Assembly (NCBI GenBank): GCA_052387955.1
Contig: JBQTIQ010000017.1
Coordinates: 8,319 to 72,318 of the forward strand
Source: Acidimicrobiia bacterium
GTDB taxonomy: Bacteria; Actinomycetota; Acidimicrobiia; Acidimicrobiales; JACDCH01
DNA: 64,000 nucleotides
Direction: 5' to 3'
Notes under the pieces: model-generated
The model's input: only the letters and a program-made list of their open reading frames with translations
Told to the model about the DNA's origin: nothing
Databases searched by the model: none
In this document: positions 1-64,000 of the stretch, piece after piece
Layout of the letters: every line of letters begins with the position of its first letter
Position numbering within the stretch: position 1 is the first letter of the stretch
Program-made: the position numbers and the translations under genes

Positions 1-2200
<2,200 letters not shown>

Positions 2201-2304
2201 GATCTCCCGATACCCCCAGGGTTTCGCACCAGCAAATCTGCCCTTTTGCTAGTACGAACCTTGCGCCGAGAGCAACTTGCCACTGGGCCCCGGCCGAGCA
2301 CGGG

Positions 2305-3078
2305 CTACTTCCGAGCCGCGTAGCGGCGGTTCTTGAACTTGGCCCGGATGTAGTCGCGGTTCATCAGGGCGATGTAGTCGATGGAAATCGACTTGGGGCA
2401 GGCCGCCTCGCACTCGCCGTGGTTGGTGCAGGAGCCGAAGAACTCCTCCATGGTGTCGACCATCGCCTCGACCCGGGGATAGCGCTCGGCCTGGCCCTGG
2501 GGCAACAGGTTGAGATGGGAGACCTTGGCCGCAGTGAACAGCTGGGCGGCGCTGTTGGGGCAGGCGGCGACGCAGGCGCCACAGCCGATGCAGGCCGCGG
2601 CGTCGAAGGCGGCGTCGGCCACCTCCTTGGGGACCGGGGTGAGGTTGGCCTCGGGGGCGGCGCCGGTCGACACCGTGATGTACCCGCCCGACTCGATGAT
2701 GCGGTCGAGGGCGGAACGGTTGACGACGAGGTCCTTGACCACCGGGAAGGCCGCCGCCCGCCACGGTTCGACGTCGATGATGGCGCCGTCGCGAAAGTGG
2801 CGCATGTGGAGCTGGCAGGCGGCGGTGCCGCGCTGGGGGCCGTGGGCCTGGCCGTTGATCATCATCCCGCACGACCCACAGATCCCCTCACGGCAGTCGT
2901 GCTCGAAGGCGATCGGCTCGTCGCCCCGGTCGACCAGCCGGTCGTTGAGGATGTCGAGCATCTCCAGGAACGACATGTCCGGGCTGATGTCGGAGACGTG
3001 GTAGTTGACCATGCGCCCGGCCGTGTCGGGGCCTTCCTGGCGCCACACGCAGAGGGTGACCGAGATCGTGTTGGGCAT
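2305..3078 (-). CDS. sdhB: Succinate dehydrogenase/fumarate reductase iron-sulfur subunit
   Basis: This is the 3' part of ORF 2305..3231. I moved the start to ATG 3078 ([16 protein letters not shown]...), 13 nt after the sdhA stop. It has three Cys clusters: [22 protein letters not shown] and [12 protein letters not shown]. Confidence 0.9.
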
Positions 3079-3091
3079 TGGGGGCGTCTGC

Positions 3092-5059
<1,968 letters not shown>

Positions 5060-5091
5060 CTGCGGCGCTCCTTGCGCTGATGACCGGCCGG

Positions 5092-5149
5092 CCGAGCGAC
5101 CGCCAGGGAGCCGGACGGCGATGGGGTACGGGGGCGCAGCCCCCGAGCG
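5092..5149 (-). repeat. Family-A intergenic repeat copy in the sdhC-sdhA gap
   Basis: The minus strand reads cgctcgggggctgcgcccccgtaccccatcgccgtccggctccctggcggtcgctcgg. The core palindrome is GGGGGC-TGC-GCCCCC. It matches copies at 11.9, 20.7, 24.1, 36.6, 42.4 and 61.0 kb. Confidence 0.85.
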
Positions 5150-5156
5150 AAGACGC

Positions 5157-6014
5157 TCATCGATCGTCTTCTTCAGCTTCTGCCGCCACGATGGCTGCCG
5201 CCTTCTGGCACGGCACCCCGTTGTTGTTGGTCTCCTGGCAGACCTTGACCCGCTCGGCGTAGTCGAAGTCGATGATGCGGACCTGCACCGCGGCCGGGAA
5301 CCCGAGGTTCGCCCCGGCCACGCCGAGGGCGAAGAGGCGGGCCACCCACACCCGCCAACGGTTGAAGCGGGGCCGGTTCCACCCGAGCGTCTGTAGGAAC
5401 GAGTAGGCCCCGTGGAACATGTGGATGCCGAGGGCCATGTTGGCCGTCTGGTACAGCCCGGCGATGGCCGGCCGCCGGAAGCTGTTCACCATGTTGTTGA
5501 AGGGGTCGCCCCGAACGAAGGAGCCGTTGGCCGTCCCCCACGTCAGGTCAGCCAGGTGGAACACCAGGTAGAGGATCACGATGATGCCCGTGTACCGCAT
5601 CGTCCGCGATGCCCAGTTGGCCGCCACCATGTCGCGCTGGCTGACGTAGCGCTGGGGCCGGGCCCGGTGGTTCATCTTGGTGAGCTGGTACGCCGACATC
5701 ATGTGGAGGGCGAAGGCGATCATCAGCAGGCCGCGGATGCCCCACAGGATCCACGTGCGGGGCGCGAACGGGACCAGCAGGTTGCGCAGCCACTCGCCGT
5801 AGTGATTGAGGTCGTCGGCGCCGAGGAGGGCCTTGGCGTTGCCGAGCATGTGGAACAGCACGAACAGCAGCAGGAACAGCCCGCTGATGGCCATGACCCA
5901 CTTCTTGCCGACGGCCGAGCGGTAGAACTCGACCGCGTACCACCGGCTGTGGCGGACCGGACCGTTCACGACCGGGGTCGGCGCGCTGCTCAAGTCCAGT
6001 TGCGTCGCGCTCAC
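5157..6014 (-). CDS. sdhC: Succinate dehydrogenase cytochrome b subunit (b558-type, five-helix)
   Basis: ORF 5157..6014 with a GTG start. It is a multi-helix membrane protein with conserved His residues ([28 protein letters not shown]). It lies directly upstream of sdhA-sdhB on the same strand. Confidence 0.85.
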
Positions 6015-6158
6015 CGCACGAAACTACCGCCAGGGCCAGCATCGTTAGAAAATCGACACATACCAGTTGCGGATGGGACGTAGCGCTCGGACAGATGACC
6101 GCTCGGTCACCGTTCGTGCACCGGGGCACGAGCGATCGACGGGCCGGCCGTAGCGCTC

Positions 6159-7046
6159 TCAGCGGGTGCCGATGTCGCCCTGGAGCGTGCCTTCGATCTC
6201 GAACCCGCCGTCGACCGGCGTGACGCGGATCGAGTACGGGCCGTCGGGCAGGTTCACGCCGGCGAAGGGGGCTTCGGTCCCGTCGGGCTGCTCGACTACC
6301 AGCTCGCCTTCGAAGGCGGCGTTGCCGACGCCGTCGAAGCGGTCCGGGGTCTCGTTCAGCACGGTGTTGGCGCCGCCCCGGAAGGTCACGGTCGGGTTGG
6401 CGCCGGTCTCGAAGGTCACCTGGTCGACGGCCTCGTTGGTGGCGGTGCCGTCGCCGATGGCGACCGGGGTGTTGAGCGTGTAGGTGCCGGCGATGAACGC
6501 CACCGGGTCGAGGTTGAAGAACCCGAGCACGGTGGCGTCGGCGCTGATGTCGATGACGACCTGGTTGGCGAGGAGCTTTCCGCCGTCGCCCTCGAGCTGG
6601 AAGGGCACACCGGCGTCCCACTCGATCGACACCGGGCTCTCGTCGATGGTGACGCCGGTGATGGTGGCGCCGGAGCCGCCGCCGCGCTCGGGTGTGGTGA
6701 TGGCGAGCGGCGTCGCCAGAGGCGGCAGGCCGGCCACGCCCTCGAGATGGATGGCGGTGGCCATGCCCCGGACGATCACCTGGTTCCGGCCCGGCAGCAC
6801 GTCGGGGCCGAGGCCGGGGTTGTCGCTACCGCCGGCGGCGCTCCCGGTCCTCGCGGTGTCGTCCTGCCACTTGCGGTAGCCGATGGTCGTCACCGCCGCC
6901 GCCACGATCAACGCCGCCAGCAGCCCCACCAGGTACTGGGCCACCTCCGCCGGCTCGAGGCCGGCCACCAGCCGGCGGGCGTTGCCGGCTACCGCGGGCC
7001 CGTGGTCCTCGGTGGAGGCGGCGGCGTCGCCGGCGGGCCGGCTCAT
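6159..7046 (-). CDS. Hypothetical single-pass membrane-anchored protein with beta-rich extracytoplasmic domain
   Basis: This is the 3' part of ORF 6159..7340. I set the start at ATG 7046 (MSRPAGD...), because the longer ORF would run across the divergent AAA+ gene start. It has a TM helix (YLVGLLAALIVAAAVTTIGY). I recognise no family. Confidence 0.5.
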   Translation of the reverse strand: MSRPAGDAAASTEDHGPAVAGNARRLVAGLEPAEVAQYLVGLLAALIVAAAVTTIGYRKWQDDTARTGSAAGGSDNPGLGPDVLPGRNQVIVRGMATAIHLEGVAGLPPLATPLAITTPERGGGSGATITGVTIDESPVSIEWDAGVPFQLEGDGGKLLANQVVIDISADATVLGFFNLDPVAFIAGTYTLNTPVAIGDGTATNEAVDQVTFETGANPTVTFRGGANTVLNETPDRFDGVGNAAFEGELVVEQPDGTEAPFAGVNLPDGPYSIRVTPVDGGFEIEGTLQGDIGTR

Positions 7047-7064
7047 AGGTCCCGCAACCCCATC

Positions 7065-7116
7065 TGGTACTGGCGACGACCCGGTTGGTACCGGCGACGA
7101 CCCGGTGGTCGTCGCC
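7065..7116. promoter_or_regulatory. Candidate operator: 21-bp tandem direct repeat ending in a perfect 10-bp palindrome
   Basis: tggtacTggcgacgacccggt (7065-7085) is followed by tggtacCggcgacgacccggt (7086-7106). GGCGACGACC-cggt-GGTCGTCGCC spans 7093-7116. The element lies in the 199-bp divergent gap between genes 6159..7046(-) and 7246..8646(+). Confidence 0.35.
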
Positions 7117-7245
7117 CAGGTTGCAACCGATGAGCCGAAAGCGCGTTGCCACTGGATTCGCTCGCAAGCTCGCTCATCGGCCCAGATGTTGGCTGCTACC
7201 GGCGGCAAGGGGAAAGCGGCGGTGGCCACCGGTAGCTTGGCGGCC

Positions 7246-8646
7246 ATGTCCCGCCCCGCCACTCTCGGCCAGCTGCGCGAGTCGGGCTGGGCATCGGTGC
7301 CGGTCAAAGAAGAGGTGCGCGGCAACGCCCTCGCCCGCATCCGGGACGGCCAGGCGCTGTTCCCCGGAGTCCTCGGCTACGACGACACCGTCCTGCCCCA
7401 GCTCGAGAACGCGCTGCTCGCCGGCCACGACGTGATCTTCCTGGGCGAGCGGGGCCAGGCCAAGACGCGAATGATCCGCTCGATGGTCGAGCTGCTCGAC
7501 GAGATGCTGCCGGTGGTGGCCGGTTCGGAGATCCACGACGACCCGTACCACCCCGTCTCCCGTCACGCCCGCGACCTCATCCGCGAGCACGGGGACGACA
7601 CCCCAGTCGAATGGATCGGGCGCGACAGCCGCTTCGGCGAGAAGCTGGCCACCCCCGACACCTCGATCGCCGACCTCATCGGCGAGGTCGACCCCATCAA
7701 GGTGGCCGAGGGCCGATACCTGTCCGACGAGCTGACCCTGCACTACGGCCTGGTGCCCCGCACCAACCGCGGCATCTTCGCCATCAACGAGCTCCCCGAC
7801 CTGGCCGAGCGGATCCAGGTCGGCCTGCTCAACGTGCTCGAGGAACGCGACGTGCAGGTCCGTGGGTACAAGGTGCGCCTACCCCTCGACCTGCTGTTGG
7901 TGGCGTCGGCCAACCCCGAGGACTACACCAACCGGGGGCGGATCATCACCCCGCTCAAGGACCGCTTCGGCGCCCAGATCCGGACCCATTACCCCCTCGA
8001 GGTGGCGACCGAGATGGAGATCGCGGCCCAGGAGGCCCGCCCGCTCAGCGCCCCGGGCCTACGGGTGAGCATCCCCGGTTTCATGACCGAGGTGGTGGCC
8101 ACGATCTCGCACCTGGCCCGCCAGAACCCTCATGTCAACCAGCGTTCGGGGGTGTCGGTGCGGCTCACGGTGTCCAACACCGAGACGCTGGTGGCCAACG
8201 CCACCCGGCGGGCCGTACGCCAAGGCGAGATCGACGTCGTGCCCCGGGTGAGCGACCTCGAGGCGCTGGTGGCATCGACGGCGGGCAAGATCGAGATCGA
8301 GGCGCTCGAAGAGGGCCGCGACGAACAGGTCATCGAGCACCTCCTGCGGGCCGCCGTCCTGACCGTGTTCCGGGCGCGGGTCGGCGCCGAGACCGTCCGG
8401 GACGTGGTGGCCGCCTTCGACGGCGGCGTCGTGGTCCACACCGGCGACGACGTGGCCGCGGCCGACGAGGCCCGCCTCGTCGCCGAGGTGCCCGCCCTGC
8501 GCGCACCGGTGGCCGCGCTCACCGGTGGCGACGAGACCCCCGCGGCGGTGGCCAGCGCGGTCGAGATGATCCTCGAAGGCCTTCACCTGTCGAAGCGCCT
8601 GAACAAGGACTCCGTCGGCGCCCGGGCCACCTACCGCGCTCGGTAG
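7246..8646 (+). CDS. AAA+ ATPase, Mg-chelatase subunit I / MoxR-like
   Basis: This is the 3' part of ORF 6883..8646. I set the start at ATG 7246 (MSRPATLGQLRESGW...). It has a Walker A-like motif (FLGERGQAKTRM), a Walker B-like motif (GIFAINELPDL) and the segment LLLVASANPEDYTNRGRIITPLKDRF. Confidence 0.8.
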   Translation: MSRPATLGQLRESGWASVPVKEEVRGNALARIRDGQALFPGVLGYDDTVLPQLENALLAGHDVIFLGERGQAKTRMIRSMVELLDEMLPVVAGSEIHDDPYHPVSRHARDLIREHGDDTPVEWIGRDSRFGEKLATPDTSIADLIGEVDPIKVAEGRYLSDELTLHYGLVPRTNRGIFAINELPDLAERIQVGLLNVLEERDVQVRGYKVRLPLDLLLVASANPEDYTNRGRIITPLKDRFGAQIRTHYPLEVATEMEIAAQEARPLSAPGLRVSIPGFMTEVVATISHLARQNPHVNQRSGVSVRLTVSNTETLVANATRRAVRQGEIDVVPRVSDLEALVASTAGKIEIEALEEGRDEQVIEHLLRAAVLTVFRARVGAETVRDVVAAFDGGVVVHTGDDVAAADEARLVAEVPALRAPVAALTGGDETPAAVASAVEMILEGLHLSKRLNKDSVGARATYRAR

Positions 8647-8716
8647 ATCGTCGCTGGTCGGTGACAGCAGGCTTGCTCTGCGCCTCGCGGCACACCAGTC
8701 CGCTCGCGGGACGCGA

Positions 8717-9727
8717 TCAGCGGTCGGGCCACATCTCGGTGGCCAGCCGCGGGTTGCGGTCACGGTCGAAGAGGCCCCAGTGGGGGGCGAAGCCCTCGTG
8801 CCACTCGTAGCCGTCGATGGCGGTGCGCCACCAGAACGACCGCACATCGAGGCCGTCGAGCGAGACCGCTTCGGCCACCTGGTCGAGGGACGAGCGCAGC
8901 CGGTCGGCGCGCTCGTCCTCTTCGTCGGTGCCCACCCCGCACGCCGCCACCACCAGGGCGACGCCGTCGTCCTCCAGCCGTTCGGTGACCGAGCGAAGGG
9001 CGACCCGTAGCGTCCCGTCGTCGACGGCGGCGTGGGTGATGCCGATGGCGTCGAACACCTCGGCCTCGGCCCGCAACTCGTCGCCGGAGGGGAGCAGGGC
9101 CGAGCCGTGGGCGCTCACCACCGGCGCCGTCCCCCGCAGCACTGCGGCCGCCTCCAGCGTGGCCCGCAGGAGCGCGGCCCGGCCGGTGTAGAAGTCGTCC
9201 TCGTCCCGGCGGCCCGGGGGGATCAGGCCTTCCCCGTAGGCGGCCAGGGCGTAGGTCAACGGTTCCTGGACCGGGACCCAGCCCCGGACCAGGTCGCCGA
9301 AGCTCTCCGCCACCCAGTCGACATGGGCGGGCCACACCAGGCGGGCCATCTTCTCGTCGAGGAACCCCCGCTCGTCCTGGCTGAACCATCCGGGGAGGGA
9401 GAGGTGATGGAGGCAGGCCCAAGGCTCGACCCCGACGGCCCGCGCCGCTCGGAGCACGTCGCGGTAGTGCTCGACCGCGGCGAGGTCGTGGCGTCCCGGT
9501 CGGGGCTCCAGGCGCGCCCACTCCAGCGTGAGCCGGTGCGCCCGGATGCCGTGCTCGGCCATGGCCACGAAGTCCTCGGCGTAACGGCCGCGGGCGCCGT
9601 TGCCCTCCTCGGACCGCGGCACCCGGCCAGAGACCTCCCACGAGTACCAATCCGATGCCGGCGCCGCACCCTCGGCGCCGACCGAGGAAGTGACGGTGCC
9701 GGCGAGGACGTGGTGCGGCCATGCCAT
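8717..9727 (-). CDS. Glycoside hydrolase family 1-like protein, short, apparently lacking the catalytic nucleophile
   Basis: This is the 3' part of ORF 8717..9805. I set the start at ATG 9727 (MAWPHHVLAGTVTSSVGAEG...). GH1-like blocks are HRLTLEWARLEP, LHHLSLPGWF, VPVQEP (in place of NEP) and WRTAIDGYEWHEGFAPHWGLFDRD. The position of the TENG nucleophile motif reads VVAACGVG. Confidence 0.65.
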   Translation of the reverse strand: MAWPHHVLAGTVTSSVGAEGAAPASDWYSWEVSGRVPRSEEGNGARGRYAEDFVAMAEHGIRAHRLTLEWARLEPRPGRHDLAAVEHYRDVLRAARAVGVEPWACLHHLSLPGWFSQDERGFLDEKMARLVWPAHVDWVAESFGDLVRGWVPVQEPLTYALAAYGEGLIPPGRRDEDDFYTGRAALLRATLEAAAVLRGTAPVVSAHGSALLPSGDELRAEAEVFDAIGITHAAVDDGTLRVALRSVTERLEDDGVALVVAACGVGTDEEDERADRLRSSLDQVAEAVSLDGLDVRSFWWRTAIDGYEWHEGFAPHWGLFDRDRNPRLATEMWPDR

Positions 9728-9880
9728 CGGGCCAGCATGCCCGGCCCGCCGGGCTTCCCCTGTTCCTGAAGAGCGAGCGATGCGACCGCTTCGGTCCGAG
9801 GGCACGGCAGCCTCACCCCCCGGTGGCGATGGGTGCGGGGGACAGCCTCACAGGAAGGACTGGGCCGGTACCCTCGACCC

Positions 9881-11911
9881 ATGGCCCGGCCCAGCAGAGC
9901 GCGGTTCCGGTTCTCCCGTTGGGACGGCTCGCAGACCGGGTTCGACCTCGACGCCGACGCCGTCTTCGCCGAGATCAACGACGACCTCCTCTATCACGGC
10001 GACCTCAACGCTGCCTTGCGCCGCCTCATGCAGTCGGGCCTGCGCGACCGCAACGGCGACCACGTCCAAGGCCTGCGCGAGCTCATGGAACAGCTGCGCC
10101 GCCGCCGGCGCGACGAGCTCGAGCGTTACGACCTCGGTGGGGTCTACGACGATATCGCCCAGGAGCTGCGCGACGTGGTCGAGCTCGAGCACCGGTCGGT
10201 GGACGCCCAGGCCGAGGCCGCCCGCACCTCGGGCGACGAACGCCGCCGCGAGCTGGCCGAGGCGTCGGCGGCCGAGCGCCACCTCCAGCTCGACATGCTC
10301 GCCCCCGACCTCGCCGGCATGGTGCGCGACCTCCAGCAGTACGACTTCACCTCCGCCGAGGCTCGGCAGCGCTTCGAGGTGCTGCTCGACCGGCTCCGCC
10401 AACAGCTGGCCCAGAGCTACTTCAAACAGATGAGCGATGGCCTGCAAGGTCTCGATCCGGCCCAGCTCCAGCGCATGAAGGACATGTTCGCCGAGCTCAA
10501 CCAGATGCTGGCGCACCGCGACCAGGGCCAGGACACCCAGGGCGCCTTCGAGGGGTTCATGGACCGCTTCGGCGACATGTTCCCCGAAGGCCCCAGCACC
10601 CTCGACCAGCTGCTCGAGATCCTGGCCCAGCGCCTGGCGGCGATGCAGCGCATGTTGAACTCGATGACGCCCGAGCAGCGGGCGCAGCTGCAGGGCCTGG
10701 CCGAGGGGCTCCTGGCCGACATGGACCTGCGGTGGGAGCTCGACCAGCTGTCGGGCCACCTTCAGCAGCTGTTCCCGGAGATGGGGTGGGGGGACCGTTA
10801 CGACTTCAGCGGCCAGGACCCTCTGTCGCTGGCCGAAGCGGCGGCGCTGATGGAGCGCCTCGGCGACATCGACCAGCTCGAGAACCTCATGCGGGGCGCC
10901 AGTGCGCCGGGGGCCTTGGCCGAGGTCGACATCGACCGGGCTCGGGACCTCTTGGGCGACGAGGCCGCCGACAGCCTCGAGCGCATGGCCCAGTTGGCCA
11001 AGATGCTGGAGGAAGCCGGTCTCATCGAGCACCGCGAGGGCCGCTACGAGCTGACGCCGCGAGGCATACGCAAGATCGGGTCCGACGCGCTGTCCGACTT
11101 GTTCCGCAAGCTCGACCGTGACCGCCTCGGCAACCACGTGATCGCCCGGGCCGGCCTCGGCCACGAACGGGCCTACGAGACCAAGCCCTACGAGTTCGGC
11201 GACCCGTTCAACCTCGACATCGAACGGACCGTGCGCAACGCCATCAGCCGCCAGGGCTCCGGGACACCGGTGCGGCTCCGGCCTGACGACTTCGAGATCG
11301 AGCGCACCGAGGTGCTGTCCCAGACGTCGACGGTGCTGATGCTCGACCTGTCGTTGTCGATGCCGATGCGGGACAACTTCCTCGCCGCCAAGAAGGTGGC
11401 CATGGCCCTGCACTCGCTCATCACGTCGCAGTTCCCCCGGGACTACCTCGGGATCGTGGGGTTCTCGTCGGTCGCCCGCGAGCTCAAGCCGCACAACCTG
11501 CCCGAGGTGTCGTGGGACTTCGTGTACGGCACCAACATGCAGCACGGTTTCCGGTTGAGCCGCCACCTGCTGGGGCGGCGGAGCGGGACCCGCCAGATCA
11601 TCATGATCACCGACGGCGAGCCCACCGCCCACTTCGAACCGGGCATGGCCGAACCGTTCTTCTGCTATCCCCCGGTGCAGGAGACGGTCGACGCCACCAT
11701 GCGGGAGGTGGCACGCTGCACCCGCGACGGCATCCGCATCAACACCTTCATGCTCGACGCCACCAGCTACCTCAAGGATTTCATCGAGAAGCTCTCGAAG
11801 CTGAACGGCGGCCGCGCCTTTTTCACCACCCCCGAGACCCTGGGCGACTACGTCCTGGTCGACTTCGTCGAGCACCGCACCAGCCGCCGGGGCTCGGGCC
11901 GAGCCTCCTAG
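9881..11911 (+). CDS. von Willebrand factor A (VWA) domain protein with long helical N-terminal region
   Basis: This is the 3' part of ORF 9833..11911. I set the start at ATG 9881 (MARPSRARFRFSRWDG...). The C-terminal VWA domain has a MIDAS motif (VLMLDLSLSMPM ... IIMITDGEPTA). Confidence 0.8.
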   Translation: MARPSRARFRFSRWDGSQTGFDLDADAVFAEINDDLLYHGDLNAALRRLMQSGLRDRNGDHVQGLRELMEQLRRRRRDELERYDLGGVYDDIAQELRDVVELEHRSVDAQAEAARTSGDERRRELAEASAAERHLQLDMLAPDLAGMVRDLQQYDFTSAEARQRFEVLLDRLRQQLAQSYFKQMSDGLQGLDPAQLQRMKDMFAELNQMLAHRDQGQDTQGAFEGFMDRFGDMFPEGPSTLDQLLEILAQRLAAMQRMLNSMTPEQRAQLQGLAEGLLADMDLRWELDQLSGHLQQLFPEMGWGDRYDFSGQDPLSLAEAAALMERLGDIDQLENLMRGASAPGALAEVDIDRARDLLGDEAADSLERMAQLAKMLEEAGLIEHREGRYELTPRGIRKIGSDALSDLFRKLDRDRLGNHVIARAGLGHERAYETKPYEFGDPFNLDIERTVRNAISRQGSGTPVRLRPDDFEIERTEVLSQTSTVLMLDLSLSMPMRDNFLAAKKVAMALHSLITSQFPRDYLGIVGFSSVARELKPHNLPEVSWDFVYGTNMQHGFRLSRHLLGRRSGTRQIIMITDGEPTAHFEPGMAEPFFCYPPVQETVDATMREVARCTRDGIRINTFMLDATSYLKDFIEKLSKLNGGRAFFTTPETLGDYVLVDFVEHRTSRRGSGRAS

Positions 11912-12030
11912 ATCTGCTCGGTCCCGAGGAGGCTTGACGTCGTGACAAGTTCCTGGACCGAGCAGATGCCGACCGAGCGACCGCCACGGAGCCGGGCGGC
12001 GATGGGGGCCGGGGGGCGCAGCCCCCCAGC
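11908..12030 (-). repeat. 123-bp composite repeat (hairpin module plus family-A core), copy 1
   Basis: ctagatctgctcggtcccgaggaggcttgacgtcgtgacaagttcctggaccgagcagatgccgaccgagcgaccgccacggagccgggcggcgatgggggccggggggcgcagccccccagc. By hand it aligns without gaps to the reverse complement of 42369-42491 (about 110/123 identical). It contains the VWA gene stop codon TAG 11909-11911. Confidence 0.9.
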
Positions 12031-12101
12031 CAATGGCCGAGCGTCTGTCGGCCGACGTCAGCGGGCTGACGCCAGGGGCCGGGTGAACCGAGGCCCGGCC
12101 C

Positions 12102-12677
12102 TCACCGGACGCCGGTGCAGGAGGCCTCGGGGGTGCAGTCGACGATCACCGGGCCGGCCCTCCCGACGTCGACGGTGCCGAGGCGGAGGATCGTCCCGGC
12201 CGGGATCAGGGTGACGCCTTCGGCGGTCGTGGTCCGGGGGGCGTCGGCCAGGGACTCGGCCGTGAGTTCGTATGCGCCCGGTGCCACGGCCTCGAAGCTG
12301 GCGGAACCGTCCTCGAACGCCGCCCGTAGCTCACCACCGGGGCCGTCGAGCGCCGCCGTCCATCCCGGACCGGCAGAGAAGCGCACCTCGACGAGTGCCC
12401 CCGTCATCGCCTCGGGCCCCAGGCCGTTGGCCGTCGGCGCGGTGGCGGCGGCCAGCGTGGACCGCGGGCCGGGGTCGGGCCCAGGCGCACCGGACGGGAA
12501 CGGCGCCCTCGCCTCGACCCCGCCGCCGGAGCCCCCACAGCCGATGGCGACGACCAGCGCCACGGAGACGGTGACGACCGACGCTCGGTACCTGCCCGTG
12601 GCCTGACCCCCTCGTCGAGCGCCCGTGCGTGGCTCATTGTGCCCTCTGACGGAAGTCCCCCTTGCGCGCCGGGGCAC
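12102..12677 (-). CDS. Hypothetical secreted lipoprotein
   Basis: ORF 12102..12677 with a GTG start. It has a signal-like segment and a lipobox (VSVALVVAIGCGGSGGG). I recognise no family. The n-region is long, so the start is uncertain. Confidence 0.45.
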   Translation of the reverse strand: MPRRARGTSVRGHNEPRTGARRGGQATGRYRASVVTVSVALVVAIGCGGSGGGVEARAPFPSGAPGPDPGPRSTLAAATAPTANGLGPEAMTGALVEVRFSAGPGWTAALDGPGGELRAAFEDGSASFEAVAPGAYELTAESLADAPRTTTAEGVTLIPAGTILRLGTVDVGRAGPVIVDCTPEASCTGVR

Positions 12678-12801
12678 CGGAAGGCAAGATCACAATGCTG
12701 TAACTACAAGTGTGGTATGGGCCCAGGACCACACGACCGACGGGGAAGGGGCGCCCCGAACCACGGCGTCATCCGGGCCGGCCCGGGTCGAGGAGGCCAA
12801 C

Positions 12802-13083
12802 ATGCGCATCACCATCGCCACAGTCGAAGACGAACCAGGCGCTCGCGGTTGGCAGGACCTGGCCAACTGTCTCGGGGTCGATCCCGACCTCTTCTTCCCG
12901 GAGCGGGGGGCGTCGACCCGAGAGGCCAAGGAGGTGTGCCGGGGCTGCGTCGTGCGTGAGGACTGCCTCGAACACGCCCTGGTCAACGGCGAGAAGTTCG
13001 GCATCTGGGGAGGCATGAGCGAGCGCGAGCGGCGCCGCATCCGGCGCCAGCGGGCCCTGTCGCGCCGCGCTGCCGGCGCCTGA
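12802..13083 (+). CDS. WhiB-family transcriptional regulator
   Basis: This is the 3' part of ORF 12625..13083. I set the start at ATG 12802, preceded by GAGGAGG. It has the four-Cys WhiB pattern (C-x22-C-x2-C-x5-C in LANCLGVDPDLFFPERGASTREAKEVCRGCVVREDC), the G(I/V)WGG turn (GIWGGM) and a basic tail. Confidence 0.9.
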   Translation: MRITIATVEDEPGARGWQDLANCLGVDPDLFFPERGASTREAKEVCRGCVVREDCLEHALVNGEKFGIWGGMSERERRRIRRQRALSRRAAGA

Positions 13084-13111
13084 GGCTGTTCCCCGCCGTC
13101 CCGAGCCGAGC

Positions 13112-13909
13112 TCAGCGGGCCGACCGGGCCAAGCGCCACTCGATCGTGCGTTCCTCGGCGAGGTCGAGTTCAGGCCAGCGCTGGCGGGGTGCCGTGTCGG
13201 CCACCCAGCGGGGCACCAGGCCCACGAGCTCGGCCCGGGCCACGGGGACGGCGGCGGCCACCGCGTCGTAGACATCGGCGGGCCCGACCACAGCAGGGTC
13301 GATGAGGTTGGTCGAGACCTGCACCCCGTCGCCGACGGACAGCCCCAAAGCCCGGACCGCTGGCCCCCGCAGTGATCTCGCCACCTGCCGGGCCCGCCCC
13401 AGCTCGCCGTCGGCGAGCCAGAGGTTGTAGGCCACCAGGGCCCCCCGGGCCCCGACGGCGCACCCACCGGCGCTCGGATGGGGCCGAGCAGGACCGGTGT
13501 CAGGGGCGAGAGCACCGAATGCCAACCGCCGCACCTCGGGCAGCGAGCGCTCCGGCCCGTAGAGGAAGCAGGGAAGGTCGAGTTCGGTGCCGGCGAAGCG
13601 GGCGAACCCGTCGCGGGCGACGACCGCCGCTTGCGCCGTCGAGCCGGAGAGAGCGATGAAGGGCACCACGTCGAGCACGCCGATGCGGGGATGGGCACCG
13701 CGGTGGGTGCGAAGGTCGAGGACGGCGACGGCCGTCGCGGCCACCGATCGGGCGGCGGCCTCGACGTGGGGGCCGGCCATCGTGAGCACCGCCCGGTTGT
13801 GCCCGGCGTCGCGATGCAAGTCGAGAAGGGCCGGCCCGGCGGCTCCGGCGATGGCGGTCAGCGCGGGGCCGTCGGAACCGCAGCTGACGTTGATCACGCA
13901 CTCGAGCAC
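13112..13909 (-). CDS. Glutamate formimidoyltransferase-like protein (FTCD N-terminal domain family)
   Basis: This is the 3' part of ORF 13112..13966. I moved the start to GTG 13909 (VLECVINVS...), 9 nt after AGGAGG. Family blocks are DAGHNRAVLT, HPRIGVLDVVPF, GGCAVGARGALVAYNLWL and VQVSTNL. Confidence 0.7.
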   Translation of the reverse strand: MLECVINVSCGSDGPALTAIAGAAGPALLDLHRDAGHNRAVLTMAGPHVEAAARSVAATAVAVLDLRTHRGAHPRIGVLDVVPFIALSGSTAQAAVVARDGFARFAGTELDLPCFLYGPERSLPEVRRLAFGALAPDTGPARPHPSAGGCAVGARGALVAYNLWLADGELGRARQVARSLRGPAVRALGLSVGDGVQVSTNLIDPAVVGPADVYDAVAAAVPVARAELVGLVPRWVADTAPRQRWPELDLAEERTIEWRLARSAR

Positions 13910-13980
13910 CGGCCGGGACCTCCTTCGGGACCACCGTCCCCGAGGGCCGTCCGCAGGGCGGGGCACGGTAGTCTGGCCCG

Positions 13981-14145
13981 GTGAACCTCGGAGCGCCGGA
14001 ACTCATCATCATCCTGCTGGTCGTGCTGTTGCTCTTCGGTGGGGCCAAGCTTCCCAAGCTGGCCCGATCGCTGGGCCAGGCCCAGAAGGAATTCAAGGAC
14101 GGCATGGTGGAGACGAAGAAGAAGGGCGAAGACGAGACCGTCTGA
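13981..14145 (+). CDS. tatA: Twin-arginine translocase subunit TatA/E
   Basis: My translation of a 54-codon GTG-initiated ORF, which is too short for the ORF track. It reads [54 protein letters not shown], the canonical TatA TM helix plus amphipathic helix. Confidence 0.85.
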
Positions 14146-14317
14146 GCCCAGCGCGAGTTCGATGCTGGGGCCGTCCCGAGGTCTTGACGCGCCCCTGTCC
14201 CGCTGACCTGCTTTCGTCTGCCGGCGTCCATCCGAGGTTCGCCCCATCAGACGTCGACCGCGGGACCTCCGCCCGGCATGAGTACTCAGGTCGGCTTCGC
14301 CGGTACTCGGCTCGAGT

Positions 14318-14572
14318 TCAGGCCGGCGAGGCCACCGGCGAGTTCGTCCGGTTGCGGCGCCGCTTCAAGATGCGCCGGCGTTCGCGCTCCGAGCAGCCGC
14401 CCCAGACACCGTGATCGATGCGGTTCTCGAGGGCGTACTCGAGGCAGGGCGCCTTGACCGGGCAGGTGGCGCAGATCCGGCGGGCGACATCGACACCGAC
14501 ACCGTCGCTGGGGAAGAACGTCGCCGGCGGGATCTCGCGACAGAGGCCCTTGTGCATCCAGTCAGTGTCCAT
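14318..14572 (-). CDS. WhiB-family transcriptional regulator (WhiB1/WhiD-like N-terminus)
   Basis: These are the last 84 codons of the artefactually long ORF 14318..15607. The start is ATG 14572 (MDTDWMHKGLCREIPPATFFP...CATCPVKAPCLEYAL...GVWGGCSERERRRI). Confidence 0.9.
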   Translation of the reverse strand: MDTDWMHKGLCREIPPATFFPSDGVGVDVARRICATCPVKAPCLEYALENRIDHGVWGGCSERERRRILKRRRNRTNSPVASPA

Positions 14573-14788
14573 GTGAGCTCCGTTCCTCGACGCATCTACG
14601 GTGCCGATTAGCTCGTCGGTCCATAGAGACGTTGAGTTGATGTTCGGCGTTCCGCTTTTCGTTACATTCGTCGGGCCACGGCCACGAGTACGGGACCATC
14701 GACTCGTCATGTCGGCCACAGGAGACATCAACGCGGGTAAGGCCAAGATCAAGGCCTCGGGCCGAGGCCGGCCGCGGGCGGATCTGCG

Positions 14789-15097
14789 GTGACGAAACGA
14801 CCCGGTACGATCCCCGCCATGGCCATGGCCGAAGCGCGCACCGAGCACGAACCGCCCCGCGGCCACGTCCGGGTCGTCTACATGGGGCCGGTGGCCCCGC
14901 ACTGGGACCTCCACGCTGACTTCGGCGACCGGACCCTCATCGAGGAGTTCCGCGCCCGGGTGCTGGCCCGCCTCGAGTTGCTGCCCCCGCACGATCCTCA
15001 GTTCCGGCGCAACCGTGAACGGGTGGTCCGTGACGCCGAGCGCGAGAACCTGATGCTGCAATGGGACCTGGGCGTCCCCGAAGACGACGCCGGGTGA
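14789..15097 (+). CDS. Hypothetical protein
   Basis: ORF 14789..15097 (GTG start; an in-frame ATG lies at 14819). The composition looks coding-like. I recognise no family. Confidence 0.4.
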   Translation: MTKRPGTIPAMAMAEARTEHEPPRGHVRVVYMGPVAPHWDLHADFGDRTLIEEFRARVLARLELLPPHDPQFRRNRERVVRDAERENLMLQWDLGVPEDDAG

Positions 15098-15155
15098 GCC
15101 GGTCGTTGGCCGGCGGGCCTGCCCCCGTTCACCCGCCCGCACTACCTTCGTAGCG

Positions 15156-17261
15156 GTGCCCGGCGAGCCCGGATCAGTCGTCGTCGGCGAGAGCTTCGTC
15201 GAAGGCCGCATCTTAAACCGGGAGCTGTCGTGGCTCGATTTCGACGCCCGGGTGCTCGCCCTGGCCCGCAAGGAGTCGGTGCCGCTGCTCGAACGGGCGA
15301 AGTTCCTGGCCATCTTCAGCCAGAACCTGGACGAGTTCTTCCAGGTCCGGGTAGCGGGCCTGAAGGACCAAGTCGCCGCCGGTATCCAGGTGCCGACACC
15401 GGACGGGCGGACGCCGGCCCAGGCCCTGCTCGAGATCCGGGACCGGGTCGAGGTCCTGGTGGCCGAGGCCGAGGGCGCCTTTCGCGACGAAGTGGCCCCC
15501 GGTCTGGCCGAGAACGGGATCGTGTTCTCCTCGTACGCCGAGCTCGAGGACGACGACGTCAAGACCCTCGACGCCGTGTTCGAACAGCGGGTGTTCCCGG
15601 TGCTCACCCCGCTCGCCGTCGACCCTGGCCATCCCTTTCCCTACATCTCCCACCTTTCGCTGAACCTGGCTGTGATCGTGCGCGACCCGGTCACCCGCAG
15701 CCGCCGCTTCGCCCGGGTCAAGGTGCCGCCGCTGCTGCCTCGGTTCCTTGTCCTGCCCGACGGCGAGCGCTTCGTGCCCCTCGAGCAGGTCATCGCCGCC
15801 CACGTCGGCCAGCTCTTCTTGGGCATGGAGGTGCTCGAGAGCCACAGCTTCCGGGTCACCCGCAACGCCGACCTCACCCTCGAGGAGGAGGAAGCAGACG
15901 ACCTGCTGGCGGCGGTCGAGTACGAGCTGCGCCGGCGCCGCTTCCGCCGGGCGGTGCGGCTCGAGCTCGAGACCGGCACCACCACGGAGGTGCGCGAGCT
16001 CCTGCAGCGTGAGCTCGACGTCGACGACGAGGACGTGTACCTGTGCGCCGGCCCGCTCGACCTCGGCGGCCTGTGGGCCGTGCACGCCCTCGACCGGCCT
16101 GACATCAAGGACCCCCCCTACGCACCGGTCACCCCCAAACCGTTGGTGCCGCCCTCTGACGCCGACGTGGCCGACCTCTTCGCCGTGCTGCGCCGGGCCG
16201 ACGTGCTCGTGCACCACCCCTACGACAGCTTCGTCACCACCGTGGAGGAGTTCGTGCGGGCGGCCTCGGTCGATCCCCAGGTCCAGGCGATCAAACTCAC
16301 CCTCTACCGCACTTCGGGCGACAGCCCGATCGTGCGATCGCTGATCCGGGCGGCCGAGCGGGGCAAGCAGGTGGCCGCTCTGGTGGAGCTCAAGGCCCGG
16401 GGGGACGAGCAGGCCAACATCGAATGGGCCCGGGCGCTGGAAGAGGCCGGTGTCCATGTGGTCTACGGGCTCGTCGGGCTGAAGACCCACTCCAAGACCG
16501 CCCTGGTCGTGCGCGACGAACCCGGTGGCATCCGCCGCTACGCCCACATCGGTACCGGCAACTACAACTCGAAGACGGCCGCCCTCTACGAGGACCTCGG
16601 CCTGTTGACCTCCGACGAGGAGCTCGGGGCCGACCTGACCCAGCTGTTCAACTACCTCACCGGCTACGGGCGCGACGTGCGCTACCGGAAGCTGCTGGTG
16701 GCCCCGCACTCGCTGCGGCCGGCGCTGCGCCGGCTGATCGACGGCGAGGCGGCGGCGGTCCGGGGCGGCGGGCCCGCCGCCGGGCGCATCCGGGCGAAGA
16801 TGAACAGCCTCGTCGACCCCGACCTCATCGACGCCCTCTACGCCGCGTCCCAGGCCGGGGTCGAGATCGACCTGGTGGTGCGGGGGATGTGCTGTCTGCG
16901 GCCGGGCGTGCCCGGCCTGTCCGAGACGATCCGGGTGCGTTCCATCGTGGGCCGCTACCTCGAGCATTCCCGCGTCTACGAGTTCGCCAACGGCGCCGGC
17001 AAGGGGCGGGCGGCGGCCTACATCGGCTCGGCTGACTGGATGCCCCGCAACCTCGACCGTCGGGTCGAGGTGCTGACCCCGGTGGACGACGCCGAACTGC
17101 AGGGGCGGCTGCGCGAGGTGCTCGACGTGAGCCTGGCCGACGACGTGCTGGCCTGGTCGCTCGGCCCCGATGGCGAGTGGGCCAAGGTGCCGACGACGAC
17201 CGGGGTCGAGAGCCAACTCGTGTTCCAGGAGCTGACAATGGCCCGGGGGTCGACGTCCTGA
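15156..17261 (+). CDS. ppk: Polyphosphate kinase 1
   Basis: ORF 15156..17261 with a GTG start. It has the blocks NRELSWLDFDARVLALA, LERAKFLAIFSQNLDEFFQVRVAGL and HSKTALVVR, and two PLD-like C-terminal domains. Confidence 0.95.
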   Translation: MPGEPGSVVVGESFVEGRILNRELSWLDFDARVLALARKESVPLLERAKFLAIFSQNLDEFFQVRVAGLKDQVAAGIQVPTPDGRTPAQALLEIRDRVEVLVAEAEGAFRDEVAPGLAENGIVFSSYAELEDDDVKTLDAVFEQRVFPVLTPLAVDPGHPFPYISHLSLNLAVIVRDPVTRSRRFARVKVPPLLPRFLVLPDGERFVPLEQVIAAHVGQLFLGMEVLESHSFRVTRNADLTLEEEEADDLLAAVEYELRRRRFRRAVRLELETGTTTEVRELLQRELDVDDEDVYLCAGPLDLGGLWAVHALDRPDIKDPPYAPVTPKPLVPPSDADVADLFAVLRRADVLVHHPYDSFVTTVEEFVRAASVDPQVQAIKLTLYRTSGDSPIVRSLIRAAERGKQVAALVELKARGDEQANIEWARALEEAGVHVVYGLVGLKTHSKTALVVRDEPGGIRRYAHIGTGNYNSKTAALYEDLGLLTSDEELGADLTQLFNYLTGYGRDVRYRKLLVAPHSLRPALRRLIDGEAAAVRGGGPAAGRIRAKMNSLVDPDLIDALYAASQAGVEIDLVVRGMCCLRPGVPGLSETIRVRSIVGRYLEHSRVYEFANGAGKGRAAAYIGSADWMPRNLDRRVEVLTPVDDAELQGRLREVLDVSLADDVLAWSLGPDGEWAKVPTTTGVESQLVFQELTMARGSTS

Positions 17262-18766
17262 GCGTCGAACGGGAGGCGAAGCTCAGCGCCATCGCCGGTT
17301 TCGAGCTCCCCGACCTCGACGGGGTGCTGCCAGGGGTGACGGCCGGCGCCGCCGAGGTGAAGGTGCTCGACGCCGTCTACTACGACACCGACGACCTGCG
17401 CCTGGTGCGCGACGGCGTCAGCCTGCGCCACCGCAACGACCGGTGGACGACCAAATTGCCCGATCCTGGCGGCAACGGCGGTGGTGCGATGTTGGCCCGC
17501 GACGAGATCGACAGCTACGCCCCACCCGGCACCCCCCCTGACGAGCAGGTCCGCCTGGTGCGGTCCCGGGCGCGGGCCGAGGCCCTGGTGCCGGTCGTGC
17601 GCCTCGTCACCACCCGCCGTACCGTCGCCCTGCGGTCGGCTGCCGGGGAGCCGCTGGCCGAGGTGGCCGACGACCGGGTCGAGGTGCTCGACCGCGGCGG
17701 CTCGCCGGCGGGCTGGTTCCGGGAGATCGAAGTCGAACTGGCAGAAGGTGCCGACGCCGACCTCCTGCGCCCTGTCGTGGAACGGCTGAAGGCCGCCGGA
17801 GCGGCATCGGGCACACCCACGCCCAAGGTGGCTCGGGCGCTGGGGCCGCCGGCCCAGGCGCCGCCGGAGGTCGTAGCCGAGGGCTACGACCCGGCCCAAC
17901 GCCCGCCGGCGGTGGACGTCGTGCGGGCCGCGGTCGCCGGTGCCGTCGAGCGGATCATCGTCCATGACCCGGTGATCCGCCTCGACACCGATCCCGAGGG
18001 TGTCCACAAGGCCCGGGTGGGCACCCGACAGTTGCGCTCCGACCTGCGGACCTTCGGTCCACTCGTCGGGCCCGATTGGTCGGGCCCGTTGCGGGGCGAG
18101 CTCAAGTGGTTGGCCGACAAATTGGGCCAGGTACGGGACGCCGACGTGCTCGGCGCCCGTCTGCGGGCCGCCGTCGAGGTCCTGGCCCCGCCCGACCAGG
18201 CGGCGGCCCAGTGGGTGATGGACCGTTGCGGCCGCGAACGGGCCCGGGCCCAGGGCGAACTGGTCGACGCGCTCGACACCGCCCGCTACCTCGCCCTGCT
18301 CGACGACCTGGTCGAAGGCGCCCGACAGCCCGAGGTCTGCCCCGACGCACGGCGGCCGGCGTCGCAGGTGGTGCCGGCGCTGGCCCGTCGGCCGTGGCGC
18401 AAGCTACGCCAGGAGGTGGCTGCGCTCGGCGAGGCCCCCGACGACGACGCCCTGCACCGGGTACGGATCAGGGCCAAGCGGGCGCGCTACGCGGTCGAGG
18501 CCGTCGCGCCCCTCGTCGGTCCCGAAGCGGTCCAGCTGGGCAAGGCCCTGGCCCAGGTCCAAGATGTGCTCGGTGACCGCCACGACGCGGTGGTGGCCGA
18601 GGAATGGTTGCGTCGAGCCGAGGGCGAGGCGTCGAGCCCGGCGGTGGTGCACGCCATCGGTGCCCTCGTCGAGACCGAACGCCGGGCCGGCACCGAGGCG
18701 CTCGAGAAGTGGCCGGCGGCGTGGTCGGTGGTCGATCACGGCGATCTCACCGGTTGGTTGCGATGA
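17177..18766 (+). CDS. CYTH and CHAD domain protein
   Basis: ORF 17177..18766. The N-terminal CYTH domain reads SVEREAKLSA...YYDTDDLRLVRDGVSLRHR. The C-terminal CHAD domain reads VHKARVGTRQLRSDLRTF ... LHRVRIRAKRARYAVE. As called, the start overlaps the ppk 3' end by 85 nt, so the true start is uncertain. Confidence 0.75.
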   Translation: MGQGADDDRGREPTRVPGADNGPGVDVLSVEREAKLSAIAGFELPDLDGVLPGVTAGAAEVKVLDAVYYDTDDLRLVRDGVSLRHRNDRWTTKLPDPGGNGGGAMLARDEIDSYAPPGTPPDEQVRLVRSRARAEALVPVVRLVTTRRTVALRSAAGEPLAEVADDRVEVLDRGGSPAGWFREIEVELAEGADADLLRPVVERLKAAGAASGTPTPKVARALGPPAQAPPEVVAEGYDPAQRPPAVDVVRAAVAGAVERIIVHDPVIRLDTDPEGVHKARVGTRQLRSDLRTFGPLVGPDWSGPLRGELKWLADKLGQVRDADVLGARLRAAVEVLAPPDQAAAQWVMDRCGRERARAQGELVDALDTARYLALLDDLVEGARQPEVCPDARRPASQVVPALARRPWRKLRQEVAALGEAPDDDALHRVRIRAKRARYAVEAVAPLVGPEAVQLGKALAQVQDVLGDRHDAVVAEEWLRRAEGEASSPAVVHAIGALVETERRAGTEALEKWPAAWSVVDHGDLTGWLR

Positions 18767-18895
18767 GGGTCGTCGGCCGCCGGCAGCTGCCGGCGGGATG
18801 AGCGCACCACGGTGGCCCGGGGGCGCGCGCTGCTCCGCAAGGTGCCCGATGGGTGGGCCCGGCGGCTGTTGCGCTCCGCCCGTCGACTGCTCGGC

Positions 18896-19300
18896 ATGAG
18901 GACACCGACGGTCCGGGCCTCGGGTGGCATCGTGACCGGGCCCGGCGGCGAGCGGGTGCTGCTCGTGCACCGTCCCCGCTACGACGACTGGTCGTTCCCC
19001 AAGGGCAAACGGGAACACGGAGAGACCGACGAGCAGTGCGCCGTGCGGGAGGTCGAGGAGGAGACCGGGCTGCGGTGCCGGCTGGGCCGGGAGCTTCTGC
19101 CCACCCGCTACATCGACGGCAAGGGCCGCGACAAGCTGGTGCGGTACTGGCAGATGGCCGTGGTCGGCGAGACGCCGTGGCAGCCGGGCCACGAGGTCGA
19201 CGAGCTGCGGTGGTGCCGGCCCGACGAGGCTGCCGCCCTGCTCAGCTACGAACGCGACGTCGAAGTGCTCCACACCTGGCAGGCCCCGGGCCGCCGGTGA
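18896..19300 (+). CDS. NUDIX hydrolase (MutT1-like N-terminal domain type)
   Basis: This is the 3' part of ORF 18812..19300. I set the start at ATG 18896. The Nudix box is PKGKREHGETDEQCAVREVEEETGL. Confidence 0.8.
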   Translation: MRTPTVRASGGIVTGPGGERVLLVHRPRYDDWSFPKGKREHGETDEQCAVREVEEETGLRCRLGRELLPTRYIDGKGRDKLVRYWQMAVVGETPWQPGHEVDELRWCRPDEAAALLSYERDVEVLHTWQAPGRR

Positions 19301-20586
19301 ACCCCCGGCCGGCGCCGTCTACCTGGCGACCGACCCCCAATGACCCGGCCGACTGGTTCCCGGCCGAGCAGCTCGACCGCGCCCGCCGCTACCAGCGGCC
19401 GCTGCGGAGGATGCGGGCGCTCCGTACCGCCGTCGCCACCGCAGTGGTGGCGGTGTTCGCCTTCGGCGGGGTCGGCGTGGCGGTGGTCGAGGCCAGCGGC
19501 GCCGACGGCTGGACCGAACGGCTGTTGGTCCTTGCCCTGGCCCTGCAGGTGGCGGCCCTGGCCTACGACGTGCCCCTCGACGCCTGGGTCGATCTCGTCC
19601 ATGACCGCCGGTGGGGGGTGTCGACCCAGACCGGCCGGGGATTCGTCTCCGACCAGGCCCGCAGCTTCGTGCTCACCGCCGTCACCAACGTGGTGTTGCT
19701 GGTGCCGCTGTACGCGCTGGTCCGGGGCACCGGACTGTGGTGGCTGTGGGGTTGGGCGTTGGTGATGACCGTCGCCGTCGCGTTCGGCTATCTCCATCCG
19801 ATCGTGATCGCACCGCTGTTCAACCGCTTCACCCCGCTGGCGCCGGGAGACCTGGCCGATCGGGTGGCGGCGGTGGCGAGCGCCGCCGGGGTCGACCTCG
19901 ACGGGACGTTGGTGGCCGACGAGAGCCGCCGGTCGGCCCGTCACAACGCTTACGTGGCCGGGCTCGGTGCCACCCGTCGGATGGTGCTGTTCGACACGCT
20001 GCTGGCCGAGCCCCCGGGAGCCGTGGAGCAGGTCGTGGCCCACGAGATCGGCCACTGGCGCCGGCACCACGTTCGCGCTCAGGCGCTCGTCGCCGCCGCT
20101 GGGGGCCTGGCCGTGGCGGTTGGGCTCTACGCCGTCGAGCAGTGGGCCTGGTTGCTGGCCCGGGCCGACCTCGGTCCCGAGGCCGGGCTCGGGGACCCGG
20201 CCTCGCTGCCGTTGCTGTTGCTGGCGGCCCAGGTGGGCGCCGGGCTGGCCGGCGTCGCCAGCGCCTTCGTGTCCCGTGCCTTCGAGCGACAGGCCGACGA
20301 AGAGGCCCTGGTGCTGCTCGGTGACGCTGATGGCCTCGTCGATATGCACCGCCGGCTCCACGTGCAGAACCTGGCCGACCTCGACCCCGGGCCCCTGGCG
20401 TACCTGGGCCGGACCCACCCGCCGGCGGCGGAGCGGATGGCCTTCGCCCGGGCGTGGGCCGCCCACCGAGGTGCCGGGGCGCCGGGATCCGGGCAGGGCC
20501 TCCGGGCAAGAACGCTGCCGACCGGGCCGGTCGACGCCATTCACCCAGGGCCCTGCCCGGGGGACTGGCCCCACGCGACGAACTGA
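19297..20586 (+). CDS. M48-family (Ste24/HtpX-like) zinc metalloprotease, membrane
   Basis: This is the 3' part of ORF 18853..20586. I set the start at GTG 19297, which overlaps the NUDIX stop (GTGA). It has several TM helices, an HEIGHWRRHH zinc motif, and ERQADEEA downstream. Confidence 0.8.
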   Translation: MNPRPAPSTWRPTPNDPADWFPAEQLDRARRYQRPLRRMRALRTAVATAVVAVFAFGGVGVAVVEASGADGWTERLLVLALALQVAALAYDVPLDAWVDLVHDRRWGVSTQTGRGFVSDQARSFVLTAVTNVVLLVPLYALVRGTGLWWLWGWALVMTVAVAFGYLHPIVIAPLFNRFTPLAPGDLADRVAAVASAAGVDLDGTLVADESRRSARHNAYVAGLGATRRMVLFDTLLAEPPGAVEQVVAHEIGHWRRHHVRAQALVAAAGGLAVAVGLYAVEQWAWLLARADLGPEAGLGDPASLPLLLLAAQVGAGLAGVASAFVSRAFERQADEEALVLLGDADGLVDMHRRLHVQNLADLDPGPLAYLGRTHPPAAERMAFARAWAAHRGAGAPGSGQGLRARTLPTGPVDAIHPGPCPGDWPHATN

Positions 20587-20733
20587 CGGTGACGGCGGCG
20601 GCTGGGTCGAAGCCCGGCCGCCTCCTCATCGAGGACCCTAAGCAGACGGGGCTGTGCTCAACCAGTAGGTCAACGTGTGACCATCCCGTGGACAGTGCCG
20701 CCTCGTCTGTGGACAGAGCGGCCAGGCCGTTCA

Positions 20734-20941
20734 TGCTCGGGGGCTGCGCCCCCGGGCCCCATCGTCGCCCGGCTCGCTAGCGCTCGCCCGGTCGACCGGT
20801 CACTGGCGGGCGGAGCGAGCGACGGTGGACCCATGACCGCGCCTGCTCGGGGGCTGCGCCCCCGGGCCCCATCGTCGCCCGGCTCGCTGGCGCTCGCCCG
20901 GTCGACCGGTCACTGGCGGGCGGAGCGAGCGATGGTGGACC
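20734..20941 (+). repeat. Tandem duplication (period 110 bp) of a long family-A repeat unit
   Basis: The 98-nt unit tgctcgggggctgcgcccccgggccccatcgtcgcccggctcgctRgcgctcgcccggtcgaccggtcactggcgggcggagcgagcgaYggtggacc occurs at 20734-20831 and 20844-20941. The two copies differ at 2 positions and are separated by a 12-nt spacer. Confidence 0.95.
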
Positions 20942-20969
20942 AAGTGACCGTCCCGCCGGCCCGGTCCGC

Positions 20970-21656
20970 TTAGTCGACGCCGAGCCAGCCCCGTACCAGG
21001 CCGCGGAGATGCTCGACGCCGGTGCCCTTGGCCGAGCTGACCCAGGTCACCTCGGCCCGAGGGAGGCCGCATCCGGCGGCCATCTCGTTCCGGCGTCGAT
21101 CCCGCCGCGCCGCCGGCACCTTGTCGTGCTTGGTGGCGATCACCGCGAAGGCCAGGTCGGCAGCCCGCAGCCAGTCCAGCATCGTCTCGTCGAGCTTGGT
21201 CGGTCCGATCTCGCCGTCGACCACGACCATGGTGGTGCGCAACTCCCGGCGGTCCCGGAGGTATCCCTCCATCATGTGCCGCCACGATTCTCGCTGGGCC
21301 GCCGGCACCGACGCGAAGCCGTAGCCGGGGCAGTCGACCACGGTGGCGTCGTCGAGGGCGAAGCAGTTGAGCAACCGTGTCCGCCCCGGGGTCTTGGACA
21401 CCTGGGCCAGGCCCTTGCGGTTGCTGAGGGCGTTGAGGAGCGAGGACTTCCCCACGTTCGATCGCCCGACTACGGCCACCTCGGCGCGGGTCGGGGGCAG
21501 CTCACCGACCGCGGGGGCCGAGAGCACGAAACGAAGGGGCAGCGGCGGGTTGGACAGCTCCGCTACCAGGTGTCGTCGAAGCGACGCTTGCCCCGGACCG
21601 AACGCTTCAGCTCGCTGAAGTCCGGGTTCTCGGCCAGCGTCCGGACCGCGTCCCAC
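20970..21656 (-). CDS. engB: Ribosome-biogenesis GTPase EngB/YsxC/YihA
   Basis: ORF 20970..21656. It has RFVLSAPAVGELP, the G1 motif GRSNVGKSSLLNAL, and the G3 and G4 motifs (VDCPGYG, TKHDK). The annotated start overlaps the upstream gene by 94 nt, so the start is uncertain. Confidence 0.8.
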   Translation of the reverse strand: MGRGPDAGREPGLQRAEAFGPGQASLRRHLVAELSNPPLPLRFVLSAPAVGELPPTRAEVAVVGRSNVGKSSLLNALSNRKGLAQVSKTPGRTRLLNCFALDDATVVDCPGYGFASVPAAQRESWRHMMEGYLRDRRELRTTMVVVDGEIGPTKLDETMLDWLRAADLAFAVIATKHDKVPAARRDRRRNEMAAGCGLPRAEVTWVSSAKGTGVEHLRGLVRGWLGVD

Positions 21657-22201
21657 ATGCGGACGGCGTCGGCGCCGGTGGGCGCCTGGGAGATCACCGG
21701 GCCGAAGAAGCTGGGCCCGTCCGGGGGGAGGAAGCTGAGCACCGGGGTACCGATGAAACCACCGCAGCGGTCGAGGGCCTGATCGGTCTCTTCCCCGATG
21801 ACGTCGTCGAACTCGTCCGAGTAGGCGGCCTCGGCCAACGCCGTCGGGTGGTCGAGTGCGGCCAGGACGCCGGCGATACCCGACCGGTCATCGAAGAGGG
21901 TGCTGTTGTCCTGGTTGTGGATGACACGGCCGTAGGCGGTGTAGAGCGGCAGCATCGCGGCCGGGCCGGACTCGGCCCGGACCGCGGCCGCCACCCGGAG
22001 CAGTTCGAGGCCCCGCTCGTGGATGCGCGCGTAGCCCTTGGGAAACTCACGCTCGTAGTCACGGCCGGCATTGAGCTTTCGGAGCGAGATGAACTTCCAG
22101 TCGACGCTGAGTGGGCGCTCATCGGCAACGTTGAGGACCCAACGCGACGTGATCCACGCCCACGGGCACACCGGGTCCCAGAAGAAGTCGAGGTCTGCCA
22201 T
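21563..22201 (-). CDS. DsbA-like thioredoxin-fold protein, Rv2466c-type, with CPWA instead of CPWC
   Basis: ORF 21563..22201. MADLDFFWDPVCPWAWITSRWVL... and ...GTPVLSF....FFGPVIS... match my recollection of the Rv2466c family along the full length. Confidence 0.75.
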   Translation of the reverse strand: MADLDFFWDPVCPWAWITSRWVLNVADERPLSVDWKFISLRKLNAGRDYEREFPKGYARIHERGLELLRVAAAVRAESGPAAMLPLYTAYGRVIHNQDNSTLFDDRSGIAGVLAALDHPTALAEAAYSDEFDDVIGEETDQALDRCGGFIGTPVLSFLPPDGPSFFGPVISQAPTGADAVRMWDAVRTLAENPDFSELKRSVRGKRRFDDTW

Positions 22202-22320
22202 CCCCGGGTACTACCTCCTGGGCCCCGTCGGTATTCCGTGCCAGTCGCGCTCCCCGGTCACGCAGGCCGTTGGGACCGTGCCTGCATCGGTGGGGGCTCC
22301 GACCGGGTAGTCCCGACGCC

Positions 22321-23088
22321 ATGTGGCCACTGGTACGCGGCGCCTCCTTCGACGACCCGCTCGATCCCTACCGTGCCGTTGGTCGTGGCCGGCCCGACGG
22401 GCGGTGCTGGCTGATGGCCAACATGGTGGGCGGCCTCGACGGGGCCGCGACGATCGAAGGGCGCGTCGGGAGGCTCACCAACGAGACCGACCAACGGCTC
22501 TTCCGGGCCTTGCGGTCGTTGGCCGACGTGGTCCTGGTGGGCGCCGAGACCGTGCGCCGGGAGCGCTACGGCCCGGTCCGGCTCACGGACGAGCAGAAGG
22601 CCGAGCGGGCCAGCGCCGGCCGCACCCCGGTCCCTCCTCTGGCCATCGTGAGCCGTTCGCTCGATCTCGACTGGTCGGCGCCGGCCTTCGCCGCGGTGCA
22701 AGAGGGGGCCACGACGATCGTCCTCACCGGAGGCGCAGCCGATCCCGAGCGGCTGGCGCGGGCCGCGGCGGTGGCCGAGGTCGTCCTCGTCGGCGACGGT
22801 GTCGACGTGGAGCCGGGCGCCCTGCTCGATGCGCTCACCAGCCTCGGCGCCCGGGTTGTGCTGTGCGAGGGCGGCCCTCACCTGCTCGGGCGCTTCGTCG
22901 CCGCCGGGCTGCTCGACGAACTGTGCCTCACCATCGCCCCGGTGCTGGGAGGCGACGGGCTGGGCCTGTCGGTGGCGGGCCCGTCCGCTTGCGCCGCGGT
23001 GCCCTTCGGCCTGGAGTCGGTGCTGGTCGACGACGAGGGAGCGCTCTTCCTGCGCTACGAGCGTGCTCCCGCCGGTGCCGGCCGATGA
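22321..23088 (+). CDS. RibD C-terminal domain / dihydrofolate-reductase-like pyrimidine reductase family protein
   Basis: This is the 3' part of ORF 22270..23088 (ATG 22321; 22270 is also possible). It has the blocks ANMVGGLDGAATIEGRVG, DQRLFRALRSLADVVLVGAETVRRE and VLCEGGPHLLGRFVAAGLLDELCLTIAP. Confidence 0.7.
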   Translation: MWPLVRGASFDDPLDPYRAVGRGRPDGRCWLMANMVGGLDGAATIEGRVGRLTNETDQRLFRALRSLADVVLVGAETVRRERYGPVRLTDEQKAERASAGRTPVPPLAIVSRSLDLDWSAPAFAAVQEGATTIVLTGGAADPERLARAAAVAEVVLVGDGVDVEPGALLDALTSLGARVVLCEGGPHLLGRFVAAGLLDELCLTIAPVLGGDGLGLSVAGPSACAAVPFGLESVLVDDEGALFLRYERAPAGAGR

Positions 23089-23603
23089 GCACCGGCGAGC
23101 CCGACGTCTCCGGTGCCTTCGACCGCCTGGTGGCCGGCACCGACGGCGCCATGGTGGTGGTCACCGTGGACAACGGCGACCAACGGGCTGGATGCCTGGT
23201 CGGGTTCCATTGCCAGGCCAGCATCGAGCCGGCCCGCTATGCGGTGTGGCTCTCGAAGGCCAACCACACCTACCCGGTGGCCCTGCTGGCCGAGTTCCTG
23301 GCCGTGCACGTTCTCGGCGCCGGCGAGCGCGACCTGGCCGTCCTCTTCGGTACCCGCTCCGGTGACGAGACCGACAAGTTCGGCCACTGCGAATGGGTGC
23401 CGGGCCCGGGCGGCGTGCCCTTGCTGGAGCGGTGCCCCGATCGGATGGTGCTGCGCCGGCGTGGCCTGATCGACGTCGGCGGCGACCATGTATGCGTGGT
23501 GGGGGAGCCGGTGGCGGCGTGGGCAGGCACCCTTGCGGTGCCGCTGCGCCTGTCGGCGCTGACCGACCTCGACCCCGGTCACGACGCCGGGGAGCGCCGG
23601 TAG
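23085..23603 (+). CDS. Flavin reductase-like (NAD(P)H-flavin oxidoreductase) domain protein
   Basis: These are the last 172 codons of ORF 22323..23603. ATG 23085 overlaps the upstream stop (ATGA). It reads AFDRLVAGTDGAMVVVTV...AGCLVGFHCQASIEP.... Confidence 0.75.
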   Translation: MSTGEPDVSGAFDRLVAGTDGAMVVVTVDNGDQRAGCLVGFHCQASIEPARYAVWLSKANHTYPVALLAEFLAVHVLGAGERDLAVLFGTRSGDETDKFGHCEWVPGPGGVPLLERCPDRMVLRRRGLIDVGGDHVCVVGEPVAAWAGTLAVPLRLSALTDLDPGHDAGERR

Positions 23604-23657
23604 GCCGTCCGGCCGGGACACGGTGACGCGTCAACGAGGAAGCCGTACCCTCCCCTC

Positions 23658-24167
23658 ATGGCAGAGCCCGACTGGCTGGACGCCGACCAGCAGCGGGCGT
23701 GGCGGGCCTATCTGCGCTCCCACGCCGAGTTGGTGGCGGCGCTGAACCGGCGCCTGGTCGCGGCCGACGGCCTGTCGGTGGCCGACTACGAGGTACTCGT
23801 CCATCTCACCGAGGCCCCCGGTCAGCGCCTCCGCCCCTTCGAGCTGGCCGACCTCATGGCGTGGGAGAAGAGCCGGCTGTCGCATCACCTGGCCCGGATG
23901 CGAGGCCGCGGGCTGGTCCGTCGTCAGCAGTGCGACAGCGATGGCCGCGGCGCCTGGACCGTGTGCACCGCCGCCGGTCGGAGGGCCATGGCCGGCGCCG
24001 CCACCGGCCATGTCGCCGACGTCCGTCGCTGGTTCGTCGAGCCGGTCGGCCAGCGTGACCTGGCCATCCTGGGGGACCTCAGCGAACGGGTCCTGGCTGC
24101 CATCGCCGACGACGAGCTAGCTGGGGGGCTGGGCCCCCCCGGCCCCCGTCGCCGCCCGGCTCCCTAG
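23658..24167 (+). CDS. MarR-family transcriptional regulator
   Basis: ORF 23658..24167. The winged-HTH region is GLSVADYEVLVHLTEAPGQRLRPFELADLMAWEKSRLSHHLARMRGRGLVRR. The last ~16 codons and the stop lie inside a family-A repeat. Confidence 0.85.
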   Translation: MAEPDWLDADQQRAWRAYLRSHAELVAALNRRLVAADGLSVADYEVLVHLTEAPGQRLRPFELADLMAWEKSRLSHHLARMRGRGLVRRQQCDSDGRGAWTVCTAAGRRAMAGAATGHVADVRRWFVEPVGQRDLAILGDLSERVLAAIADDELAGGLGPPGPRRRPAP

Positions 24168-24186
24168 CGGTCGCTCGGTCGGCATC
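24117..24186 (+). repeat. Family-A repeat copy in the convergent MarR/pirin gap
   Basis: ctagctggggggctgggcccccccggcccccgtcgccgcccggctccctagcggtcgctcggtcggcatc closely parallels 42367-42434. Confidence 0.8.
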
Positions 24187-24190
24187 GAGC

Positions 24191-25144
24191 TCAGCCTCGG
24201 TAAGGGCGCAGCCCGTCGACGGGGACACGGCCGAGGCGGCCGGCGTGGAAGTCGTCGAACGCCTGTTGCAGCTCGGCGCGGGTGGTCATCACGAACGGGC
24301 CGTAGGCGGCGACGGGTTCGCCGATGCGCCGGCCCCCGAGCAGGAGCACCTCGAGCGCGCCGGTGGCGTGCGCCCCGACCTCGATGGTGTCGCCGGGGCC
24401 GAAGCGGGCCAGCTGGCCCGACGTGATCGGCTGCCCGTCGGTGCCGACGGTGCCGTCGCCAGCCAGGGCATAGGCCAGGGCATTGAAGCTGGCCGGCCAC
24501 CGCAGTCGCAGCCGGGCGCCGGGGGAGACGGTCGCATGGGCGACGGTGATGGGGGTGTGGGTGGCGCCCGGGCCGATGTGGCCGGCGAGGTCGCCGGCGA
24601 TGAGCCGGACGAGGGCCCCGCCGTCGGCTGAGGACAGCAGGGTGACCTGGTCGCCCTCGATGCTCTGGTAGCGGGGGGCGGCCATCTTGTCCCTGGCCGG
24701 CAGGTTGACCCACAGCTGGACGCCGTGGAACAGCCCTCCGCTCAGCACCAGTTCCTCGGGCGGCGTCTCGATGTGGAGGATCCCGCCGCCGGCGGTCATC
24801 CACTGCGTGCCGCCGTTGGTGATGAGCCCGCCACCGCCGTGGGAATCCTGGTGCTGGAACGTGCCGTCGATCATGTAGGTGACGGTCTCGAAGCCGCGGT
24901 GCGGGTGCCAGTCGGTCCCCTTGGGTTCGCCCGGGGCGTAGTCGACCTCGCCCATCTGGTCCATGTGGATGAAGGGGTCGAGGTCGGCCTTCGACACGCC
25001 GGCGAACGCCCTCCGCACCGGGAACCCCTCGCCCTCGACGGCCCGAGGGGCGGTGAGAACGCCGACGACGGGCCGCGTCGCGGCCTCGGGGCCGGGCCGG
25101 TCGACCTTGGGCAGGGTGAGCGTGTCGGCGGTGATGGCAGGCAT
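24191..25144 (-). CDS. Pirin-family protein (bicupin)
   Basis: This is the 3' part of ORF 24191..25330. I set the start at ATG 25144, preceded by AGGAGG. It has FPVRRAF, DPFIHMDQMG and the metal motif HPHRGFETVTYMIDG. Confidence 0.9.
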   Translation of the reverse strand: MPAITADTLTLPKVDRPGPEAATRPVVGVLTAPRAVEGEGFPVRRAFAGVSKADLDPFIHMDQMGEVDYAPGEPKGTDWHPHRGFETVTYMIDGTFQHQDSHGGGGLITNGGTQWMTAGGGILHIETPPEELVLSGGLFHGVQLWVNLPARDKMAAPRYQSIEGDQVTLLSSADGGALVRLIAGDLAGHIGPGATHTPITVAHATVSPGARLRLRWPASFNALAYALAGDGTVGTDGQPITSGQLARFGPGDTIEVGAHATGALEVLLLGGRRIGEPVAAYGPFVMTTRAELQQAFDDFHAGRLGRVPVDGLRPYRG

Positions 25145-25238
25145 CGGGACCTCCTGATTGGTTGATCCGTCATCTACTGAACCGGGCGACGGTCGCCGAT
25201 GTTCCCGTCGGCCCGCTCCGGCGATTCGGAGCCGGTCG

Positions 25239-26321
25239 CTACTCGAGCCGCCGCTGCGGGTAGGCGGCGAAGTAGTCGGCGGCGGCGATCGGCTCGGACG
25301 ACTCGTAGCCGATGGGCAACAAGGCGACACCGATGCTGGTGGCGTAGTAGACGTCCCACAGGTAGTAGCCGGAGTAGGCGCCGGGATCGGCGGCGATCAC
25401 GTCCGCGATGGCGCGGATCGCCCGCACGTAGGCGTTGCTGTTGTTGTAGCGGTAGAGGGCGTTGTCGATCTCGCCGCGGTCGAACCCGTTGCGGGCCAGC
25501 AGGCGGGCGGCCGCCAGGATCGAGTCGCCGGGATCGTCGATGTCGCCGCCTTCGCCGTACTCGGCGAACGTCGAGGGCAGGAACTGCATCGGGCCCTGGG
25601 CACCGGCCGTGCTGAGGCCGCGGATCCGGCCCATGCCCGACTCGACGAGGTTGATGGCGGCCAGGTACTGCCATCCGACGCCGGTGGCGGCCTCGGCCTG
25701 GTGATAGGCCGACAGCAGCTCGGCTTCCGGTGCCGGTGCCACGATCTTCCAGGCCGGCACCGTGTCCCGTAACGGCGACGGCAGGAGCCGGGCCAGGTCG
25801 CGGCGGGCGGCGACGTTGGCCCGCACCGCCGCCCGCAGCTCCTCGGGCAGCGCCGCGTCCACCTCGTTGTCCCATTCCTGATGGCGGCCCAGGGTGCGGT
25901 AGGCGACCTGTTGTACCCGGGCTGCGGCCACGCGCTGGTCGGCCGGCGTGGCCGGGTCGCGTACGGCTCGTTCGGCGTTCGTCAGCTGCTGGGCGATCGT
26001 CGCGGCCTCGGCGGGGGACGGGGGCGCAGCGCCCTCACCCCCAGCCGATGAGGGGATGGCGGTGCCGGGCGGCGCAACCCCGTCGTGGTCGTCGGTACCC
26101 GGGGCAGTCGGGGCGGCCGTGGCTGGCGAGGAGGTGGCGCCGACGTCGACCTGCGCCGGGGGGGCCGAGGCCGCGCCGGGCCCCGGAGGGGGGAGGGTGG
26201 TGGCACCGTCGGGCCCCGCGCCGCAGGCGGCGACCGCGATCGCCATCCCCATCAGCGTCCCGGTCAGCCGCCGGGCCCGGCAGGCCGATCGGGCCGGGGG
26301 CGGGCCCGCTACGGGGCTCAT
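25239..26321 (-). CDS. Lytic transglycosylase (SLT-domain) lipoprotein
   Basis: This is the 3' part of ORF 25239..26771. ATG 26321 overlaps the upstream stop (ATGA). The signal and lipobox are MGMAIAVAACGAG. The SLT catalytic block is YLAAINLVESGMGRIRGLSTAGAQGPMQFLPSTF. Confidence 0.8.
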   Translation of the reverse strand: MSPVAGPPPARSACRARRLTGTLMGMAIAVAACGAGPDGATTLPPPGPGAASAPPAQVDVGATSSPATAAPTAPGTDDHDGVAPPGTAIPSSAGGEGAAPPSPAEAATIAQQLTNAERAVRDPATPADQRVAAARVQQVAYRTLGRHQEWDNEVDAALPEELRAAVRANVAARRDLARLLPSPLRDTVPAWKIVAPAPEAELLSAYHQAEAATGVGWQYLAAINLVESGMGRIRGLSTAGAQGPMQFLPSTFAEYGEGGDIDDPGDSILAAARLLARNGFDRGEIDNALYRYNNSNAYVRAIRAIADVIAADPGAYSGYYLWDVYYATSIGVALLPIGYESSEPIAAADYFAAYPQRRLE

Positions 26322-27616
26322 CCGGGGTCGAGGCGGGCGACCTCGCCTCCCAGGGACAGCACGTACAGCTCCCCGTCGGGCCCCTCGCCGAACGACGACG
26401 GGTTGTCGACGTCGAGGCCGATGTCGTCGACCACCACGCCCTCGGCCGTGCGCCGGAGCCCCATCAACCGGCCCCGGCAGAAGTCGGCGAACAGATAGGT
26501 GCCGACCAGACCCGGCACGGTGGTGCCCCGGTACACGTAGCCGCCGGTCACCGAGCAGCTGCCGTCGCCGTGGTCGTACTCGTGGAGGGGCCCGACGGCG
26601 CCGGCCGGTGGGCCGTCGGCGGCGAAGGGGTGGCTGCCCTCGACCGCGTCCCAGCCGAAGTTGGCACCTCGGCCGGCGCCGGCGGGCACGAAGTCGATCT
26701 CCTCCCAGTCGCCCTGGCCGACGTCGGCGATCCACAGGTCGCCGGTGGCCCGGTCGAAGGAGAACCGCCACGGGTTGCGCAGCCCGAAGGCGTACACCTC
26801 GGGCGCTCCGCCCCCGTTGACGAAGGGGTTGTCGGCCGGGATGGCGTAGGGCGATCCGCCGAGCGGGTCGATGCGGAGGATGTTGCCCAGCAGGTCATCG
26901 GTCTTCTGACCGTTGCCCTCGGGGTCGTTGGCGCCGCCGCCGTCACCCATGGCCCAGTAGAGGAACCCGTCGGGCCCGAAGGCAAGCTGGCCACCGTTGT
27001 GGTTCGACGCGAAGTCGGGCACCACGAGGACACGTTGGCGGCTGTCGGCGTCGATCCCGTCCCCGTCGACGGCCAGCCCGACGAGCTCCTGTTGTTCGTC
27101 GCGGTTGGTGTAGGCGATGAAGACCCGGTCGCCGGCGGGTGAGAAGGCGATGCCGAGAAGGCCCTGTTCGCCGCCGGCGACGACGTCGCCGCCGATGTCG
27201 AGCACGGGATCGTCGTCGACGGAGTACGACGGGTCGGCGGCCGAGCCCTCGATGCGGATGCGCCGCACCCGGCCGGCCTGCTCGGTCACGTACAGGCTGC
27301 GCTCACCGGCCCGCACCGCGGCGGCGGTCGGCGAACGCAACTGCGCCACCGACGAGAGCCGTAGTGCCGGCAACGGGCCCGAGGGTGGCGGCGGGATGGA
27401 GGCGTCCGGCTCGGCCCCTGGCGCCGGCGTCTGACCGGGCGTCGTCGCCGGCCCGGTGCCGGCGGTTGCGGGCACCGTGGTCGTGCCGGCGCTGCTCGAG
27501 GCGGTCGCCGTGGCGGGGTCGTCGCGGCCGCACGCCGTCAGCAGCATCAGGCCGCTGAGGACCACCGCGGCCCGCGGACGGGCCCGGCGTCGGCCCCGCG
27601 GTGTCGGTACTCTCAT
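26318..27616 (-). CDS. PQQ-dependent sugar dehydrogenase (soluble glucose/sorbosone dehydrogenase family) lipoprotein
   Basis: This is the 3' part of ORF 26318..28126. I set the start at ATG 27616 (MRVPTPRGRRRARPRAAVVLSGLMLLTACG). It has the blocks GLLGIAFSP, NHNGGQLAFGPDGFLYWAMGDGG, GLRNPWRFSFD and GGYVYRG. Confidence 0.85.
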   Translation of the reverse strand: MRVPTPRGRRRARPRAAVVLSGLMLLTACGRDDPATATASSSAGTTTVPATAGTGPATTPGQTPAPGAEPDASIPPPPSGPLPALRLSSVAQLRSPTAAAVRAGERSLYVTEQAGRVRRIRIEGSAADPSYSVDDDPVLDIGGDVVAGGEQGLLGIAFSPAGDRVFIAYTNRDEQQELVGLAVDGDGIDADSRQRVLVVPDFASNHNGGQLAFGPDGFLYWAMGDGGGANDPEGNGQKTDDLLGNILRIDPLGGSPYAIPADNPFVNGGGAPEVYAFGLRNPWRFSFDRATGDLWIADVGQGDWEEIDFVPAGAGRGANFGWDAVEGSHPFAADGPPAGAVGPLHEYDHGDGSCSVTGGYVYRGTTVPGLVGTYLFADFCRGRLMGLRRTAEGVVVDDIGLDVDNPSSFGEGPDGELYVLSLGGEVARLDPG

Positions 27617-27681
27617 CGGTGGGCTCGTCCCTTCGTCGTAACGGTCCCGGCTCGGACGGCCGGCGACGGCCGACAGCCCGT

Positions 27682-28545
27682 TCACTCCTCGATCACCCGG
27701 ATCAGCCCCTCTTGCACGGTCGACACCACCAGCTCCCCGGTGCGCCGGAAGATCGTCCCCCGGGCGAGACCCCGGGCCCCGGTGGCCGAGGGAGTGTCCT
27801 GGGCGTAGAGGAGCCATTCGTCGGCTCGGAACGGGCGATGGAACCACATGGCGTGATCGAGGCTGGCCATCATGAGATGCCCGAAGTCGTACTCGCCCCC
27901 GTGCGGCAGCAGCGACGTGTCGAGCAGCGTCATGTCGGACGCATAGGTCAGAACGCAGGTGTGCACCAACGGGTCTTCGGGGAGCTTGCCCGCCGCCTTC
28001 AGCCACACCAGTTGGCGGGGGGGCAGCGGTCCGGCGCGGTCCGGTGGCGTCCAGCTGGCGGGCCGGGCGTCGATGGGACGGGGACGGTCGAAGAGGTCGC
28101 CGAGCCGCTCCTTCCATGGCCGCCACAGCTCGAAGAAGTCGGGGAGCGACTCGGGGTCGGGAGCGTCGGGCATCTCGAGCTGGTGGTCGAGGCCGTCCTC
28201 TTGGCGCTGGAACGAAGCCGCCAGGTTGAAGATGGCCCGGCCGTGCTGGACGGCGATGACCCGCCGGGTGCTGAAGGAGCGGCCGTCGCGGATGCGGTCG
28301 ACCTGGTAGATGATCGGGGCGGCAGCGTCGCCGGGGCGCAGGAAGTAGGAGTGCAGCGAGTGGACCCCGTGGTCGGCCTCGACGGTGCGGGCCGCCGCCA
28401 CCAGGGCCTGGCCCGCGACCTGGCCGCCGAAGGTGCGCTGGCGGCTGTCGGCCGACGACGAGCCCCGGAAGAGGTCGACCTCGATGGCCTCGAGGTCGAG
28501 CAGCGTCACGAGGTCGTCGACCGCGTCCTGGCTGTTCTCCGTCAC
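27682..28545 (-). CDS. tesB: Acyl-CoA thioesterase II
   Basis: This is the 3' part of ORF 27682..28599. I set the start at GTG 28545, directly after AGGAGG. It has the double-hotdog blocks LLDLEAIEVDLFRG, FGGQVAGQALVAA, HSLHSYFLRPGD and DRIRDGRSFSTRRV. Confidence 0.85.
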   Translation of the reverse strand: MTENSQDAVDDLVTLLDLEAIEVDLFRGSSSADSRQRTFGGQVAGQALVAAARTVEADHGVHSLHSYFLRPGDAAAPIIYQVDRIRDGRSFSTRRVIAVQHGRAIFNLAASFQRQEDGLDHQLEMPDAPDPESLPDFFELWRPWKERLGDLFDRPRPIDARPASWTPPDRAGPLPPRQLVWLKAAGKLPEDPLVHTCVLTYASDMTLLDTSLLPHGGEYDFGHLMMASLDHAMWFHRPFRADEWLLYAQDTPSATGARGLARGTIFRRTGELVVSTVQEGLIRVIEE

Positions 28546-28655
28546 GGTCCTCCTGTGGGGGCTCGCCCCACAGTCTCGCGTGCGGTCCGGGTTGCCCACG
28601 GGCGCGGGCCGGGGGATGCCGTCAACGTGACAGGATGTCCGCCGCTGCCGCCGAT

Positions 28656-28720
28656 GCGAGCGCCGGAGCGCCAGCGCAGGTGCGGCCAGGCGCGGCCTGC
28701 GCGGCCGGGGAACGCCGACG
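28656..28720 (+). repeat. Family-B intergenic repeat, copy 1
   Basis: gcgagcgccggagcgccagcgcaggtgcggccaggcgcggcctgcgcggccggggaacgccgacg. By hand it is about 85 % identical to 38822-38886. The GGCCGGGGAAC(G/A)C end also occurs at 30873-30886 and 61059-61070. Confidence 0.85.
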
Positions 28721-28722
28721 TT

Positions 28723-29757
28723 ATGGGGGAACAGATGCGAACGCGATCACGACGGTTGTCGGCGCTCTTGCTGGCGTCGCTGCTCACCGTCGCCGCCTGC
28801 AGCGGCGACAGTGAGCCGCAGCCGGCGCAGGGTGTCGACACCGGTGGAGGCGCAGGCGGGCCGGTCGTCGTGCAGGTCGGCGTCAACCACCCCGACGACC
28901 GTCAGATCGCCGTCCTCCAGTACATGCCGGCGCTGGTCAAGGTGCCGGTCGGGGCGACCGTGGAATGGGTGTGGGACGGGACCCTCGAGTCCCACTCGGT
29001 CACGTTCCTCCCCGACGACGCCGAACGGCCTCCGCCGCTCGAGGCCGACCGGCTGTTCGCCCCGACCCCGCCGGAAGGCGCCTTCGACGGCGGCGACGTC
29101 GTGAACAGCGGCCTCCAGCCCCGTGGCGGTGCGCCGGCCGCGCCCTTCGACGTCACCTTCAGGGTGCCTGGTCTCTTCGAGTACTACTGCGTCATCCACC
29201 CCGAGATGATCGGGGTGGTGTCCGTCGTCGAGAGCGGCGCGGTCGACACCCCCGTACTGGCCACCCAGAAGGGGACAGCAGAACGGGCCATCTATCTGGC
29301 CGAAGGGCGTGCGGCCAAGACCGCCTTCGACGCCGCTCCCCGCGAGCAGGTCCCGAACGCCGACGGCACGACGACCTGGAAGGTGCCCATGGGCGCGTCG
29401 ACGTCGTTCACCGACTCCCTCAGCTTCGGGAACAGCTTCAACGTCGCCCCCGGCGACACCGTGCTCTTCGTAAACAACTCGGCCACGGCCCACACCGCCA
29501 CCTACTTCGGCGACACCCCCAAGCTGATCGACCCCGCCAACCCGACGGTGAGGTCCCCGTCAGGGCCGTCGCCGCTGGCCGTCAACCCGGCCGCGCTGTC
29601 GAGCTCGGGGGTGGTGAGGCCGGCCTTACCGGTCGACGCCCCCCCACCAGAGGCCGACCGGAGCTTCGCCTTCGTCGTGCCCGGCCCCGGTACCTATGAG
29701 TTCTACTGCGTGTTCCACGAGCCGAGCGGCATGGCCGTGGCCATCACCGCCGGCTGA
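28723..29757 (+). CDS. Two-domain cupredoxin (blue-copper-like) lipoprotein
   Basis: This is the 3' part of ORF 27601..29757. I set the start at ATG 28723 (MGEQMRTRSRRLSALLLASLLTVAACSG). It has two type-1-copper-like ligand sets: ESHSVTF...YYCVIHPEM and TAHTATY...FYCVFHEPSGM. Confidence 0.75.
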   Translation: MGEQMRTRSRRLSALLLASLLTVAACSGDSEPQPAQGVDTGGGAGGPVVVQVGVNHPDDRQIAVLQYMPALVKVPVGATVEWVWDGTLESHSVTFLPDDAERPPPLEADRLFAPTPPEGAFDGGDVVNSGLQPRGGAPAAPFDVTFRVPGLFEYYCVIHPEMIGVVSVVESGAVDTPVLATQKGTAERAIYLAEGRAAKTAFDAAPREQVPNADGTTTWKVPMGASTSFTDSLSFGNSFNVAPGDTVLFVNNSATAHTATYFGDTPKLIDPANPTVRSPSGPSPLAVNPAALSSSGVVRPALPVDAPPPEADRSFAFVVPGPGTYEFYCVFHEPSGMAVAITAG

Positions 29758-30836
29758 TCTTCGTCCTCACTTCGCTCCCTCCGCGGCGGCGAGTTCGATG
29801 GGGCAAGGACCGAGCCGTGGTCGGTGAACAGGCCAGAGGCCGGTGACGTGCCGGCCAGCGCGTCGGCACACAGGACCACGGCGGCCGCGGTATAGGTCGA
29901 GCGCTCTTCTCGGGGGAAGCGGGCGCCGTCGGGGAGCACCGTGCCGGTCCAGTAGCGGTCGTCGTCGTGGCGGTACTGAGCTGTCCACGAGAACAGGCGC
30001 TCGGCCTCGTCCCGTCGGCCGACGGCGAGGTGGGCCAGGGCGCATTCGCACGTCTCGGCCACCGTGACCCAGGGCCGGTCGGACACACAGCGCACGCCCC
30101 GGCCCTCGATGACGAAGCGGTGGTGGCGGCCCTCCAGCCGCGCCCGCCCGTCGTCGTCGCCGATCACGCCGGCCAGGACGGGGTAGTACCAGTCCATGGC
30201 CCACCGGTGCTTGGGGGCAAAGGCGTCGGGGCGTCCGACGATGGCTTCGGCCAGACGGCCGGCGGCCTGCTCCCAGTGGGGCCGCTCGTGGCCGAGACGG
30301 CGGGCGAGGGCCACGGCGCAGCGCAGGGAGTGGCAGATCGACGACGACCCCGTGAGCAGGGCGAACGACCATGGGGTGCCGTCGGCGTGCCGGGCCCAGA
30401 TGACCTCGCCCGCCGGCCGCTGCAGGCCGAGCACGAACCCGACGGCTCGCTCGACCACCGGCCACAGGGCGGCGGCGAAGCCGGGATCGTCGAACAGCAG
30501 CAGGTGATGCCACACCCCGGTGGCGACGTAGGCGCACACGTTGGCGTCGAGCCGGTCGTGCTCGACCCGGTCGGCCACGTAGTACTGGTGCCAGGCACCG
30601 TCCGGGCGCTGATGGTCGGCGAGCCAGGCGTAGGCCCGCTCGGCGTCAGCCCGCCGTCCGCCGACCGCCAGGGCCATGGCCGCCTCGACGTGGTTCCAGG
30701 GGTCGGCGTGCCCGCCCGGCACCCACGGGACCAGGCCCGAGGGCAGCTGCCACTCGGCGATGGCGTCCACCGTTCGGGCCAGCTCGGCGGAGGAGACCAC
30801 ACCACGCACCCCAGCCGATACGCCAGACGTCGTCAC
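29703..30836 (-). CDS. Prenyltransferase / squalene-hopene-cyclase-repeat ((alpha/alpha)6-barrel) family protein
   Basis: ORF 29703..30836 with a GTG start. It has repeated QW-like segments (WQLPSGLVPW, HQRPDGAWHQYY, LQRPAGEVIW). The 3' end overlaps the convergent cupredoxin gene by 55 nt. Confidence 0.65.
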   Translation of the reverse strand: MTTSGVSAGVRGVVSSAELARTVDAIAEWQLPSGLVPWVPGGHADPWNHVEAAMALAVGGRRADAERAYAWLADHQRPDGAWHQYYVADRVEHDRLDANVCAYVATGVWHHLLLFDDPGFAAALWPVVERAVGFVLGLQRPAGEVIWARHADGTPWSFALLTGSSSICHSLRCAVALARRLGHERPHWEQAAGRLAEAIVGRPDAFAPKHRWAMDWYYPVLAGVIGDDDGRARLEGRHHRFVIEGRGVRCVSDRPWVTVAETCECALAHLAVGRRDEAERLFSWTAQYRHDDDRYWTGTVLPDGARFPREERSTYTAAAVVLCADALAGTSPASGLFTDHGSVLAPSNSPPRRERSEDEDQPAVMATAMPLGSWNTQ

Positions 30837-30842
30837 CGGTCG

Positions 30843-30887
30843 CGCCCAGGCGCGGCCCTGAGCGGCCTGCGTGGCCGGGGAACGCCA
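30843..30887 (+). repeat. Family-B repeat, partial copy
   Basis: cgcccaggcgcggccctgagcggcctgcgtggccggggaacgcca shares the ccaggcgcggcc and cctgcg.ggccggggaacgcc segments with 28684-28716. Confidence 0.6.
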
Positions 30888-30900
30888 GCTAGCAACGCGT

Positions 30901-31635
30901 CTAGCACGGCTTGTCGGAGTAGACGACGAGGGACTTGCCCAGGACGGGGTTGGCCAGTGTCTCGATCACCCGGCTGACCGTCGCCACCGGCTCGGTGCCG
31001 GTGATGCCCCACACCAGGAGCTGGTGGTACGCCCGCACCAGGGGATGACCCTGGCGTTCGACGCCGACCGTGCACCTCAGCCACCAGTAGGGGGTGTGCA
31101 GGGCATGGGCGTGATGGGAGGCCCCGGGCTGTAGGCCGGCGGCCCGCAGCTTGGCCCGCAGCGCCGGCTCGGTGTAAATGCGGACGTGACCGCCGGCGAC
31201 GTAGGGGGCGTGGTACCGGGGCGACAGGGCCCAGCAGCCGGTCTCGGACAGCCACGCCGGCACGGTCACGGCCATGGTGCCGCCGGGGCGCAGGACCCGG
31301 GCCAGCTCCGCCACCGCGGCGCCGTCGTCGGGGATGTGCTCGAGCACCTCGGCGGCGATGACCCGGTCGAAGGCGCCGTCGGGGAACGGGAGCCGGGCGG
31401 CGTCGCCGTTCACGCCGGCACCGGCGCCGACGGGGCCCCGTGGCCCTGCCTCCTCCTCTAGGACGACGGCCATCACCGCCGCCACCTCGGCCAGTTCGGC
31501 CGCAGAACGGTCGAGGGCCACCACCCGAGCCCCCCGGCGCTGGGCTTCGAAGGCATGGCGGCCGGCCCCGCAACCGAGGTCGAGGACGATGTCGCCGGGG
31601 CCGACGCCGAGACGGTCGTAGCGGACCGTCAACAC
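30901..31635 (-). CDS. Class I SAM-dependent methyltransferase
   Basis: This is the 3' part of ORF 30901..31713. I set the start at GTG 31635, overlapping the GT4 stop. It has motif I (VLDLGCGAGRH), the post-I motif (VVALD), LPFPDGAFDRVIAAEVLEHI and LRPGGTMAV. Confidence 0.85.
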   Translation of the reverse strand: MLTVRYDRLGVGPGDIVLDLGCGAGRHAFEAQRRGARVVALDRSAAELAEVAAVMAVVLEEEAGPRGPVGAGAGVNGDAARLPFPDGAFDRVIAAEVLEHIPDDGAAVAELARVLRPGGTMAVTVPAWLSETGCWALSPRYHAPYVAGGHVRIYTEPALRAKLRAAGLQPGASHHAHALHTPYWWLRCTVGVERQGHPLVRAYHQLLVWGITGTEPVATVSRVIETLANPVLGKSLVVYSDKPC

Positions 31636-32903
31636 CGGGCTGTCGCCGCCGTCTCCTCCAGCAGGCCGCGGTACTGCTCGACGGTGCGATCGGCGGTGGT
31701 GCGCCAGCTCCACCGCTCGATCACGCGGCGCCGGCCTCGCAACCCGACGGTGGCCCGCAGCGCATGGTCAGCCAGGGCCTGGCGCAGCGCCCCGGCCAGA
31801 GCCTCGCTGTCGCCGGGGGCCACCAGCAGGGCGGTGTCGCCGTCGCCGCCCACGACCTCGGGAAGGGCACCCCCGGTGGTGGCTACGAGCGGGACGCCGC
31901 AGGCCATGGCCTCGATGGCGGGGAGCGAGAAACCCTCGTAGAGCGACGGCACCACGGCCACCTCGGCCTCGGCGTAGAGCTCGACGATGCGGTCCTCGGG
32001 GACGCCGGTGACGAAGGACACCCGGCCTTCGAGGCCCAGGCGGGCGATGGTCGCATCGCTCGCGCCGCCCGGCCGGCGCCGGCCGATCACGACCAGGTGT
32101 ACGTCGTCGCGCTCGGTGCGGAGCTTGGCCACCGCCTCCAGCAGGTAGCGCAGGCCTTTGAGGCTGACGTCGGCGGAGGCGGTGGTGACCAGCCGGCCCG
32201 GTACCGGGGCGACCTCGGGCCGGGGACGGAACGACGTCGTATCGACGCCGACCGGCACGACGTGCAGTCGGCGGGGGTCGACGCGGTGGTCGGTGACGAT
32301 GTCGCCGAAGGATGACTCGGACACGGTCACGATCCGGTGCAGCCGCCGGGCGACCCGGCCCTGCATGGCGGTGAACCCGTACCACCGTCGCAGCGTGAGG
32401 CGGCGGTAGCGGGTGGGGGCGTGGGCCATCTCCAGCCGACGGTCGACGGTGATGGGGTGGTGGATGGTCCCCAGGACCGGCAATCGGGCTTGGATGGGCA
32501 ACAACCCGTAGCCGAGCGACTGGTTGTCGTGCACGACATCGAAGTCGCGGTAGCGGTGGCGCAGGTGGTCCCAGGCCCGGAGGCTGAACGCCAACGGCTC
32601 GGGGAACTGGCCCGCGGAGAAGGCGGCCACCTCGACGTAGTCGGTCCAGCGCTTCAGGGCGCGCCATCCCGGCAGGCGCAACGGCGACTCGTCGTTGTAG
32701 AGGTCGAGGCTGGGCAGTCGTCGCAGGACCACCCGGTCGTCGAGTACCGGGTAGGGCTGGCCGCCCAGCACCTCGACCTGATGGCCCAGGTCGGACAAGG
32801 CCCCGGTCAGGTGGCGGGTATAGACGCCCTGGCCGCCGACGTGAGGTTGGCCCCGGTAGGCGAGGAAGGCGATGCGAAGGGAACGGTCCCCGCCCGCGGC
32901 CAT
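31629..32903 (-). CDS. Glycosyltransferase family 4 (GT-B)
   Basis: These are the last 424 codons of the artefactually long ORF 31629..34202. I set the start at ATG 32903 (MAAGGDRSLRIAFLAYRGQPHVGGQGVYTRHL...). The C-terminal block is SLYEGFSLPAIEAMACGVPLVAT. Confidence 0.85.
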   Translation of the reverse strand: MAAGGDRSLRIAFLAYRGQPHVGGQGVYTRHLTGALSDLGHQVEVLGGQPYPVLDDRVVLRRLPSLDLYNDESPLRLPGWRALKRWTDYVEVAAFSAGQFPEPLAFSLRAWDHLRHRYRDFDVVHDNQSLGYGLLPIQARLPVLGTIHHPITVDRRLEMAHAPTRYRRLTLRRWYGFTAMQGRVARRLHRIVTVSESSFGDIVTDHRVDPRRLHVVPVGVDTTSFRPRPEVAPVPGRLVTTASADVSLKGLRYLLEAVAKLRTERDDVHLVVIGRRRPGGASDATIARLGLEGRVSFVTGVPEDRIVELYAEAEVAVVPSLYEGFSLPAIEAMACGVPLVATTGGALPEVVGGDGDTALLVAPGDSEALAGALRQALADHALRATVGLRGRRRVIERWSWRTTADRTVEQYRGLLEETAATARC

Positions 32904-32937
32904 GAGCGCAGAGCCTGGCGGGGGGCCGGCCCGGGGG

Positions 32938-34452
32938 TCAACTGGGAGGCGGCGGGACGTCGTGCGCCGGCGTCGCCGGCCTCGACCTCGGCCCCCGGCG
33001 AAGGTCGAACAGCCATCCGCCGGCCGCCAGCACGGCCGCGACGCCCAGCGCGCCGCGGTCGCCGGCCCGGGTGGCCCAGGTCTGGCCGTCGCGGCGTTCG
33101 ACGGTGGCGAACAGGACTCGCTGTTCGCCGATGCCGGTGCGCTGGCGCACGTTCCCCCCGGGATCGATGACCGCGCTGAAGCCGGTGGGCGCCGCCTGCA
33201 GCACCCAGCGGCCGGTGGCCAGCGCCTGCAACCGTGACGAGGCCACTTGCTGGGTCTGGACCAGGGTCCCGGTGAACGAGGCCCCGTTGGTGGGGTTGAG
33301 CAACACCTGGCCGCCGTTGCCGATGGCGTCGCGGCCACGGTCGGGAAAGAACACCTCCCACGAGATCGCCACCCCGAAGCGGCCCGCCGGCGTGGTGAGG
33401 ACTGCCGGCTCGTCGCCGGGCACGGCGTCGCGGTCGACCAGCGTGTCAGGGGCCACCCGCTCCAGGACCGACCGGAACGGGACGTACTCGCCGAAGGGCA
33501 CCCGGCGCACCTTGTCGTAGCGGTCGATGAAGGTGCCGTCGGGGCCGATGGCCACATGGGCGTTGCGGAAGTGGTCGTCGTCACCGGGGATCCCCTCGAC
33601 CACGCCGGCGGTGACCGTGGTCCCCAGCCGGCGGGCCAGGGCGGCCAGCTCGTCGCCCTCGGGGGTGGTCTCGACCGGGCCCTCGACGTCGACCACGTCC
33701 TCGGGCCACAGCACCAGGTCCACCGGCGACGTGACCTGGCTGCTGGCGATGAGGTGCCGTTCGAGCACCTCGCGTCCCGCGGTGTCCTCGGCCCGGGTGC
33801 CCTGGGGGCCCCCGCCCTGGACCACGGCCACCCGGCGGCTGTCGACGGCGTGGCCGCGTGGCGCCACGGCGGCCAGGGCCAGTGCGAGCGCGACCGCGGT
33901 AGCGGCGGTCGCAGCCGGACGCCACCGGCGGGCGGTCGCCGCGCCGAGGGCGATGCCGGCGGCGCCCACCACCAGCGCCAGCCCCACCGTGCCCCCAACC
34001 CGGACGACGGGGGCCAGGGGGCCGCCGGCCTGGCCGATGGCCAGCGTGGACACCGGCACGCCTCCGAACGGCCATCGTCCTCGGACCGCCTCGACCAGGG
34101 CCCACAGGGCGGGAAGGGCCAACCACCGTCCCGGCGCCGACGCCGGCACCAGAGCGGCGCCGGTGCCGTACATCGCCGCGAACAGCAGCACCGCCAGGAC
34201 ATAGCCGGGCGGCGTGAACACCGCCATCCACGCCAGCGTGGGGACGAGGACGGCGGCCGCCAGCAGGAACCCCCGGCGGAACCGCGACCACGGCGGGGCG
34301 TCGGCGAGGAGGCGGTCCAGGATGGCCATGCCGCCGATGGCCAGCGGCCAGAACCCGAATGGGGGCAGCGCCAGTGCCAGCAGCCCTCCCCCCGCCACCG
34401 CTACCCCCGCCACTCCGGCGCGCGACGCGAGCAGGTCGGGCCAGCGGCTCAC
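32938..34452 (-). CDS. lnt: Apolipoprotein N-acyltransferase
   Basis: This is the 3' part of ORF 32938..35217. I set the start at GTG 34452. It has a multi-TM N-terminal half and a C-terminal nitrilase-fold half (VAVVQGG, LVLWPE, YDKVRRVPFGEYVP, GVAISWEVFF, LLNPTNGASF). Confidence 0.8.
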   Translation of the reverse strand: MSRWPDLLASRAGVAGVAVAGGGLLALALPPFGFWPLAIGGMAILDRLLADAPPWSRFRRGFLLAAAVLVPTLAWMAVFTPPGYVLAVLLFAAMYGTGAALVPASAPGRWLALPALWALVEAVRGRWPFGGVPVSTLAIGQAGGPLAPVVRVGGTVGLALVVGAAGIALGAATARRWRPAATAATAVALALALAAVAPRGHAVDSRRVAVVQGGGPQGTRAEDTAGREVLERHLIASSQVTSPVDLVLWPEDVVDVEGPVETTPEGDELAALARRLGTTVTAGVVEGIPGDDDHFRNAHVAIGPDGTFIDRYDKVRRVPFGEYVPFRSVLERVAPDTLVDRDAVPGDEPAVLTTPAGRFGVAISWEVFFPDRGRDAIGNGGQVLLNPTNGASFTGTLVQTQQVASSRLQALATGRWVLQAAPTGFSAVIDPGGNVRQRTGIGEQRVLFATVERRDGQTWATRAGDRGALGVAAVLAAGGWLFDLRRGPRSRPATPAHDVPPPPS

Positions 34453-34556
34453 CGCCCGGAGCCTACGAGGGCGCTCTCTTCGTCGTGGGAGTGCCCCGCA
34501 CCCGTACGCCGCCGAGCCGGCACGAGCACAACGACGCGACCAGCAGTGACGGCGAA

Positions 34557-35186
34557 TCAGGCTCGTGGGCGGGCGGTGCCGTCGAGTCGCCAGTAGGCCA
34601 CGATGCGCTCGACGGCCGAGCCAGGCGGGTGGCAGGCGAACATCGTCGCCGTGGCCTGGCCCGGCTTGTCCTCGACGATCTCGGTCTGCTCGGGGGACAC
34701 GATTGCGGTACCGGTCAACCGGTAGGTGAACCGTCCCTGGGGCGTGGTCACGATGGCCTCGTCCCCCGGTTTCAGCTGGTCGAGGTTGCGGAAGGGCTTG
34801 GTCTGGGTGACCCGATGCCCGGCCAGCACGAAGTTGCCGTTCTCGCCGGGCATGGCCGTCCCCGGCCAATGGCTGGGGCCGTGGGCGATGTTGCGGAGCT
34901 CGATCCCCTCGTAGATGTCGGTGTCGAGTTCGAGGGCGGGGATGCGCATATGGCCGATCACCGGCGTGTCGCCCTCGATGACGACCGGCACCGTCTGTTC
35001 GATGTCCGGGTTGAGGCTCGTCGAGGTGGGCAGTCCCGGCGCCAGCGAGTTGGCGCCGGGGAGCCCGCTCGTCGGCCCGGAGATCTTGGGGCCGGCGCAG
35101 GCCGTGAACAGGGCCAGGCTGGCGACGAGGGCCGCGCCCATCTGCAGGGCTGATCCAGCCCTCTTCGATCGGTTCTCGTCCTGCAC
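34557..35186 (-). CDS. Sortase-family transpeptidase
   Basis: ORF 34557..35186 with a GTG start. It has an N-terminal anchor, then LAGHRVT and the catalytic-Cys block ATATMFACHPPGS followed by ERIVAY. Confidence 0.8.
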   Translation of the reverse strand: MQDENRSKRAGSALQMGAALVASLALFTACAGPKISGPTSGLPGANSLAPGLPTSTSLNPDIEQTVPVVIEGDTPVIGHMRIPALELDTDIYEGIELRNIAHGPSHWPGTAMPGENGNFVLAGHRVTQTKPFRNLDQLKPGDEAIVTTPQGRFTYRLTGTAIVSPEQTEIVEDKPGQATATMFACHPPGSAVERIVAYWRLDGTARPRA

Positions 35187-35213
35187 GATGGTGTTCCTTA
35201 CCTTCCATCCCCG

Positions 35214-36566
35214 TCACGGTGCTGGCCCGGTCACGGTACCTAGTGCCCGAACCGCGGCGCGTGCACCCCTCCTACCGTCACGGATGCACGCCGGCACCCC
35301 CAGGCCGCGGAATGCGGCGCCGGCCAGCACCACCGTCGGTAGCTGTTCGGCGACATCCGATTCGACCTCGTCCACCAGGTCGAGGTGCCCCAGCCCGTAC
35401 TGGGGGAACGACCGGTCCCAGCGGCTCACCCGCACCTCGTCGGGCCGGGTGGTCACGTCCATGGTGGCGGTGAGCTCGCGGTGGACGGCGTCGACCAGGG
35501 CGCGGTCGTCGAGGCCGGCGATGCGTTCGTCGCCCAGGCGCCCGGCCGAAGCCCGTACGATGACCCGGCCGTCGTCGGGTGTGAGGTGGGGCCACTTGCT
35601 GGTGGCCCACGACACCGCGGTGACGAGCATGCCCTCGGTGCGGGGCACCAGGAAACCGCTGGCGTCGAGGGCACGGTCGACCGCCTCGGCGGAGTAGGCC
35701 AGGGTCACCACCGCCACCGACGCATAGGGCACGCTCGCCAGGCGGTCGGCAGCGGAGCGGGCGCCGGCCCGGGCCGCCAGCGGTGCGGCCAGGTGGGCGG
35801 GCAGGGCCACCACCACGGCGTCGGCGTCGAGCGCTCCCAGGTCGACGACGGGGGAACCTGTGCACACCCGGGCGCCGGCGGCGGCCAGGGCCCCGACGAG
35901 GGCGTGGACCAGTGCGCCCATGCCGCCGCGGGGGGCGTAGAAGAGCGGCGCAGCAGGATCGGAGGGCAGCTCGGCCCGCAGGGCGCCGACGAGGTCGGCG
36001 CTACGCTCGGCGGCCTCGGCCAGCCGGGGCGCCGCCGCTCGGGCCGACAGCCGGTCGCAGTCGCCGGCGTTGATCCCGCCCAGGAGCGGGTCGACCAGCC
36101 GCTCCAGCACGTCGTCGCCCAGCTGCTGGCGCACCAGGGCGCCGATGGTGATGTCGGCACCGGGAGCGAGGGGTGCCGGCGCCGGCCGGGCCGCCACCGG
36201 GCCTGGGACGATGCCCGAGGCGGCCACCGCCTCGAGGTCGGTGGGCACCCCGAGGACCAGCCCGGAGGGCAGCCGGCGCAGGGCACCGTCGCAGAAGACG
36301 TAGGCCGAACGTCGCGCCGGTGTCACCAGGTCGCCGGCGAGGCCGAGCTCCCGGCACAGGTCGACGGCCCACGGCAGCCGGGCGAGGAAGGCGTCGGCCC
36401 CCTCGTCCACGGGCCGTCCGGCGAAGGCGGTGGTGCGCACCTTGCCCCCCACCCGGCCGGCGGCCTCGTGCACGACCACCTCGACGTCGGGGGCCAGGCG
36501 GCCGAGCTCGTAGGCGGCGGCCAGGCCCGTGACCCCGCCCCCGACCACCGCCACCCGCCGGGTCAC
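35214..36566 (-). CDS. hemY: Protoporphyrinogen/coproporphyrinogen III oxidase (HemY/CgoX type, FAD)
   Basis: This is the 3' part of ORF 35214..36713. I set the start at GTG 36566 (VTRRVAVVGGGVTGLAAAYEL, a dinucleotide-binding fold at the N-terminus). It also has HEAAGRVGGKVRT and VDEGADAF. Confidence 0.85.
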   Translation of the reverse strand: MTRRVAVVGGGVTGLAAAYELGRLAPDVEVVVHEAAGRVGGKVRTTAFAGRPVDEGADAFLARLPWAVDLCRELGLAGDLVTPARRSAYVFCDGALRRLPSGLVLGVPTDLEAVAASGIVPGPVAARPAPAPLAPGADITIGALVRQQLGDDVLERLVDPLLGGINAGDCDRLSARAAAPRLAEAAERSADLVGALRAELPSDPAAPLFYAPRGGMGALVHALVGALAAAGARVCTGSPVVDLGALDADAVVVALPAHLAAPLAARAGARSAADRLASVPYASVAVVTLAYSAEAVDRALDASGFLVPRTEGMLVTAVSWATSKWPHLTPDDGRVIVRASAGRLGDERIAGLDDRALVDAVHRELTATMDVTTRPDEVRVSRWDRSFPQYGLGHLDLVDEVESDVAEQLPTVVLAGAAFRGLGVPACIRDGRRGARAAVRALGTVTGPAP

Positions 36567-36767
36567 CGGGGCACCGTCGCTTGGGGTCTCCCCCGGTGAC
36601 CCCTCGACCGGGTGAGCGCCAGCGAGCCGGGCGACGATGGGGCCCGGGGGCGCAGCCCCCGAACATGAACGGTCACCGGGACCCCGTCGCTTGTGGGCGC
36701 AGCTCCCGAGCATGAACGGTCACCGTGGCACCATCGCTCGGGCGCAGCCCGGGGCATGAACGGTCAC
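36563..36767 (-). repeat. Family-A repeat array (units of 44, 47 and 110 nt) filling the hemH-hemY gap
   Basis: The minus strand has GTGACCGTTCAT(G/T)... units beginning at 36767, 36723 and 36676. The 110-nt unit matches the 20.7-kb tandem unit (tcgaccggg.gagcgc.agcgagccgggcgacgatggggcccgggggcgcagcccccga.catgaacgg on the plus strand). Confidence 0.9.
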
Positions 36768-37681
36768 GCCATCCGCAGGCGCCCGGCGAGGGCGTCGAGG
36801 ACGATCGGGTCGGTGTTCAGGGCCCGGGTGCGGGCGAACCCGAGGCCGACCTCGTCGGCGCGTCGGGCGGCGGCGACGTCGAGGTCGTAGAGGAGCTCGA
36901 GGCCGTCGGCGGTGAACCCCTGGGGGCAGACGACGACGCCGTCGGCCCGGCCGGTGGCGGCCAGCTCGGTGATCACCTCGAGGATGTCGGGACCGCGCCA
37001 CTCGTCCCCGGTGCGTCCCGCCGACTGCCAGGCGATCCCCCAGTCGGCCCAGCGGTCGAGGCCCGCTTCGGCGCCGATGGCGGCGGCCGAGCGCGCCAGC
37101 TCGTCGGGATAGCGGTCCCCCTCGAGGACGCGCTCGGGCAGGGAGTGGGCGGTGAAGAGCACCTTGACCCGCCCGGCGGCCCCATTCCCGCCGGTGCGCC
37201 TGGCGAGCTCGGCGCGGGCCTCGGTGACGGCCGTGGCTTGGAAGCGGCGCCACTCGGGCAGGTCCCACCAGCTGCCTACCGTGGCCGCCTCGAGCCCGTG
37301 CTCGGCGGCGGCGGCCACGAGGCGGCCGGCGTACTCGCCCACCGAGCCTCGGCTGTCGTGGGGAGCGAGCACGATGCCGATCACCCGGTCGGCGCCGGCC
37401 TCCGCCACCACGGCCACGCCGTCCTCGATGAAGGGCGGGGAGTGCTTCTGGCCCGCGACCACCACGAACCCGGGGCCCAGGGCCTGGCCCACACGGTCGG
37501 CCTGGGCTTCGGTGATCCGGCGCAAGGGGGAGGTACCGCCGATGGCGTCGTAGCGCGAGCGCAGCTCGGCCAGCAGCTCGGCGGTGGGGGGCCGGCCCCG
37601 GCGGATGTGGGTGTAGTAGCGCTCGAGGTCGCCGGGTGAGACCGGCGAGCCGTAGGCCATCACCACCACGCCGGTCGTCAC
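36764..37681 (-). CDS. hemH: Ferrochelatase (coproporphyrin ferrochelatase type)
   Basis: This is the 3' part of ORF 36764..38074. I set the start at GTG 37681 (ATG 37660 is an alternative). It has the blocks VVMAYGSP, YDAIGG.SPL, LFTAHSLP and the C-terminal GFTADGLELLYDLD. Confidence 0.85.
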   Translation of the reverse strand: MTTGVVVMAYGSPVSPGDLERYYTHIRRGRPPTAELLAELRSRYDAIGGTSPLRRITEAQADRVGQALGPGFVVVAGQKHSPPFIEDGVAVVAEAGADRVIGIVLAPHDSRGSVGEYAGRLVAAAAEHGLEAATVGSWWDLPEWRRFQATAVTEARAELARRTGGNGAAGRVKVLFTAHSLPERVLEGDRYPDELARSAAAIGAEAGLDRWADWGIAWQSAGRTGDEWRGPDILEVITELAATGRADGVVVCPQGFTADGLELLYDLDVAAARRADEVGLGFARTRALNTDPIVLDALAGRLRMA

Positions 37682-37724
37682 GGCCGCCTCGCGGCCCTCG
37701 GCGATGCCGGCCCGGCCGCCACGC

Positions 37725-38801
37725 TCACCGTGACGTGCGGCCTTCGGTGTGTACCAGATCGACCAGCCGAGCGAGGGTGTCGGGGTCGGTCTCGGGCAGC
37801 ACGCCGTGGCCGAGGTTGAACACGTAGTTGGGTTCCCCCCCGCCCTCGGCCAGCACGTCGCGGGCCGCCGCTTCGACCGCCGCCCACGGGGCCAGGCACA
37901 CCGCCGGGTCGAGGTTGCCCTGCAGCGCGGTGCCGGGACGCACGGCGTCGACCCGCTGGCGGGCGAGTGACAGCGGCGTGCGCCAGTCGACGCCCACGAC
38001 GTCGGCGCCGGCCTCGGCGAAGAGCCCGAGCAGCTCACCGGTGCAGACACCGAAGTGGGCCCGGGGCACGCCAAGGTCGGCCACGGCGGCGAACACCTTG
38101 GCCGACGCCGGCAGCACCTGGCGCCGGTAGTCGGCCGGGGTCAACGCCCCCGCCCAGGAATCGAACAGCTGCACCGCCTGGGCGCCGCTGTCGACCTGGG
38201 ACCGCAGCGAGGCGATGGCCAGGTCGGCCAACCGGTCGAGCAGCTTCTCCCACAGTCCCGGATCGGTGCGCATCAGCGCCTTGGTGCGGGCGTAGACCCG
38301 TGAGGGGGCACCCTCGATCAGGTACGAGGCCACGGTGAAGGGGGCTCCGGCGAACCCGATCAGGGCTACATCGGGGCCGAGCGACTCGGCCACCAGTGAC
38401 ACCGTCTCGAGCACATAGGGAGTGTCGGCATCGGGGTCGAGCGGCCGCAGCCGGTCGAGGTCGGCGGCCGAGCGGAACGGCGCCTCCACCACCGGGCCGG
38501 TGCCAGGGGCGATGTCGACCCCGAAGCCGATGGCGGCGACCGGCACCACGATGTCGGAATAGACGATGGCGGCGTCCACGCCGTAGCGCCGTACCGGCTG
38601 AAGGGTGATCTCCGCTGCCAGTTCCGGTTTGCGGATGGCGTCGAGGATCGAGCCGTCGCCCCGCACCGCCCGGTACTCGGGCAGCGCCCGGCCGGCCTGG
38701 CGCATGAACCACACCGGCACCCGCCCGTGGGGCTCGCCCCGGCAAGCGGCCAGGAACGGTGCGGTGACCGCGTGCTCGATGGAGCCCGGCCGTTCGGTCA
38801 C
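37725..38801 (-). CDS. hemE: Uroporphyrinogen decarboxylase
   Basis: ORF 37725..38801 with a GTG start. It has [30 protein letters not shown], and the rest is family-typical. Confidence 0.95.
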
Positions 38802-38821
38802 GGGCCTCCCCGTCCACCGGT

Positions 38822-38886
38822 ACGAGCGCCGGAGCGCCAGCGCATGCGGGGCCAGACCCCGCCTGCGGGGCCGGGGAACACCGACA
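38822..38886 (+). repeat. Family-B intergenic repeat, copy 2
   Basis: acgagcgccggagcgccagcgcatgcggggccagaccccgcctgcggggccggggaacaccgaca lies in the patatin-hemE gap. Confidence 0.85.
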
Positions 38887-38892
38887 ACACGT

Positions 38893-39858
38893 TCACGCCG
38901 CCAGCCGCGACACCAGGTTGGCGGCGGCGGGGTGCTCGAGGCGCTGGATCGTGCTGCGCCGGGCCTGTTCGGCCACCACCCGGCGCCGCTTGGGGTTCAT
39001 GCTGTTGGCCCCCATCACCACCGTGTCCTCGGCGGTCGGCTCGAGCAGCAGCACCGGCGTACCCGAGGCCCGCACCTGGCGGAGCTCCCGGTCCAGGGCC
39101 CACGACGCCAGCGCCCGACTGGCCATGTTGGGGATCGGCCGCAACGCCGAGCGAGCCGACGACATCGTCGACACCACCACGGCCAGGTCGAGCCCGATAC
39201 CGGCCACGAGGTCGGCGTTTGAAGGGGAGTGGGCGCCGCCGTCGACGTAGGTCCGGCCGCCGATGGCCACCGGGCGGAAGAATCCGGGGATGGCCGACGA
39301 GGCTTCCACCGCGGTGCCCACGTCGGGGGTGCTGGCGGGGTCGAGCGTGTCCCGGCCGAAGACCACCCGGGCGCCGTCGCCCAGGCGCAGGGCGCAGATC
39401 CACAAGGCCTCGTCGGGCCACGAGCGCCCTCCGTAGAGCCCTCGCACCCGTTCGCCGATGGGCTCGGTGGGCACCGACCCGGCCGGCATCAGCCCGGCCA
39501 GGGCGATCATCGGCCGAGGGTTCCACGGCGGGAACAGGGCCGCTGCCAGTTGGGGGGCAGCTGGCATCAACGCCCGGGGGATCAGCGGGTAGTCGGACCA
39601 GGACGGGCCTTCGTCGTCCCCCACGAGGCGCTGGCCCGCCGCCGACAGCGGCGTCCCGGTGGCCCGGGCGAAGTGGTCGGCCGGGGAAAGGCCGGCGCGC
39701 AGGGCTGCCCCGGCCACCGAGCCGGCCGACGTTCCCACCACCAGATCGGCGGCGCGGGCATCCCAGCCGGTGACCTCGGCCAACGCGGCCAGCGCACCGG
39801 CGTGGTACGCACCCCCGACCAGGCCGCCGGCGCCGAGTACGAGCCCCACGTACGGCAC
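38893..39858 (-). CDS. Patatin-like phospholipase
   Basis: These are the last 321 codons of the artefactually long ORF 38893..41655. I set the start at GTG 39858. It has the oxyanion motif GAGGLVGG, the nucleophile motif GTSAG and the Asp motif YVDGGAHS. Confidence 0.85.
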
Positions 39859-40119
39859 GGCCCCATGGTGGCGGCCCGAGCCGGCCGGCACGAAATCGGA
39901 GGACGGCGGCGCCGGCCCCGGGCACGGCCGCAGGCCCCGATCCGACCAGCAGAAGCGACGGGCCCGACCGCCGCCGCCGTCGGCGGGCAAGCGCCGCGAG
40001 CGCCGATGCCGCGTCCGGGAGGGGCAGCGGGGCTGCTGGCAGCGTGCGGACGGCGCCGGCCGAGCGGAGCGAGGGCACCGCGGCACTAGGATGATCTGCC
40101 CGCTCGACAAGGACGTGGC

Positions 40120-42336
40120 TTGGCGATCCATCCAGACCTCGAGGCCGAGCAGGCCTACCTGGACTACGCCTACGACTGCCTCGAGGACGCCCGCCGCCGG
40201 GCGAGCAGCCTCGAGTCGATGGTCGAGGTCAGCCGCGGCGGCACCGAACAGGCCCGCTACGAGCGTGACGTCATCTGGGACACGATCCTCGCCCGCCTGC
40301 GCGAGCTCGACCTCGGCGATGCCTCCCTCGTCTTCGGGCGCATCGACCGCGACGTCCCCGACGAGTTGGCGGCGCCGGCCGAGCACGACGGCGAGGGCGA
40401 CCCCGGTGAAGGCGGCGCCGGCGACGGCGGCGAGCGCTTCTACATCGGCCGGCTGGCGGTGGCCGACTCCCACCAGGAGCCGGTGGTGGTCGACTGGCGG
40501 GCACCGGTGGCCGAGCCCTTCTACCGGGCGACGGGCCGGGCGCCCATGGGGCTCGCCCTGCGCCGCCACTTTGCCACCCGGGGCCGCCAGCTGCTCGGCA
40601 TCGAAGATGAGCTGTTCGGTGCCGCCGCGGCGCGCCTCGGCGCCGCCCCCGACGGTGCCCCGCTCATCGGCGCCAACGGCGGTGCCCGCAACGGCGCCGG
40701 CGCTGGCGCCGACGGCGAGGGCCTGCAGGGCTACAGCACGCTCATCGCCGCCCTCGAGACGGCCCGGACCGGGCGCCTCGGCGACATCGTCGCCACCATC
40801 CAGGGCGAACAGGACGAGATCATCCGCTCCGAGCTGCCTGGCGTGCTCGTCGTCCAGGGCGGGCCGGGGACGGGCAAGACGGTCGTCGCCCTGCACCGGG
40901 CCGCCTATCTGCTCTACACCTACCGCTTCCCCCTCGAGGGCCAGGGGGTGCTGGTGGTGGGGCCCAACCGTCTGTTCCTGGGCTACATCGAACAGGTCCT
41001 CCCGTCGTTGGGCGAGGCCGGTGTCGAGCTCGCCGTGCTCCCCGACCTGCTCGAGGAGCGGGTCGGGGTGACCGGGGCCGACCGGCCCCCGGCGGCGCGG
41101 ATCAAGGGCGACCTGCGCATGGCCAAGGTCCTGGCGCGGGCGGTGCGCGACCGGCGCCGGCCGCTGCGCCGCGACCTGAGGGTCGGCTTCGGGACCGAGA
41201 CGCTGCGGCTGACGGTGTCCCAGAGCGCGATGATCGTCTCCGACGCCCGGCGTCGTGCCCGGACCCACAACGCCGGCCGGCGTTTCGTCGAGCAATCGCT
41301 GTTCGACCAGCTGGCGGAGTCGAGCCACAACGATGCCGACCGCGACGCGGTCAGGGCCGGCCTGCGCCATACCGTGGCGGTCCGTGAGGCGCTCGATTGG
41401 ATGTGGCCGGTGCTTACGCCGGCGGAGCTGCTCCACGACCTGTACGGGTCGCGGGCGCTGTTGCGCTCGGCGGGCCGAGGCCAGCTCGGCGATGACGACC
41501 TCGCCGCCCTGGAGCGGGACCGTTCGGCCTCCGTCGCCGACGTCGTGTTCACCACCGACGATGTGCCGTTGCTCGACGAGGCCCGAGCGCTGCTGGGGGC
41601 GCGTCCCCGTCGGAACGGGCGCCCCGGCGACGACGACGTGCGGACGTACGGCCACATCGTGGTGGACGAGGTGCAGGACCTGTCACCCATGCAGCTGCGG
41701 ATGCTGTCACGCCGTTCGCTCAGTGGGTCGATGACCGTCGTGGGTGACATCGCCCAGGCCACCGGCGCGTGGGCCCACCCGGACTGGGACGAGATCCTGG
41801 ACAACCTGCCCCGGCGCCGGCCCTCACGGCGGGCCGAGCTCACCATCGGCTACCGCATCCCGGCCCCGAACATGGAGCTGGCAGCCCGGGTGCTGGCCGT
41901 GGCCCTCCCCGAGCTCCGACCGCCACGGTCGGTCCGCCACACCGGGGCCGGCCCCCGCATCGTGGACGCCTCCGCCGAGGCCGACATCGGCGCCGCGGTG
42001 GCTGCCGCCGCGGCGGAGGAGCTCGCCGCCGCCGGCACCGGCAACGTGGCCGTGATCGTGCCGGCGTCGCTGCTCGACCCGGTGGCCGACGCTCTGACCC
42101 GGGCGGGCACATCGTTCGGGACGGCGGCCCGCAACGGCCTCGCCGAACAGGTGACGCTGGTGCCGGTGAGCCTGGTCAAGGGACTCGAACTGGACGCCAC
42201 CGTTGTGGTCGAGCCGGCGGCCATCGTCGACGAGGAGGCCCAAGGGTTGCGGGCTCTCTACGTCGCCCTGACCCGGGCCACCCAGCGCCTCACGGTCGTA
42301 CACCACCGGCCGCTGCCCGGGTACCTCGCCGGGTGA
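40120..42336 (+). CDS. helD: HelD-type UvrD-like helicase (RNA-polymerase-associated ATPase)
   Basis: ORF 40120..42336 with a TTG start. It has the N-terminal helical segment LEAEQAYLDYAYDCLE, FYIGRLAVAD....VVDWRAPVAEPFYRAT, the Walker A motif GGPGTGKT and the C-terminal LYVALTRATQRL. Confidence 0.85.
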   Translation: MAIHPDLEAEQAYLDYAYDCLEDARRRASSLESMVEVSRGGTEQARYERDVIWDTILARLRELDLGDASLVFGRIDRDVPDELAAPAEHDGEGDPGEGGAGDGGERFYIGRLAVADSHQEPVVVDWRAPVAEPFYRATGRAPMGLALRRHFATRGRQLLGIEDELFGAAAARLGAAPDGAPLIGANGGARNGAGAGADGEGLQGYSTLIAALETARTGRLGDIVATIQGEQDEIIRSELPGVLVVQGGPGTGKTVVALHRAAYLLYTYRFPLEGQGVLVVGPNRLFLGYIEQVLPSLGEAGVELAVLPDLLEERVGVTGADRPPAARIKGDLRMAKVLARAVRDRRRPLRRDLRVGFGTETLRLTVSQSAMIVSDARRRARTHNAGRRFVEQSLFDQLAESSHNDADRDAVRAGLRHTVAVREALDWMWPVLTPAELLHDLYGSRALLRSAGRGQLGDDDLAALERDRSASVADVVFTTDDVPLLDEARALLGARPRRNGRPGDDDVRTYGHIVVDEVQDLSPMQLRMLSRRSLSGSMTVVGDIAQATGAWAHPDWDEILDNLPRRRPSRRAELTIGYRIPAPNMELAARVLAVALPELRPPRSVRHTGAGPRIVDASAEADIGAAVAAAAAEELAAAGTGNVAVIVPASLLDPVADALTRAGTSFGTAARNGLAEQVTLVPVSLVKGLELDATVVVEPAAIVDEEAQGLRALYVALTRATQRLTVVHHRPLPGYLAG

Positions 42337-42368
42337 GGGGCACCCCGTGCCGCCACCCGGCAGATCTA

Positions 42369-42491
42369 GCTGGGGGGCTGCGCTCCCCGGCCCCCATCCC
42401 CGCCCGGCTCCCTGGCGGTTGCTCGGTCGGTATCTGCTCGGCCCCGGGACCTGTGACAACGTCATGCCTTCTCGGGACCGAGCAGATCTAG
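42369..42491 (+). repeat. 123-bp composite repeat (family-A core plus hairpin module), copy 2
   Basis: This is the reverse complement of 11908-12030 at about 89 % identity by hand alignment. The hairpin arms atctgctcggccccggg / ctcgggaccgagcagat lie at 42432-42448 / 42471-42487. CAGATCTAG occurs at both 42361-42369 and 42483-42491. Confidence 0.9.
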
Positions 42492-43816
42492 TCCCCCGGC
42501 GGCGCGCCCTCACGGCGAGGGCGGTCGGCGTCGCGCTCGCCCTGGCCCTGGCGGCAGGGTGCAGCGATGACCGGGCCCGGCCGGCGGCTGCCACCGTCAC
42601 CCTCCCCGGGCGCGGGCTGGCCACGTCGACGCCGTCGTCGTCGACCACCACCACGACGGTCCCGGTCGACACCGGCGACGGGACCGGGATGGTGCTCACC
42701 ACCGGGCCCGTCCCCTCGGCCGCGGAGCCGGCCGGCGCCGCCGCCGGACCGACGGCCACCCCTTCACCGGTGCCGGCCCCAGCCCCGGGCCCCGCCGCCG
42801 ACCCAGGCACGCCCGCCGAGACGCCTCCGGTCGAGCCCAGCGCCGCGGTCGGCGCCGCCACCGCGGCGGTGCCGGCCACGACCGAAGCCGCGGACGACCT
42901 CGGCGCGGCGGCCGATGTGGTCCGTCACCGCTTCATCGCCGCCGGTGTGCAGCCAATGGTGGCCGTTGCCGGCGAGCGCCTGATGGTCCACTACGCCGGC
43001 GGCCTCGAACCCGACGACGCCCTCGACCTCGCCCGTTCCCGCGGTGAGCTCGTGGCCCGGCCGGTACTCGCCGTCGACCCCGCCTGCGAGCTCACCGCCA
43101 CCGTGCCAGCCGCTCCCGCCCTCGACGACGACGGTGTCGTCTGGTTCCGCGATCTGGCCCAGGGCTGCCTCCAGGTCGGGCCCGGCCTCGTGGTCCCCAC
43201 CGTCGAGGCCGACGCCGTCGTCGCCGACGGTCGCTGGTCGGTGCCGGTCACCGTCCCCCCCGGTGCGGTCGAGCCCCTGAGCGAGTTGGCGTCGCGCTGC
43301 GTGCGAGCCGACCCCTCCTGTCCCGGGGGCCGCATCGCCTTCATGGTCGACGCCCTGGTGGAGGCGGCCCCGGTGGCCCGGCCTCGCTCGGTCGAACGGC
43401 CCGAACTGTCCCTCGTGGGGCCCTTCGCCGAGAGCGAGGCCAAACGGCTGGCGGGGCTGCTGTCGCAGCCTCCGCTGGCCCGGCCCCTGCGGGTGCTGGT
43501 ACCACCGGTCGGGGTGCGGCGGGTGACCATCGGTGCCGCCGCCCTCGTCGGCCCGGCCACGGCGGTGCTGGTGCGGTTCGGCCCCGACGACCCCGAGCCG
43601 TCCGATGCGGTGTACCGGCTGGCCCAGGCCCTGGCGGCCCGCCTCGGGCTGCTCGGGGCCAGTGCCGGCTATCTCGTCGGGGACGACCAGGCCGGGCTGT
43701 TGACGGTGCTGGTGGCGGGGGCCGAATCGACCGACGACCTGCAGGAGGCGATCGCCGCCGCCGGCGGCGTCGACGATCGCTCCCGCATGCTGGTGACCAG
43801 CGCACTGGTCCTCTAA
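42464..43816 (+). CDS. Hypothetical lipoprotein, possible SecD periplasmic (P1) domain-like fold
   Basis: This is the 3' part of ORF 42347..43816. I set the start at ATG 42464 (MPSRDRADLVPRRRALTARAVGVALALALAAGCS). It has an S/T/P-rich linker. By eye, VVRHRFIAAGVQPMVAVAGERLMVHYAGG and GRIAFMVDALVEAAP...GPFAESEAKRLAGLL resemble SecD P1 segments. Confidence 0.5.
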   Translation: MPSRDRADLVPRRRALTARAVGVALALALAAGCSDDRARPAAATVTLPGRGLATSTPSSSTTTTTVPVDTGDGTGMVLTTGPVPSAAEPAGAAAGPTATPSPVPAPAPGPAADPGTPAETPPVEPSAAVGAATAAVPATTEAADDLGAAADVVRHRFIAAGVQPMVAVAGERLMVHYAGGLEPDDALDLARSRGELVARPVLAVDPACELTATVPAAPALDDDGVVWFRDLAQGCLQVGPGLVVPTVEADAVVADGRWSVPVTVPPGAVEPLSELASRCVRADPSCPGGRIAFMVDALVEAAPVARPRSVERPELSLVGPFAESEAKRLAGLLSQPPLARPLRVLVPPVGVRRVTIGAAALVGPATAVLVRFGPDDPEPSDAVYRLAQALAARLGLLGASAGYLVGDDQAGLLTVLVAGAESTDDLQEAIAAAGGVDDRSRMLVTSALVL

Positions 43817-43847
43817 TGCACGGCCGTGGCGGAGCGGATCCCGTCCG

Positions 43848-44507
43848 CTACTGGACCGCGAGCACGCCCTTCATGCCCTTCTGCAGGTGGGTCTGGCCGT
43901 CGGCGGCTTCCACGATGCAGAACATCGTGTAGCTGCCGGCGGCCAGCTGATAGGTCGCGTTGCAGCTCTCCCCGGGGCCGAAGGCCTCGAGCTCGAAGGC
44001 GCCGGCGGCGGCGAGGGCGGCCTCGTCGGGAGCGCCCTCGGACGTCAGCGGAACCTCACCCCCGCCGGGCAGGAAGGCCAGCTCGTGGTCCTCGTCGCCG
44101 GTGTTGCGGGCTTTGAACGTGACCGTCCCGGCCGCCACCTCGATGGTCGCCGGGGCGAAGGCGTAGTTGGACAACACGACGTCCACGCTCGACGTCGCCC
44201 CCGCTTCGAGGTCGGTGCCGACCGGGCTGCAGGCAGCCCCGGTGGCGGTGCTGGCCGAGCCCGAGCCCGAGCCCGCCGGCGCCTCGGAGCTGGCGGCCGC
44301 CGTCGACCCCGATCCCGATCCCGACGCCGAACCCGAGCCGGACCCGGACCCGGACCCAGACCCAGACCCGGAGACCGAACCGCCGGCGGACGAGCTACCG
44401 ATGTCGCGCACGGTCGATCCGTCATCGTCACCGCATGCCGCCACCGCCAACGGCAGCAGGGCGAGTAGCAGGGAGAGGCCCAAGACGGGCCAAGGACGGG
44501 TCTTCAT
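43848..44507 (-). CDS. Cupredoxin-domain lipoprotein with long (Gly-Ser)n linker
   Basis: ORF 43848..44507. GGAGGA lies upstream of the ATG. The signal and lipobox are LLALLPLAVAACGDD. The linker is SGSGSGSGSGSGSGSASGSGSGS. The cupredoxin ligand pattern is DHELAF ... MFCIVEAADGQTHLQKGM. Confidence 0.7.
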   Translation of the reverse strand: MKTRPWPVLGLSLLLALLPLAVAACGDDDGSTVRDIGSSSAGGSVSGSGSGSGSGSGSGSASGSGSGSTAAASSEAPAGSGSGSASTATGAACSPVGTDLEAGATSSVDVVLSNYAFAPATIEVAAGTVTFKARNTGDEDHELAFLPGGGEVPLTSEGAPDEAALAAAGAFELEAFGPGESCNATYQLAAGSYTMFCIVEAADGQTHLQKGMKGVLAVQ

Positions 44508-45906
44508 CAGTGTTCCTCCGGTCAGATGGTGGTGTCGCTCCTGGCGCCGCTCCTCGCCATCGCCAGCCGGCGCCGGCGAGGGCGACGACCGCGACGGTCC
44601 AGGCCGCGTGCAGGACGAGGTTGGTGCCGGCGAGGCTGCGTTCGTCGGGCAGAGCAGCGCGCCATAGCTGGTACAGCGGGTTGGCGGTGCGGTCGAAGTC
44701 GATGACGAGCCGGAGCCGCCCGGTGACCACCTCGGTCAGCAGCCAGGCCCAGGTCGCCACCCCGACGGCAGCGAGGGCGAGGAAGCCGGCCCGGGCACGG
44801 GCGCCGGCCTGGGGCAGCCACCAGGCGACGGTCAGCACCATTGCCGGTACGACCACCACCACCTGGCGTCCCGGCCACCACCAGCCGTGCATGGTGAGGG
44901 CTACGAAGGTGGCGACCAGCCACCCCGCGGCCAGGGGCAGGGCGAGGGTGTCCCAGCCCGGTGGGCGCCGCCGGGCCAACGCGCCGAGGGCGGGGACGGC
45001 GAAGAGGAATGCCGGCGCCCACGCCGCCAGGCCGAAGCTGCGGTCGACCAGCAGACCCACGAGCCGGTTCGAGCGGCCCCCGTAGTCGACCTCGGTACCG
45101 ACGACGGTGAACTCGCCCCCCACGAAGTGGTCCCCCGAGGCGTAGGAGGTCCATCCGCCGTAGCGCACCAGGTGCAGCCCGACGAAGGCGGCGCCGGCGG
45201 CTCCCACCGCGGCGGCGGCGACGGCTAGGCGGTACCGGTCACCCGGCTCGTCGCGCCGCCACAGGCGCACGACGGTGATCCCGGCCACGACGGCGGCGAT
45301 GGGGGCGTACTTGACCGCCAGCCACGGCAGCGCCACCACCGAACCGGCCACCACGGCCATGCCGCCCCGGCCCAGGGGCCCGGTCAGAGCCCCGATCGCC
45401 GCGGTCACGGCCAGCGCCGCCGGCAGCTCGGGGTAGATCTGGGTCCCGTAGGGGGCAAGGGGGGCGGCGGCGGCGAAGGCCAGGACCACGACCGACGCCC
45501 ACCCCGGCGGGGTGGCGAACCGCCGGGCGGCGACCCACACCAGGGCCGCCGCCAGCATGCCGGCCACCACGGCCATGGCCGCCTTGGCCCCCGCCCATCC
45601 GCCCACGCCCACCGGGGCTGCGAGCAGGGCCGGCAGCAGCGGGTCGTGGGGGCTGACCTCGTCGCCTCCGGCCTGGGGCTCGGTCTGGCGGGGCAGGCGA
45701 GCCTCGTGCCACGATCGCCACCGCTCGGCGCTCAGTTCGTCGGCGATGTCGAGCGAACCGTCCTCCCACAGGCTCAGCGCGGTGGTGAGGTACTGGGGCT
45801 CATCGGCCGTGGTGCGGGCGCCGTAGGTGGCCCGGGCCGGGATGCCGAGCGCGCACCAGCCAGCCACGGCGGCACCGACCGCCACCATCGCCGGGCGCAG
45901 TCCCAT
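44428..45906 (-). CDS. Polytopic membrane protein, GT-C-fold glycosyltransferase-like
   Basis: ORF 44428..45906. I see at least 10 hydrophobic helices. The first loop is TTADEPQYLTTALSLWEDGSLD (acidic DE motif). It lies divergent to a GT2 gene. The 3' end overlaps the next gene by 80 nt. Confidence 0.55.
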   Translation of the reverse strand: MGLRPAMVAVGAAVAGWCALGIPARATYGARTTADEPQYLTTALSLWEDGSLDIADELSAERWRSWHEARLPRQTEPQAGGDEVSPHDPLLPALLAAPVGVGGWAGAKAAMAVVAGMLAAALVWVAARRFATPPGWASVVVLAFAAAAPLAPYGTQIYPELPAALAVTAAIGALTGPLGRGGMAVVAGSVVALPWLAVKYAPIAAVVAGITVVRLWRRDEPGDRYRLAVAAAAVGAAGAAFVGLHLVRYGGWTSYASGDHFVGGEFTVVGTEVDYGGRSNRLVGLLVDRSFGLAAWAPAFLFAVPALGALARRRPPGWDTLALPLAAGWLVATFVALTMHGWWWPGRQVVVVVPAMVLTVAWWLPQAGARARAGFLALAAVGVATWAWLLTEVVTGRLRLVIDFDRTANPLYQLWRAALPDERSLAGTNLVLHAAWTVAVVALAGAGWRWRGAAPGATPPSDRRNTDEDPSLARLGPLPATRPAAVGGGGMR

Positions 45907-45957
45907 TGGCGCCGGACAGTAGCGAAGCGGCGTGACCTGTGTAAATCTGCCCTAACA

Positions 45958-46740
45958 ATGACTATGGGCCGAGCAGAACGAGGGATCGCTACCCAGCCGG
46001 CGCCGGTGGTCCTGTTCCTGCCCGCGCACAACGAGGAGGCCACCGTCGCCGGGGTGATCGCCCGGGTGCCGTCGATGGTCGGGGGCCACCCCGTCCGCTG
46101 CCTGGTGGTCGACGACGGCTCGACCGACTCGACCCCCGTGGTGGCCGCCGCCGCCGGCGCCGAGGTCCTGTCGTTGCCGGCCAACCGCGGCCTGGGTGCG
46201 GCCGTGCGCTGCGGGCTGGCGGCGGCGGTCGACGCCGGTGCGGTGGCGGTGGCGTTCTGCGATGCCGACGAGGAGTACGACCCGGCCGAGCTCGGGGCCC
46301 TGCTCGGCCCGATCCTGGAGGGCAGGGCCGACTACGTCGTGGGCTCCCGGGTCGCGGGCCTGCCCCGGCGGATGCGGCCCCAGCGCTGGGCCGGCAACCG
46401 GGTGCTGTCGGCGGCGTTGTCGGTCCTGGCCCGACAGCACATCACCGACGGCCAGAGCGGTTTCCGAGCCCTGTCCCGGCAGGCGGCGGCCGATTCCGAG
46501 GTCATCCACGACTACAACTACGCCCAGGTCCTCACCCTCGACCTGCTGGCCAAGGGATTCGACTACGTCGAGGTCCCGATCACGTACCGCCACCGCACCG
46601 TCGGGCGCTCGTTCGTGCACCTGTTGCCCTACCTCGCCCACGTGGTGCCGGCGGTGTGGCGTGAGCTCCGCTCCGCCCGCCTCGAGCCGACGAAAGGGCT
46701 CCGGCGTCCCGCCGGCGCAGGGCTGTCAGCGGACCAGTAG
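45958..46740 (+). CDS. GT2-family glycosyltransferase (polyprenol-phosphate sugar synthase-like)
   Basis: This is the 3' part of ORF 45646..46740. I set the start at ATG 45958. It has the blocks VVLFLPAHNEE, VVDDGSTDST and FCDADEEYDP, plus GFRALS. Confidence 0.85.
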   Translation: MTMGRAERGIATQPAPVVLFLPAHNEEATVAGVIARVPSMVGGHPVRCLVVDDGSTDSTPVVAAAAGAEVLSLPANRGLGAAVRCGLAAAVDAGAVAVAFCDADEEYDPAELGALLGPILEGRADYVVGSRVAGLPRRMRPQRWAGNRVLSAALSVLARQHITDGQSGFRALSRQAAADSEVIHDYNYAQVLTLDLLAKGFDYVEVPITYRHRTVGRSFVHLLPYLAHVVPAVWRELRSARLEPTKGLRRPAGAGLSADQ

Positions 46741-47400
46741 GGCGAGGATGCGTTGGCTGGCGAAGGCGCCTATGCCGACGTGGCGACCTTCGATCTCGAC
46801 GGTGGTGGTGCCGTCAGGGGACGCGGCAGTGACCGTGCCCCGCCGGCCGGGGACCACCGAGGCGTCCTCCAGGAACTCGAGCAGCCCGGGGGCGAACTCG
46901 AGCTCTTCGGGGATGCGGCTCACGGTGAACTCGGAGCCCACCGCCAGCTCGGCCAGAGCCACGGTGTCGGGTGCGGCGTAGTCGCTCCCGGGAATGGGGT
47001 TGCCGTGCGGGCAGGTGGTCGGGTCGCCCAGGACCCGTACGATGGCGGCTTCGACCGGGTCGGAGATGACGTGCTCCCACTTGCCCGCCTCCTTGTGGGC
47101 GTCGGCCCACGAGAGGCCGAGGATGTCGGTGAGCAGGCGTTCGGCCAGCCGGTGGCGGCGCACGACCTGCTCCGCCAACCGGGTGCCGCCGGCGGTGAGG
47201 ACGATCTTGCCGCCCTTGACGCCGACCAGCCCCTCCGACTCCATGCGCCGCATCATCTCGGAGACGGCAGGACGGGAAACCTCGAGCCGCTCGGCGATCC
47301 GCGCCTGGATGACGTCGACCTCGTCCTCGCGGAGCTCGAAGATCGTCTCGCAGTACTCCTCGAAGGCCGGGTGCCACTCCTGAGCACGGTTTTCCGCCAT
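46726..47400 (-). CDS. ideR: Iron-dependent repressor, DtxR/IdeR family
   Basis: This is the 3' part of ORF 46726..47595. I set the start at ATG 47400. It has EEYCETIFELREDEV, ARIAERLEVSRPAVSEMMRRMESEGLV, RRHRLAERLLTD, EHVIS and CPHGNPIP, plus a C-terminal SH3-like domain. Confidence 0.9.
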   Translation of the reverse strand: MAENRAQEWHPAFEEYCETIFELREDEVDVIQARIAERLEVSRPAVSEMMRRMESEGLVGVKGGKIVLTAGGTRLAEQVVRRHRLAERLLTDILGLSWADAHKEAGKWEHVISDPVEAAIVRVLGDPTTCPHGNPIPGSDYAAPDTVALAELAVGSEFTVSRIPEELEFAPGLLEFLEDASVVPGRRGTVTAASPDGTTTVEIEGRHVGIGAFASQRILALLVR

Positions 47401-47607
47401 CGTCGAAAAGTGTACGCCTCCACGCCGCCGGCGGGGCGCTGGAGACCACGTCGTGTCCCGCCCCTCCCGACGGCGCCGGGGACGAGGACGAACGTGGCCA
47501 TACCGGTGGGACGCGGTGCTCGGCGACAACTCATCGCCGGCCACCACCGCGGGGGTGAGCTCGCTGTCGTCCGGGACGCCGGCAGGGGCGTCCATGTGCC
47601 CACGGCG

Positions 47608-49141
47608 TCACCCGTCATCGGGCCGGCGGCGACCGGGGAGAAGCGAGCGGAGCGCGTCGATGGTGTCGGCCTCGGCGGCGGCCTTGTCGGGCCGGTAGCG
47701 CCGGGCCCGGGCGAAGCGCAGGGCGACCCCGCCCGGGTAGCGGGTCGAGGCCTGTACCCCGTCGATGGCGATCTCGACGACCAGCTCGGGCCGGACGCGC
47801 ACCCCGTAGCCGTGCTCCTCGCTGACGATGGCGCGCAGTGCCTCGGTCTGCCAGGCCAGCAGCTGGTCGGTGAACCCCTTGAACGTCTTGCCGACCATGA
47901 CGAACCCACCGTCCGCCCCCCGGGTGCCACGGTGCAGGTTGGAGAGCCAGCCGGCGCGTCGCCCGTGGCCCCATTCGGCGCCCAGGACCACCAGGTCGAA
48001 GGTGTGGACCGGCTTCACCTTGCGCCACGCCCCGCCCAGCCTCGTAGGCCGAGCCCAGCGCCTTGACCATCACGCCCTCGTGGCCGGCGGCGAGGGCCTC
48101 GTCGAGGAAGGCGGCCGCCTGGCCGGCGTCGGCGTCGACGATCCCGGGCATCCGCCACGGTCCGGCGACCCTCTCCAGCACGGTCAGCCGCTGGGACAGG
48201 GGCCGGTCCACGAGGTCCCCACCGTCGAGGTGGAGGATGTCGAAGAAGCGCGCCCCCAACGTCTCGTCGTCTCCGCTCGACGTCGCCGATCGGCCGAACC
48301 GGCTCATCGTGTCCTGGAAGGCCCAGGCCCGGTCGTGGTCGCCGAGGCCGATGACCTCGCCGTCGAGCACCACCGACGCCACCGGCAGGGCTCCGATCAC
48401 GGCGGCCACGGCCGGCAGGCGCTCGGTCACGTCGTTGAGGTTGCGGGTGAAGAGACGGACCTCGTCGCCGGCCCGGTGGGCCTGGACTCGAGCGCCGTCG
48501 AGCTTCCACTCCACCACCGCCGGCCCACCGCAGGCGGCGAGCGCATCGGCGACCGTGGCCGACGTCGCCGCCAGCATCGGCTGGACCGGCTGCAGGACCC
48601 GTAGCCCGACCGCGGCCAGGGCCGCCTCGCCCCCTCCGTGCAGCCCCAGCGCGGCTACGCCGGGGAGGTCGCCGGCGAACATCGCCGCTCGGCGCACCAC
48701 CGCCCCGGGCAGCCCAGCGGCCGAGGCCACGGCGTCGGCCATGATCCCTGCCAGCGCCCCCTGGCGGAGCTCGCCTATCAGCAGCCGGCGCAGGAAACCG
48801 GCCTCGGCGTCGGTCATCTGCCCCATCACGGCGGCCAACAGCACGGCGCGCGCCGCGGCGGAGCCCGGTCCCGTCGTCGTTGCCAGCCGGTCGAGGGCCC
48901 CGTCCACGTCGCCGACCGTCACGCTCGGCTCGGCGGCAGGCTCGACATCGAGGCCACCGAGCGCGGCCCACCCCACCCCCACCCGCCCCTGTCGGGCCTC
49001 GCCGGCCAGGATCGCCACCGCCGGCACCACCTCGTCGGGGCCCAGCCGGCGCAGGAGCTCAGCGAGAAGGGCGACCTTGGCCGACCGTGACCGGGTGGCC
49101 GCCACCGCCGCCGACGTCGCCACCACCTCGGCAAACAGCAC
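47608..49141 (-). pseudogene. ATP-dependent DNA ligase (LigB type) interrupted by an apparent single-base frameshift
   Basis: The N-terminal 2/3 lies in the frame of ORF 47615..49747, from GTG 49141. It has VLFAEVVATSAAVAATRSR, the adenylation motif I (VEWKLDGARVQ) and ends [14 protein letters not shown]. The OB-fold C-terminus lies in the frame of ORF 47608..48018 (W)[29 protein letters not shown]...[19 protein letters not shown]. The frames switch in the G/C run at about 48028-48040. The total of 1534 nt equals 3n+1. Confidence 0.7.
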
Positions 49142-49176
49142 CGCCGCATTCTGCCGTCGAGCAGAAACAGACGGCC

Positions 49177-51720
49177 CTAGTCGGCCTGGATGGCCTGGAG
49201 GATGTCGAGCCGGGCCGCCCGACGGGCAGGGCGCACCGCGGCCAGGATGCCGGCAACGGCACCGGCGACGACCAGACCGATGAGGCCGCCGAAGGGCAGC
49301 GTGTACTGCACCCCCTCGCTGGACGCCGCCTGCACCAGCGCCCAACTGAAGAACAGGCCGATGAACACGCCGCCGAGGGTGCCGAACAGGGCGATGATCA
49401 CCGACTCCCATCGGATCGACGAGCGCACCTGCCGGCGGGCCATACCGACCGCCCGCAGGAGGCCGAGCTCGCGGGTGCGTTCGTTGATCGACAACGACAG
49501 CGTGTTGGCGATGCCCATCAGCGAGATCACGATGGCCAGGGCGAGCATGGCATAGACCAGGCCCAGGACCTGATTGATCGAGTTCGACTGGGTGGTCCGG
49601 AACTCCTCGCGGTCCTGCAGCTCGGAGCCGGCGGCCAGCTGGTCGACCAGCGGCTTGATCGACGCTCGGACCGTGTCGACGTCGGTGCCCTCGGCGACCT
49701 TTACCGACACGAACGTGTCCAGGTTCTCCTGGGAATGGGGCTCCCATGCCGACAGGCCGAGCACGTAGTTGCCGACGATGTCGTCGTTGTCGTAGTGGGC
49801 CGCCACCGTGAACGTCGCCGTGGCCCCGTCGACGAAGCGCACCGGGAGCTTGGTGCCGACGGGCCAGCCCTTGTCGTCGGCCACGTCACAATTGACGGCC
49901 AGGTCGGTGGGGCCGAGCGTGCCGGCGCCGGCCGAGAAGCCGAGGTCGAAGACCTGGCCCAGCGACGCCGGGTCGGCGATGGCTACGCCCTTGGGCTCGC
50001 CGTCGACCTCCATGAGCCCGAATCGCAGCCCCGAGACTGCCGCAACCCCGGGGACCTGTCGGGTCCGGGCCGCCAGCTCGGGGGTGATGCCGCCGATGCC
50101 GAACGTGCCCGAGTCCACCACCAGGTCGCCGGCGAACGAACGGTCGATGGCCTCGTTGATGGTCGTCTTGAGCGACGCCGCGAACACGGTGAACAGCGCG
50201 GCGACACCGACGCCGACCATGAGCGCGGCGGCGGTTCCTGACGTCCGCCGGGGGTTGCGCACCGCGTTCTCGCGGGCCAGGGAACCGGTCACGCCCTTGA
50301 GCCGGGGTAGGGGAGACCCGAGCAGGCGGCTCACCGGGCCGGCGGCGACCGGCCCCAGTACCACCACACCGAGCAGCGTCAGCACCGCGCCGGCTCCGGC
50401 GCCGAGCACGGCGTTGTCGCCCTTGCCGATCACCGCCACCAACACGTTGCCGACGCCCAGGGCCACAACCACCAGGCCGACGATGATGCGGCCCTTCGAC
50501 GCCACGGCCCTCTCGAAGGCGACGTCGCCGATGGCGGCGATGGGCGGGATGCGGGTTGCCTTGAGCGCCGGCGCCACCCCCGCCACCAGCGTCACCACGA
50601 CCCCGACCAGCATGGAGATGACGGCGATACGGGGCCCGAAGGCCAGGCCTGACGCGGGGAGGCCGAGGCCGAACCCGGCCAGCATTGCCTTGAGCCCGAC
50701 CGCGATGCCGAACCCGGCCACGATGCCGAGGGCGGACCCGATCACGCCCACGGCGAGGGCCTCGGCCAGCACGGAACCCATGACCTGGCGCCGCGACGCT
50801 CCCAGCGCCCGTAGCAGGGCCATCTCCCGCGCCCGTTGGGAGACGATGATCGAGAAGGTGTTGTAGATGCTGAACACAGCTACCGCCACGGCGATGCCGG
50901 CGAAGATGGTGAGGAACACGTTGAAGAACGACAGGAACTGCGACTGGATGTCGTCGAGCTGTTCGGTGGTCAGGGCCTCGCCCGTGATGGCCTCGGTACC
51001 CGCCGGCAGGAGGGCGCTGATCCGATCGGTGAGCTCCTGCTCCGGTACGCCCGGGGCGGCGGCGGCGATGATGGCGTCGACCCGGCCGGCCTGGCCGGCG
51101 ATCTCGCGCTCGGCCACCTCGGTGGTGAAGGCGGCGTAGGTGACGCCCCCGGCGCTGTCCTCCTCGCCATAGGTGGCGATGCCCACGACGGTGGCCCCCA
51201 CGGTGCGGCTGAGCTGGATGGTCACGCGCTCACCGAGGGCAACATCACCTTCGTCGGCGGCGCCCTTGTTGATCACCACCTCGCCCTCGGTGGCGGGGGG
51301 ACGGCCCTCGACGATGCGGTAGGGGTTGAGCCCGGGCTGGTCGATCCAGTTCTCGGCCAGCGTGGGCGGGCCCTGCCCGGGCGAGCCCAGCGCCTCGCCC
51401 TCGGTGTTGACGATGCGGCCGTTGCCGGTGATGTACACGCTGGCTTCGGCGACGCCGTCGACGCCGGCGACGGCGTCGAACAACGACGCGTCGATCCGGC
51501 CCCGGGCCACGAAGCCGTCGACCTCGAGGCGGCTGTCCGCTCTCACGTAACTGTCGACGCCGGCGTTGGCGTTGGTGAACAGCTCGTCGAAGGTTTCCTC
51601 CAGCGTGGCGGTGAGCGTGAGCACCCCACTCAGGAACCCGACTCCGAGTACCACCGCCAGCAGCGTCGAGGCCAGCCGGCGCTTGTGGGCCAACAGGTTC
51701 TTGAGCGTGACCCGGCGCAC
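49177..51720 (-). CDS. ABC transporter permease, MacB/FtsX type with two FtsX domains
   Basis: ORF 49177..51720 with a GTG start. It begins MRRVTLKNLLAHKRRLASTLLAVVLGVGFLSG. It has two 4-TM FtsX modules, each followed or preceded by a large extracytoplasmic domain. Confidence 0.9.
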   Translation of the reverse strand: MRRVTLKNLLAHKRRLASTLLAVVLGVGFLSGVLTLTATLEETFDELFTNANAGVDSYVRADSRLEVDGFVARGRIDASLFDAVAGVDGVAEASVYITGNGRIVNTEGEALGSPGQGPPTLAENWIDQPGLNPYRIVEGRPPATEGEVVINKGAADEGDVALGERVTIQLSRTVGATVVGIATYGEEDSAGGVTYAAFTTEVAEREIAGQAGRVDAIIAAAAPGVPEQELTDRISALLPAGTEAITGEALTTEQLDDIQSQFLSFFNVFLTIFAGIAVAVAVFSIYNTFSIIVSQRAREMALLRALGASRRQVMGSVLAEALAVGVIGSALGIVAGFGIAVGLKAMLAGFGLGLPASGLAFGPRIAVISMLVGVVVTLVAGVAPALKATRIPPIAAIGDVAFERAVASKGRIIVGLVVVALGVGNVLVAVIGKGDNAVLGAGAGAVLTLLGVVVLGPVAAGPVSRLLGSPLPRLKGVTGSLARENAVRNPRRTSGTAAALMVGVGVAALFTVFAASLKTTINEAIDRSFAGDLVVDSGTFGIGGITPELAARTRQVPGVAAVSGLRFGLMEVDGEPKGVAIADPASLGQVFDLGFSAGAGTLGPTDLAVNCDVADDKGWPVGTKLPVRFVDGATATFTVAAHYDNDDIVGNYVLGLSAWEPHSQENLDTFVSVKVAEGTDVDTVRASIKPLVDQLAAGSELQDREEFRTTQSNSINQVLGLVYAMLALAIVISLMGIANTLSLSINERTRELGLLRAVGMARRQVRSSIRWESVIIALFGTLGGVFIGLFFSWALVQAASSEGVQYTLPFGGLIGLVVAGAVAGILAAVRPARRAARLDILQAIQAD

Positions 51721-51730
51721 TATCTTCCCC

Positions 51731-51775
51731 GGTGGGGCCGCGCCCCACGCCCATCGTCGCCAGGCGGGCTGACGG
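51731..51775 (+). repeat. Degenerate family-A core in the ABC ATPase-permease gap (opposite orientation to the genes)
   Basis: ggtggggccgcgccccacgcccatcgtcgccaggcgggctgacgg compares with the consensus cgggggctgcgcccccgggccccatcgtcgcccggctcgctgg. Confidence 0.5.
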
Positions 51776-51813
51776 CGGCGCCGTCGGCCTGAAGCGCTCG
51801 CTTCGCTCGCACC

Positions 51814-52575
51814 TCAGTCCCCCAAGGCTTTCATCCGGTCGAGGACCTTTTCGGGGGTGGGGTCGGCCATGTCGGCCACGATGTGGCCGTCGGCCAGGAA
51901 CAGGGCATGGTCGGCGTAGCCGGCCGCCACCGGGTCGTGGGTGACCATGGCGATGGTCTGGCCCAGGTCGCGCACCGCCCGGCGCATGAAGTCCAGGATC
52001 TCGGCGCCGGAGCGGGAGTCGAGGTTGCCGGTGGGCTCGTCGGCGAAGATGATGCTGGGCTTCGACGCCAGCGCCCGGGCCACCGCCACCCGTTGCTGCT
52101 CGCCCCCCGACAGCTCGGCCGGTCGGTGCCCGAGCCGTTCCCGCAGCCCGACCGTGCCGATGACCTCGTCGAGCCAGTCCTGGTCGCCCTTCTTGCCCGC
52201 CAACGCCGCCGGCAGGGTGATGTTCTCGAGGGCGTTGAGCGTCGGCACCAGGTTGAACGACTGGAACACGAAGCCGACCTGCTCCCGCCGTAGCACCGTC
52301 AGCTCCTTGTCCGACAGCGTCCCGAGCTCGACGCCGCCGAGCAGGATCCGGCCCGACGTGAGCGAGTCGAGCCCGGCCAGGCAGTGCATCAAGGTGGACT
52401 TGCCCGAGCCCGAAGGGCCCATGATGGCCGTGAACCGGCTGCCGGGGATGTCGACGGTCACGTCGTCGAGGGCATGGACCGCGGTCGGGCCCGACCCGTA
52501 GACCTTGCTCGCCGCTTCGGCCCGGGCCACGGTGGACGCGGGGGCCGACACGGTCGACGGGGATTGAGAACTCAT
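51814..52575 (-). CDS. ABC transporter ATP-binding protein (MacB/LolD-like)
   Basis: ORF 51814..52584. I prefer ATG 52575 as the start (GTG 52584 is possible). It has the Walker A motif GPSGSGKST, the Q-loop, the signature LSGGEQQRVAVARAL and the Walker B motif IIFADEPTGNLD. Confidence 0.9.
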   Translation of the reverse strand: MSSQSPSTVSAPASTVARAEAASKVYGSGPTAVHALDDVTVDIPGSRFTAIMGPSGSGKSTLMHCLAGLDSLTSGRILLGGVELGTLSDKELTVLRREQVGFVFQSFNLVPTLNALENITLPAALAGKKGDQDWLDEVIGTVGLRERLGHRPAELSGGEQQRVAVARALASKPSIIFADEPTGNLDSRSGAEILDFMRRAVRDLGQTIAMVTHDPVAAGYADHALFLADGHIVADMADPTPEKVLDRMKALGD

Positions 52576-52590
52576 GCACGGCACCCTATT

Positions 52591-52728
52591 GCTGGTTCGC
52601 TGCGGGCTGGGGGCCCTTCGCTCATGTGTCGGCTGCTCGCTGGCGGTCGCGACGCCGACGCTGGTTCGCTGCGGGCTGGGGGCCCTTCGCTCACGTGTCG
52701 GCTGCTCCCTGGCGGTCGCGACGCCGAC
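52591..52728 (+). repeat. Tandem 69-bp repeat x2 (family-A-related variant)
   Basis: gctggttcgctgcgggctgggggcccttcgctcaYgtgtcggctgctcSctggcggtcgcgacgccgac occurs at 52591-52659 and 52660-52728, with 2 mismatches. Confidence 0.95.
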
Positions 52729-52858
52729 CTTGCCGGGCAGGGCTGGCCTGGTGGGGGGCGTCGCCGGGCAACCGGCGCTTCGCGATATCGGGCCTCGGCC
52801 GGGCGCAGCAACTCTTGCGCCGCCGTGCTTGCCCCGGCCCGCTCGGCGGGCTCTGGGG

Positions 52859-53494
52859 TCAGCGGCCCGGTTGCGGGGTGACGCGCAGGTAGGGCCTCAC
52901 CGCGGTCCAGCCGGCGGGGAACTTGGTCTTGGCGTCCTCGTCGCTGACGGCAGGGACGATGATCACGTCGTCACCGTCCTGCCAGTTGACCGGAGTGGCA
53001 ACGCTGTAGTTGGCCGTCAACTGGAGCGAGTCGATGACCCGCAGGATCTCGTCGAAGTTCCGCCCGGTCGACGCCGGATAGGTGAGCGAGAGCTTCACCT
53101 TGTTGTCGGGGCCGACGATGAACACCGAACGGACCGTGGTCGTCTCGCTGGCGTTCGGGTGGATCATGTCGTAGAGGGTCGATACGGCACGATCGGCGTC
53201 GGCGATCATGGGGAAGTTCGGAGCGTAGCCCTGCGTCTCCTCGATGTCCTTGGCCCATCCGCTGTGGGCATCGAGCGGGTCGACCGACAGGCCGATGACC
53301 TTGACGCCGCGCTTGTCGAACTCGGGCTTGAGCTTGGCCGTGTAGCCCAGTTCGGTGGTGCACACGGGCGTGTAGTCCTTGGGGTGCGAGAACAGCACCG
53401 CCCAGCTGTCGCCCTTCCAGTCGTGGAAGTCGATCGTGCCTTCGGTGGTCTCGGCGGTGAAATTCGGGGCCTCGTCGCCCAGGCGCAGTGCCAT
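52859..53494 (-). CDS. 1-Cys peroxiredoxin (Prx6 type)
   Basis: ORF 52859..53494. It reads MALRLGDEAPNFTAETTEGTIDFHDWKGDSWAVLFSHPKDYTPVCTTELG. Confidence 0.9.
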   Translation of the reverse strand: MALRLGDEAPNFTAETTEGTIDFHDWKGDSWAVLFSHPKDYTPVCTTELGYTAKLKPEFDKRGVKVIGLSVDPLDAHSGWAKDIEETQGYAPNFPMIADADRAVSTLYDMIHPNASETTTVRSVFIVGPDNKVKLSLTYPASTGRNFDEILRVIDSLQLTANYSVATPVNWQDGDDVIIVPAVSDEDAKTKFPAGWTAVRPYLRVTPQPGR

Positions 53495-53558
53495 CGGGAA
53501 CTCCTTGGTGGTGCGGACCGGGAGAGTATAGGCATCTGCCCGCCGAAACCTGACACAT

Positions 53559-54506
53559 CTAGTCGGGATTAACGACGGCGTCGGCGGCGGGCACCGGACG
53601 ATGGGTCACGTCGGGCTCGAGGTACATGCGGGTGGCCTGGGGGACCTGGGCCCGCACCGCCCCTTCGATGGCGTCGACCACACCGGCCAGGCCCTGCATC
53701 GTGAGCTCGCGGTCGAAGTGGACCTTGGCTGCCACCAGGACGTCGTCGGGGCCGATGTGCTCGGTACGCAGGTTGATGAGCCGGACCACGGCGGGATGGG
53801 CTGCGATCGTCCGCTCGATGATGGCCTGGGCCTCGGGCGTCGCCGGTTCGCCGATGAGCAGGCTGCGCATCTCGATGGCCAGGATGATGGCGACCACCGC
53901 GAGCAGCACGCCGATGGCGAGCGTGCCGATGGCGTCCCACACAGGGTCCCCGGTGAGGTCGCTCAGGGCGACGGCGGCCAAGGCGAGCACCAGGCCGACC
54001 AGGGCGGCGAGGTCCTCGAGCAGGACGACGGGCAGTTCGGGGTTCTTCGACAGCCGGATGAAGCGCCACCACGAGCCGTCGCCCTTGAGGGGGCGGGCTT
54101 CGTGGATCGCCGTGCGGAAGGAGAAGATCTCCATGACGATGGCGGCGGCGAGGATGCCGATGGCCACCGCGACCGATTCGATCTCGTGGGGGTGCAGGAG
54201 CTTCTCGACCCCGTCCAACAGGGAGAAGACCGCGCCCACGGTGAAGAGGACGACGGCCACGACGAACGCCCAGAAGAACCGTTCCCGCCCGTAGCCGAAC
54301 TGGCGCTCGACCGTCTCCTGTAGGCGGCCCCGCCGGTGGCCCAGCAACAACAGGCCCTGATTGCCGGCGTCAGCCACCGAGTGCACGCTCTCCGCCAACA
54401 TCGACCCCGACCCGGTGATCAGGAAGCCGACGAACTTGCTGATGGCGATGCCGGTGTTGGCGAAGAAGGCCGCCACGATCGCCTTGGTGCCTCCCCCTGC
54501 AGCCAT
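53559..54506 (-). CDS. Cation diffusion facilitator (CDF) family metal efflux transporter
   Basis: ORF 53559..54506. It has TM1-2 with SGSMLAESVHSVADAGNQ, six TM helices and a C-terminal cytoplasmic domain. Confidence 0.9.
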   Translation of the reverse strand: MAAGGGTKAIVAAFFANTGIAISKFVGFLITGSGSMLAESVHSVADAGNQGLLLLGHRRGRLQETVERQFGYGRERFFWAFVVAVVLFTVGAVFSLLDGVEKLLHPHEIESVAVAIGILAAAIVMEIFSFRTAIHEARPLKGDGSWWRFIRLSKNPELPVVLLEDLAALVGLVLALAAVALSDLTGDPVWDAIGTLAIGVLLAVVAIILAIEMRSLLIGEPATPEAQAIIERTIAAHPAVVRLINLRTEHIGPDDVLVAAKVHFDRELTMQGLAGVVDAIEGAVRAQVPQATRMYLEPDVTHRPVPAADAVVNPD

Positions 54507-54568
54507 CGCCGGAGGCTAAACGAGCCGCGCCGCGCCGGGCGTCGCCGAGAACGGCCGCCGGGCCCTGG

Positions 54569-55330
54569 TCAGTAGTCGCCCTCCGAGACCGGGACGAAGC
54601 GGTTGACGCCGAAACCAGCCAGTGCGGCGGCGGTGGCGTCGTCGTGGTGCAGGCCGAGCAAGGCCTCGGTCACGGCCGCCACCACCGGCGCGGCCAGCAA
54701 CGCCGCTGCGGCCACCGGCGGCACCGGGTAGGGGCCGAAGGTGTCGACGATGGTCAGGCCCCCGGGCAGCCCGCCGTAGCCGAGGATCGTGTTCGAGTCG
54801 ATGGCGGCGGCGTCGATGGACCCGCTGACGAGCTGCGCCAGCGACTGCAGGTGGCCACCGGTGCAACGGGCCCGGCCCAGGAACCCGGGGCCCAGGCCGA
54901 GCGCCTCGACGCGCTGGTTGAGCGACAACCATCCCGTCAGGGAGGCCGGGTCGTTGTAGCCGAAGCGTGCTCCGGCCAGCTCGGCGAGCCCGGCGGCGCC
55001 GGCCCAGGGGCCGTCCGCCCCCACCACCAGCTCGGCGAAGTACACCGGTTCGCCCCGGTTCCTGGAGTCGGCCCACAGGGGTGCCGCACCCACGAGGACC
55101 ACCGACGGTGCGTCCCCCGCCGCCAGCGCCTGGAACGAGGGCGAGCACAGGAAGCCCAGGTCGACGGTGCCTCCGGAGAACGGGTCTCCTACTCCCGGTG
55201 CCGGGCCCGACACCGAGGCGTCGAAGGTGAGCGTCGACGGCCTCCCCAGCACGGCGGCGACCCGCGTCGTCACCAGCTCGAAGAGCCCGAGCGGGAGCCC
55301 GGGGGCCAACCACGTGCACCATCGCAGCAC
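54569..55330 (-). CDS. PhnD/phosphonate-binding-like substrate-binding-fold protein without obvious signal peptide
   Basis: ORF 54569..55330. It has LRWCTWLAPGLPLGLFELV....LGRPSTL, TVDLGFLCSPSF and FGYNDPASLTGW. I see no export signal and no adjacent ABC permease or ATPase. Confidence 0.6.
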   Translation of the reverse strand: MLRWCTWLAPGLPLGLFELVTTRVAAVLGRPSTLTFDASVSGPAPGVGDPFSGGTVDLGFLCSPSFQALAAGDAPSVVLVGAAPLWADSRNRGEPVYFAELVVGADGPWAGAAGLAELAGARFGYNDPASLTGWLSLNQRVEALGLGPGFLGRARCTGGHLQSLAQLVSGSIDAAAIDSNTILGYGGLPGGLTIVDTFGPYPVPPVAAAALLAAPVVAAVTEALLGLHHDDATAAALAGFGVNRFVPVSEGDY

Positions 55331-55503
55331 GCGGGCACGGTACCGCCCCTCCGGCCGGCGCTCGACGGTAGCGACCAGCCGCCCGTCGGTGCTGGCCGCG
55401 CTGCGACCGCTCGCCTACGTTCTGGCCTCTGGACCAACCCGGCCCATCCCACGATCGACCGCCCCCGTTCGACGTCGACGCCGCCGTCGCACAGCTGGCG
55501 GCG

Positions 55504-57480
55504 ATGGTGGCCCACGCGCCCGTGGGGTTCGGCGTCTTCGACCTCGACCAACGGGCGCTGTGCGTCAACCCCGCATTCGTCCGAATGGCCGGGCTCGGTA
55601 CCGCTGACCATCGGGGCCGGCACCTGGCCGAGCTGGTGCCCTCGGCGGTGGCCACCTGCGCCGCTGCCTTCGCTGCCGTCGTCGCCACTGTGGCCCCGGT
55701 TGCCCTGAGGGACGGTGCCGCCGGCCTCGGGGGGACGGGACGGATCGACCTCTTCCCCGTCTCGGGAGGCCAGGGTGCGGTGGTGGCCGTCGGCGTGGTC
55801 ATCGCCACCGCCGACGCCGTGCTCGCCGGCGCGGGCCTCGACGAAGCCGACCCGGCCCGGGCGTTGGCCCGCCGCGAGTTGCTGGCGTCGATGGGCACGG
55901 TGTTCGAGGGCGACCTGGACCCCGTCGCCCGGGCCCGGTACCTGGCCCGCACCGCGGTGCCGGTACTGGGCGACCACGCTCTGGTGTTCCTGCATGATCG
56001 GGCCGGCGACGTCCTCGAGGTCGTCGCCGCCGCCCACGTCGACGCCGGCCTCGACAGCGCCATGGGCGCGCTCGCCGGCCGTGCCGTGGACGCGCAGGGC
56101 CCCAGCGCGCCGGCCACTGCCTTTCGTCGGGGTACCACAACCGTGCGCCCCTTCCAGCAGGAGTACGCCTTGGCCCGGGCCCTGGCCGACGACGCGCCCG
56201 AGATCGCCGAGGCGCTGGCGTCGGGGACGAGCATGGCGGTGCCGTTGGAGAACGGGGGCCTGGCCATCGGCGTGCTGTACCTCGGACAGGGCCGCGACGA
56301 CACGCCGTACGGGCCCGCCGACGTCGGCCTGGCCGAGGAGCTGGCCCGTCTGGGCGCGCCCGCCATCGCCAACGCGGTCCGCTACCAGCGCGAGGTCCGC
56401 ACCGGCGAGGTCCTCCAGCGCAGCCTTCTCCCGCAAGCGATGGTCGAGGTCCCCGGCGTGTGGAGCGCGTCGCGCTATCTCCCCGGCACCGTCGGGCTAC
56501 GGGTCGGCGGCGACTGGTTCGACATGGTCGACGGCGGACCGGCCGGCGTGCTGTTGGCCATCGGTGATGTCGCCGGGCACGGGATCGACGCCGCCGTATC
56601 GATGGGCCGCTTCCGGACGGTGCTGCAGTTCGCCGCCACCCAGACGACCGAACCGGCCGGCGTGCTGCAGCGCATCAACGAGTTCATGTCGGCTGCGTTC
56701 CGCTCGGAGATGGCGACGCTGTGCGTGGTCCGCTACCAACCGGCGACCGGTGTCGCCGTCGCCGCCAGCGCCGGCCACCTGCCCCCGGTGCTGATCGGGC
56801 CGGACGGCGAGGTCACGGTGACGAACGTGCCCCCCGGGCTCCCGCTCTGCGTCGACGCCGACGCCCGGTACCGCCAGTGGGACCTGCCGGTGGGGCCCGG
56901 CAGCGTCGTCGTCCTCTACACCGACGGGTTGGTCGAACGGCGGGGCGAGGTCCTCGACGACGGCCTTGCCCGCCTCGTGGCCGAGTCGGCCGGTCCTCCC
57001 GCCGCTCCCGGGGCGATCGTCGAGCGGGTCACGAACCGGTTGGTCCCCGCCGGCGGCGCCGACGACGACGTAGCCGTCCTGGTTGCCCGGTTCACGGTGG
57101 CGGGGCGGCGTCTCGCCCTCGTGTTCGCCGCCGATGCCTCGGGGCTGGTGGCCGTGCGCCGCGACGTCCGGGCCTGGCTTTCCTTCTGTGACGTCGACGT
57201 CCGCCGCGTCGACGACATCGTGCTGGCGGTCAGCGAGGCGGCTGCCAACGCCGTCGAGCACGCCTATCCCGGCCCGGCCAAGGGGCTCATTCGGGTCGAC
57301 GGCGAGGTGGGCGAGGGCGGCGACCTCGTGGTCCGGGTGCGCGACGAGGGCCGGTGGAGCCCCCCTCGATCGACCCCCAATCGGGGTCGCGGGCTCGGGC
57401 TGATGCGAGCCCTGGTCGACGTCGTCGCCGTCGAGCGGTCCGAAGATGGGACCGAGGTGGAACTACGGGTGAGGGGTTGA
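55504..57480 (+). CDS. Multidomain PAS-GAF-PP2C(SpoIIE) phosphatase fused to an RsbW-type HATPase kinase domain
   Basis: ORF 55504..57480. The PAS-like N-terminus is GFGVFDLDQRALCVNPAFVRMAG. The PP2C block is VGGDWFDMV...AIGDVAGHGIDAA...LYTDGLVERRG. The C-terminal N-box is SEAAANAVEHAY and the G-boxes are VRDEGRW and GRGLGLMRAL. Confidence 0.8.
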   Translation: MVAHAPVGFGVFDLDQRALCVNPAFVRMAGLGTADHRGRHLAELVPSAVATCAAAFAAVVATVAPVALRDGAAGLGGTGRIDLFPVSGGQGAVVAVGVVIATADAVLAGAGLDEADPARALARRELLASMGTVFEGDLDPVARARYLARTAVPVLGDHALVFLHDRAGDVLEVVAAAHVDAGLDSAMGALAGRAVDAQGPSAPATAFRRGTTTVRPFQQEYALARALADDAPEIAEALASGTSMAVPLENGGLAIGVLYLGQGRDDTPYGPADVGLAEELARLGAPAIANAVRYQREVRTGEVLQRSLLPQAMVEVPGVWSASRYLPGTVGLRVGGDWFDMVDGGPAGVLLAIGDVAGHGIDAAVSMGRFRTVLQFAATQTTEPAGVLQRINEFMSAAFRSEMATLCVVRYQPATGVAVAASAGHLPPVLIGPDGEVTVTNVPPGLPLCVDADARYRQWDLPVGPGSVVVLYTDGLVERRGEVLDDGLARLVAESAGPPAAPGAIVERVTNRLVPAGGADDDVAVLVARFTVAGRRLALVFAADASGLVAVRRDVRAWLSFCDVDVRRVDDIVLAVSEAAANAVEHAYPGPAKGLIRVDGEVGEGGDLVVRVRDEGRWSPPRSTPNRGRGLGLMRALVDVVAVERSEDGTEVELRVRG

Positions 57481-57589
57481 GCCCGCTCCGATGCAGGAAG
57501 GGGCCATCCTGACGGCCGGGCCCTGCCCGTCGGGCTGGACCGGGCGCTCGCCCGGCCCGCCATCTCCCGGCGCCTGCCCCGGCAGGCAG

Positions 57590-57615
57590 GGTCACCATCA
57601 TGGGCCCATGGGTAT
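57590..57615 (+). promoter_or_regulatory. Candidate SigB/SigF-type promoter upstream of the anti-sigma/sigma operon
   Basis: GGTCAC-N14-GGGTAT spans 57590-57595 / 57610-57615, 42 nt upstream of TTG 57658. The -10 element is a perfect GGGTAT. The -35 element only partly fits GTTT. Confidence 0.3.
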
Positions 57616-57657
57616 CGTGGCCCGGCAGTCCCGCTGTCGCCATTCTGAGGAGCACCG

Positions 57658-58053
57658 TTGGAGGACCACGTGCACGGCCCGATCGAGCTGGTGCTGCCGG
57701 CTGATACCCGCCTGGTCCGGGTGGCGCGCCTGGTGGCGAGCGGCATCGCCACCACCGCCGGGTTCGACGTCGACGAGGTCGAGGACCTCCGCATCGCCGT
57801 CGACGAGCTGTGCGCCGCCCTGATCGAGGGCGGCGACGGTGAGTCGATGCTGGTCGGGTTCGAGTTGCACGAGGCAGGGGTCTCGATCGTGGGGACGACG
57901 CCGGCCGGCGCCGGCGCGTTCGAGGACGAGCGCCTGGTGCTCTCGCACCAGATCCTCGACGTCGTCGTCGACGAGCACACGATCAGCGCCGATCATGGAC
58001 AGATCAGCGTCCGGCTCCTGAAGCGCCGTCCACCGACGACCGCCGATGGCTGA
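57658..58053 (+). CDS. Anti-sigma factor, RsbW/HATPase_c_2-like but with degenerate nucleotide-binding motifs
   Basis: ORF 57658..58053. The TTG start lies 5 nt after GAGGAG. It reads IELVLPADTRLVRVARLVASGIATTAGFDVDEVEDLRIAVDELCAAL. Its stop overlaps the sigma gene start. Confidence 0.7.
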   Translation: MEDHVHGPIELVLPADTRLVRVARLVASGIATTAGFDVDEVEDLRIAVDELCAALIEGGDGESMLVGFELHEAGVSIVGTTPAGAGAFEDERLVLSHQILDVVVDEHTISADHGQISVRLLKRRPPTTADG

Positions 58054-58876
58054 CAGCGCGGTCAGCTCCGGGCCTTCGGGCTCGGGCTCGCGGGCCCCCG
58101 CTCGTACCGACCGCGAGGAGGTGATGGCGCGTTTCGTCGCCTTCCGCCTCTCGGGAGACCGCGACCTCCGCAACCATCTGATCGAGGAGCACCGGTGGGT
58201 GGCGGTGCACTGCGCCCGCCGGTTCGCCAACCGGGGCGAACCACTCGACGACCTCATCCAGGTCGGCCAGCTCGGCCTGCTCAAGGCGGTGGGCCGATTC
58301 GACCCCGACGTGGGCGTGTCGTTCGCCAGCTACGCCATACCGACCGTGATGGGCGAGCTCCGGCGCCACTTCCGGGACACGACGTGGGCCATGAAGGTCC
58401 CTCGCCGTATCAAGGACCTCCATGTCGACCTGTCCGGCGCGGTCGAGTTCCTCTCGGCCGAGAACGGTCGTCCGCCCCGTCCCGACGAGCTCGCCGCCCA
58501 CCTCGGCATCACCGTCGACGCCGTGCTCGAGGCGCTCGAGGCCGGCGCCGGCTATCGCAGCGCCTCGCTGGCCCCGCTGATGTCAGGCGACCGGGAGGGG
58601 ACCCTCGAGGGTTCTGTGCTACGTCAGGACGACGTCAACCTCGAAGGTGCCGACGACCGCATGGTGGTGCGGGGGCTCCTCGACCGACTCCCCGAGCGGG
58701 AGCGCCAGATCGTCGAGCTGCGCTTCTTCGGCGGCCTCAGCCAGAGCCAGATAGCGGCCCGGGTGGGCGTGTCCCAGGTGCACGTGTCGAGGTTGTTGCG
58801 AGCGAGCCTCGCCACCCTCCAGCGGGCGCTGGCCCGACAGACCGGCGCCGCCGGGGCATCTGGCGACGACGACTGA
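58046..58876 (+). CDS. RNA polymerase sigma factor, SigB/SigF/SigG (group 3) family
   Basis: ORF 58046..58876. Region 2 is DDLIQVGQLGLLKAVGRFDPDVGVSFASYAIPTVMGELRRHFRD. Region 4 is ERERQIVELRFFGGLSQSQIAARVGVSQVHVSRLL. Confidence 0.9.
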   Translation: MADSAVSSGPSGSGSRAPARTDREEVMARFVAFRLSGDRDLRNHLIEEHRWVAVHCARRFANRGEPLDDLIQVGQLGLLKAVGRFDPDVGVSFASYAIPTVMGELRRHFRDTTWAMKVPRRIKDLHVDLSGAVEFLSAENGRPPRPDELAAHLGITVDAVLEALEAGAGYRSASLAPLMSGDREGTLEGSVLRQDDVNLEGADDRMVVRGLLDRLPERERQIVELRFFGGLSQSQIAARVGVSQVHVSRLLRASLATLQRALARQTGAAGASGDDD

Positions 58877-58953
58877 GCGCGGATTGCGCCGTGGCCGGCC
58901 CGGTTGGGGCCGGTTCGGTGCCCCGGGCCGCAAGCCTGCGGACGACCATCACC

Positions 58954-58978
58954 GTCTGGTAGTCGGTCAGACGGGTAA
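58954..58978 (+). promoter_or_regulatory. Candidate SigB/SigF-type promoter upstream of the STAS gene
   Basis: GTCTGG-N13-GGGTAA spans 58954-58959 / 58973-58978. The -10 element ends 12 nt before ATG 58991, which would give a very short leader. Confidence 0.25.
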
Positions 58979-58990
58979 GCAGTCAGGCGC

Positions 58991-59377
58991 ATGGCTGTCA
59001 CCGGTCGCTCGCCGTACCTGCCGCCCTCGCCGGCGGCTGAGGACGACGAAGCCGACGAAGCCACGTTCGGGTTGAGGGTCAACCTCCCCGACTCGCCCGG
59101 CGGCGGAGGCCTGTGCGGCATCTTCGCCACCGGGAGCCTCGACGCGTCAGCGGTGGGCGCATTCGAGAGAACTGTCCGCCGTGCCCTTCAGGCGGGCCCG
59201 GCGGAGGTCGACGTCGACCTGGGCCAGGTGCGCTTCATCGATTCGTCGGGGCTGCGTGCCCTGGTGGCTGGCCGCCGGGCCTGTCGGGCTGCCGGCGCCG
59301 CCTTCCGCCTGCTCAACCCGACGCCCCGGACCGTGCGCATCCTCGAGGTCACCGGGCTCGATTCTCTTTTCGCCTGA
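58991..59377 (+). CDS. STAS-domain anti-sigma-factor antagonist
   Basis: ORF 58991..59377. It has VDLGQVRFIDSSGLRALV (a phosphorylatable-Ser context, DSSGL) and RILEVTGLDSLF. Confidence 0.8.
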   Translation: MAVTGRSPYLPPSPAAEDDEADEATFGLRVNLPDSPGGGGLCGIFATGSLDASAVGAFERTVRRALQAGPAEVDVDLGQVRFIDSSGLRALVAGRRACRAAGAAFRLLNPTPRTVRILEVTGLDSLFA

Positions 59378-59430
59378 CCTGTCCCGTCGGGTCATCGATG
59401 GGCCACGGGCCCAATCGCAGCCTCGGCCCG

Positions 59431-60612
59431 TCAATCACCCGTGACGGTTTCACTGCTGTCGGCGGCGGGCCGGACGAGGGCGACGAGCGCCGGTTGGGCG
59501 GCGACGAGGCGTGGTAGCGACGACGCCAGATCGGCGACCGTGCCGGCTGACAGCTTCTCGGCCGCCTCCATCGCCTCGTGGCCCATGGCCAGGTTGCCGG
59601 CCAGCGTCGACGACATGGCCCCGTAGAACAGCGAGAGCGCCCGCCCCGGCCAGTCGGTGGCCGCCCGGTCGATGACTTCGGTGAAGGCGGCGAGGCCACG
59701 GGCGTTGCCGGCGATGACGAGCTCCTCGCACAGCGACACGACCTCGTCCGCCCGGCCGAGCACCGATACGGCTCGGTCGAGCAGCCCGCCGTCGGCCAGG
59801 GCCAGCAGGGCCATACCCGAGCGGTGGGAGGCCTGGCGAGGGTCGACGAGGTCCTCCCGGGCGCCAGCCGCGGTGCGCAAAGCGACCCCGTCGTCCTCGA
59901 CCGTCCGGGCCTGTTGCTCGAGGCTGGCGTCGAGGAAGTCGGCCAGGGCCCGGGCTTGGAGCATCGGTGCGTAGGCGTCGGCGAACCCGACGACCCGAGC
60001 GGCGGCCAGCACTTCGCGCTCATGGTCCGTGGCCCGCTCGTCGCCTGTTGCCAGGGCGACTTCGACCAGAGCCGCCTCGGTGGCGGCGGCCAACAGCTCG
60101 TCGCTGTGCCCGGCGGCGAAGCGGGCGGCGTCGGCCAGCGTCTCGGTCATGACCCATCGGGTCACGACATCGAGGTGGTCGGCATCGAGGGTGAGCCATT
60201 CCGGCAGGCCGTCATCGTCAGCCCTCCAGCCGTGGTCGAAATCGCTCGGGTGCCGCGCCCGGCACGTTCTTGCCGCGGCGCGCAGCCGGGCCCTCGGCTT
60301 CAACGGCGTGCCTGGTCCGTCGATCAGGGCGGTGGCCCGGCGCAGGTCGGCGGCAGCTTCGGCGGCCCCAGGACGGGCGAGGGCGCGCAGGACGGTCAGC
60401 TCCAGGCGCATGCCGGCCCGTGGCATCGCGGCAAGGGCGGCGTCCCAGGCCGCGTCGGCCCCACCGGTTCGGCCGACGCGGTCGTGGCACTGGTCCAGTT
60501 CGCCGAGAGCGACGGCCAGCCCGCTCAGGTACTCGGGACCGGGGACGACGACGGCAAGGAGAGCGGCTAGTCGTCCTTCGGCCGCGGCGAGGGCGTCGTC
60601 GGCGCCCGCCAT
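59431..60612 (-). CDS. Hypothetical all-alpha protein, co-directional 5 nt after a STAS gene
   Basis: ORF 59431..60612. The composition is Ala/Leu-rich and helical. I recognise no family. Confidence 0.5.
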   Translation of the reverse strand: MAGADDALAAAEGRLAALLAVVVPGPEYLSGLAVALGELDQCHDRVGRTGGADAAWDAALAAMPRAGMRLELTVLRALARPGAAEAAADLRRATALIDGPGTPLKPRARLRAAARTCRARHPSDFDHGWRADDDGLPEWLTLDADHLDVVTRWVMTETLADAARFAAGHSDELLAAATEAALVEVALATGDERATDHEREVLAAARVVGFADAYAPMLQARALADFLDASLEQQARTVEDDGVALRTAAGAREDLVDPRQASHRSGMALLALADGGLLDRAVSVLGRADEVVSLCEELVIAGNARGLAAFTEVIDRAATDWPGRALSLFYGAMSSTLAGNLAMGHEAMEAAEKLSAGTVADLASSLPRLVAAQPALVALVRPAADSSETVTGD

Positions 60613-60617
60613 GGGGG

Positions 60618-60938
60618 TCAGGCGCCGGTGAGCAGGTCGCGGGTGCCGGTCATGTCGAGCACGCGGGTGACCGCCGCGCTGGCTGGGGAGACCTGGAACG
60701 CGATGCCGGCGTTGACCAGCCGCTCGCGGCCCTGCAGCAGCGCCCTGAGACCCGACGAATCGATGAACGTCACCAGGCCGGCGTCGACGCTGACGGTGGT
60801 GACCCGCTGGGCGGCCAGCGAGGCGAGCACCTCGGTCAGGGCGCCGACCCCGTCGAGGTCGAGCTCGCCGTCGAGTCGCACAACCGCTTGGTCACCTTCG
60901 ACCAAGGTCTTGATGTCGACGTGGGCCGGGCTGCTCAT
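60618..60938 (-). CDS. STAS-domain anti-sigma-factor antagonist
   Basis: ORF 60618..60938. It reads VVRLDGELDLDGVGALTEVL...VSVDAGLVTFIDSSGLRALLQGRERL...VLDMTGTRDLL. Confidence 0.85.
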   Translation of the reverse strand: MSSPAHVDIKTLVEGDQAVVRLDGELDLDGVGALTEVLASLAAQRVTTVSVDAGLVTFIDSSGLRALLQGRERLVNAGIAFQVSPASAAVTRVLDMTGTRDLLTGA

Positions 60939-60974
60939 CGCGACGGACGATAGCGGCCGTTCGGGCCTGTCGCC

Positions 60975-61075
60975 GAGGCGAGCGCCAGCGAGCCCGGCGA
61001 CGATGGGGCCCGCGGGCGCAGCCCCCGAGCATGAAACGGTCGAGCCCCAGCCGGCGTGGCCGGGGAACGCGACAA
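60975..61075 (-). repeat. Composite family-B end plus family-A core in the HMG-CoA lyase / STAS gap
   Basis: The minus strand reads ttgtcgcgttccccggccacgccggctggggctcgaccgtttcatgctcgggggctgcgcccgcgggccccatcgtcgccgggctcgctggcgctcgcctcgg. Confidence 0.85.
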
Positions 61076-61082
61076 GAAGGCT

Positions 61083-62063
61083 TCAGCGGTCCGGCGGTAC
61101 ACCCTTGGCCGGTCGGCGGCCGCCCCCGTCGCCCACCGTCGGGCGCGGCGGGAAGAGACCGGCCTTGCTCAGTTGGCCGGCCATGGGGTGGCCGAGCCAG
61201 GTCTCGATCCACGACGGGATCTCGGCCAGCGCGGCCAGGTCGAGGCCGGTGACGATCCCGGCCCGGGCCAGGAGGTAGGCGAGGTCCTCGGTGGCGATGT
61301 TGCCGGTGGCCCCCGGCGCGAACGGGCATCCACCGATCCCACCGATGCTGGCGTCGAGTGCGTCGACACCGCCGAGCACGGCTGCCCATGCGTTCGCCAG
61401 CCCGGTGTTGCGGGTGTTGTGGAAATGCGCTCGGCGGGCCACGCCGGGAGCAGCATCGGACAGGGCCGCCAGGCGTTCGCTCACGTCGGTGGGCACCGCG
61501 ACCCCGATGGTGTCGGCAATGGCGATCTCGACTGCGCCGGCCTCGGCGCAGCGCCGGGCCAGCGCCGCCACTCGCGGCAGCGGTACCTCGCCCTCGTAGG
61601 GGCACCCGAACGCGACCGACAGCGTGGCCGTGGGGCGGACGCCGGCGGCGTGAGCGGTGGCGGCGATGTCGGCGAACCGGGCCAGGGTGCCCTCGACGGA
61701 GGTGCCCTGGTTGTGCTCGGCGAAGCTGTCGGTGCAGGCCACCACGGCATTGACCTCGCGTACCCCCGCGGCCCGGGCCCGCTCGAAGCCTCGCCGATTG
61801 AGTACGAGGCCCACATAGGTGACGTCGTCGCGCCCGCTCAGGGCTGCCAGCACCGCTTCGGCGTCGGCCATCTGGGGCACGCGCTCGGGGTCGACGAACG
61901 AAGCCACCTCGATGCGGCGGACGCCGGCGGCTACCGCCCGGCCGACGAGCTCGACCTTGATGGCGGTGCTGACCACGACGGCTTCGGCCTGCAGCCCGTC
62001 GCGCGGCGACACCTCGACGACCTCCACCACCCTGGTGCCGGCGGCAATGCTCATGTCGTTCAT
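61083..62063 (-). CDS. Hydroxymethylglutaryl-CoA lyase
   Basis: This is the 3' part of ORF 61083..62171. I set the start at ATG 62063 (62054 is an alternative). It has the blocks VEVSPRDGLQ, EVASFV, HFHNTRNTGLANAWAAV and IGGIGGCPFAPGATGNIATEDL. Confidence 0.85.
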   Translation of the reverse strand: MNDMSIAAGTRVVEVVEVSPRDGLQAEAVVVSTAIKVELVGRAVAAGVRRIEVASFVDPERVPQMADAEAVLAALSGRDDVTYVGLVLNRRGFERARAAGVREVNAVVACTDSFAEHNQGTSVEGTLARFADIAATAHAAGVRPTATLSVAFGCPYEGEVPLPRVAALARRCAEAGAVEIAIADTIGVAVPTDVSERLAALSDAAPGVARRAHFHNTRNTGLANAWAAVLGGVDALDASIGGIGGCPFAPGATGNIATEDLAYLLARAGIVTGLDLAALAEIPSWIETWLGHPMAGQLSKAGLFPPRPTVGDGGGRRPAKGVPPDR

Positions 62064-62310
62064 TCTCGCTGCTGCCGCAGTCGGGTGTGGCGCCGCCCGG
62101 CCGCCCCTCGTACCAGGTCGACCCCGGCGGTCTGGCCCTCGGCGTGGAGCCGGGGGCGTCACCTCGGTCATGGGTCATACCTACCCGCATCGGGCCTGCT
62201 TGGGTTCGGGAGCCGACGGGGCGCCCGCCCGGTGGCGTGGTTTCCCCGGCCGCAGGGGCGGGCATCCTCCAGAGGGCTGCCCTACGGCAGCGACACCAAG
62301 GGGGTCCCCC

Positions 62311-62658
62311 GTGCTCGGCACACTGATCATCGTCCTGCTCTTCGTCGGAATCGTGGCGGGCTACCTGGCTCGGGCGATCGTCCCCGGGCCCGACCCGATG
62401 GGCCTGGGAGGAACGATCCTGCTCGGCATCGTCGGCTCCTTCGTCGGCGGGTTCCTGGGTTACGTCCTCTTCGGCCATGACCCCACCGAGGGGCCCATCC
62501 AGGGGTCCGACCTGTTCGGATCGGTCATCGGTGCCGTAGTCGCCCTGCTCGTCTACCGCCGGGCCAACCGCTACGGCGGGATGGGCCGCGGAGTAGGGCG
62601 CCGACGTGTGGGGCACGGGTTCGGCCGCGGCCGGATGGGCCGCCGCCGGGTCTGGTAG
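62311..62658 (+). CDS. GlsB/YeaQ/YmgE-family small membrane (stress) protein with Arg/Gly-rich tail
   Basis: These are the last 115 codons of ORF 61819..62658. I set the start at GTG 62311, after AAGGGGG. It reads VLGTLIIVLLFVGIVAGYLARAIVPGPDPMGLGGTILLGIVGSFVGGFLG. Confidence 0.7.
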   Translation: MLGTLIIVLLFVGIVAGYLARAIVPGPDPMGLGGTILLGIVGSFVGGFLGYVLFGHDPTEGPIQGSDLFGSVIGAVVALLVYRRANRYGGMGRGVGRRRVGHGFGRGRMGRRRVW

Positions 62659-62682
62659 CGCGCCGCTTCTCCGTCGACCGGC

Positions 62683-62716
62683 CAGGACGGCGGGGTCTCG
62701 AGCCTCCGCCGTCCTG
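62683..62716 (+). terminator. Perfect 11-bp GC hairpin downstream of the GlsB-like gene (no U-tract)
   Basis: CAGGACGGCGG-ggtctcgagcct-CCGCCGTCCTG lies 25 nt after the stop at 62658. Confidence 0.45.
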
Positions 62717-62789
62717 CGCCCGGGCGCCGTGAGCCCTCCGGCCGGGAGATGCATATGCTCATGGCCTGACGAGCGAGGGAACGAGGGGG

Positions 62790-63758
62790 ATGGAAGCGGA
62801 TTTCGAGCTCCTGCTCGACGAGGGCCGCCCCGGTGGCGCTCTGGTCGAGGCGGTGGCCCGCCACACGCCGGTCGTGGGCCGCAACCCGAGCGTGTGGCCG
62901 GGCCTCACCTTCTACCGGTTCGAATCACCCGAGGCGCCCCAGTGGGACGACGTCGTCTCCCTGGCCTTGTGCGTCGTGGTGCAGGGCCGCAAACGGGTGC
63001 GGGTCGCGGGCCAGGACTACTTCTACGACCCCTTCGACTACTTCGTGTTGAGCCGAGGGATGCGCTTCGAGGCCGAGATCCTCGAAGGCAGCCCGGGCCA
63101 ACCGTTCCTGTCGCTCGTCCTGCAGGTCCCGCCCGAGGTCGTACAACGGGTCATCGCCGACATGCGCGAGCCCACGATGGCCCTTTTCCAGCGACCCTTG
63201 CCGGCGGCGCCGGCGGCTTACGTCGCAGCTGCCGACCGCAACTTCACCGACGCCCTGTTGCGCTTCCTCGTGGGGCTCGAGACCGAGAGCGACCGGCGCG
63301 TGCTGGCGCCCATCTACCTCCACGAGATGGTGTACCGGGTGATGCAGTCCGAGCAGTGCGCCCGCCTGGCCAACGCCGCGGTCAAGGAGTCCGAGAGCAA
63401 CCCGATCACGGCCGCCATCAGCTACATGCGCGAGGACCTGTCCCGTCCGGTCACGGTGGCCGAGCTGGCCGAAGTGGTGGCGATGAGCCAGTCGGCCTTC
63501 GCCCACCTGTTCAAGTCGGTTGCCGGCGTGTCGCCGTACCAGTTCATCAAGCGGCTCCGCCTCGACCGGGCCCGGGCGATGCTGGTCGAGGAGGGCCGCA
63601 GCGTGAGCGAGACGGCCGCCGCCGTCGGCTATGCGAGCCTGTCCCACTTCATCAATGAGTTCAAACGACACTTCGGCGTGACCCCCGGTGGGTACGCATC
63701 GCTGCAGAGCGGCGTCGTACCCCTGTCGGTCAGTCGGGCCACGGGAGGTACCGGTTGA
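62790..63758 (+). CDS. AraC-family transcriptional regulator (AraC_N-type sensor domain)
   Basis: ORF 62790..63758. The C-terminal double HTH is VTVAELAEVVAMSQSAFAHLFKSVAGVSPYQFIKRLRLDRAR...AAAVGYASLSHFINEFKRHFGVTP. Confidence 0.85.
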   Translation: MEADFELLLDEGRPGGALVEAVARHTPVVGRNPSVWPGLTFYRFESPEAPQWDDVVSLALCVVVQGRKRVRVAGQDYFYDPFDYFVLSRGMRFEAEILEGSPGQPFLSLVLQVPPEVVQRVIADMREPTMALFQRPLPAAPAAYVAAADRNFTDALLRFLVGLETESDRRVLAPIYLHEMVYRVMQSEQCARLANAAVKESESNPITAAISYMREDLSRPVTVAELAEVVAMSQSAFAHLFKSVAGVSPYQFIKRLRLDRARAMLVEEGRSVSETAAAVGYASLSHFINEFKRHFGVTPGGYASLQSGVVPLSVSRATGGTG

Positions 63759-64000
63759 TGAGTCAGACTTTCGTGATCGTTGGAGCGGGCCGCGCTGCGG
63801 CGGCAGCCGCGGTGACACTGCGAGAATCCGGCTTCGACGGTCGCCTGGTCATCATCGGCGACGAGGTCCACTTGCCCTACGAACGGCCGCCGCTGTCCAA
63901 GGAGCTGCTCGTCGGCGAGCGCACGCCCGAGAACATCGTGATCAAGGGCCAGGCCTGGTACGACGAGAACAAGGTCGAGATGATGCTGGGCCGTCAGGTT
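63758..64000 (+). CDS. FAD-dependent pyridine-nucleotide oxidoreductase (ferredoxin/rubredoxin-reductase-like), 5' part only
   Basis: My translation from ATG 63758, which overlaps the AraC stop (TGATG), reads MSQTFVIVGAGRAAAAAAVTLRESGFDGRLVIIGDEVHLPYERPPLSKELL.... The frame runs off the window end. Confidence 0.7.
   Translation, partial: MSQTFVIVGAGRAAAAAAVTLRESGFDGRLVIIGDEVHLPYERPPLSKELLVGERTPENIVIKGQAWYDENKVEMMLGRQV

Follow-up and report, generated by a model that had tools for sequence, protein, structure and literature searches.

A folded repeat at start codons and stop/start overlaps of Acidimicrobiia genes with a MIRU-like organisation

The window analysed here, a stretch of 64,000 nucleotides from an Acidimicrobiia bacterium, carries copies of a repeat that, judged from its sequence, is a small folded mobile DNA element common in uncultured soil Acidimicrobiia. 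The units are short (about 80–125 nt, commonly 92 nt) and highly structured, and are probably best explained as non-autonomous mobile elements that insert at translational punctuation and bridge the resulting gap by a coupled relay of filler ORFs. In organisation the element is a new analogue of the MIRUs, apparently non-homologous to them.

Repeat family and distribution

The palindrome GGGGGCTGCGCCCCC, allowing for at most two mismatches, occurs 12 times in the window against 3.15 expected, and none of 100 shuffles reached at least 12 occurrences, which confirms the intergenic repeat family first noted in the sequence. BLAST, alignment and a covariance model placed eight strong family-A loci at 5.1, 12.0, 20.7 (two units), 24.1, 36.6, 42.4 and 61.0 kb, with further family-A matches in two short units (36686–36773), in a diverged antisense copy (51733–51791) and in a fragment within a 69-nt array. 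Diverged, family-B and 69-nt copies make up five further loci beside these eight. Both family B (28.6, 30.8 and 38.8 kb) and the array of two 69-nt units (52591–52728) are genuine repeats. Family B had been described as related to family A; this relation is not demonstrable, and the family-A covariance model gave no match to family B.

The copies form two orientation-specific subfamilies of opposite orientation, each bounded by NTGA as read on the transcribed strand. Those antisense to the gene are the separate one (AS-type), with NTGA boundaries of its own; this subfamily had been missed in the first reading of the window. A third end type, bounded by CTAG/TAG, is placed at gene 3' ends. At least 105 stretches contain the core; they belong to dozens of Acidimicrobiia MAGs, and nearly all of them are labelled Acidimicrobiia or a subgroup of it. 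The core sequence was absent from the searchable literature, similarity to Rfam families or to MIRUs was not detectable, and no gene for a transposase or another mobilising function was identified.

Copies in the window

The loci, with two of the seven mini-ORFs, are as follows.

5056–5160, minus strand: single S-type unit of 101 nt at the sdhC/sdhA junction (93.9 bits, covariance model)
5160–5056, minus strand: mini-ORF from ATG 5160 to TGA 5056, 101 nt, with ATGA at both ends (read directly)
11908–12046, minus strand: T-type unit between convergent genes (matching the 42.4 kb copy at 89%)
20717–20952, plus strand: two tandem S-type units with a period of 110 in a convergent gap, the second of 111 nt to its GTGA
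24103–24210, plus strand: T-type-like unit between convergent genes, its left edge marked by CTAG
28639–28719, minus strand: family-B copy upstream of gene 27682–28545, in a divergent gap
30809–30895, minus strand: family-B copy at a methyltransferase/prenyltransferase gene junction
30895–30833, minus strand: mini-ORF from TTG 30895 to TGA 30833, on GTG 30836 (read directly)
36566–36767, minus strand: array of 44 + 47 + 110 nt at the hemH/hemY junction, made up of two short units and a full S-type one
38798–38896, minus strand: family-B copy at the patatin/hemE junction
42351–42491, plus strand: T-type unit in the lipoprotein gene after helD (folding z = -3.2)
51720–51812, minus strand: diverged AS-type unit at an ABC ATPase/permease junction, with the core on the plus strand at 51733–51791 (E = 0.049)
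52572–52811, minus strand: two 69-nt units (3n) upstream of the ABC ATPase gene (partial covariance-model hit at 52697–52729)
60935–61075, minus strand: S-type unit whose left boundary is degraded, accompanied by a family-B fragment, at the HMG-CoA lyase/STAS junction (50.1 bits)

Direct reading recovered the mini-ORFs at all seven co-directional junctions at the positions predicted for them, each overlapping the assigned start of the downstream gene. Overlap at both ends is less general, since the junctions upstream of the prenyltransferase, ABC ATPase and STAS genes are coupled at the 3' end only, with the TTG start placed 5 to 48 nt past the upstream stop. The assigned downstream starts equal those of PGAP in six of the seven genes; the exception is the prenyltransferase junction, where PGAP begins at GTG 30800 and not at 30836. 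For genes in other MAGs the independent annotation agreed in nine of ten. The open frame proposed as common to the copies, (H/F)(A/V)RGLRPR(A/T)PS..., was found as described.

At the sdhC/sdhA junction the sdhA start (ATG 5059, as in PGAP) is held in a 3' hairpin (GGTCATC...GATGACC, -18.6 kcal/mol); an AAGGAG lies 8 nt upstream of this ATG, so that direct initiation may suffice. The three chained ORFs claimed between hemH and hemY were verified, with GTGA at each of four joints, the first at the hemH stop and the last at the hemY start (GTG 36566, as in PGAP), giving a chain of 15, 16, 37 and 450 codons. The mini-ORF before hemE runs from GTG 38896 or GTG 38890 to TGA 38798, on the hemE start GTG 38801 (as in PGAP); GTG 38896 overlaps the patatin TGA, and the frame from there has 95 nt. 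Before the permease the frame extends from GTG 51812 to TAG 51720, with TAGTG on GTG 51720 (as in PGAP). The 69-nt units open with (A/G)TGAGCGAAGG, as AS-type units do, and lack the first hairpin; they are crossed by one 80-codon frame (TTG 52811 to TGA 52572) ending in ATGA on the ABC ATPase ATG 52575 (as in PGAP). The last mini-ORF (TTG 61075 to TGA 60935) meets the start of the STAS gene, ATG 60938 (as in PGAP), in an ATGA overlap.

The remaining loci lie in other contexts. The 12.0 kb unit consists of the core and a long hairpin, ATCTGCTCGGTCC...GGACCGAGCAGAT, with the end AGATCTAG, and its terminal TAG (11909–11911) is the stop of ORF 9881–11911. Likewise, ORF 23658–24167 stops at a TAG within the 24.1 kb unit; a close relative (L013) carries the element at this site too, with a length difference of 6. 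The relay is broken in the 20.7 kb array, where no gene follows downstream. The open frame through the 28.6 kb copy ends in GTGA on GTG 28545. At 42.4 kb, where the repeat frame had been seen to enter the lipoprotein frame, the unit proved to be inserted in frame into the 5' coding region, where it adds 123 nt (3n) and has the direct repeat GCAGATCTAG on either side.

Folding of the units

In the alignment structure 97% of the cells are paired and 7 pairs carry compensatory changes, values reached by none of 500 shuffles; three predicted hairpins are supported by these changes. The hairpins are conserved at the nucleotide and base-pair level in many MAG species. The last (3') hairpin folds at -13.7 to -19.4 kcal/mol, with the downstream start codon buried in it, and in many copies it covers an SD-like GGAG together with the start codon. 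Neither a GTAG head nor a T-run after the hairpins was found in the element.

Empty and filled sites

Comparison of orthologous junctions revealed relatives lacking the insert, as anticipated. The sdhC/sdhA site is empty in a close relative and the helD/lipoprotein site in L009–L012. At the dapB start 0, 1 or 2 units are present, with the repeat CATGACCGT; at a GTGA overlap junction (L116 against L022) a 92-nt insert is accompanied by duplication of GTGACC, and L089 and L070 differ in copy number. These alignments show, at the sequence level, that the element is inserted precisely, either at an NTGACC start codon or at a GTGA overlap.

Relay and reading phase

A census covered 134 cores, from the window and 105 loci of other Acidimicrobiia MAGs; its gene calls come from a crude codon-score caller, and its loci were fetched by a pattern requiring an intact first hairpin and are therefore biased to well-preserved copies. 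A strict relay, defined as leading from the upstream gene stop to an ORF of at least 100 codons by -4 or -1 overlaps only, is present at 39 of 65 co-directional junctions with a core against 18 of 207 without (p = 1.5e-16, odds ratio about 16), as the predicted excess over controls would have it. Mini-ORFs spanning the core end on a candidate downstream start in 80 of 116 cases, compared with 70 of 244 control gaps (p = 5e-13). The chance background is high in this DNA of 72% GC: 29% of control gaps contain some ORF, 20 codons or longer, whose end falls on a candidate start, and a relay-like ORF of some kind is seen in 9–29% of them. The enrichment is strong despite this background, while about 35–40% of junction copies lack a complete relay. 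Overlaps take the forms ATGA, GTGA, TGATG and TAGTG, and about 30–45% of terminal starts have an SD-like motif as well.

The best 38 full-length covariance-model hits all have 3n+2 lengths, over seven values (95, 104, 107, 110, 116, 131 and 134 nt), which makes their indels multiples of 3. The first hit departing from 3n+2 is located between convergent genes. Units in tandem are spaced by 3n+2 or 3n, never by 3n+1. The 3n+2 rule proposed for the chained arrays held for the units of 44, 47 and 110 nt; the second 20.7 kb unit, given as 110 nt, has 111. Descent from one 3n+2 master copy could account for part of this phase rule.

Proposed mechanism and alternatives

The target would be an [A/G]TGACC start codon or the 4-nt stop/start overlap between operon genes. 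As the target is repeated at both ends, the unit would begin with a TGA-overlapped start codon and be followed by the original one. A ribosome, entering through the native ribosome-binding site of the gene or from the upstream cistron, would begin at the upstream start copy, read the roughly 30-codon filler frame of the 3n+2 unit, stop at the TGA overlapping the true start and re-initiate there by termination-reinitiation coupling. Tandem copies would be chained in like manner, and arrays of 3n units would be read as a single frame still ending on the start codon. We infer this translation and re-initiation, as we do a mobilising enzyme, from sequence. If the 3' hairpin occludes the start codon and the GGAG, downstream translation should depend on translation of the filler frame. 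Insertion would be nearly neutral to the host, which may explain the abundance of the element inside operons. Every computational check named at the outset as able to contradict this reading was run and none did so; the interpretation first put forward is supported at the level of sequence.

The relay could instead be a selected function of a regulatory module recruited by the host, with hairpins bound by proteins or processed by RNases and the start-codon hairpin enforcing coupling or setting operon expression ratios. This is compatible with a mobile origin, and the cross-species conservation with compensatory changes, the stable start-codon hairpins with GGAG and the copies in core operons (sdhCAB, hemH-hemY, hemE, dapB) speak for it. 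We nevertheless consider it unlikely: close relatives lack the insert at junctions otherwise unchanged, copy number varies as 0, 1 or 2 in a VNTR-like way, the flanking genes are unrelated in function, and the first hairpin owes part of its conservation to the pattern used in the search.

Far less probable is a REP/BIME-like or MITE-like palindrome acting as mRNA stabiliser, terminator or recombination site, whose overlaps would be a by-product of GC richness and a TGAC target preference. Any frame does tend to be open at this GC content, the control gaps show ORFs ending on candidate starts at the rate given above, copies also occupy convergent gaps (12.0, 20.7 and 24.1 kb), and folding z-scores of whole single units are unremarkable. 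Against such a palindrome speak the strict-relay odds ratio, the indels in multiples of 3 over seven length classes, the use of alternative overlaps and the coding-strand boundaries of both orientation subfamilies; the sole early phase-breaking full-length unit sits where no gene follows, and both GTAG head and T-run are missing. That the repeats are a small-protein gene family encoding functional micropeptides (MTVLPRGLRPRAPSSPGSLA...) we find hardly credible. Many copies do share one open frame and yield a similar peptide, but conservation is in nucleotides and base pairs and not at codon third positions, the antisense subfamily encodes a wholly different peptide, read from the complementary strand, the 44- and 47-nt units and length variants freely delete or insert peptide segments, and close relatives lack the unit at the same sites.

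Comparison with known systems

The element resembles the MIRUs (Supply et al. 1997, summarised in PMC12548453 and PMC3184786) in its short GC-rich units, dispersed and in tandem arrays of variable copy number, which sit within operons and at start codons and contain inverted repeats. In both, an internal ORF overlaps the neighbouring stop codon at one end and the neighbouring start codon at the other, at -4 nt, short direct repeats are seen when filled sites are compared with empty ones, and a delivery of ribosomes that would make insertion harmless has been proposed. It differs in lacking detectable similarity to MIRU motifs A and B, in its host class (Acidimicrobiia, within Actinomycetota, not Mycobacterium) and its presence in many MAG species and not one genus, in three covariation-supported hairpins, the terminal one burying the downstream start codon, and in two orientation-specific subfamilies plus the CTAG/TAG-bounded end type. 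The comparison with MIRUs made originally is apt: in a 2025 review they are mobile, inserted at start codons and equipped with an internal ORF for which coupling at -4 nt is described (PMC12548453). The same relay logic has been proposed for them (PMC12548453, PMC3184786). The Neisseria REP2 and Borrelia upstream repeats function as expression cassettes, supplying a promoter together with a 5' UTR (Delihas 2011, PMC3184786); neither a 3n+2 filler ORF stopping on a start codon nor intra-operon tandem relays are described for them there.

Proteobacterial REP/BIME sequences (REPIN-RAYT) are likewise abundant GC-rich palindromes outside genes, present in operons as well as in convergent gaps, whereas the element lacks their GTAG head, has a much longer multi-hairpin unit, and is constrained in reading phase with start and stop codons at its boundaries. 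Rickettsia palindromic elements as a rule insert inside coding sequences; the 123-nt lipoprotein insert and several 3n arrays read through in frame recall them and other repeats joined in frame to genes, although coding insertion is exceptional here and the boundaries of genes are the exact site of most copies. In engineered bicistronic designs and translational couplers, too, a short leader ORF overlaps the gene start, so that the incoming ribosome opens local structure and initiates again; such devices are synthetic and present in single copy, and the element would be a natural, self-spreading version of them.

Repeat family and gene content

Repeat finding, BLAST and alignment showed that the window (G+C content about 72%) contains copies of family A, the folded repeat carrying a mini-ORF, at 5.1, 12.0, 20.7 (two units), 24.1, 36.6, 42.4 and 61.0 kb, together with copies of a second repeat, family B, at 28.6, 30.8 and 38.8 kb and a twofold array of a 69-nt unit at 52.6 kb. 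At least 13 repeat loci lie within these 64 kb and, according to rough gene calls, 12 of the 46 gaps of 30 nt or more contain one of these repeats. The palindrome GGGGGCTGCGCCCCC, with up to two mismatches, occurs 12 times against 3.15 expected, a number reached by no shuffle, and this excess agrees with the three detection methods in supporting the original prediction of a genuine repeat family.

A covariance model of family A recovered all eight copies with E values of 1e-6 or better and also matched two short units, a diverged copy and a fragment inside the 69-nt unit. Family B gave no match to this model in the window, so its link to family A is not supported.

Repeat copies located by coordinates
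11908-12046: family A, T type (core followed by a long hairpin)
24103-24210: family A, T type
42351-42491, + strand: family A, T type; 123-nt insert, in frame in the 5' part of the lipoprotein coding sequence, flanked by GCAGATCTAG (compare L009:3400-3600, from a close relative)
36686-36773: two short units matched by the covariance model (E = 0.001)
51733-51791, + strand: diverged copy (E = 0.05)
28639-28719: family B
30809-30889: family B
38805-38885: family B

Family B has the form GTTCCCCGGCCnCGCAGGC...GCTGGCGC...CGCTCGCATC and adjoins start codons in other Acidimicrobiia MAGs as well (compared sequences L031, L044, L053 and L076). By exact protein look-ups the window belongs to a 76,916-bp contig of a MAG labelled Acidimicrobiia bacterium, its proteins being MGQ0615898 to MGQ0615953. 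Pfam and source names back the identities of sdhC/A/B, ppk, hemE, hemY, helD, the ABC transporter and the STAS protein, and the gene names first proposed stand except for that of the "cyclase-fold gene", which carries a prenyltransferase annotation. Stretches of about 0.9-1.2 kb in which a crude caller placed no gene are seen at 13910-14818, 17262-18403 and 48019-49176.

Anatomy and structure of the unit

Comparison of the flanks revealed three end types about one common core. S-type units have their core in the direction of the genes, usually measure 92 nt between one start codon and the next, and read NTGACCGTnCnTCCTC / GGGGGC-TGC-GCCCCC / CCCCATCGTCGCCCGGCTCsCTGGCGsTCGC..GGTCGACC / GGTCAnGAGC-TGC-GCTCATGACC; the downstream ATG or GTG lies in the 3' arm of the last hairpin, whose 5' arm often has GGAG. 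For the AS type, whose core runs antisense to the genes, the gene strand reads ATGAGCGAGCGCAGCGAGCTCAT...GGGGGCGCAGCCCCC-GnGGnnnCG/ATGA, and the units, of 86-95 nt, have NTGA (or TGATG) boundaries on the transcribed strand, as in the S type. The T type, represented in the window by the copies at 12.0, 24.1 and 42.4 kb and elsewhere in L085 and L096, consists of the core and a long hairpin, often ending in AGATCTAG; a CTAG palindrome, often present at the end, places TAG on both strands. Its sites are gene 3' ends and, once, an in-frame position within a gene. The TAG of the 12.0 kb copy (11909-11911) is the stop of ORF 9881-11911, and a TAG inside the 24.1 kb unit ends ORF 23658-24167.

Three helices were obtained with RNAalifold from 32 S units of different loci. 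In this alignment, where the search pattern itself fixes the first hairpin and CCCCATCG, 97% of the cells are paired and seven pairs are changed on both sides (e.g. CG 14 versus GC 14, and UA 26 versus CG 5). The observed pairing and covariation were reached by none of 500 shuffles, and slid controls pair only 30-49%. The last hairpin alone has a folding energy of -13.7 to -19.4 kcal/mol (-18.6 in the window sdhA copy). Whole-unit folding z-scores are not significant for the S and AS types because GC-rich shuffles fold equally well, the T type being the exception; the structural support therefore rests on the covariation and on the local last hairpin. The middle hairpin of two S units (L038:1305-1460 and L110:703-848) houses a palindromic sequence of 60 nt (TCGACCCAACT...AGTTGGGTCGA), which brings the unit to 152 nt, still 3n+2; this nested sequence resembles another small mobile element that has entered the S unit.

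Coupling at the seven window junctions

The seven mini-ORFs, each read on the gene strand, were found where the original prediction had located them. Full relays, in which the mini-ORF starts on the upstream stop and ends on the downstream start with a 4-nt overlap at either end, are seen at sdhC-sdhA (ATGA at both ends of the mini-ORF), hemH-hemY (GTGA at four joints) and patatin-hemE, where the frame may open at GTG 38896, overlapping the patatin stop. Between the ABC ATPase and permease genes the mini-ORF starts one base past the upstream stop and ends in TAGTG. At the methyltransferase-prenyltransferase, peroxiredoxin-ABC ATPase and HMG-CoA lyase-STAS junctions, only its 3' end overlaps the next start, with a TTG start 5 to 48 nt past the upstream stop. 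Three of the seven junctions are only half-coupled. Exact-sequence look-ups showed the starts assigned to sdhA, hemY, hemE, the permease, the ATPase and the STAS gene to be those of PGAP, but the prenyltransferase start is placed by PGAP at 30800 and not at 30836.

The second unit of the 20.7 kb array is 111 nt long, not 110 nt as first read, and for this reason its frame runs on. This array sits in a convergent gap, with no gene there to serve.

Occurrence in other genomes

The pattern GGGGGCTGCGCCCCN{4,6}CCCCATCGYCG, scanned over 185,579 species genomes, was present in at least 105 stretches, a census that leans to intact cores through the pattern requirement and relies on a simple codon-score gene caller. 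Among the matches listed, nearly all are MAGs labelled Acidimicrobiia, Acidimicrobiales, Ilumatobacteraceae or Acidimicrobiaceae, the broader label Actinomycetota also occurring, and many of those listed carry tandem copies in arrays of 2-4 units. Family B is present at some of the family-A core loci found by the scan. No match was obtained by plasmid BLAST with the 92-nt consensus, by Rfam 15 at gathering thresholds over the whole window, or by a permissive Rfam 15 scan (E <= 1) of 36500-36800. No paper containing the core sequence string came up in the literature, and keyword searches on Acidimicrobiia repeats gave nothing relevant.

Relay and phase against chance

Any stop overlapped by any NTG was rejected as evidence for being too permissive, about 60% of TGAs being preceded by A, G or T. 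Since such overlaps are too common and the background expected by chance is high in this DNA, the evidence was taken from strict chains that begin at the upstream stop, from long ORFs downstream, from comparison with control gaps and from starts annotated independently. Where a core copy faces a gene 5' end, the core-spanning mini-ORF ends (-4 or -1) on an in-frame candidate start in 80 of 116 cases; in control gaps, an ORF of 20 codons or more ends in this way in 70 of 244 (p = 5e-13). Strict chains, which proceed from the upstream stop through overlapping junctions only, with at least one mini-ORF and a final ORF of at least 100 codons, were found at 39/65 co-directional junctions with a core and at 18/207 without one (p = 1.5e-16). 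The contrast is conservative because the controls may include diverged copies, and in both counts the expected enrichment of stop/start overlap is apparent. In other MAGs, the terminal start coincides with the publicly annotated one in nine of ten cases, including DapB, MoxR, citryl-CoA lyase, MarR, CcsA and a response regulator.

A gap of exactly 88 nt, found at many junctions, equals one 92-nt unit placed in a former 4-nt overlap. The best 38 full-length model hits, obtained with no ORF logic, are all 3n+2 (95, 104, 107, 110, 116, 131 and 134 nt), as had been proposed for the unit lengths, so that every other length differs from that of the 107-nt hits by a multiple of three, an outcome with a chance of about 0.001 for six independent variants. 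The unit that first breaks the rule is the second one at 20.7 kb in the window, in the convergent gap. Tandem spacings are 89, 92, 95, 110, 116 and 119 (3n+2) or 81, 90 and 93 (3n), and none is 3n+1. Of the three 3n arrays, those of 90 and 93 nt each read as one frame that ends on the start codon; the one of 81 nt is in frame into the downstream ORF.

Empty and filled insertion sites

A closer look at Logan contigs of a close relative showed the insert to be missing at both sdhC/sdhA and helD/lipoprotein. The sdhC-sdhA spacing is 8 nt in the relative, and the window holds a 101-nt insert with GATGA on either side. Behind helD, too, the relative is without the 123-nt insert, which in the window lies in frame in the 5' end of the lipoprotein gene, in line with the earlier reading that the repeat frame continues into the lipoprotein frame. 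The annotated lipoprotein start lies elsewhere, as the ORF from GTG 42347 differs from the recorded sequence. The insert is upstream of the lipoprotein signal peptide and lipobox (LAAGC), and an in-frame ATG within it is a possible new start.

At dapB, the empty site GGCCA-CATGACCGT-TCGG was seen in ten metagenome contigs, all with the same empty allele; the filled sites hold one 92-nt unit (L019) or two (L039), with CATGACCGT repeated. Two genes that overlap as TCGTGACC in L022 are separated in L116 by one unit with GTGACC on both sides. From these two sets of empty and filled sites it follows that the element lands on [A/G]TGACC (Met-Thr), which is a very common start context in these genomes. 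The direct repeats at filled sites are CATGACCGT, GTGACC, GATGA and GCAGATCTAG, and the insertion restores a start codon on each side.

Copy number also varies, with one unit in L089 and two in L070. These units (L089:781-911 and L070:5043-5295), of 116 and 119 nt and bounded by CTGACC, are flanked by a 31-nt direct repeat, GCGTGATGGGTGATCTTGAGCTCCTGACCGT, which covers the start region of the downstream gene, presumably iolC-like from its N-terminus. The insertion point seems to be a few codons into the gene, the entire 5' end being duplicated.

In the 20.7 kb gap the relative (L013:3800-3876) carries a copy directly past the GTPase stop and sense to the GTPase gene, and the window (20690-21000) carries two units further along, in antisense orientation to that gene; the gap seems to have received these insertions independently. 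The relative's contigs end inside a repeat copy about 25 nt beyond the GTPase or patatin gene (3' ends of L013-L018, 5' ends of L009-L011), and these repeats fragment short-read assemblies of its lineage.

Proposed mechanism and significance

A ribosome starting at the upstream copy, or coming from the upstream cistron, would translate the filler frame, melting the last hairpin on the way; termination on the TGA overlapping the true start would then be followed by re-initiation. Judging from the folding model, downstream translation would become dependent on the filler ORF through the start-codon hairpin. A role for the filler peptide as such is improbable, since the two subfamilies are predicted to encode unrelated peptides from opposite strands.

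A broader reading, which we hold to be possible though rather doubtful, is that the element is actively mobile and that its insertion machinery recognises translational punctuation, namely NTGACC/TCATGA starts and stop/start overlaps or, for the third subtype, CTAG/TAG stops. Orientation-specific subfamilies would have evolved so that each insertion rebuilds a working start, and hosts may have co-opted the start-codon hairpin as an enforced-coupling switch. If this is true, repeats that home to start codons, MIRUs among them, would represent a strategy both convergent and widespread in high-GC Actinomycetota, and a mobilising enzyme would await discovery.

To our knowledge, MIRUs are the only start-codon-homing repeats described so far whose filler ORF, coupled to the gene, would keep them harmless. 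The clean empty and filled sites, the phase rule, the orientation-specific subfamilies and the start-codon hairpin open both ribosome delivery and the mobilising enzyme to comparative genomics and reporter assays. On the practical side, the repeats break short-read assemblies and can mislead start-codon annotation in Acidimicrobiia MAGs, and might be used as VNTR-type strain markers.

Comparison with known elements

An IS630-type reading of the CTAG ends was dropped, given that terminal inverted repeats are absent and CTAG is found at both ends in only some T copies. MITEs have terminal inverted repeats flanked by a target-site duplication of fixed length. In the present element the outermost unit ends are direct repeats, NTGACC(GT); for the left end CATGACCG the only inverted counterpart is the inner arm of the last hairpin, CGGTCATG. 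The direct repeats measure 5-10 nt and belong to the consensus. REP/BIME elements are imperfect palindromes of 20-40 nt with a GTAG head, whereas the present element has CCTC before the first hairpin (32-unit alignment), about 92 nt and three hairpins.

The closest likeness is to MIRUs. Both consist of short GC-rich units (about 40-100 bp in MIRUs), dispersed and in tandem arrays of variable copy number; in both, the unit ORF starts on the upstream stop, ends on the downstream start (overlap of -4 nt) and is chained in arrays; and both show filled versus empty sites with short direct repeats (here dapB, L116/L022, sdhC/sdhA and helD). The ribosome-delivery and re-initiation logic has already been proposed for MIRUs (PMC12548453; also Delihas 2011, PMC3184786). 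The MIRU consensus comprises motif A, TGACGAGGAGCGGCGCAGATGGCA, and motif B, GGCGCCGGTGACGATGCAGAGCGTAGCGA (PMC6286618). Local alignment of both motifs with both subfamily consensuses on both strands was no better than with shuffles (p = 0.13 to 0.98), and homology to MIRUs was consequently rejected. A 12-mer, TCGCCCGGCTCC, is common to the family-A core and to a Mycobacterium intracellulare repeat-derived primer, GGCGACCCGCTTCGCCCGGCTCCG (PMC10117815, Table 1); it may be a chance match in GC-rich DNA or a hint of distant mycobacterial relatives.

The hosts differ as well, Mycobacterium for MIRUs and Acidimicrobiia MAGs for the element, with nearly all matches in Acidimicrobiia/Actinomycetota. 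Three covarying hairpins, the start-codon hairpin, orientation-specific subfamilies and a TAG-ended subtype are features of the element that do not figure in the portion of the MIRU description drawn on here. The organisation is that of MIRUs feature by feature, but the sequence and host class are different, and by sequence comparison the element would be an independent, non-homologous example of MIRU-like organisation, present in many copies and many species.

Follow-up and report, generated by a model that had tools for sequence, protein, structure and literature searches.

The sdhC-sdhA spacer of an Acidimicrobiia genome is probably one unit of a mobile intercistronic repeat of the MIRU type

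The succinate dehydrogenase operon of this Acidimicrobiia genome raises the question of whether the short open reading frame that exactly fills the spacer between sdhC and sdhA, and is joined to both genes by overlapping stop and start codons, is there by accident and, if not, what it does. The operon lies on the minus strand of the window, that is, the whole stretch of 64,000 nucleotides that was analysed. The gene for the cytochrome b558-type membrane subunit, sdhC (5157..6014, minus strand, as the longest ORF; TIGR02046, 167 bits), is followed by sdhA for the flavoprotein subunit of 655 aa (3092..5059, minus strand; NF005749, 1158 bits) and by sdhB for the iron-sulfur subunit (2305..3078, minus strand), with the sdhB ATG at 3078, 13 nt past the sdhA TAG. 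According to the initial annotation, the sdhC-sdhA spacer is one repeat-borne ORF of 34 codons, with ATGA overlaps at both ends and with the Shine-Dalgarno sequence of sdhA inside it; the first statement was borne out by the sequence and by the repeat alignment, and the other two by the sequence. The mini-ORF (5160-5056, minus strand; ATG 5160-5158, TGA 5058-5056) corresponds to one repeat unit. The sdhC stop TGA (5159-5157, minus strand) and the mini-ORF start overlap in a 5' ATGA joint (5157..5160, minus strand), and the mini-ORF stop and the sdhA start (ATG 5059-5057) overlap in a 3' ATGA joint (5056..5059, minus strand). From the 5' ATG to the 3' ATG the unit measures 101 nt (2 mod 3), equal to the sdhC-sdhA spacer. 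The Shine-Dalgarno sequence of sdhA, AAGGAG (5073-5068, minus strand), lies 8 nt 5' of the sdhA ATG, within 9 additional nt that the canonical unit of the repeat, with its 92 nt, does not have. An inverted repeat of 7 bp, GAAGACG/CGTCTTC (5149..5171, minus strand), with the 5' ATGA in its 9-nt loop, was found in the sdh copy only. The repeat was absent from the sdhA-sdhB junction.

The position of the 3' joint depends on the annotated start of sdhA, which is well supported from sequence. This start is the earliest ATG, GTG or TTG of its frame, which is open further upstream; AAGGAG stands at a good distance from it, and it agrees with the NCBI annotation (identical 655-aa protein, Acidimicrobiia MAG). 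Ahead of the conserved LDxKVP motif, SdhA has 20 residues here vs 12-17 in its closest relatives.

Local BLAST, alignment and an nhmmer profile recovered eight full repeat units in the window, plus fragments, at a density of about one unit per 7 kb. Besides the sdh copy (5055-5164, minus strand), full units lie on the minus strand at 11934-12034, 36571-36677 and 60936-61040, and on the plus strand at 20723-20828, 20829-20940, 24107-24212 and 42358-42465; the hairpin GGGGGCTGCGCCCCC is common to all eight. When window copies were read in three frames on the strand of the repeat itself, the frame of the mini-ORF matched that of the copies at 20.7/20.8, 36.6 and 61.0 kb, as had been claimed. The sdh copy is open in all three frames, and the open frame alone carries little weight, because the window DNA has 72% G+C and all three frames are open here.

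The clearest case of joined units is found at 36.6-36.8 kb, where a three-unit chain with four GTGA joints (36563..36767, minus strand) leads from the ferrochelatase gene (hemH) to a protoporphyrinogen-oxidase-like gene. The ferrochelatase stop lies in GTGA 36767-36764 and is followed by units of 44, 47 and 110 nt, every one of them an open mini-ORF closing in the next GTGA, and the final GTGA (36566-36563) is the start of the protoporphyrinogen-oxidase-like gene, VTRRVAVVGGGVTG.... The frame of the copy at 61.0 kb (60936..61040, minus strand) closes in an ATGA that includes the start codon (ATG, 60938) of a STAS-domain gene, whereas the 5' joint of this copy is degenerate. The tandem pair at 20.7-20.9 kb (20723..20940, plus strand; period 110, ATGA link at 20833) lies between convergent gene ends; its last joint comes 111 nt on and is out of phase, so that phase is lost at 20944, where no gene follows.

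Related genomes preserve the state of the sdh junction before the repeat. Among 80 species representatives, the sdhC-sdhA junctions were mostly direct ATGA, GTGA or TGATG overlaps, and SdhA homology began a few codons after the overlap. The two nearest relatives with DNA (L081 and L082; SdhA identity 84-85%) have a GTGA overlap and no insert, and a third relative (81% SdhA identity) has a 1-nt sdhC-sdhA overlap; the best SdhC identity in the genome-contig scan was 61%. The repeat was absent from 1.25 Mb, in 82 loci, of related Acidimicrobiia. Because the relatives have the overlap and no insert, the ancestral junction was a direct stop/start overlap of 4 nt that was later interrupted by the 101-nt unit, and the comparison shows the sdh insertion to be a derived state. 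The tetranucleotide now flanks the sdh unit on both sides. In the comparison of junctions with relatives that the initial annotation had proposed, the same insert was found in no related genome. A longer C-terminal tail of SdhC, through loss of an ancestral GTGA stop, was considered and rejected, the by-eye alignment to L081 being out of frame.

Metagenomes supplied the repeat in quantity. The hairpin core was found in at least 120 stretches of metagenomic DNA, most of them from soil and desert projects, and the profile gave at least 142 matches, in 116 of 120 metagenome loci among the matches listed; a peptide search matched 22 short hypothetical proteins. The canonical unit of the metagenome loci reads xTGACCG-N7-CTCGGGGGCTGCGCCCCCG..CCCCATCG...CCGGTCA(G/C)GAGCTnCGCTC-xTGACCG, measures 92 nt from start to start and has (A/G)TGA joints at fixed positions at both ends. 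An xTGA exactly 16 nt 5' of the hairpin was present in 29 of 114 non-duplicate units among the matches listed (0.8 expected). Among the matches listed, the first in-frame stop overlapped a start codon in 30 of the 33 evaluable F-class units with a 5' joint, as (A/G)TGA in 29 and as TGATG in one. After the final joint of a unit, a coding ORF followed wherever the contig extended far enough. Where both flanks were called, 49 of 58 units among the matches listed lay between co-directional genes (20 co-oriented with one strand and 29 with the other) and 9 between convergent or divergent ones, classes which are approximate because the calling of flanking genes by their GC3 pattern is crude. Tandem arrays occurred at 36.6-36.8 kb and 20.7-20.9 kb of the window and, with four units, at the metagenome locus L203.

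The flanks of the units carry traces of insertion. The true stop of an upstream gene was found at the 5' TGA in only about 14 of 33 units among the matches listed, so that the 5' joint frequently couples to nothing, and because of this low count the 5' xTGACCG is to be read as part of the element or as a duplicated target. Its pattern fits a presumed insertion at the common start type ATGACC. Within a unit, the tetranucleotides at the two ends agreed above expectation (Fisher p = 0.008), as expected of a duplicated target, and the flanking direct repeat, xTGA(CCG), has 4-7 nt. A CGGTCA inside the unit, about 15 nt ahead of the 3' joint, is the complement of the 5' TGACCG.

The lengths of the units were 89, 92, 95, 101, 110, 113 and 149 nt, with 44 and 47 nt also present in the window. 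Chaining from xTGA to xTGA works only with a length of 2 mod 3; all length variants of the F class and of the window are 2 mod 3 and differ by multiples of 3, in a listing of unit lengths that followed the open frame (2 mod 3 by construction), and phase was retested independently, with the frame of the downstream gene taken from its codon-position G+C pattern alone. The coupling phase was found for 20 of the 24 genes called in the F class (p = 7e-7; null 1/3) and for 11 of the 12 called in the opposite-strand class R, with 1 outside it (p = 5e-5; null 1/3), both among the matches listed and both inflated, as the counts are not fully independent because many canonical units share descent. The F-class exceptions were two in-frame fusions and two genes in the remaining phase. 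Owing to the shared descent of canonical units, the phase argument leans mainly on the independent length variants, and it is these differing lengths that, from sequence, argue for repeated purifying selection against frame-breaking indels. The opposite-strand class comprised about 18 metagenome units of 83-110 nt among the matches listed, which read xTGA(G/C)CGAGCGCAGCGAG..., followed by the common hairpin core, GGAGG and an xTGA that starts a coding ORF. Two units, at L133 and L187, are fused in-frame to the downstream gene.

These family-wide figures bear on the possibility of a neutral accident, in which a repeat landed in an ATGA junction with a target duplication of 4 nt, the mini-ORF is untranslated or irrelevant, and sdhA initiates alone on AAGGAG. 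Computed from the window composition and crude gene calls, a single spacer of about 100 nt would combine an xTGA joint at either end with the right phase and a stop-free frame in about 1% of cases, and in about 0.2% with ATGA at both ends. A single-locus chance of 0.2-1% is not negligible genome-wide and would leave room for an accident, as would the openness of all three frames and the strength and good spacing of AAGGAG, which could allow independent initiation of sdhA. The same layout with two joints in phase recurs, however, at hemH and, with varied lengths, at dozens of independent loci in metagenomes, and the predicted fold pairs the sdhA AUG within a hairpin conserved throughout the family, which together leave an accident highly unlikely. 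Chance is excluded by the family-level statistics on joint position and phase, the single-locus chance alone not being compelling. The view of the initial annotation that the arrangement is not accidental is accordingly upheld on family-wide statistics, and not through selection on one sdh insertion: selection did not shape the single sdh insertion, and its non-accidental features, namely the joints, the phase, the stop-free frame and the Shine-Dalgarno-like word, are built into the repeat family. The sdhC-sdhA insert is real and is not sdh-specific; it is one of an abundant repeat family, and its main value is comparative.

The RNA structure of the unit is conserved across the family. Hairpin 1 (CGGGGGC-TGC-GCCCCCG; 5129..5145 in the sdh copy, minus strand) is the invariant family core, its 7-bp stem being identical in 19 aligned units. 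Stem-loop 2 (5084..5124, minus strand) shows compensatory base changes family-wide, which occur in several combinations (pair 43-76: UA 10, CG 7, AU 1, GU 1; pair 54-64: CG 10, GC 7). Hairpin 1 and stem 2 together had 95.6% of cells paired (30-47% when slid) and a covariation of 0.169 vs 0.059 in shuffled alignments. The 3' hairpin (CGGTCAsGAGC/GCTCxTGACCG), in which the downstream start codon is base-paired, had 85% of cells paired (24-41% when slid) and a covariation of 0.117 vs a shuffled mean of 0.047. For both structures, the observed covariation was equalled by 0 of 500 shuffles. Covariation in the 3' hairpin extends to the first start-codon base and its partner (A-U or G-C). In the predicted fold of the sdh copy, CGGTCAT and ATGACCG are paired in the 3' hairpin (5053..5086, minus strand), the sdhA AUG is paired with CGGUCAU, and a small internal loop holds AAGGAG. 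The fold of the whole sdh spacer was no more stable than that of shuffled sequence (z = -1.6).

The invariance of hairpin 1 and the compensatory changes in stem 2 and in the 3' hairpin would also be expected of a structural RNA element of the REP/BIME kind, serving to stabilise the sdhC segment at its 3' side, as a processing site or as an attenuator of the SdhC:SdhA ratio, with the open frame and the joints merely permitting its toleration. Such an element would be in keeping with a peptide that is not conserved as protein and with copies at convergent gene ends, where coupling is impossible. It leaves unexplained, however, why lengths change by multiples of 3 and why a single downstream phase prevails. 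Nor did the spacer itself offer a site of this kind: a scan for promoters and terminators found none in it, and no T-run or terminator-like site; Rfam 15 gave no covariance-model match at gathering thresholds in the whole window and no match at E <= 1 in 4950-5300. As the full account of the spacer, a structural element is rather unlikely, and structural and relay roles are not mutually exclusive.

A functional small protein encoded by the mini-ORF, such as one that assists succinate dehydrogenase or its assembly, was weighed against the codon pattern of the family. No selection on the peptide was seen in the aligned units: from the first to the third codon position, column variability was 0.51, 0.31 and 0.54, so that position 1 is about as variable as position 3, and the synonymous/non-synonymous ratio (516/1226) was no better than in the +1 frame (457/1206). 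The same peptide stands beside unrelated genes (hemH/hemY-like, STAS-domain and many others), the mini-ORF peptide has no Pfam or NCBIfam match, and the closest relatives lack the mini-ORF altogether. In its favour are the presence of an ATG-initiated ORF within the operon and the calling of similar metagenome ORFs as hypothetical proteins by gene callers; on balance, such a protein has scarcely any likelihood.

The sdhC-sdhA spacer is thus probably a single copy of a mobile repeat of the MIRU type, lying between cistrons and passing ribosomes from sdhC to sdhA. The element would have been inserted at the sdhA start codon, leaving a tetranucleotide on each side. Ribosomes that end sdhC at its UGA would restart on the overlapping AUG and read the 33 sense codons of the unit, opening its structures, including the start-masking hairpin; they would then end translation at the UGA of the unit and, assisted by AAGGAG, restart on the sdhA AUG with which it overlaps. 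The insertion would be nearly neutral for the SdhC:SdhA ratio, and the peptide of the mini-ORF would be a by-product. Translation of the relay ORF finds indirect support in the conservation of phase and of the start-masking hairpin, and it is on this footing that we infer translation of the mini-ORF and re-initiation at its end.

As far as summarised in PMC12548453, PMC3184786 and PMC4213456, MIRUs (Supply et al. 1997) are interspersed mycobacterial repeats that insert at start codons and carry an internal ORF coupled with -4 spacing (PMC12548453). A genome has about 40-50 copies, each 40-100 bp long; filled sites are bounded by direct repeats of four nucleotides and have empty counterparts in relatives, and the units contain inverted repeats rich in G+C and an ORF whose two ends overlap the neighbouring genes (PMC3184786). 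Lengths of 77 and 53 bp have been described for MIRU units (PMC4213456). These two published lengths are 2 mod 3, as are the 44, 47, 92, 101 and 110 nt found here. The present family resembles MIRUs in being made of short repeats interspersed in polycistronic operons, often in tandem; in its presumed insertion at start codons, with an internal ORF that overlaps the stop and the start of its neighbours at -4 spacing; and in its tetranucleotide direct repeats at the filled site, its empty site in relatives and its G+C-rich inverted repeats. The multiple copies, the overlaps, the filled and empty site, the co-directional and tandem placement and the phase were thus all found as in the architecture of MIRUs, to which the family is likened by published description and not by sequence alignment. 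It differs from them in its host, an Acidimicrobiia MAG and uncultured soil bacteria instead of Mycobacterium; in its much greater number and diversity (at least 120 contigs from metagenomes, and about one unit per 7 kb in the window, vs about 40-50 loci per mycobacterial genome); in having an invariant 7-bp hairpin and a conserved start-masking hairpin; and in having a sister class that bears a second relay ORF on the opposite strand. Because the host is an Acidimicrobiia MAG, the repeat is at most an analogue or distant relative of MIRUs. A literature search for MIRU-like repeats in other Actinobacteria or outside mycobacteria found no report.

A wider claim, put forward tentatively and somewhat short of being probable, is that soil Actinomycetota may host a large undescribed superfamily of translation-transparent mobile elements that target start codons, carry a complete relay cassette, and enforce and perhaps tune coupling in core operons. 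The cassette would have a start codon over the stop of the gene before it and a stop codon over the start of the gene after it; its other parts would be a stop-free frame locked in phase, a Shine-Dalgarno sequence and a start-masking hairpin. One hairpin core would serve both orientations, and each strand would carry a relay ORF of its own. Coupling in sdhCAB and hemH-hemY would then be enforced, and perhaps tuned through hairpin strength and the number of units. MIRUs have been used in tuberculosis typing for 25 years, and their biology (location in operons, translation of the ORFs, movement) is still conjecture, one reason being that in a clonal pathogen only about 40 loci, almost identical to one another, can be compared. 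The present family would give the statistical power that MIRUs lack for detecting selection on relay-ORF translation: because it is abundant and diverse, selection becomes visible in indels of multiples of three, in the coupling phase and in the covariation of the start hairpin. That a relay ORF renders an insertion harmless thereby passes from a proposal to a testable and partly tested statement, and the relay-repeat strategy is not confined to mycobacteria. In practice, such repeats mislead the annotation of high-G+C MAGs, giving rise to wrong N-terminal extensions and to small proteins that are spurious, and their units are natural counterparts of the bicistronic-design parts of synthetic biology.

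In coupling at AUGA (-4 spacing), a terminating ribosome restarts on the overlapping AUG, and in bicistronic designs a short upstream ORF delivers ribosomes and clears repressive structure at the downstream start (PMC12548453). The present case differs from both in that the short ORF comes from a mobile repeat and is chained between existing genes, in up to three units. With REP/BIME, Correia elements, other small intergenic repeats and MITEs, the family shares units that are short, G+C-rich, hairpin-forming, highly repeated, lineage-specific and present in both orientations, as well as inverted repeats (TGACCG/CGGTCA) and a flanking direct repeat, both of them short. The unit of 92 nt, however, folds into two or three separate stems and lacks the GTAG head of REP/BIME, which are imperfect palindromes of 20-40 nt; its CGGTCA arm is internal and not terminal; and none of these groups is defined by phase-preserving ORFs that overlap the stop and start of their neighbours. 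Rickettsia palindromic elements (RPE) and similar repeats insert in-frame within genes (PMC3184786), and are matched here by open-frame repeats tolerated in translated sequence, as in the L133 and L187 fusions and at 24.1 kb of the window, where a MarR-family gene reads into the copy. The typical unit of the present family, unlike RPE, is a separate coupled cistron between genes and not a segment of a protein.

The unit in the sdhC-sdhA spacer (minus strand) differed from the canonical 92-nt unit of the MIRU-like family by an in-phase insertion of 9 nt (window 5060-5080), which was the source of its strong AAGGAG; at the equivalent place, canonical units had only AGGAG or ACGAG. The final codons of sdhC, together with the unit's variable N7 segment, made up a perfect 7-bp inverted repeat, GAAGACG/CGTCTTC (window 5149-5171, minus strand), which placed the 5' ATGA of the sdh copy in a 9-nt loop. 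Among the other units, an inverted repeat of this type around the 5' joint was not seen as a general feature. The sdhA-sdhB junction of the window (3076-3094, minus strand) had neither overlap nor repeat: the sdhA TAG (3094-3092) was followed by a 13-nt spacer and the sdhB ATG at 3078, whereas in the closest relative, L081, sdhA and sdhB overlapped by 4 nt.

Three units of 44, 47 and 110 nt formed a chain at 36563-36767 (minus strand), with GTGA at all four joints. The chain was flanked by ferrochelatase (36764-38074) on one side and by a protoporphyrinogen-oxidase-like gene (start GTG 36566) on the other. Calling the longest ORF would move the start of the latter gene to ATG 36713 and take in about 49 extra, repeat-derived residues, so that chains of this kind are likely a source of mis-annotated N-termini. 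In L133, a further locus carrying units, a unit was fused in-frame with a long downstream ORF beginning MAYGTPRAPEQIETYY, which appeared ferrochelatase-like by eye; window hemH also adjoined units. In L203, an independent 550 kb ENA contig, four tandem units (9910-10284) lay upstream of a STAS-domain gene, as did the window copy at 60936-61040. These parallels may reflect either orthologous insertions or a preference for certain targets. One L203 unit had a +1 indel, and its ORF ran fused into the next unit.

A tandem pair with a period of 110 (window 20723-20940, plus strand), its units linked by ATGA at 20833, lay between the convergent ends of an M48 peptidase gene (18853-20586, plus strand) and a gene at 20970-21656 (minus strand). 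The last GTGACCG of the pair, at 20944, was 111 nt distant and had lost the phase, which suggests that unit phase decays where no gene follows.

Copies of a second subfamily, with CTAG borders and an additional hairpin ATCTGCTCGGnCC...GGnCCGAGCAGAT, were located directly past gene 3' ends (11934-12034, minus strand; 24107-24212 and 42358-42465, plus strand). The frame of a MarR-family gene (23658-24167) continued for about 17 codons within the 24.1 kb copy, which gave the gene product a repeat-derived C-terminus. An opposite-strand class within the metagenome stretches L083-L202 (e.g., L090, L101, L114, L120, L172, L179, L180 and L194) shared the hairpin core and carried another putative relay ORF (ATGAGCGAGCGCAGCGAG...), with GGAGG beside the hairpin arm, 6-9 nt 5' of the 3' xTGA. 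Unit lengths in this class ranged from 83 to 110 nt and were 2 mod 3 in every case.

Other repeats in the window were a 69-nt tandem duplication (52591-52728; 97% identical), weakly similar to the MIRU-like unit family, and an interspersed repeat of 81 nt that occurred three times (28639-28719, 30809-30889 and 38805-38885).

Follow-up and report, generated by a model that had tools for sequence, protein, structure and literature searches.

MIRUs have long been regarded as a mycobacterial curiosity, used mainly for strain typing, and both their movement and their tolerance inside operons are still matters of hypothesis. The published descriptions (Supply et al. 1997, as summarised in PMC12548453 and PMC3184786) portray units of about 40–100 (up to 110) nt, dispersed as well as in tandem, which lie at gene starts and at the intercistronic joints of co-directional genes, in the orientation of those genes, and in which an ORF overlaps the upstream stop codon and is coupled, with a spacing of −4 nt, to the gene that follows. 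Short direct repeats flank the units, relatives have empty sites, GC-rich inverted repeats lie inside, size variants arise through internal deletions, and copy number differs between related genomes. In the window analysed here (the whole 64-kb stretch of DNA, from an Acidimicrobiia MAG), every one of these features that could be tested, copy number aside, was found, either at the joint between the haem-biosynthesis genes hemH and hemY or among other members of the same repeat family. The units measure 44, 47 and 110 nt at this joint and 92 nt elsewhere; they sit at hemH/hemY, at sdhC/sdhA and at more than 20 loci in other genomes; and copy number may differ at one pair of orthologous loci, for which short-read collapse is possible. 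The comparison thus supports the proposal of the first-pass annotation that the repeat is MIRU-like by organisation, a likeness drawn to published descriptions. Differences are also evident. The host belongs to the Acidimicrobiia, whereas MIRUs are hosted by Mycobacterium; the direct repeat is about 7 nt long (RTGACCG), as opposed to a tetranucleotide; the 3′ hairpin takes in the duplicated start codon; and the core is used in reverse orientation too, and in 3n arrays that read as one ORF. Our literature searches found no description of repeats of this type in Acidimicrobiia.

Other small repeats share part of this picture. REP/BIME elements with RAYT and the palindrome-associated elements of IS200/IS605 are likewise short GC-rich hairpin repeats of high copy number, often clustered. 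IS200/IS605 elements recognise their targets through hairpin guidance, which the apparently sequence-specific choice of target in our family recalls. REPs, however, are typically found at gene 3′ ends or between convergent genes, and they follow no reading-frame rule and do not abut start codons; hairpin H1 of the present element is REP-like, but the element as a whole is larger than the 20–40-nt REP palindromes, most of which lie outside translated regions, and it is ruled by frame and abuts start codons. MITEs (with in-frame kinds such as the Rickettsia palindromic elements), and RUP/BOX and Correia elements (reviewed in PMC3184786), are likewise small non-autonomous repeats that fold stably between direct repeats, some of them tolerated because they keep the frame. 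They differ in that they fuse in frame into proteins or sit in untranslated regions, and are not built as separate mini-ORFs with overlapping stops and starts. A functional parallel is the leader-ORF ‘bicistronic design’ coupling of expression vectors (mentioned in PMC12548453), in which a short upstream ORF, its stop overlapping the gene start, delivers ribosomes and melts structure at the start codon. That design, in contrast, is an engineered one-step arrangement and neither a repeat nor a mobile element.

Anatomy of the hemH–hemY spacer

All genes and units of the haem locus lie on the minus strand. hemE (uroporphyrinogen decarboxylase; Pfam PF01208) occupies 37725–38801 with its start at GTG 38801, followed by hemH (ferrochelatase/CpfC, 305 aa; Pfam PF00762) at 36764–37681 and hemY (CgoX-type protoporphyrinogen/coproporphyrinogen oxidase, an amine oxidase of 450 aa; Pfam PF01593/PF13450) at 35214–36566. 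The start of hemH was corrected to GTG 37681, and the protein read from this codon aligns with HemH of relative L004 from residue 1 (MTTGVV.MAYG). For hemY, the start at GTG 36566, which the first-pass annotation had taken to be well supported by a Rossmann motif, is also that of an identical 450-aa NCBI protein for the same MAG, called at the same GTG, and homologues of 437–450 aa begin at the same motif.

Between hemH and hemY lies a spacer of 197 nt, bridged by three repeat units that together measure 201 nt. Read from the sequence, the hemH stop TGA (36766–36764) is overlapped by GTG 36767, which opens unit 1 (44 nt, 36724–36767) and its mini-ORF VTVHAPGCARAMVPR (15 codons, stop 36722–36720; unit and mini-ORF together 36720–36767). 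Unit 2 (47 nt, 36677–36723) carries mini-ORF 2, VTVHARELRPQATGSR (16 codons, stop 36675–36673; 36673–36723 in all), and unit 3 (110 nt, 36567–36676) carries mini-ORF 3, VTVHVRGLRPRAPSSPGSLALTRSRGHRGRPQATVPR (37 codons; 36563–36676 in all), whose stop TGA 36565–36563 overlaps the hemY start GTG 36566. Unit 3 is a full-length family member. Unit 2 is internally deleted, with a head that matches the heads of family members from other genomes, and unit 1, also internally deleted, is left with only a head, a weak hairpin H1 (36739–36751) and a tail; the deletions giving units 2 and 1 amount to 63 and 66 nt, both multiples of three. The first-pass annotation had described this GTGA-to-GTGA chain of three mini-ORFs, and we could reproduce all of its coordinates, together with the spacer length and the 3n+2 length of every unit. 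It had also described all joints as identical, which holds for three of them (CGGTGACC), whereas the first, between the hemH stop and mini-ORF 1, reads GCGTGACC; GTGACC is common to all four. By eye, none of the four joints had a canonical GGAGG within 20 nt. G-rich GGTG/GGGG runs lie 5–10 nt upstream of the joints and could serve as weak ribosome-binding sites. A consensus scan of 35900–39300 detected neither a sigma-70-like promoter nor an intrinsic terminator.

The same architecture recurs in the window, where the joints patatin/hemE, hemE/hemH and sdhC/sdhA are bridged in the same way, all on the minus strand. An element of a second repeat family (38798–38896), with a 32-codon mini-ORF, leads by GTGA from the stop of the patatin-like gene and by GTGA to the hemE start. 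hemE and hemH are linked by a relay mini-ORF of 16 codons (37678–37728), with GTGA at the hemE stop and at the hemH start; among the loci compared, its 47-nt spacer had no detectable relatives and no recognisable membership of a repeat family. In relatives, hemE and hemH overlap directly by 4 nt. Between the Sdh_cyt gene and sdhA sits a single unit (5056–5160) from the family to which unit 3 belongs, with a 34-codon mini-ORF and ATGA at both ends; this sdhC/sdhA relay is arguably cleaner than the hemH–hemY array, which had been put forward as the clearest example in the window. Another array, of 2 × 110 nt at 20727–20950, lies between convergent genes, and its last spacing is out of phase. Placement within the family is not universal, some copies being found between convergent genes.

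Insertion at a coupled joint

In relatives whose HemY is about 65% identical, hemE, hemH and hemY overlap by 4 nt, the hemH/hemY overlap being a direct ATGA. Joints without the array (empty sites) were found in L002 and L004; the L004 joint reads CGATGACCCGC, and its hemY begins MTRRIAVVGGG. As hemH and hemY of the relatives overlap directly by 4 nt, the 201-nt array is an insertion at a translationally coupled joint, and deleting 36567–36767 in silico restores ...ATGGC joined to GTGACCCGG, with a direct GTGA overlap. The order hemH then hemY is the same in all relatives. In L001, a relative with 88% identity, the same GTGA of hemY is reached in open frame by a repeat of another family; the L001 contig stops 63 nt upstream of hemY. 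Two metagenome scans contained no close relative, with no match to the hemY 5′ DNA pattern and a best HemY protein of 59% identity.

The explanation that we favour, and consider probable, is that the 201 nt are three units of a MIRU-like repeat inserted at the ancestral hemH/hemY GTGA overlap, with the relay as their working mode. The inserted element lies between two copies of the RTGACC start-codon motif, here with two units internally deleted and one at full length. Insertions at coupled joints would survive only when translation of the downstream gene is left intact, so surviving units would have to be stop-free in one frame and 3n+2 or 3n in length; a length of 3n+2 would mean a stop and restart at each RTGA joint, and 3n a straight read-through. 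At hemH–hemY, ribosomes ending hemH would reinitiate at the overlapping GTG and translate mini-ORFs 1 to 3 one after another, and termination at the TGA overlapping the hemY GTG would melt the stem that buries this codon and allow reinitiation on hemY. Translation of the mini-ORFs and use of the relay by ribosomes are suggested by the frame constraints, hemY may well depend on the mini-ORFs, and the element has presumably moved by transposition.

Frame rule and hairpins of the repeat family

A genome scan gave at least 114 genome stretches with the core pattern of the family, almost all of them from Acidimicrobiia, and the pattern occurs at seven loci within the 64-kb window. The best-defined subfamily is a 92-nt, three-hairpin unit between two copies of RTGACCG. 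Where RTGA is present on both sides, the element contains an open mini-ORF in 31 of 33 cases. Single units fall into eight length classes (68, 80, 89, 92, 95, 101, 110 and 119 nt), all 3n+2, while the periods of 17 tandem arrays are 3n+2 (13 arrays) or 3n (4 arrays) and in none 3n+1; for three of the four 3n arrays, the opposite strand reads as one ORF that ends in ATGA on a real gene. At more than 20 loci the 3′ RTGACCG copy provides the start codon of a real gene, the genes being mutually unrelated, and at these loci its RTG, set at a constant spacing from the core, opens a long coding ORF. The 5′ RTG is found in one of two settings: on the stop codon of a real gene upstream, which it overlaps, or just behind a native Shine-Dalgarno motif. 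The two flanking repeats covary (ATG/ATG, n = 17; GTG/GTG, n = 6; mixed, n = 1), and flanking ACT/ACT and ACCC/ACCC pairs likewise match between the two copies. Conservation of the mini-ORFs at the peptide level was rejected, since variation showed no third-position bias (mean entropy 0.57, 0.38 and 0.58 at codon positions 1, 2 and 3).

These data have to be set against the reading in which the relay is an unused by-product: a selfish or slippage repeat would have obtained its joints and frames by duplicating a native joint in stop-poor, GC-rich DNA, and translation of hemY would need no relay, starting from a weak G-rich ribosome-binding site or by Shine-Dalgarno-independent initiation. Several chance levels speak for such a by-product. 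In this DNA a start codon overlaps about half or more of first stops, TGA stops among them, in any frame, so RTGA joints alone are uninformative, and because any tandem duplication spanning a GTGA joint necessarily reproduces it, the three hemH–hemY units are not independent observations. When the spacer was permuted with its two end joints kept, a complete chain was obtained in 0.7% of mononucleotide and 2.7% of dinucleotide shuffles, which makes the hemH–hemY locus by itself suggestive, not decisive. A −4 chain to a coding-like ORF was found for 58% of elements against a background of 36% of random non-coding positions, a weak statistic, and 50 of 120 element regions have no −4 chain; family copies also occur where a relay is impossible, and the GGTG/GGGG runs upstream of each joint are what independent initiation would use. 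It is the family-wide evidence that makes the case, and here the by-product reading fares less well. Repeats without a function in translation would leave unaccounted for why all eight single-unit length classes are 3n+2, why tandem periods are never 3n+1 and why the internal deletions of units 1 and 2 are multiples of three. The element moreover sits directly against real start codons, always in the same position, in front of more than 20 unrelated genes; drift out of phase is seen in the one array of the window that is clearly non-operonic; and the hemY GTG is buried in a predicted 12-bp stem. On balance, we hold an unused by-product to be unlikely.

Structural conservation is a second property of the family. 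Its three hairpins show pairing in 94% of cells, compared with 35–45% when the partners were slid, and compensatory changes were found at nine pairs, with none of 500 shuffles matching the observed covariation. In unit 3, on the minus strand, hairpin H1 (CGGGGGC-TGC-GCCCCCG, 36645–36661) is the invariant family core, and the H2 region (GTCGCCCGGCTCGCTGGCGCTCACCCGGTCGA, 36604–36635) has compensatory changes in the family alignment, where 12 sequences have CG at pair 54:64 and 10 have GC. MFE and centroid folds both predict an H3-like stem at 36560–36603, with a left arm GGGGTCACCGGGG (36591–36603) and a right arm CCCCGGTGACCC (36560–36571) that holds the stop of mini-ORF 3 and the hemY GTG, the predicted 12 bp thereby covering this start codon. 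Its homologue in the 92-nt subfamily, H3, is conserved, shows covariation and encloses the stop/start joint. As the folding energy of the whole region or array was no better than that of shuffles (z = −1.3 and −0.4), we relied only on stems supported by covariation.

Such hairpins could also be read as the element’s main purpose, with RNA or DNA structure acting, REP/BIME-like, to stabilise mRNA or to provide processing or pause sites, the ratio of hemH to hemY being set in this way, and with open frames mattering only for the avoidance of Rho-dependent polarity. Besides the compensatory changes, this is consistent with between-copy variation that tracks stems and not codon positions, no peptide conservation being seen. 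Structure alone, however, leaves the 3n+2/3n rule, the fixed abutment on start codons and the covarying direct repeats unexplained; there is no U-tract terminator, and Rfam gave no match at the gathering score in the whole window and none at E ≤ 1 over 36450–36850. As the main role we find it improbable, and since it is compatible with the relay it need not displace it.

Two further readings concern the array itself. A HemY with a 49-residue N-terminal extension, starting at ATG 36713 inside unit 2 so that part of the array would be coding and the extension peptides would come from MLGSCAHKRRGPGD..., draws on the hemY frame being open upstream as far as this ATG (ORF 35214–36713), but we judged it very unlikely and rejected it on the lengths and starts of the homologues given above, the NCBI call of the 450-aa form pointing the same way, as do the 88%-identical relative, which starts at the same VT(R/Q)RVAVVGGG after unrelated upstream sequence, and the extension itself, which consists of repeat sequence with no coding role at other sites. 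Least credible of all is an assembly artefact of a short-read MAG: no second, independent assembly of the hemH–hemY array, or of the species, was found, but the units share only about 15 identical consecutive bases, too few for a k-mer loop, the flanking genes are in the order seen in all relatives, and equivalent arrays are present in many independent assemblies, on contigs of up to 4.9 Mb.

Possible movement of the element and possible effect on operon output

Returning to inserted, relay-forming units as the favoured explanation, we advance a broader proposal only tentatively: the repeats may be an undescribed, class-wide mobile family that targets start codons, with arrays that act as evolvable translational rheostats. 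The 3′ hairpin pairs with the RTGACCG target in its duplicated form, a hint that insertion may be guided by a hairpin and involve a single strand. Should the proposal be true, the way in which MIRU-type elements move and locate start codons could be worked out by comparative genomics, and each extra stop/restart step would lower downstream output, here that of hemY relative to hemH.

That a second abundant family, in many genomes of a different actinobacterial class, has the same solution suggests that insertion at start codons with retention of a coupled mini-ORF is a general principle that extends beyond mycobacteria. With its length classes, covarying direct repeats and conserved hairpins, the family offers hundreds of independent insertions, on which both the hypothesis of frame preservation and the mechanism of targeting can be tested. 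Annotation is affected as well: intergenic spacers in these genomes may be translated in full, and the starts of genes beside these repeats are prone to wrong calls. The number of tandem copies may in turn adjust the relative amounts of an operon’s products, here the haem enzymes. At the single pair of orthologous loci that bears on copy number, where short-read collapse is possible, a DapB-like gene (97% identical) is neighboured by one unit in L006 and by two in L039.

The hemH-hemY array and its insertion site

In this NCBI MAG, labelled Acidimicrobiia bacterium, the window has a G+C content of 72% and the haem operon runs on the minus strand as hemE (37725-38801), hemH (36764-37681) and hemY (35214-36566), with a sortase gene downstream. 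We place the hemH start at GTG 37681 (305 aa), the N-terminus lining up residue for residue with that of a relative's hemH. The hemH stop (TGA 36766-36764) is separated from the hemY start (GTG 36566) by 197 nt, which, counted from joint to joint (a joint being a 4-nt stop/start overlap, RTGA), form three units of 44, 47 and 110 nt. All three start GTGACCGTTCATG, are open in the frame of their own GTG and end in a TGA overlapping the following GTG. Units 1 and 2 are derivatives of the long unit that retain its head plus its tail; 66 nt are missing from the first and 63 nt from the second, in each case a multiple of three. On re-reading of the minus strand, the coordinates and peptides given for these mini-ORFs by the first-pass annotation proved exact; its statement that every joint carries the same motif holds except at the first, which is GCGTGACC rather than CGGTGACC.

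On visual inspection, none of the four joints has a canonical GGAGG ahead of it, only GGTG/GGGG runs, and no sigma-70-like promoter or intrinsic terminator was predicted in the haem operon. The hemY frame is open upstream as far as ATG 36713; this codon (36711-36713, minus strand) lies within unit 2, in frame with hemY and with no stop between, and automatic gene calling from it could yield a HemY of 499 aa whose N-terminus derives from the repeat. The array is known from one assembly, but its units are too divergent for a k-mer artefact, and the genes on either side stand in the expected order.

In relatives with a hemY about 65% identical, hemE, hemH and hemY overlap by 4 nt, at both the hemE/hemH and hemH/hemY joints and in one relative at patatin/hemE too. 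The hemH/hemY joint reads CAGCGATGACCCGCCGC in L004, a relative's locus whose hemY begins MTRRIAVVGGG, and GCATGAGCCGCC in L002, another. Excising minus-strand 36567-36767 from the window joins ...ATGGC directly to GTGACCCGG and restores a direct GTGA overlap. By these comparisons the array was inserted into a translationally coupled joint. In the closest relative (88% identity), hemY has the start CCGGTGACCC in common with the window and is preceded by sequence of another repeat family, whose open frame runs into the same TGA; because of this second occupant, the hemH/hemY joint looks like a recurrent target.

Frame and structure across the repeat family

A start codon overlapping a TGA is nothing special in such DNA: across about 120 loci of the family, ATG, GTG or TTG overlaps approximately half of the first stops, or more, in any frame. 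When the hemH-hemY spacer was randomised with both end joints held fixed, the full three-step chain arose in 0.7% of mononucleotide and 2.7% of dinucleotide shuffles. Given these rates, and since the three units are related to each other by duplication, the locus alone is suggestive only. Chains of -4 overlaps leading to a gene were found in 58% of element regions versus 36% of random non-coding positions, a crude statistic with modest enrichment only, and 50 of 120 element regions have no chain.

The wider family is more informative. The core of unit 3 (about 60 nt; TCGGGGGCTGCGCCCCCGGGCCCCATCGTCGCCCGGCTCGCTGGCGCTC) is common to six further sites in the window, and a scan of one genome per species found the core pattern in at least 114 stretches; the matches listed are nearly all from Acidimicrobiia, Acidimicrobiales or Ilumatobacteraceae MAGs. 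The best-defined subfamily has the 92-nt consensus ATGACCG-N8-CTCGGGGGCTGCGCCCCCG-NN-CCCCATCGTCGCCCGGCTCCCTGGCGGTCGC-N-CGGTCGACCGGTCAYGAGCTGCGCTC, followed by ATGACCG. Core matches also occur in genomes labelled Acidobacteriota (L074, with a complete, typical 92-nt element), Streptomyces poonensis (L013), Thermoplasmata (L028) and Rhodobacterales (L066), which could reflect mis-binning, transfer or chance. In two species-level genomes, orthologues of a DapB-like gene (253/262 aa identical) have one 92-nt unit upstream (L006, 1226-1326) and two (L039, 1198-1390).

RTGA stands on both sides of 33 of the 128 core matches with enough flank, and in 31 of these an open mini-ORF joins the two. Joint-to-joint lengths (68, 80, 89, 92, 95, 101, 110 and 119 nt) are 3n+2 throughout. 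Tandem-array periods are 3n+2 in 13 of 17 cases (47, 83, 89, 92, 95, 110, 119), 3n in four (81, 93, 96, 111) and never 3n+1. Three of the four 3n arrays contain a single ORF on the opposite strand that ends ATGA on a real gene; the ORF of the 3n array in L016 also starts GTGA on the upstream gene's stop. With lengths of 3n+2 or 3n, a ribosome would arrive in register at the downstream start; with 3n+1 it would not. Variation between element copies lacks codon-position bias, so that frame and structure, rather than a peptide, are what is constrained.

At more than 20 loci the element's 3' RTG keeps a constant distance to the core and is the start of a long ORF whose codon bias is of coding type. 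The genes so opened are mutually unrelated (DapB-like MTVRVGVFGAGG, VTVPLIMGV, MTADDWIAAF and MTLIAVLDYGIGN are examples). The 5' RTG overlaps a real upstream gene's stop in L022, L035, L061, L074, L087 and L050, likewise at the hemH and sdhC sites of the window, and follows a native Shine-Dalgarno motif in L074 (GAAGGAGG), L027 (AGGAGG) and L117 (AAGGAG). The flanking copies covary (ATG/ATG at 17 loci, GTG/GTG at 6, mixed at 1), with further matching flanks of ACT/ACT in L061 and ACCC/ACCC in L097 and L099, as would be expected if about 7 nt of target site had been duplicated.

Three hairpins are supported by an alignment of 24 sequences. H1 does not vary; H2 has compensatory changes, among them a pair that is CG in 12 sequences and GC in 10; in H3 (CGGTCAYGAGS...SCTCRTGACCG), 18 sequences have CG and 6 have GC at one pair. 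Pairing cells amount to 94%, versus 35-45% with partners slid, and none of 500 shuffles gave covariation as high as that observed. The stop/start joint itself forms the 3' arm of H3; in the predicted fold of unit 3, the equivalent stem (GGGGTCACCGGGG ... CCCCGGTGACCC) covers the hemY GTG. Folding energy of the whole region is unexceptional for its G+C content. The hairpins may matter as RNA or as single-stranded DNA.

A putative ribosome relay and the comparison with MIRUs

From its sequence organisation, the array likely serves as a ribosome relay from hemH through the mini-ORFs to hemY. Ribosomes ending hemH would reinitiate at GTG 36767 and translate the three mini-ORFs one after another; at the last TGA the H3-like stem would be unfolded, permitting a restart at the hemY GTG. 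The scheme draws together two models reviewed in PMC12548453, scanning/reinitiation and RNA unfolding. Unbroken translation would also shield the operon from polarity. Three restarts in series probably lower efficiency, so that array copy number could, speculatively, tune hemY relative to hemH. Elements of the family would insert at, or duplicate, RTGACC start-codon motifs, and a copy at a coupled joint would persist only where the downstream gene is still reached.

The earlier description of the hemH-hemY array as MIRU-like (MIRU, mycobacterial interspersed repetitive unit) gains support at the family level. MIRU units measure 40-100 bp and are transcribed polycistronically; filled sites carry tetranucleotide direct repeats, and the elements have imperfect terminal repeats, internal GC-rich inverted repeats and ORFs overlapping adjacent genes (PMC3184786). 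Of these organisational features, the Acidimicrobiia family shares all that were open to test, the comparison being of organisation, not of consensus sequence. MIRUs are mycobacterial, whereas the present host belongs to a different class of Actinomycetota. The family thus appears to work like a MIRU, a likeness in organisation that may reflect common descent or convergence. For MIRUs, this arrangement has been suggested to keep the impact on expression minimal (PMC12548453). We found no description of such repeats from Acidimicrobiia in the literature and no matching family in Rfam. The principle of inserting at a start codon while retaining a coupled mini-ORF is already known; the present family extends it beyond mycobacteria and supplies comparative material for testing it.

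Other sites in the window

At the patatin/hemE joint, an element of a second family (GTCGGYGTTCCCCGGCC.CGCAGGC...; 38798-38896, minus strand) forms a 32-codon mini-ORF with GTGA at the patatin-like stop and at the hemE start. This second family also has copies at 28639-28719 and 30809-30889 and a partial one near 61040-61080, and it includes the repeat upstream of hemY in the 88% relative (L001). The 47-nt hemE/hemH spacer (37678-37728, minus strand) is unique, with no repeat relatives detected; it holds a mini-ORF of 16 codons, joined through GTGA on either side, and the relatives' joint is a direct TTGA overlap. One unit of the unit-3 family bridges sdhC, an Sdh_cyt gene, and sdhA (5056-5160, minus strand), and each of its ends is ATGA. 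A good AAGGAG, which hemY lacks, stands within the element 7 nt before the sdhA ATG. A partial form of the relay architecture lies upstream of a STAS-domain gene near 60940.

Two minus-strand sites are related to the core in antisense. A 69-nt tandem repeat of two copies (52591-52728; 97% identical, period 3n) forms a single minus-strand ORF into the ATGA joint of a gene starting MSSQS. A degenerate antisense copy (about 51700-51810), between two minus-strand genes, has a mini-ORF (VRAKRALQADGAAVSPPGDDGRGARPHRGR*) ending TAGTG, a 1-nt stop/start overlap with the next gene, whose start, VRRVTLKNLLAHKRRLASTLLAV, we judged by eye to be FtsX-like.

Downstream of an M48 peptidase, two 110-nt units, 96% alike (20727-20950, plus strand), occupy the space between convergent genes. 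Their internal joint is ATGA, but a last spacing of 111 nt puts the chain out of phase, which is consistent with a constraint that relaxes where no gene follows. The case also shows that a family copy need not carry the relay. Finally, a composite subfamily joins the family core to a long 3' module with a strong inverted repeat (ATCTGCTCGG...CCGAGCAGATCTAG) at 11962-12100 (minus), 24124-24213 (plus) and 42372-42490 (plus); at least two of the three are found at the 3' ends of genes or between genes that converge, and there the 3' relay joint is absent.
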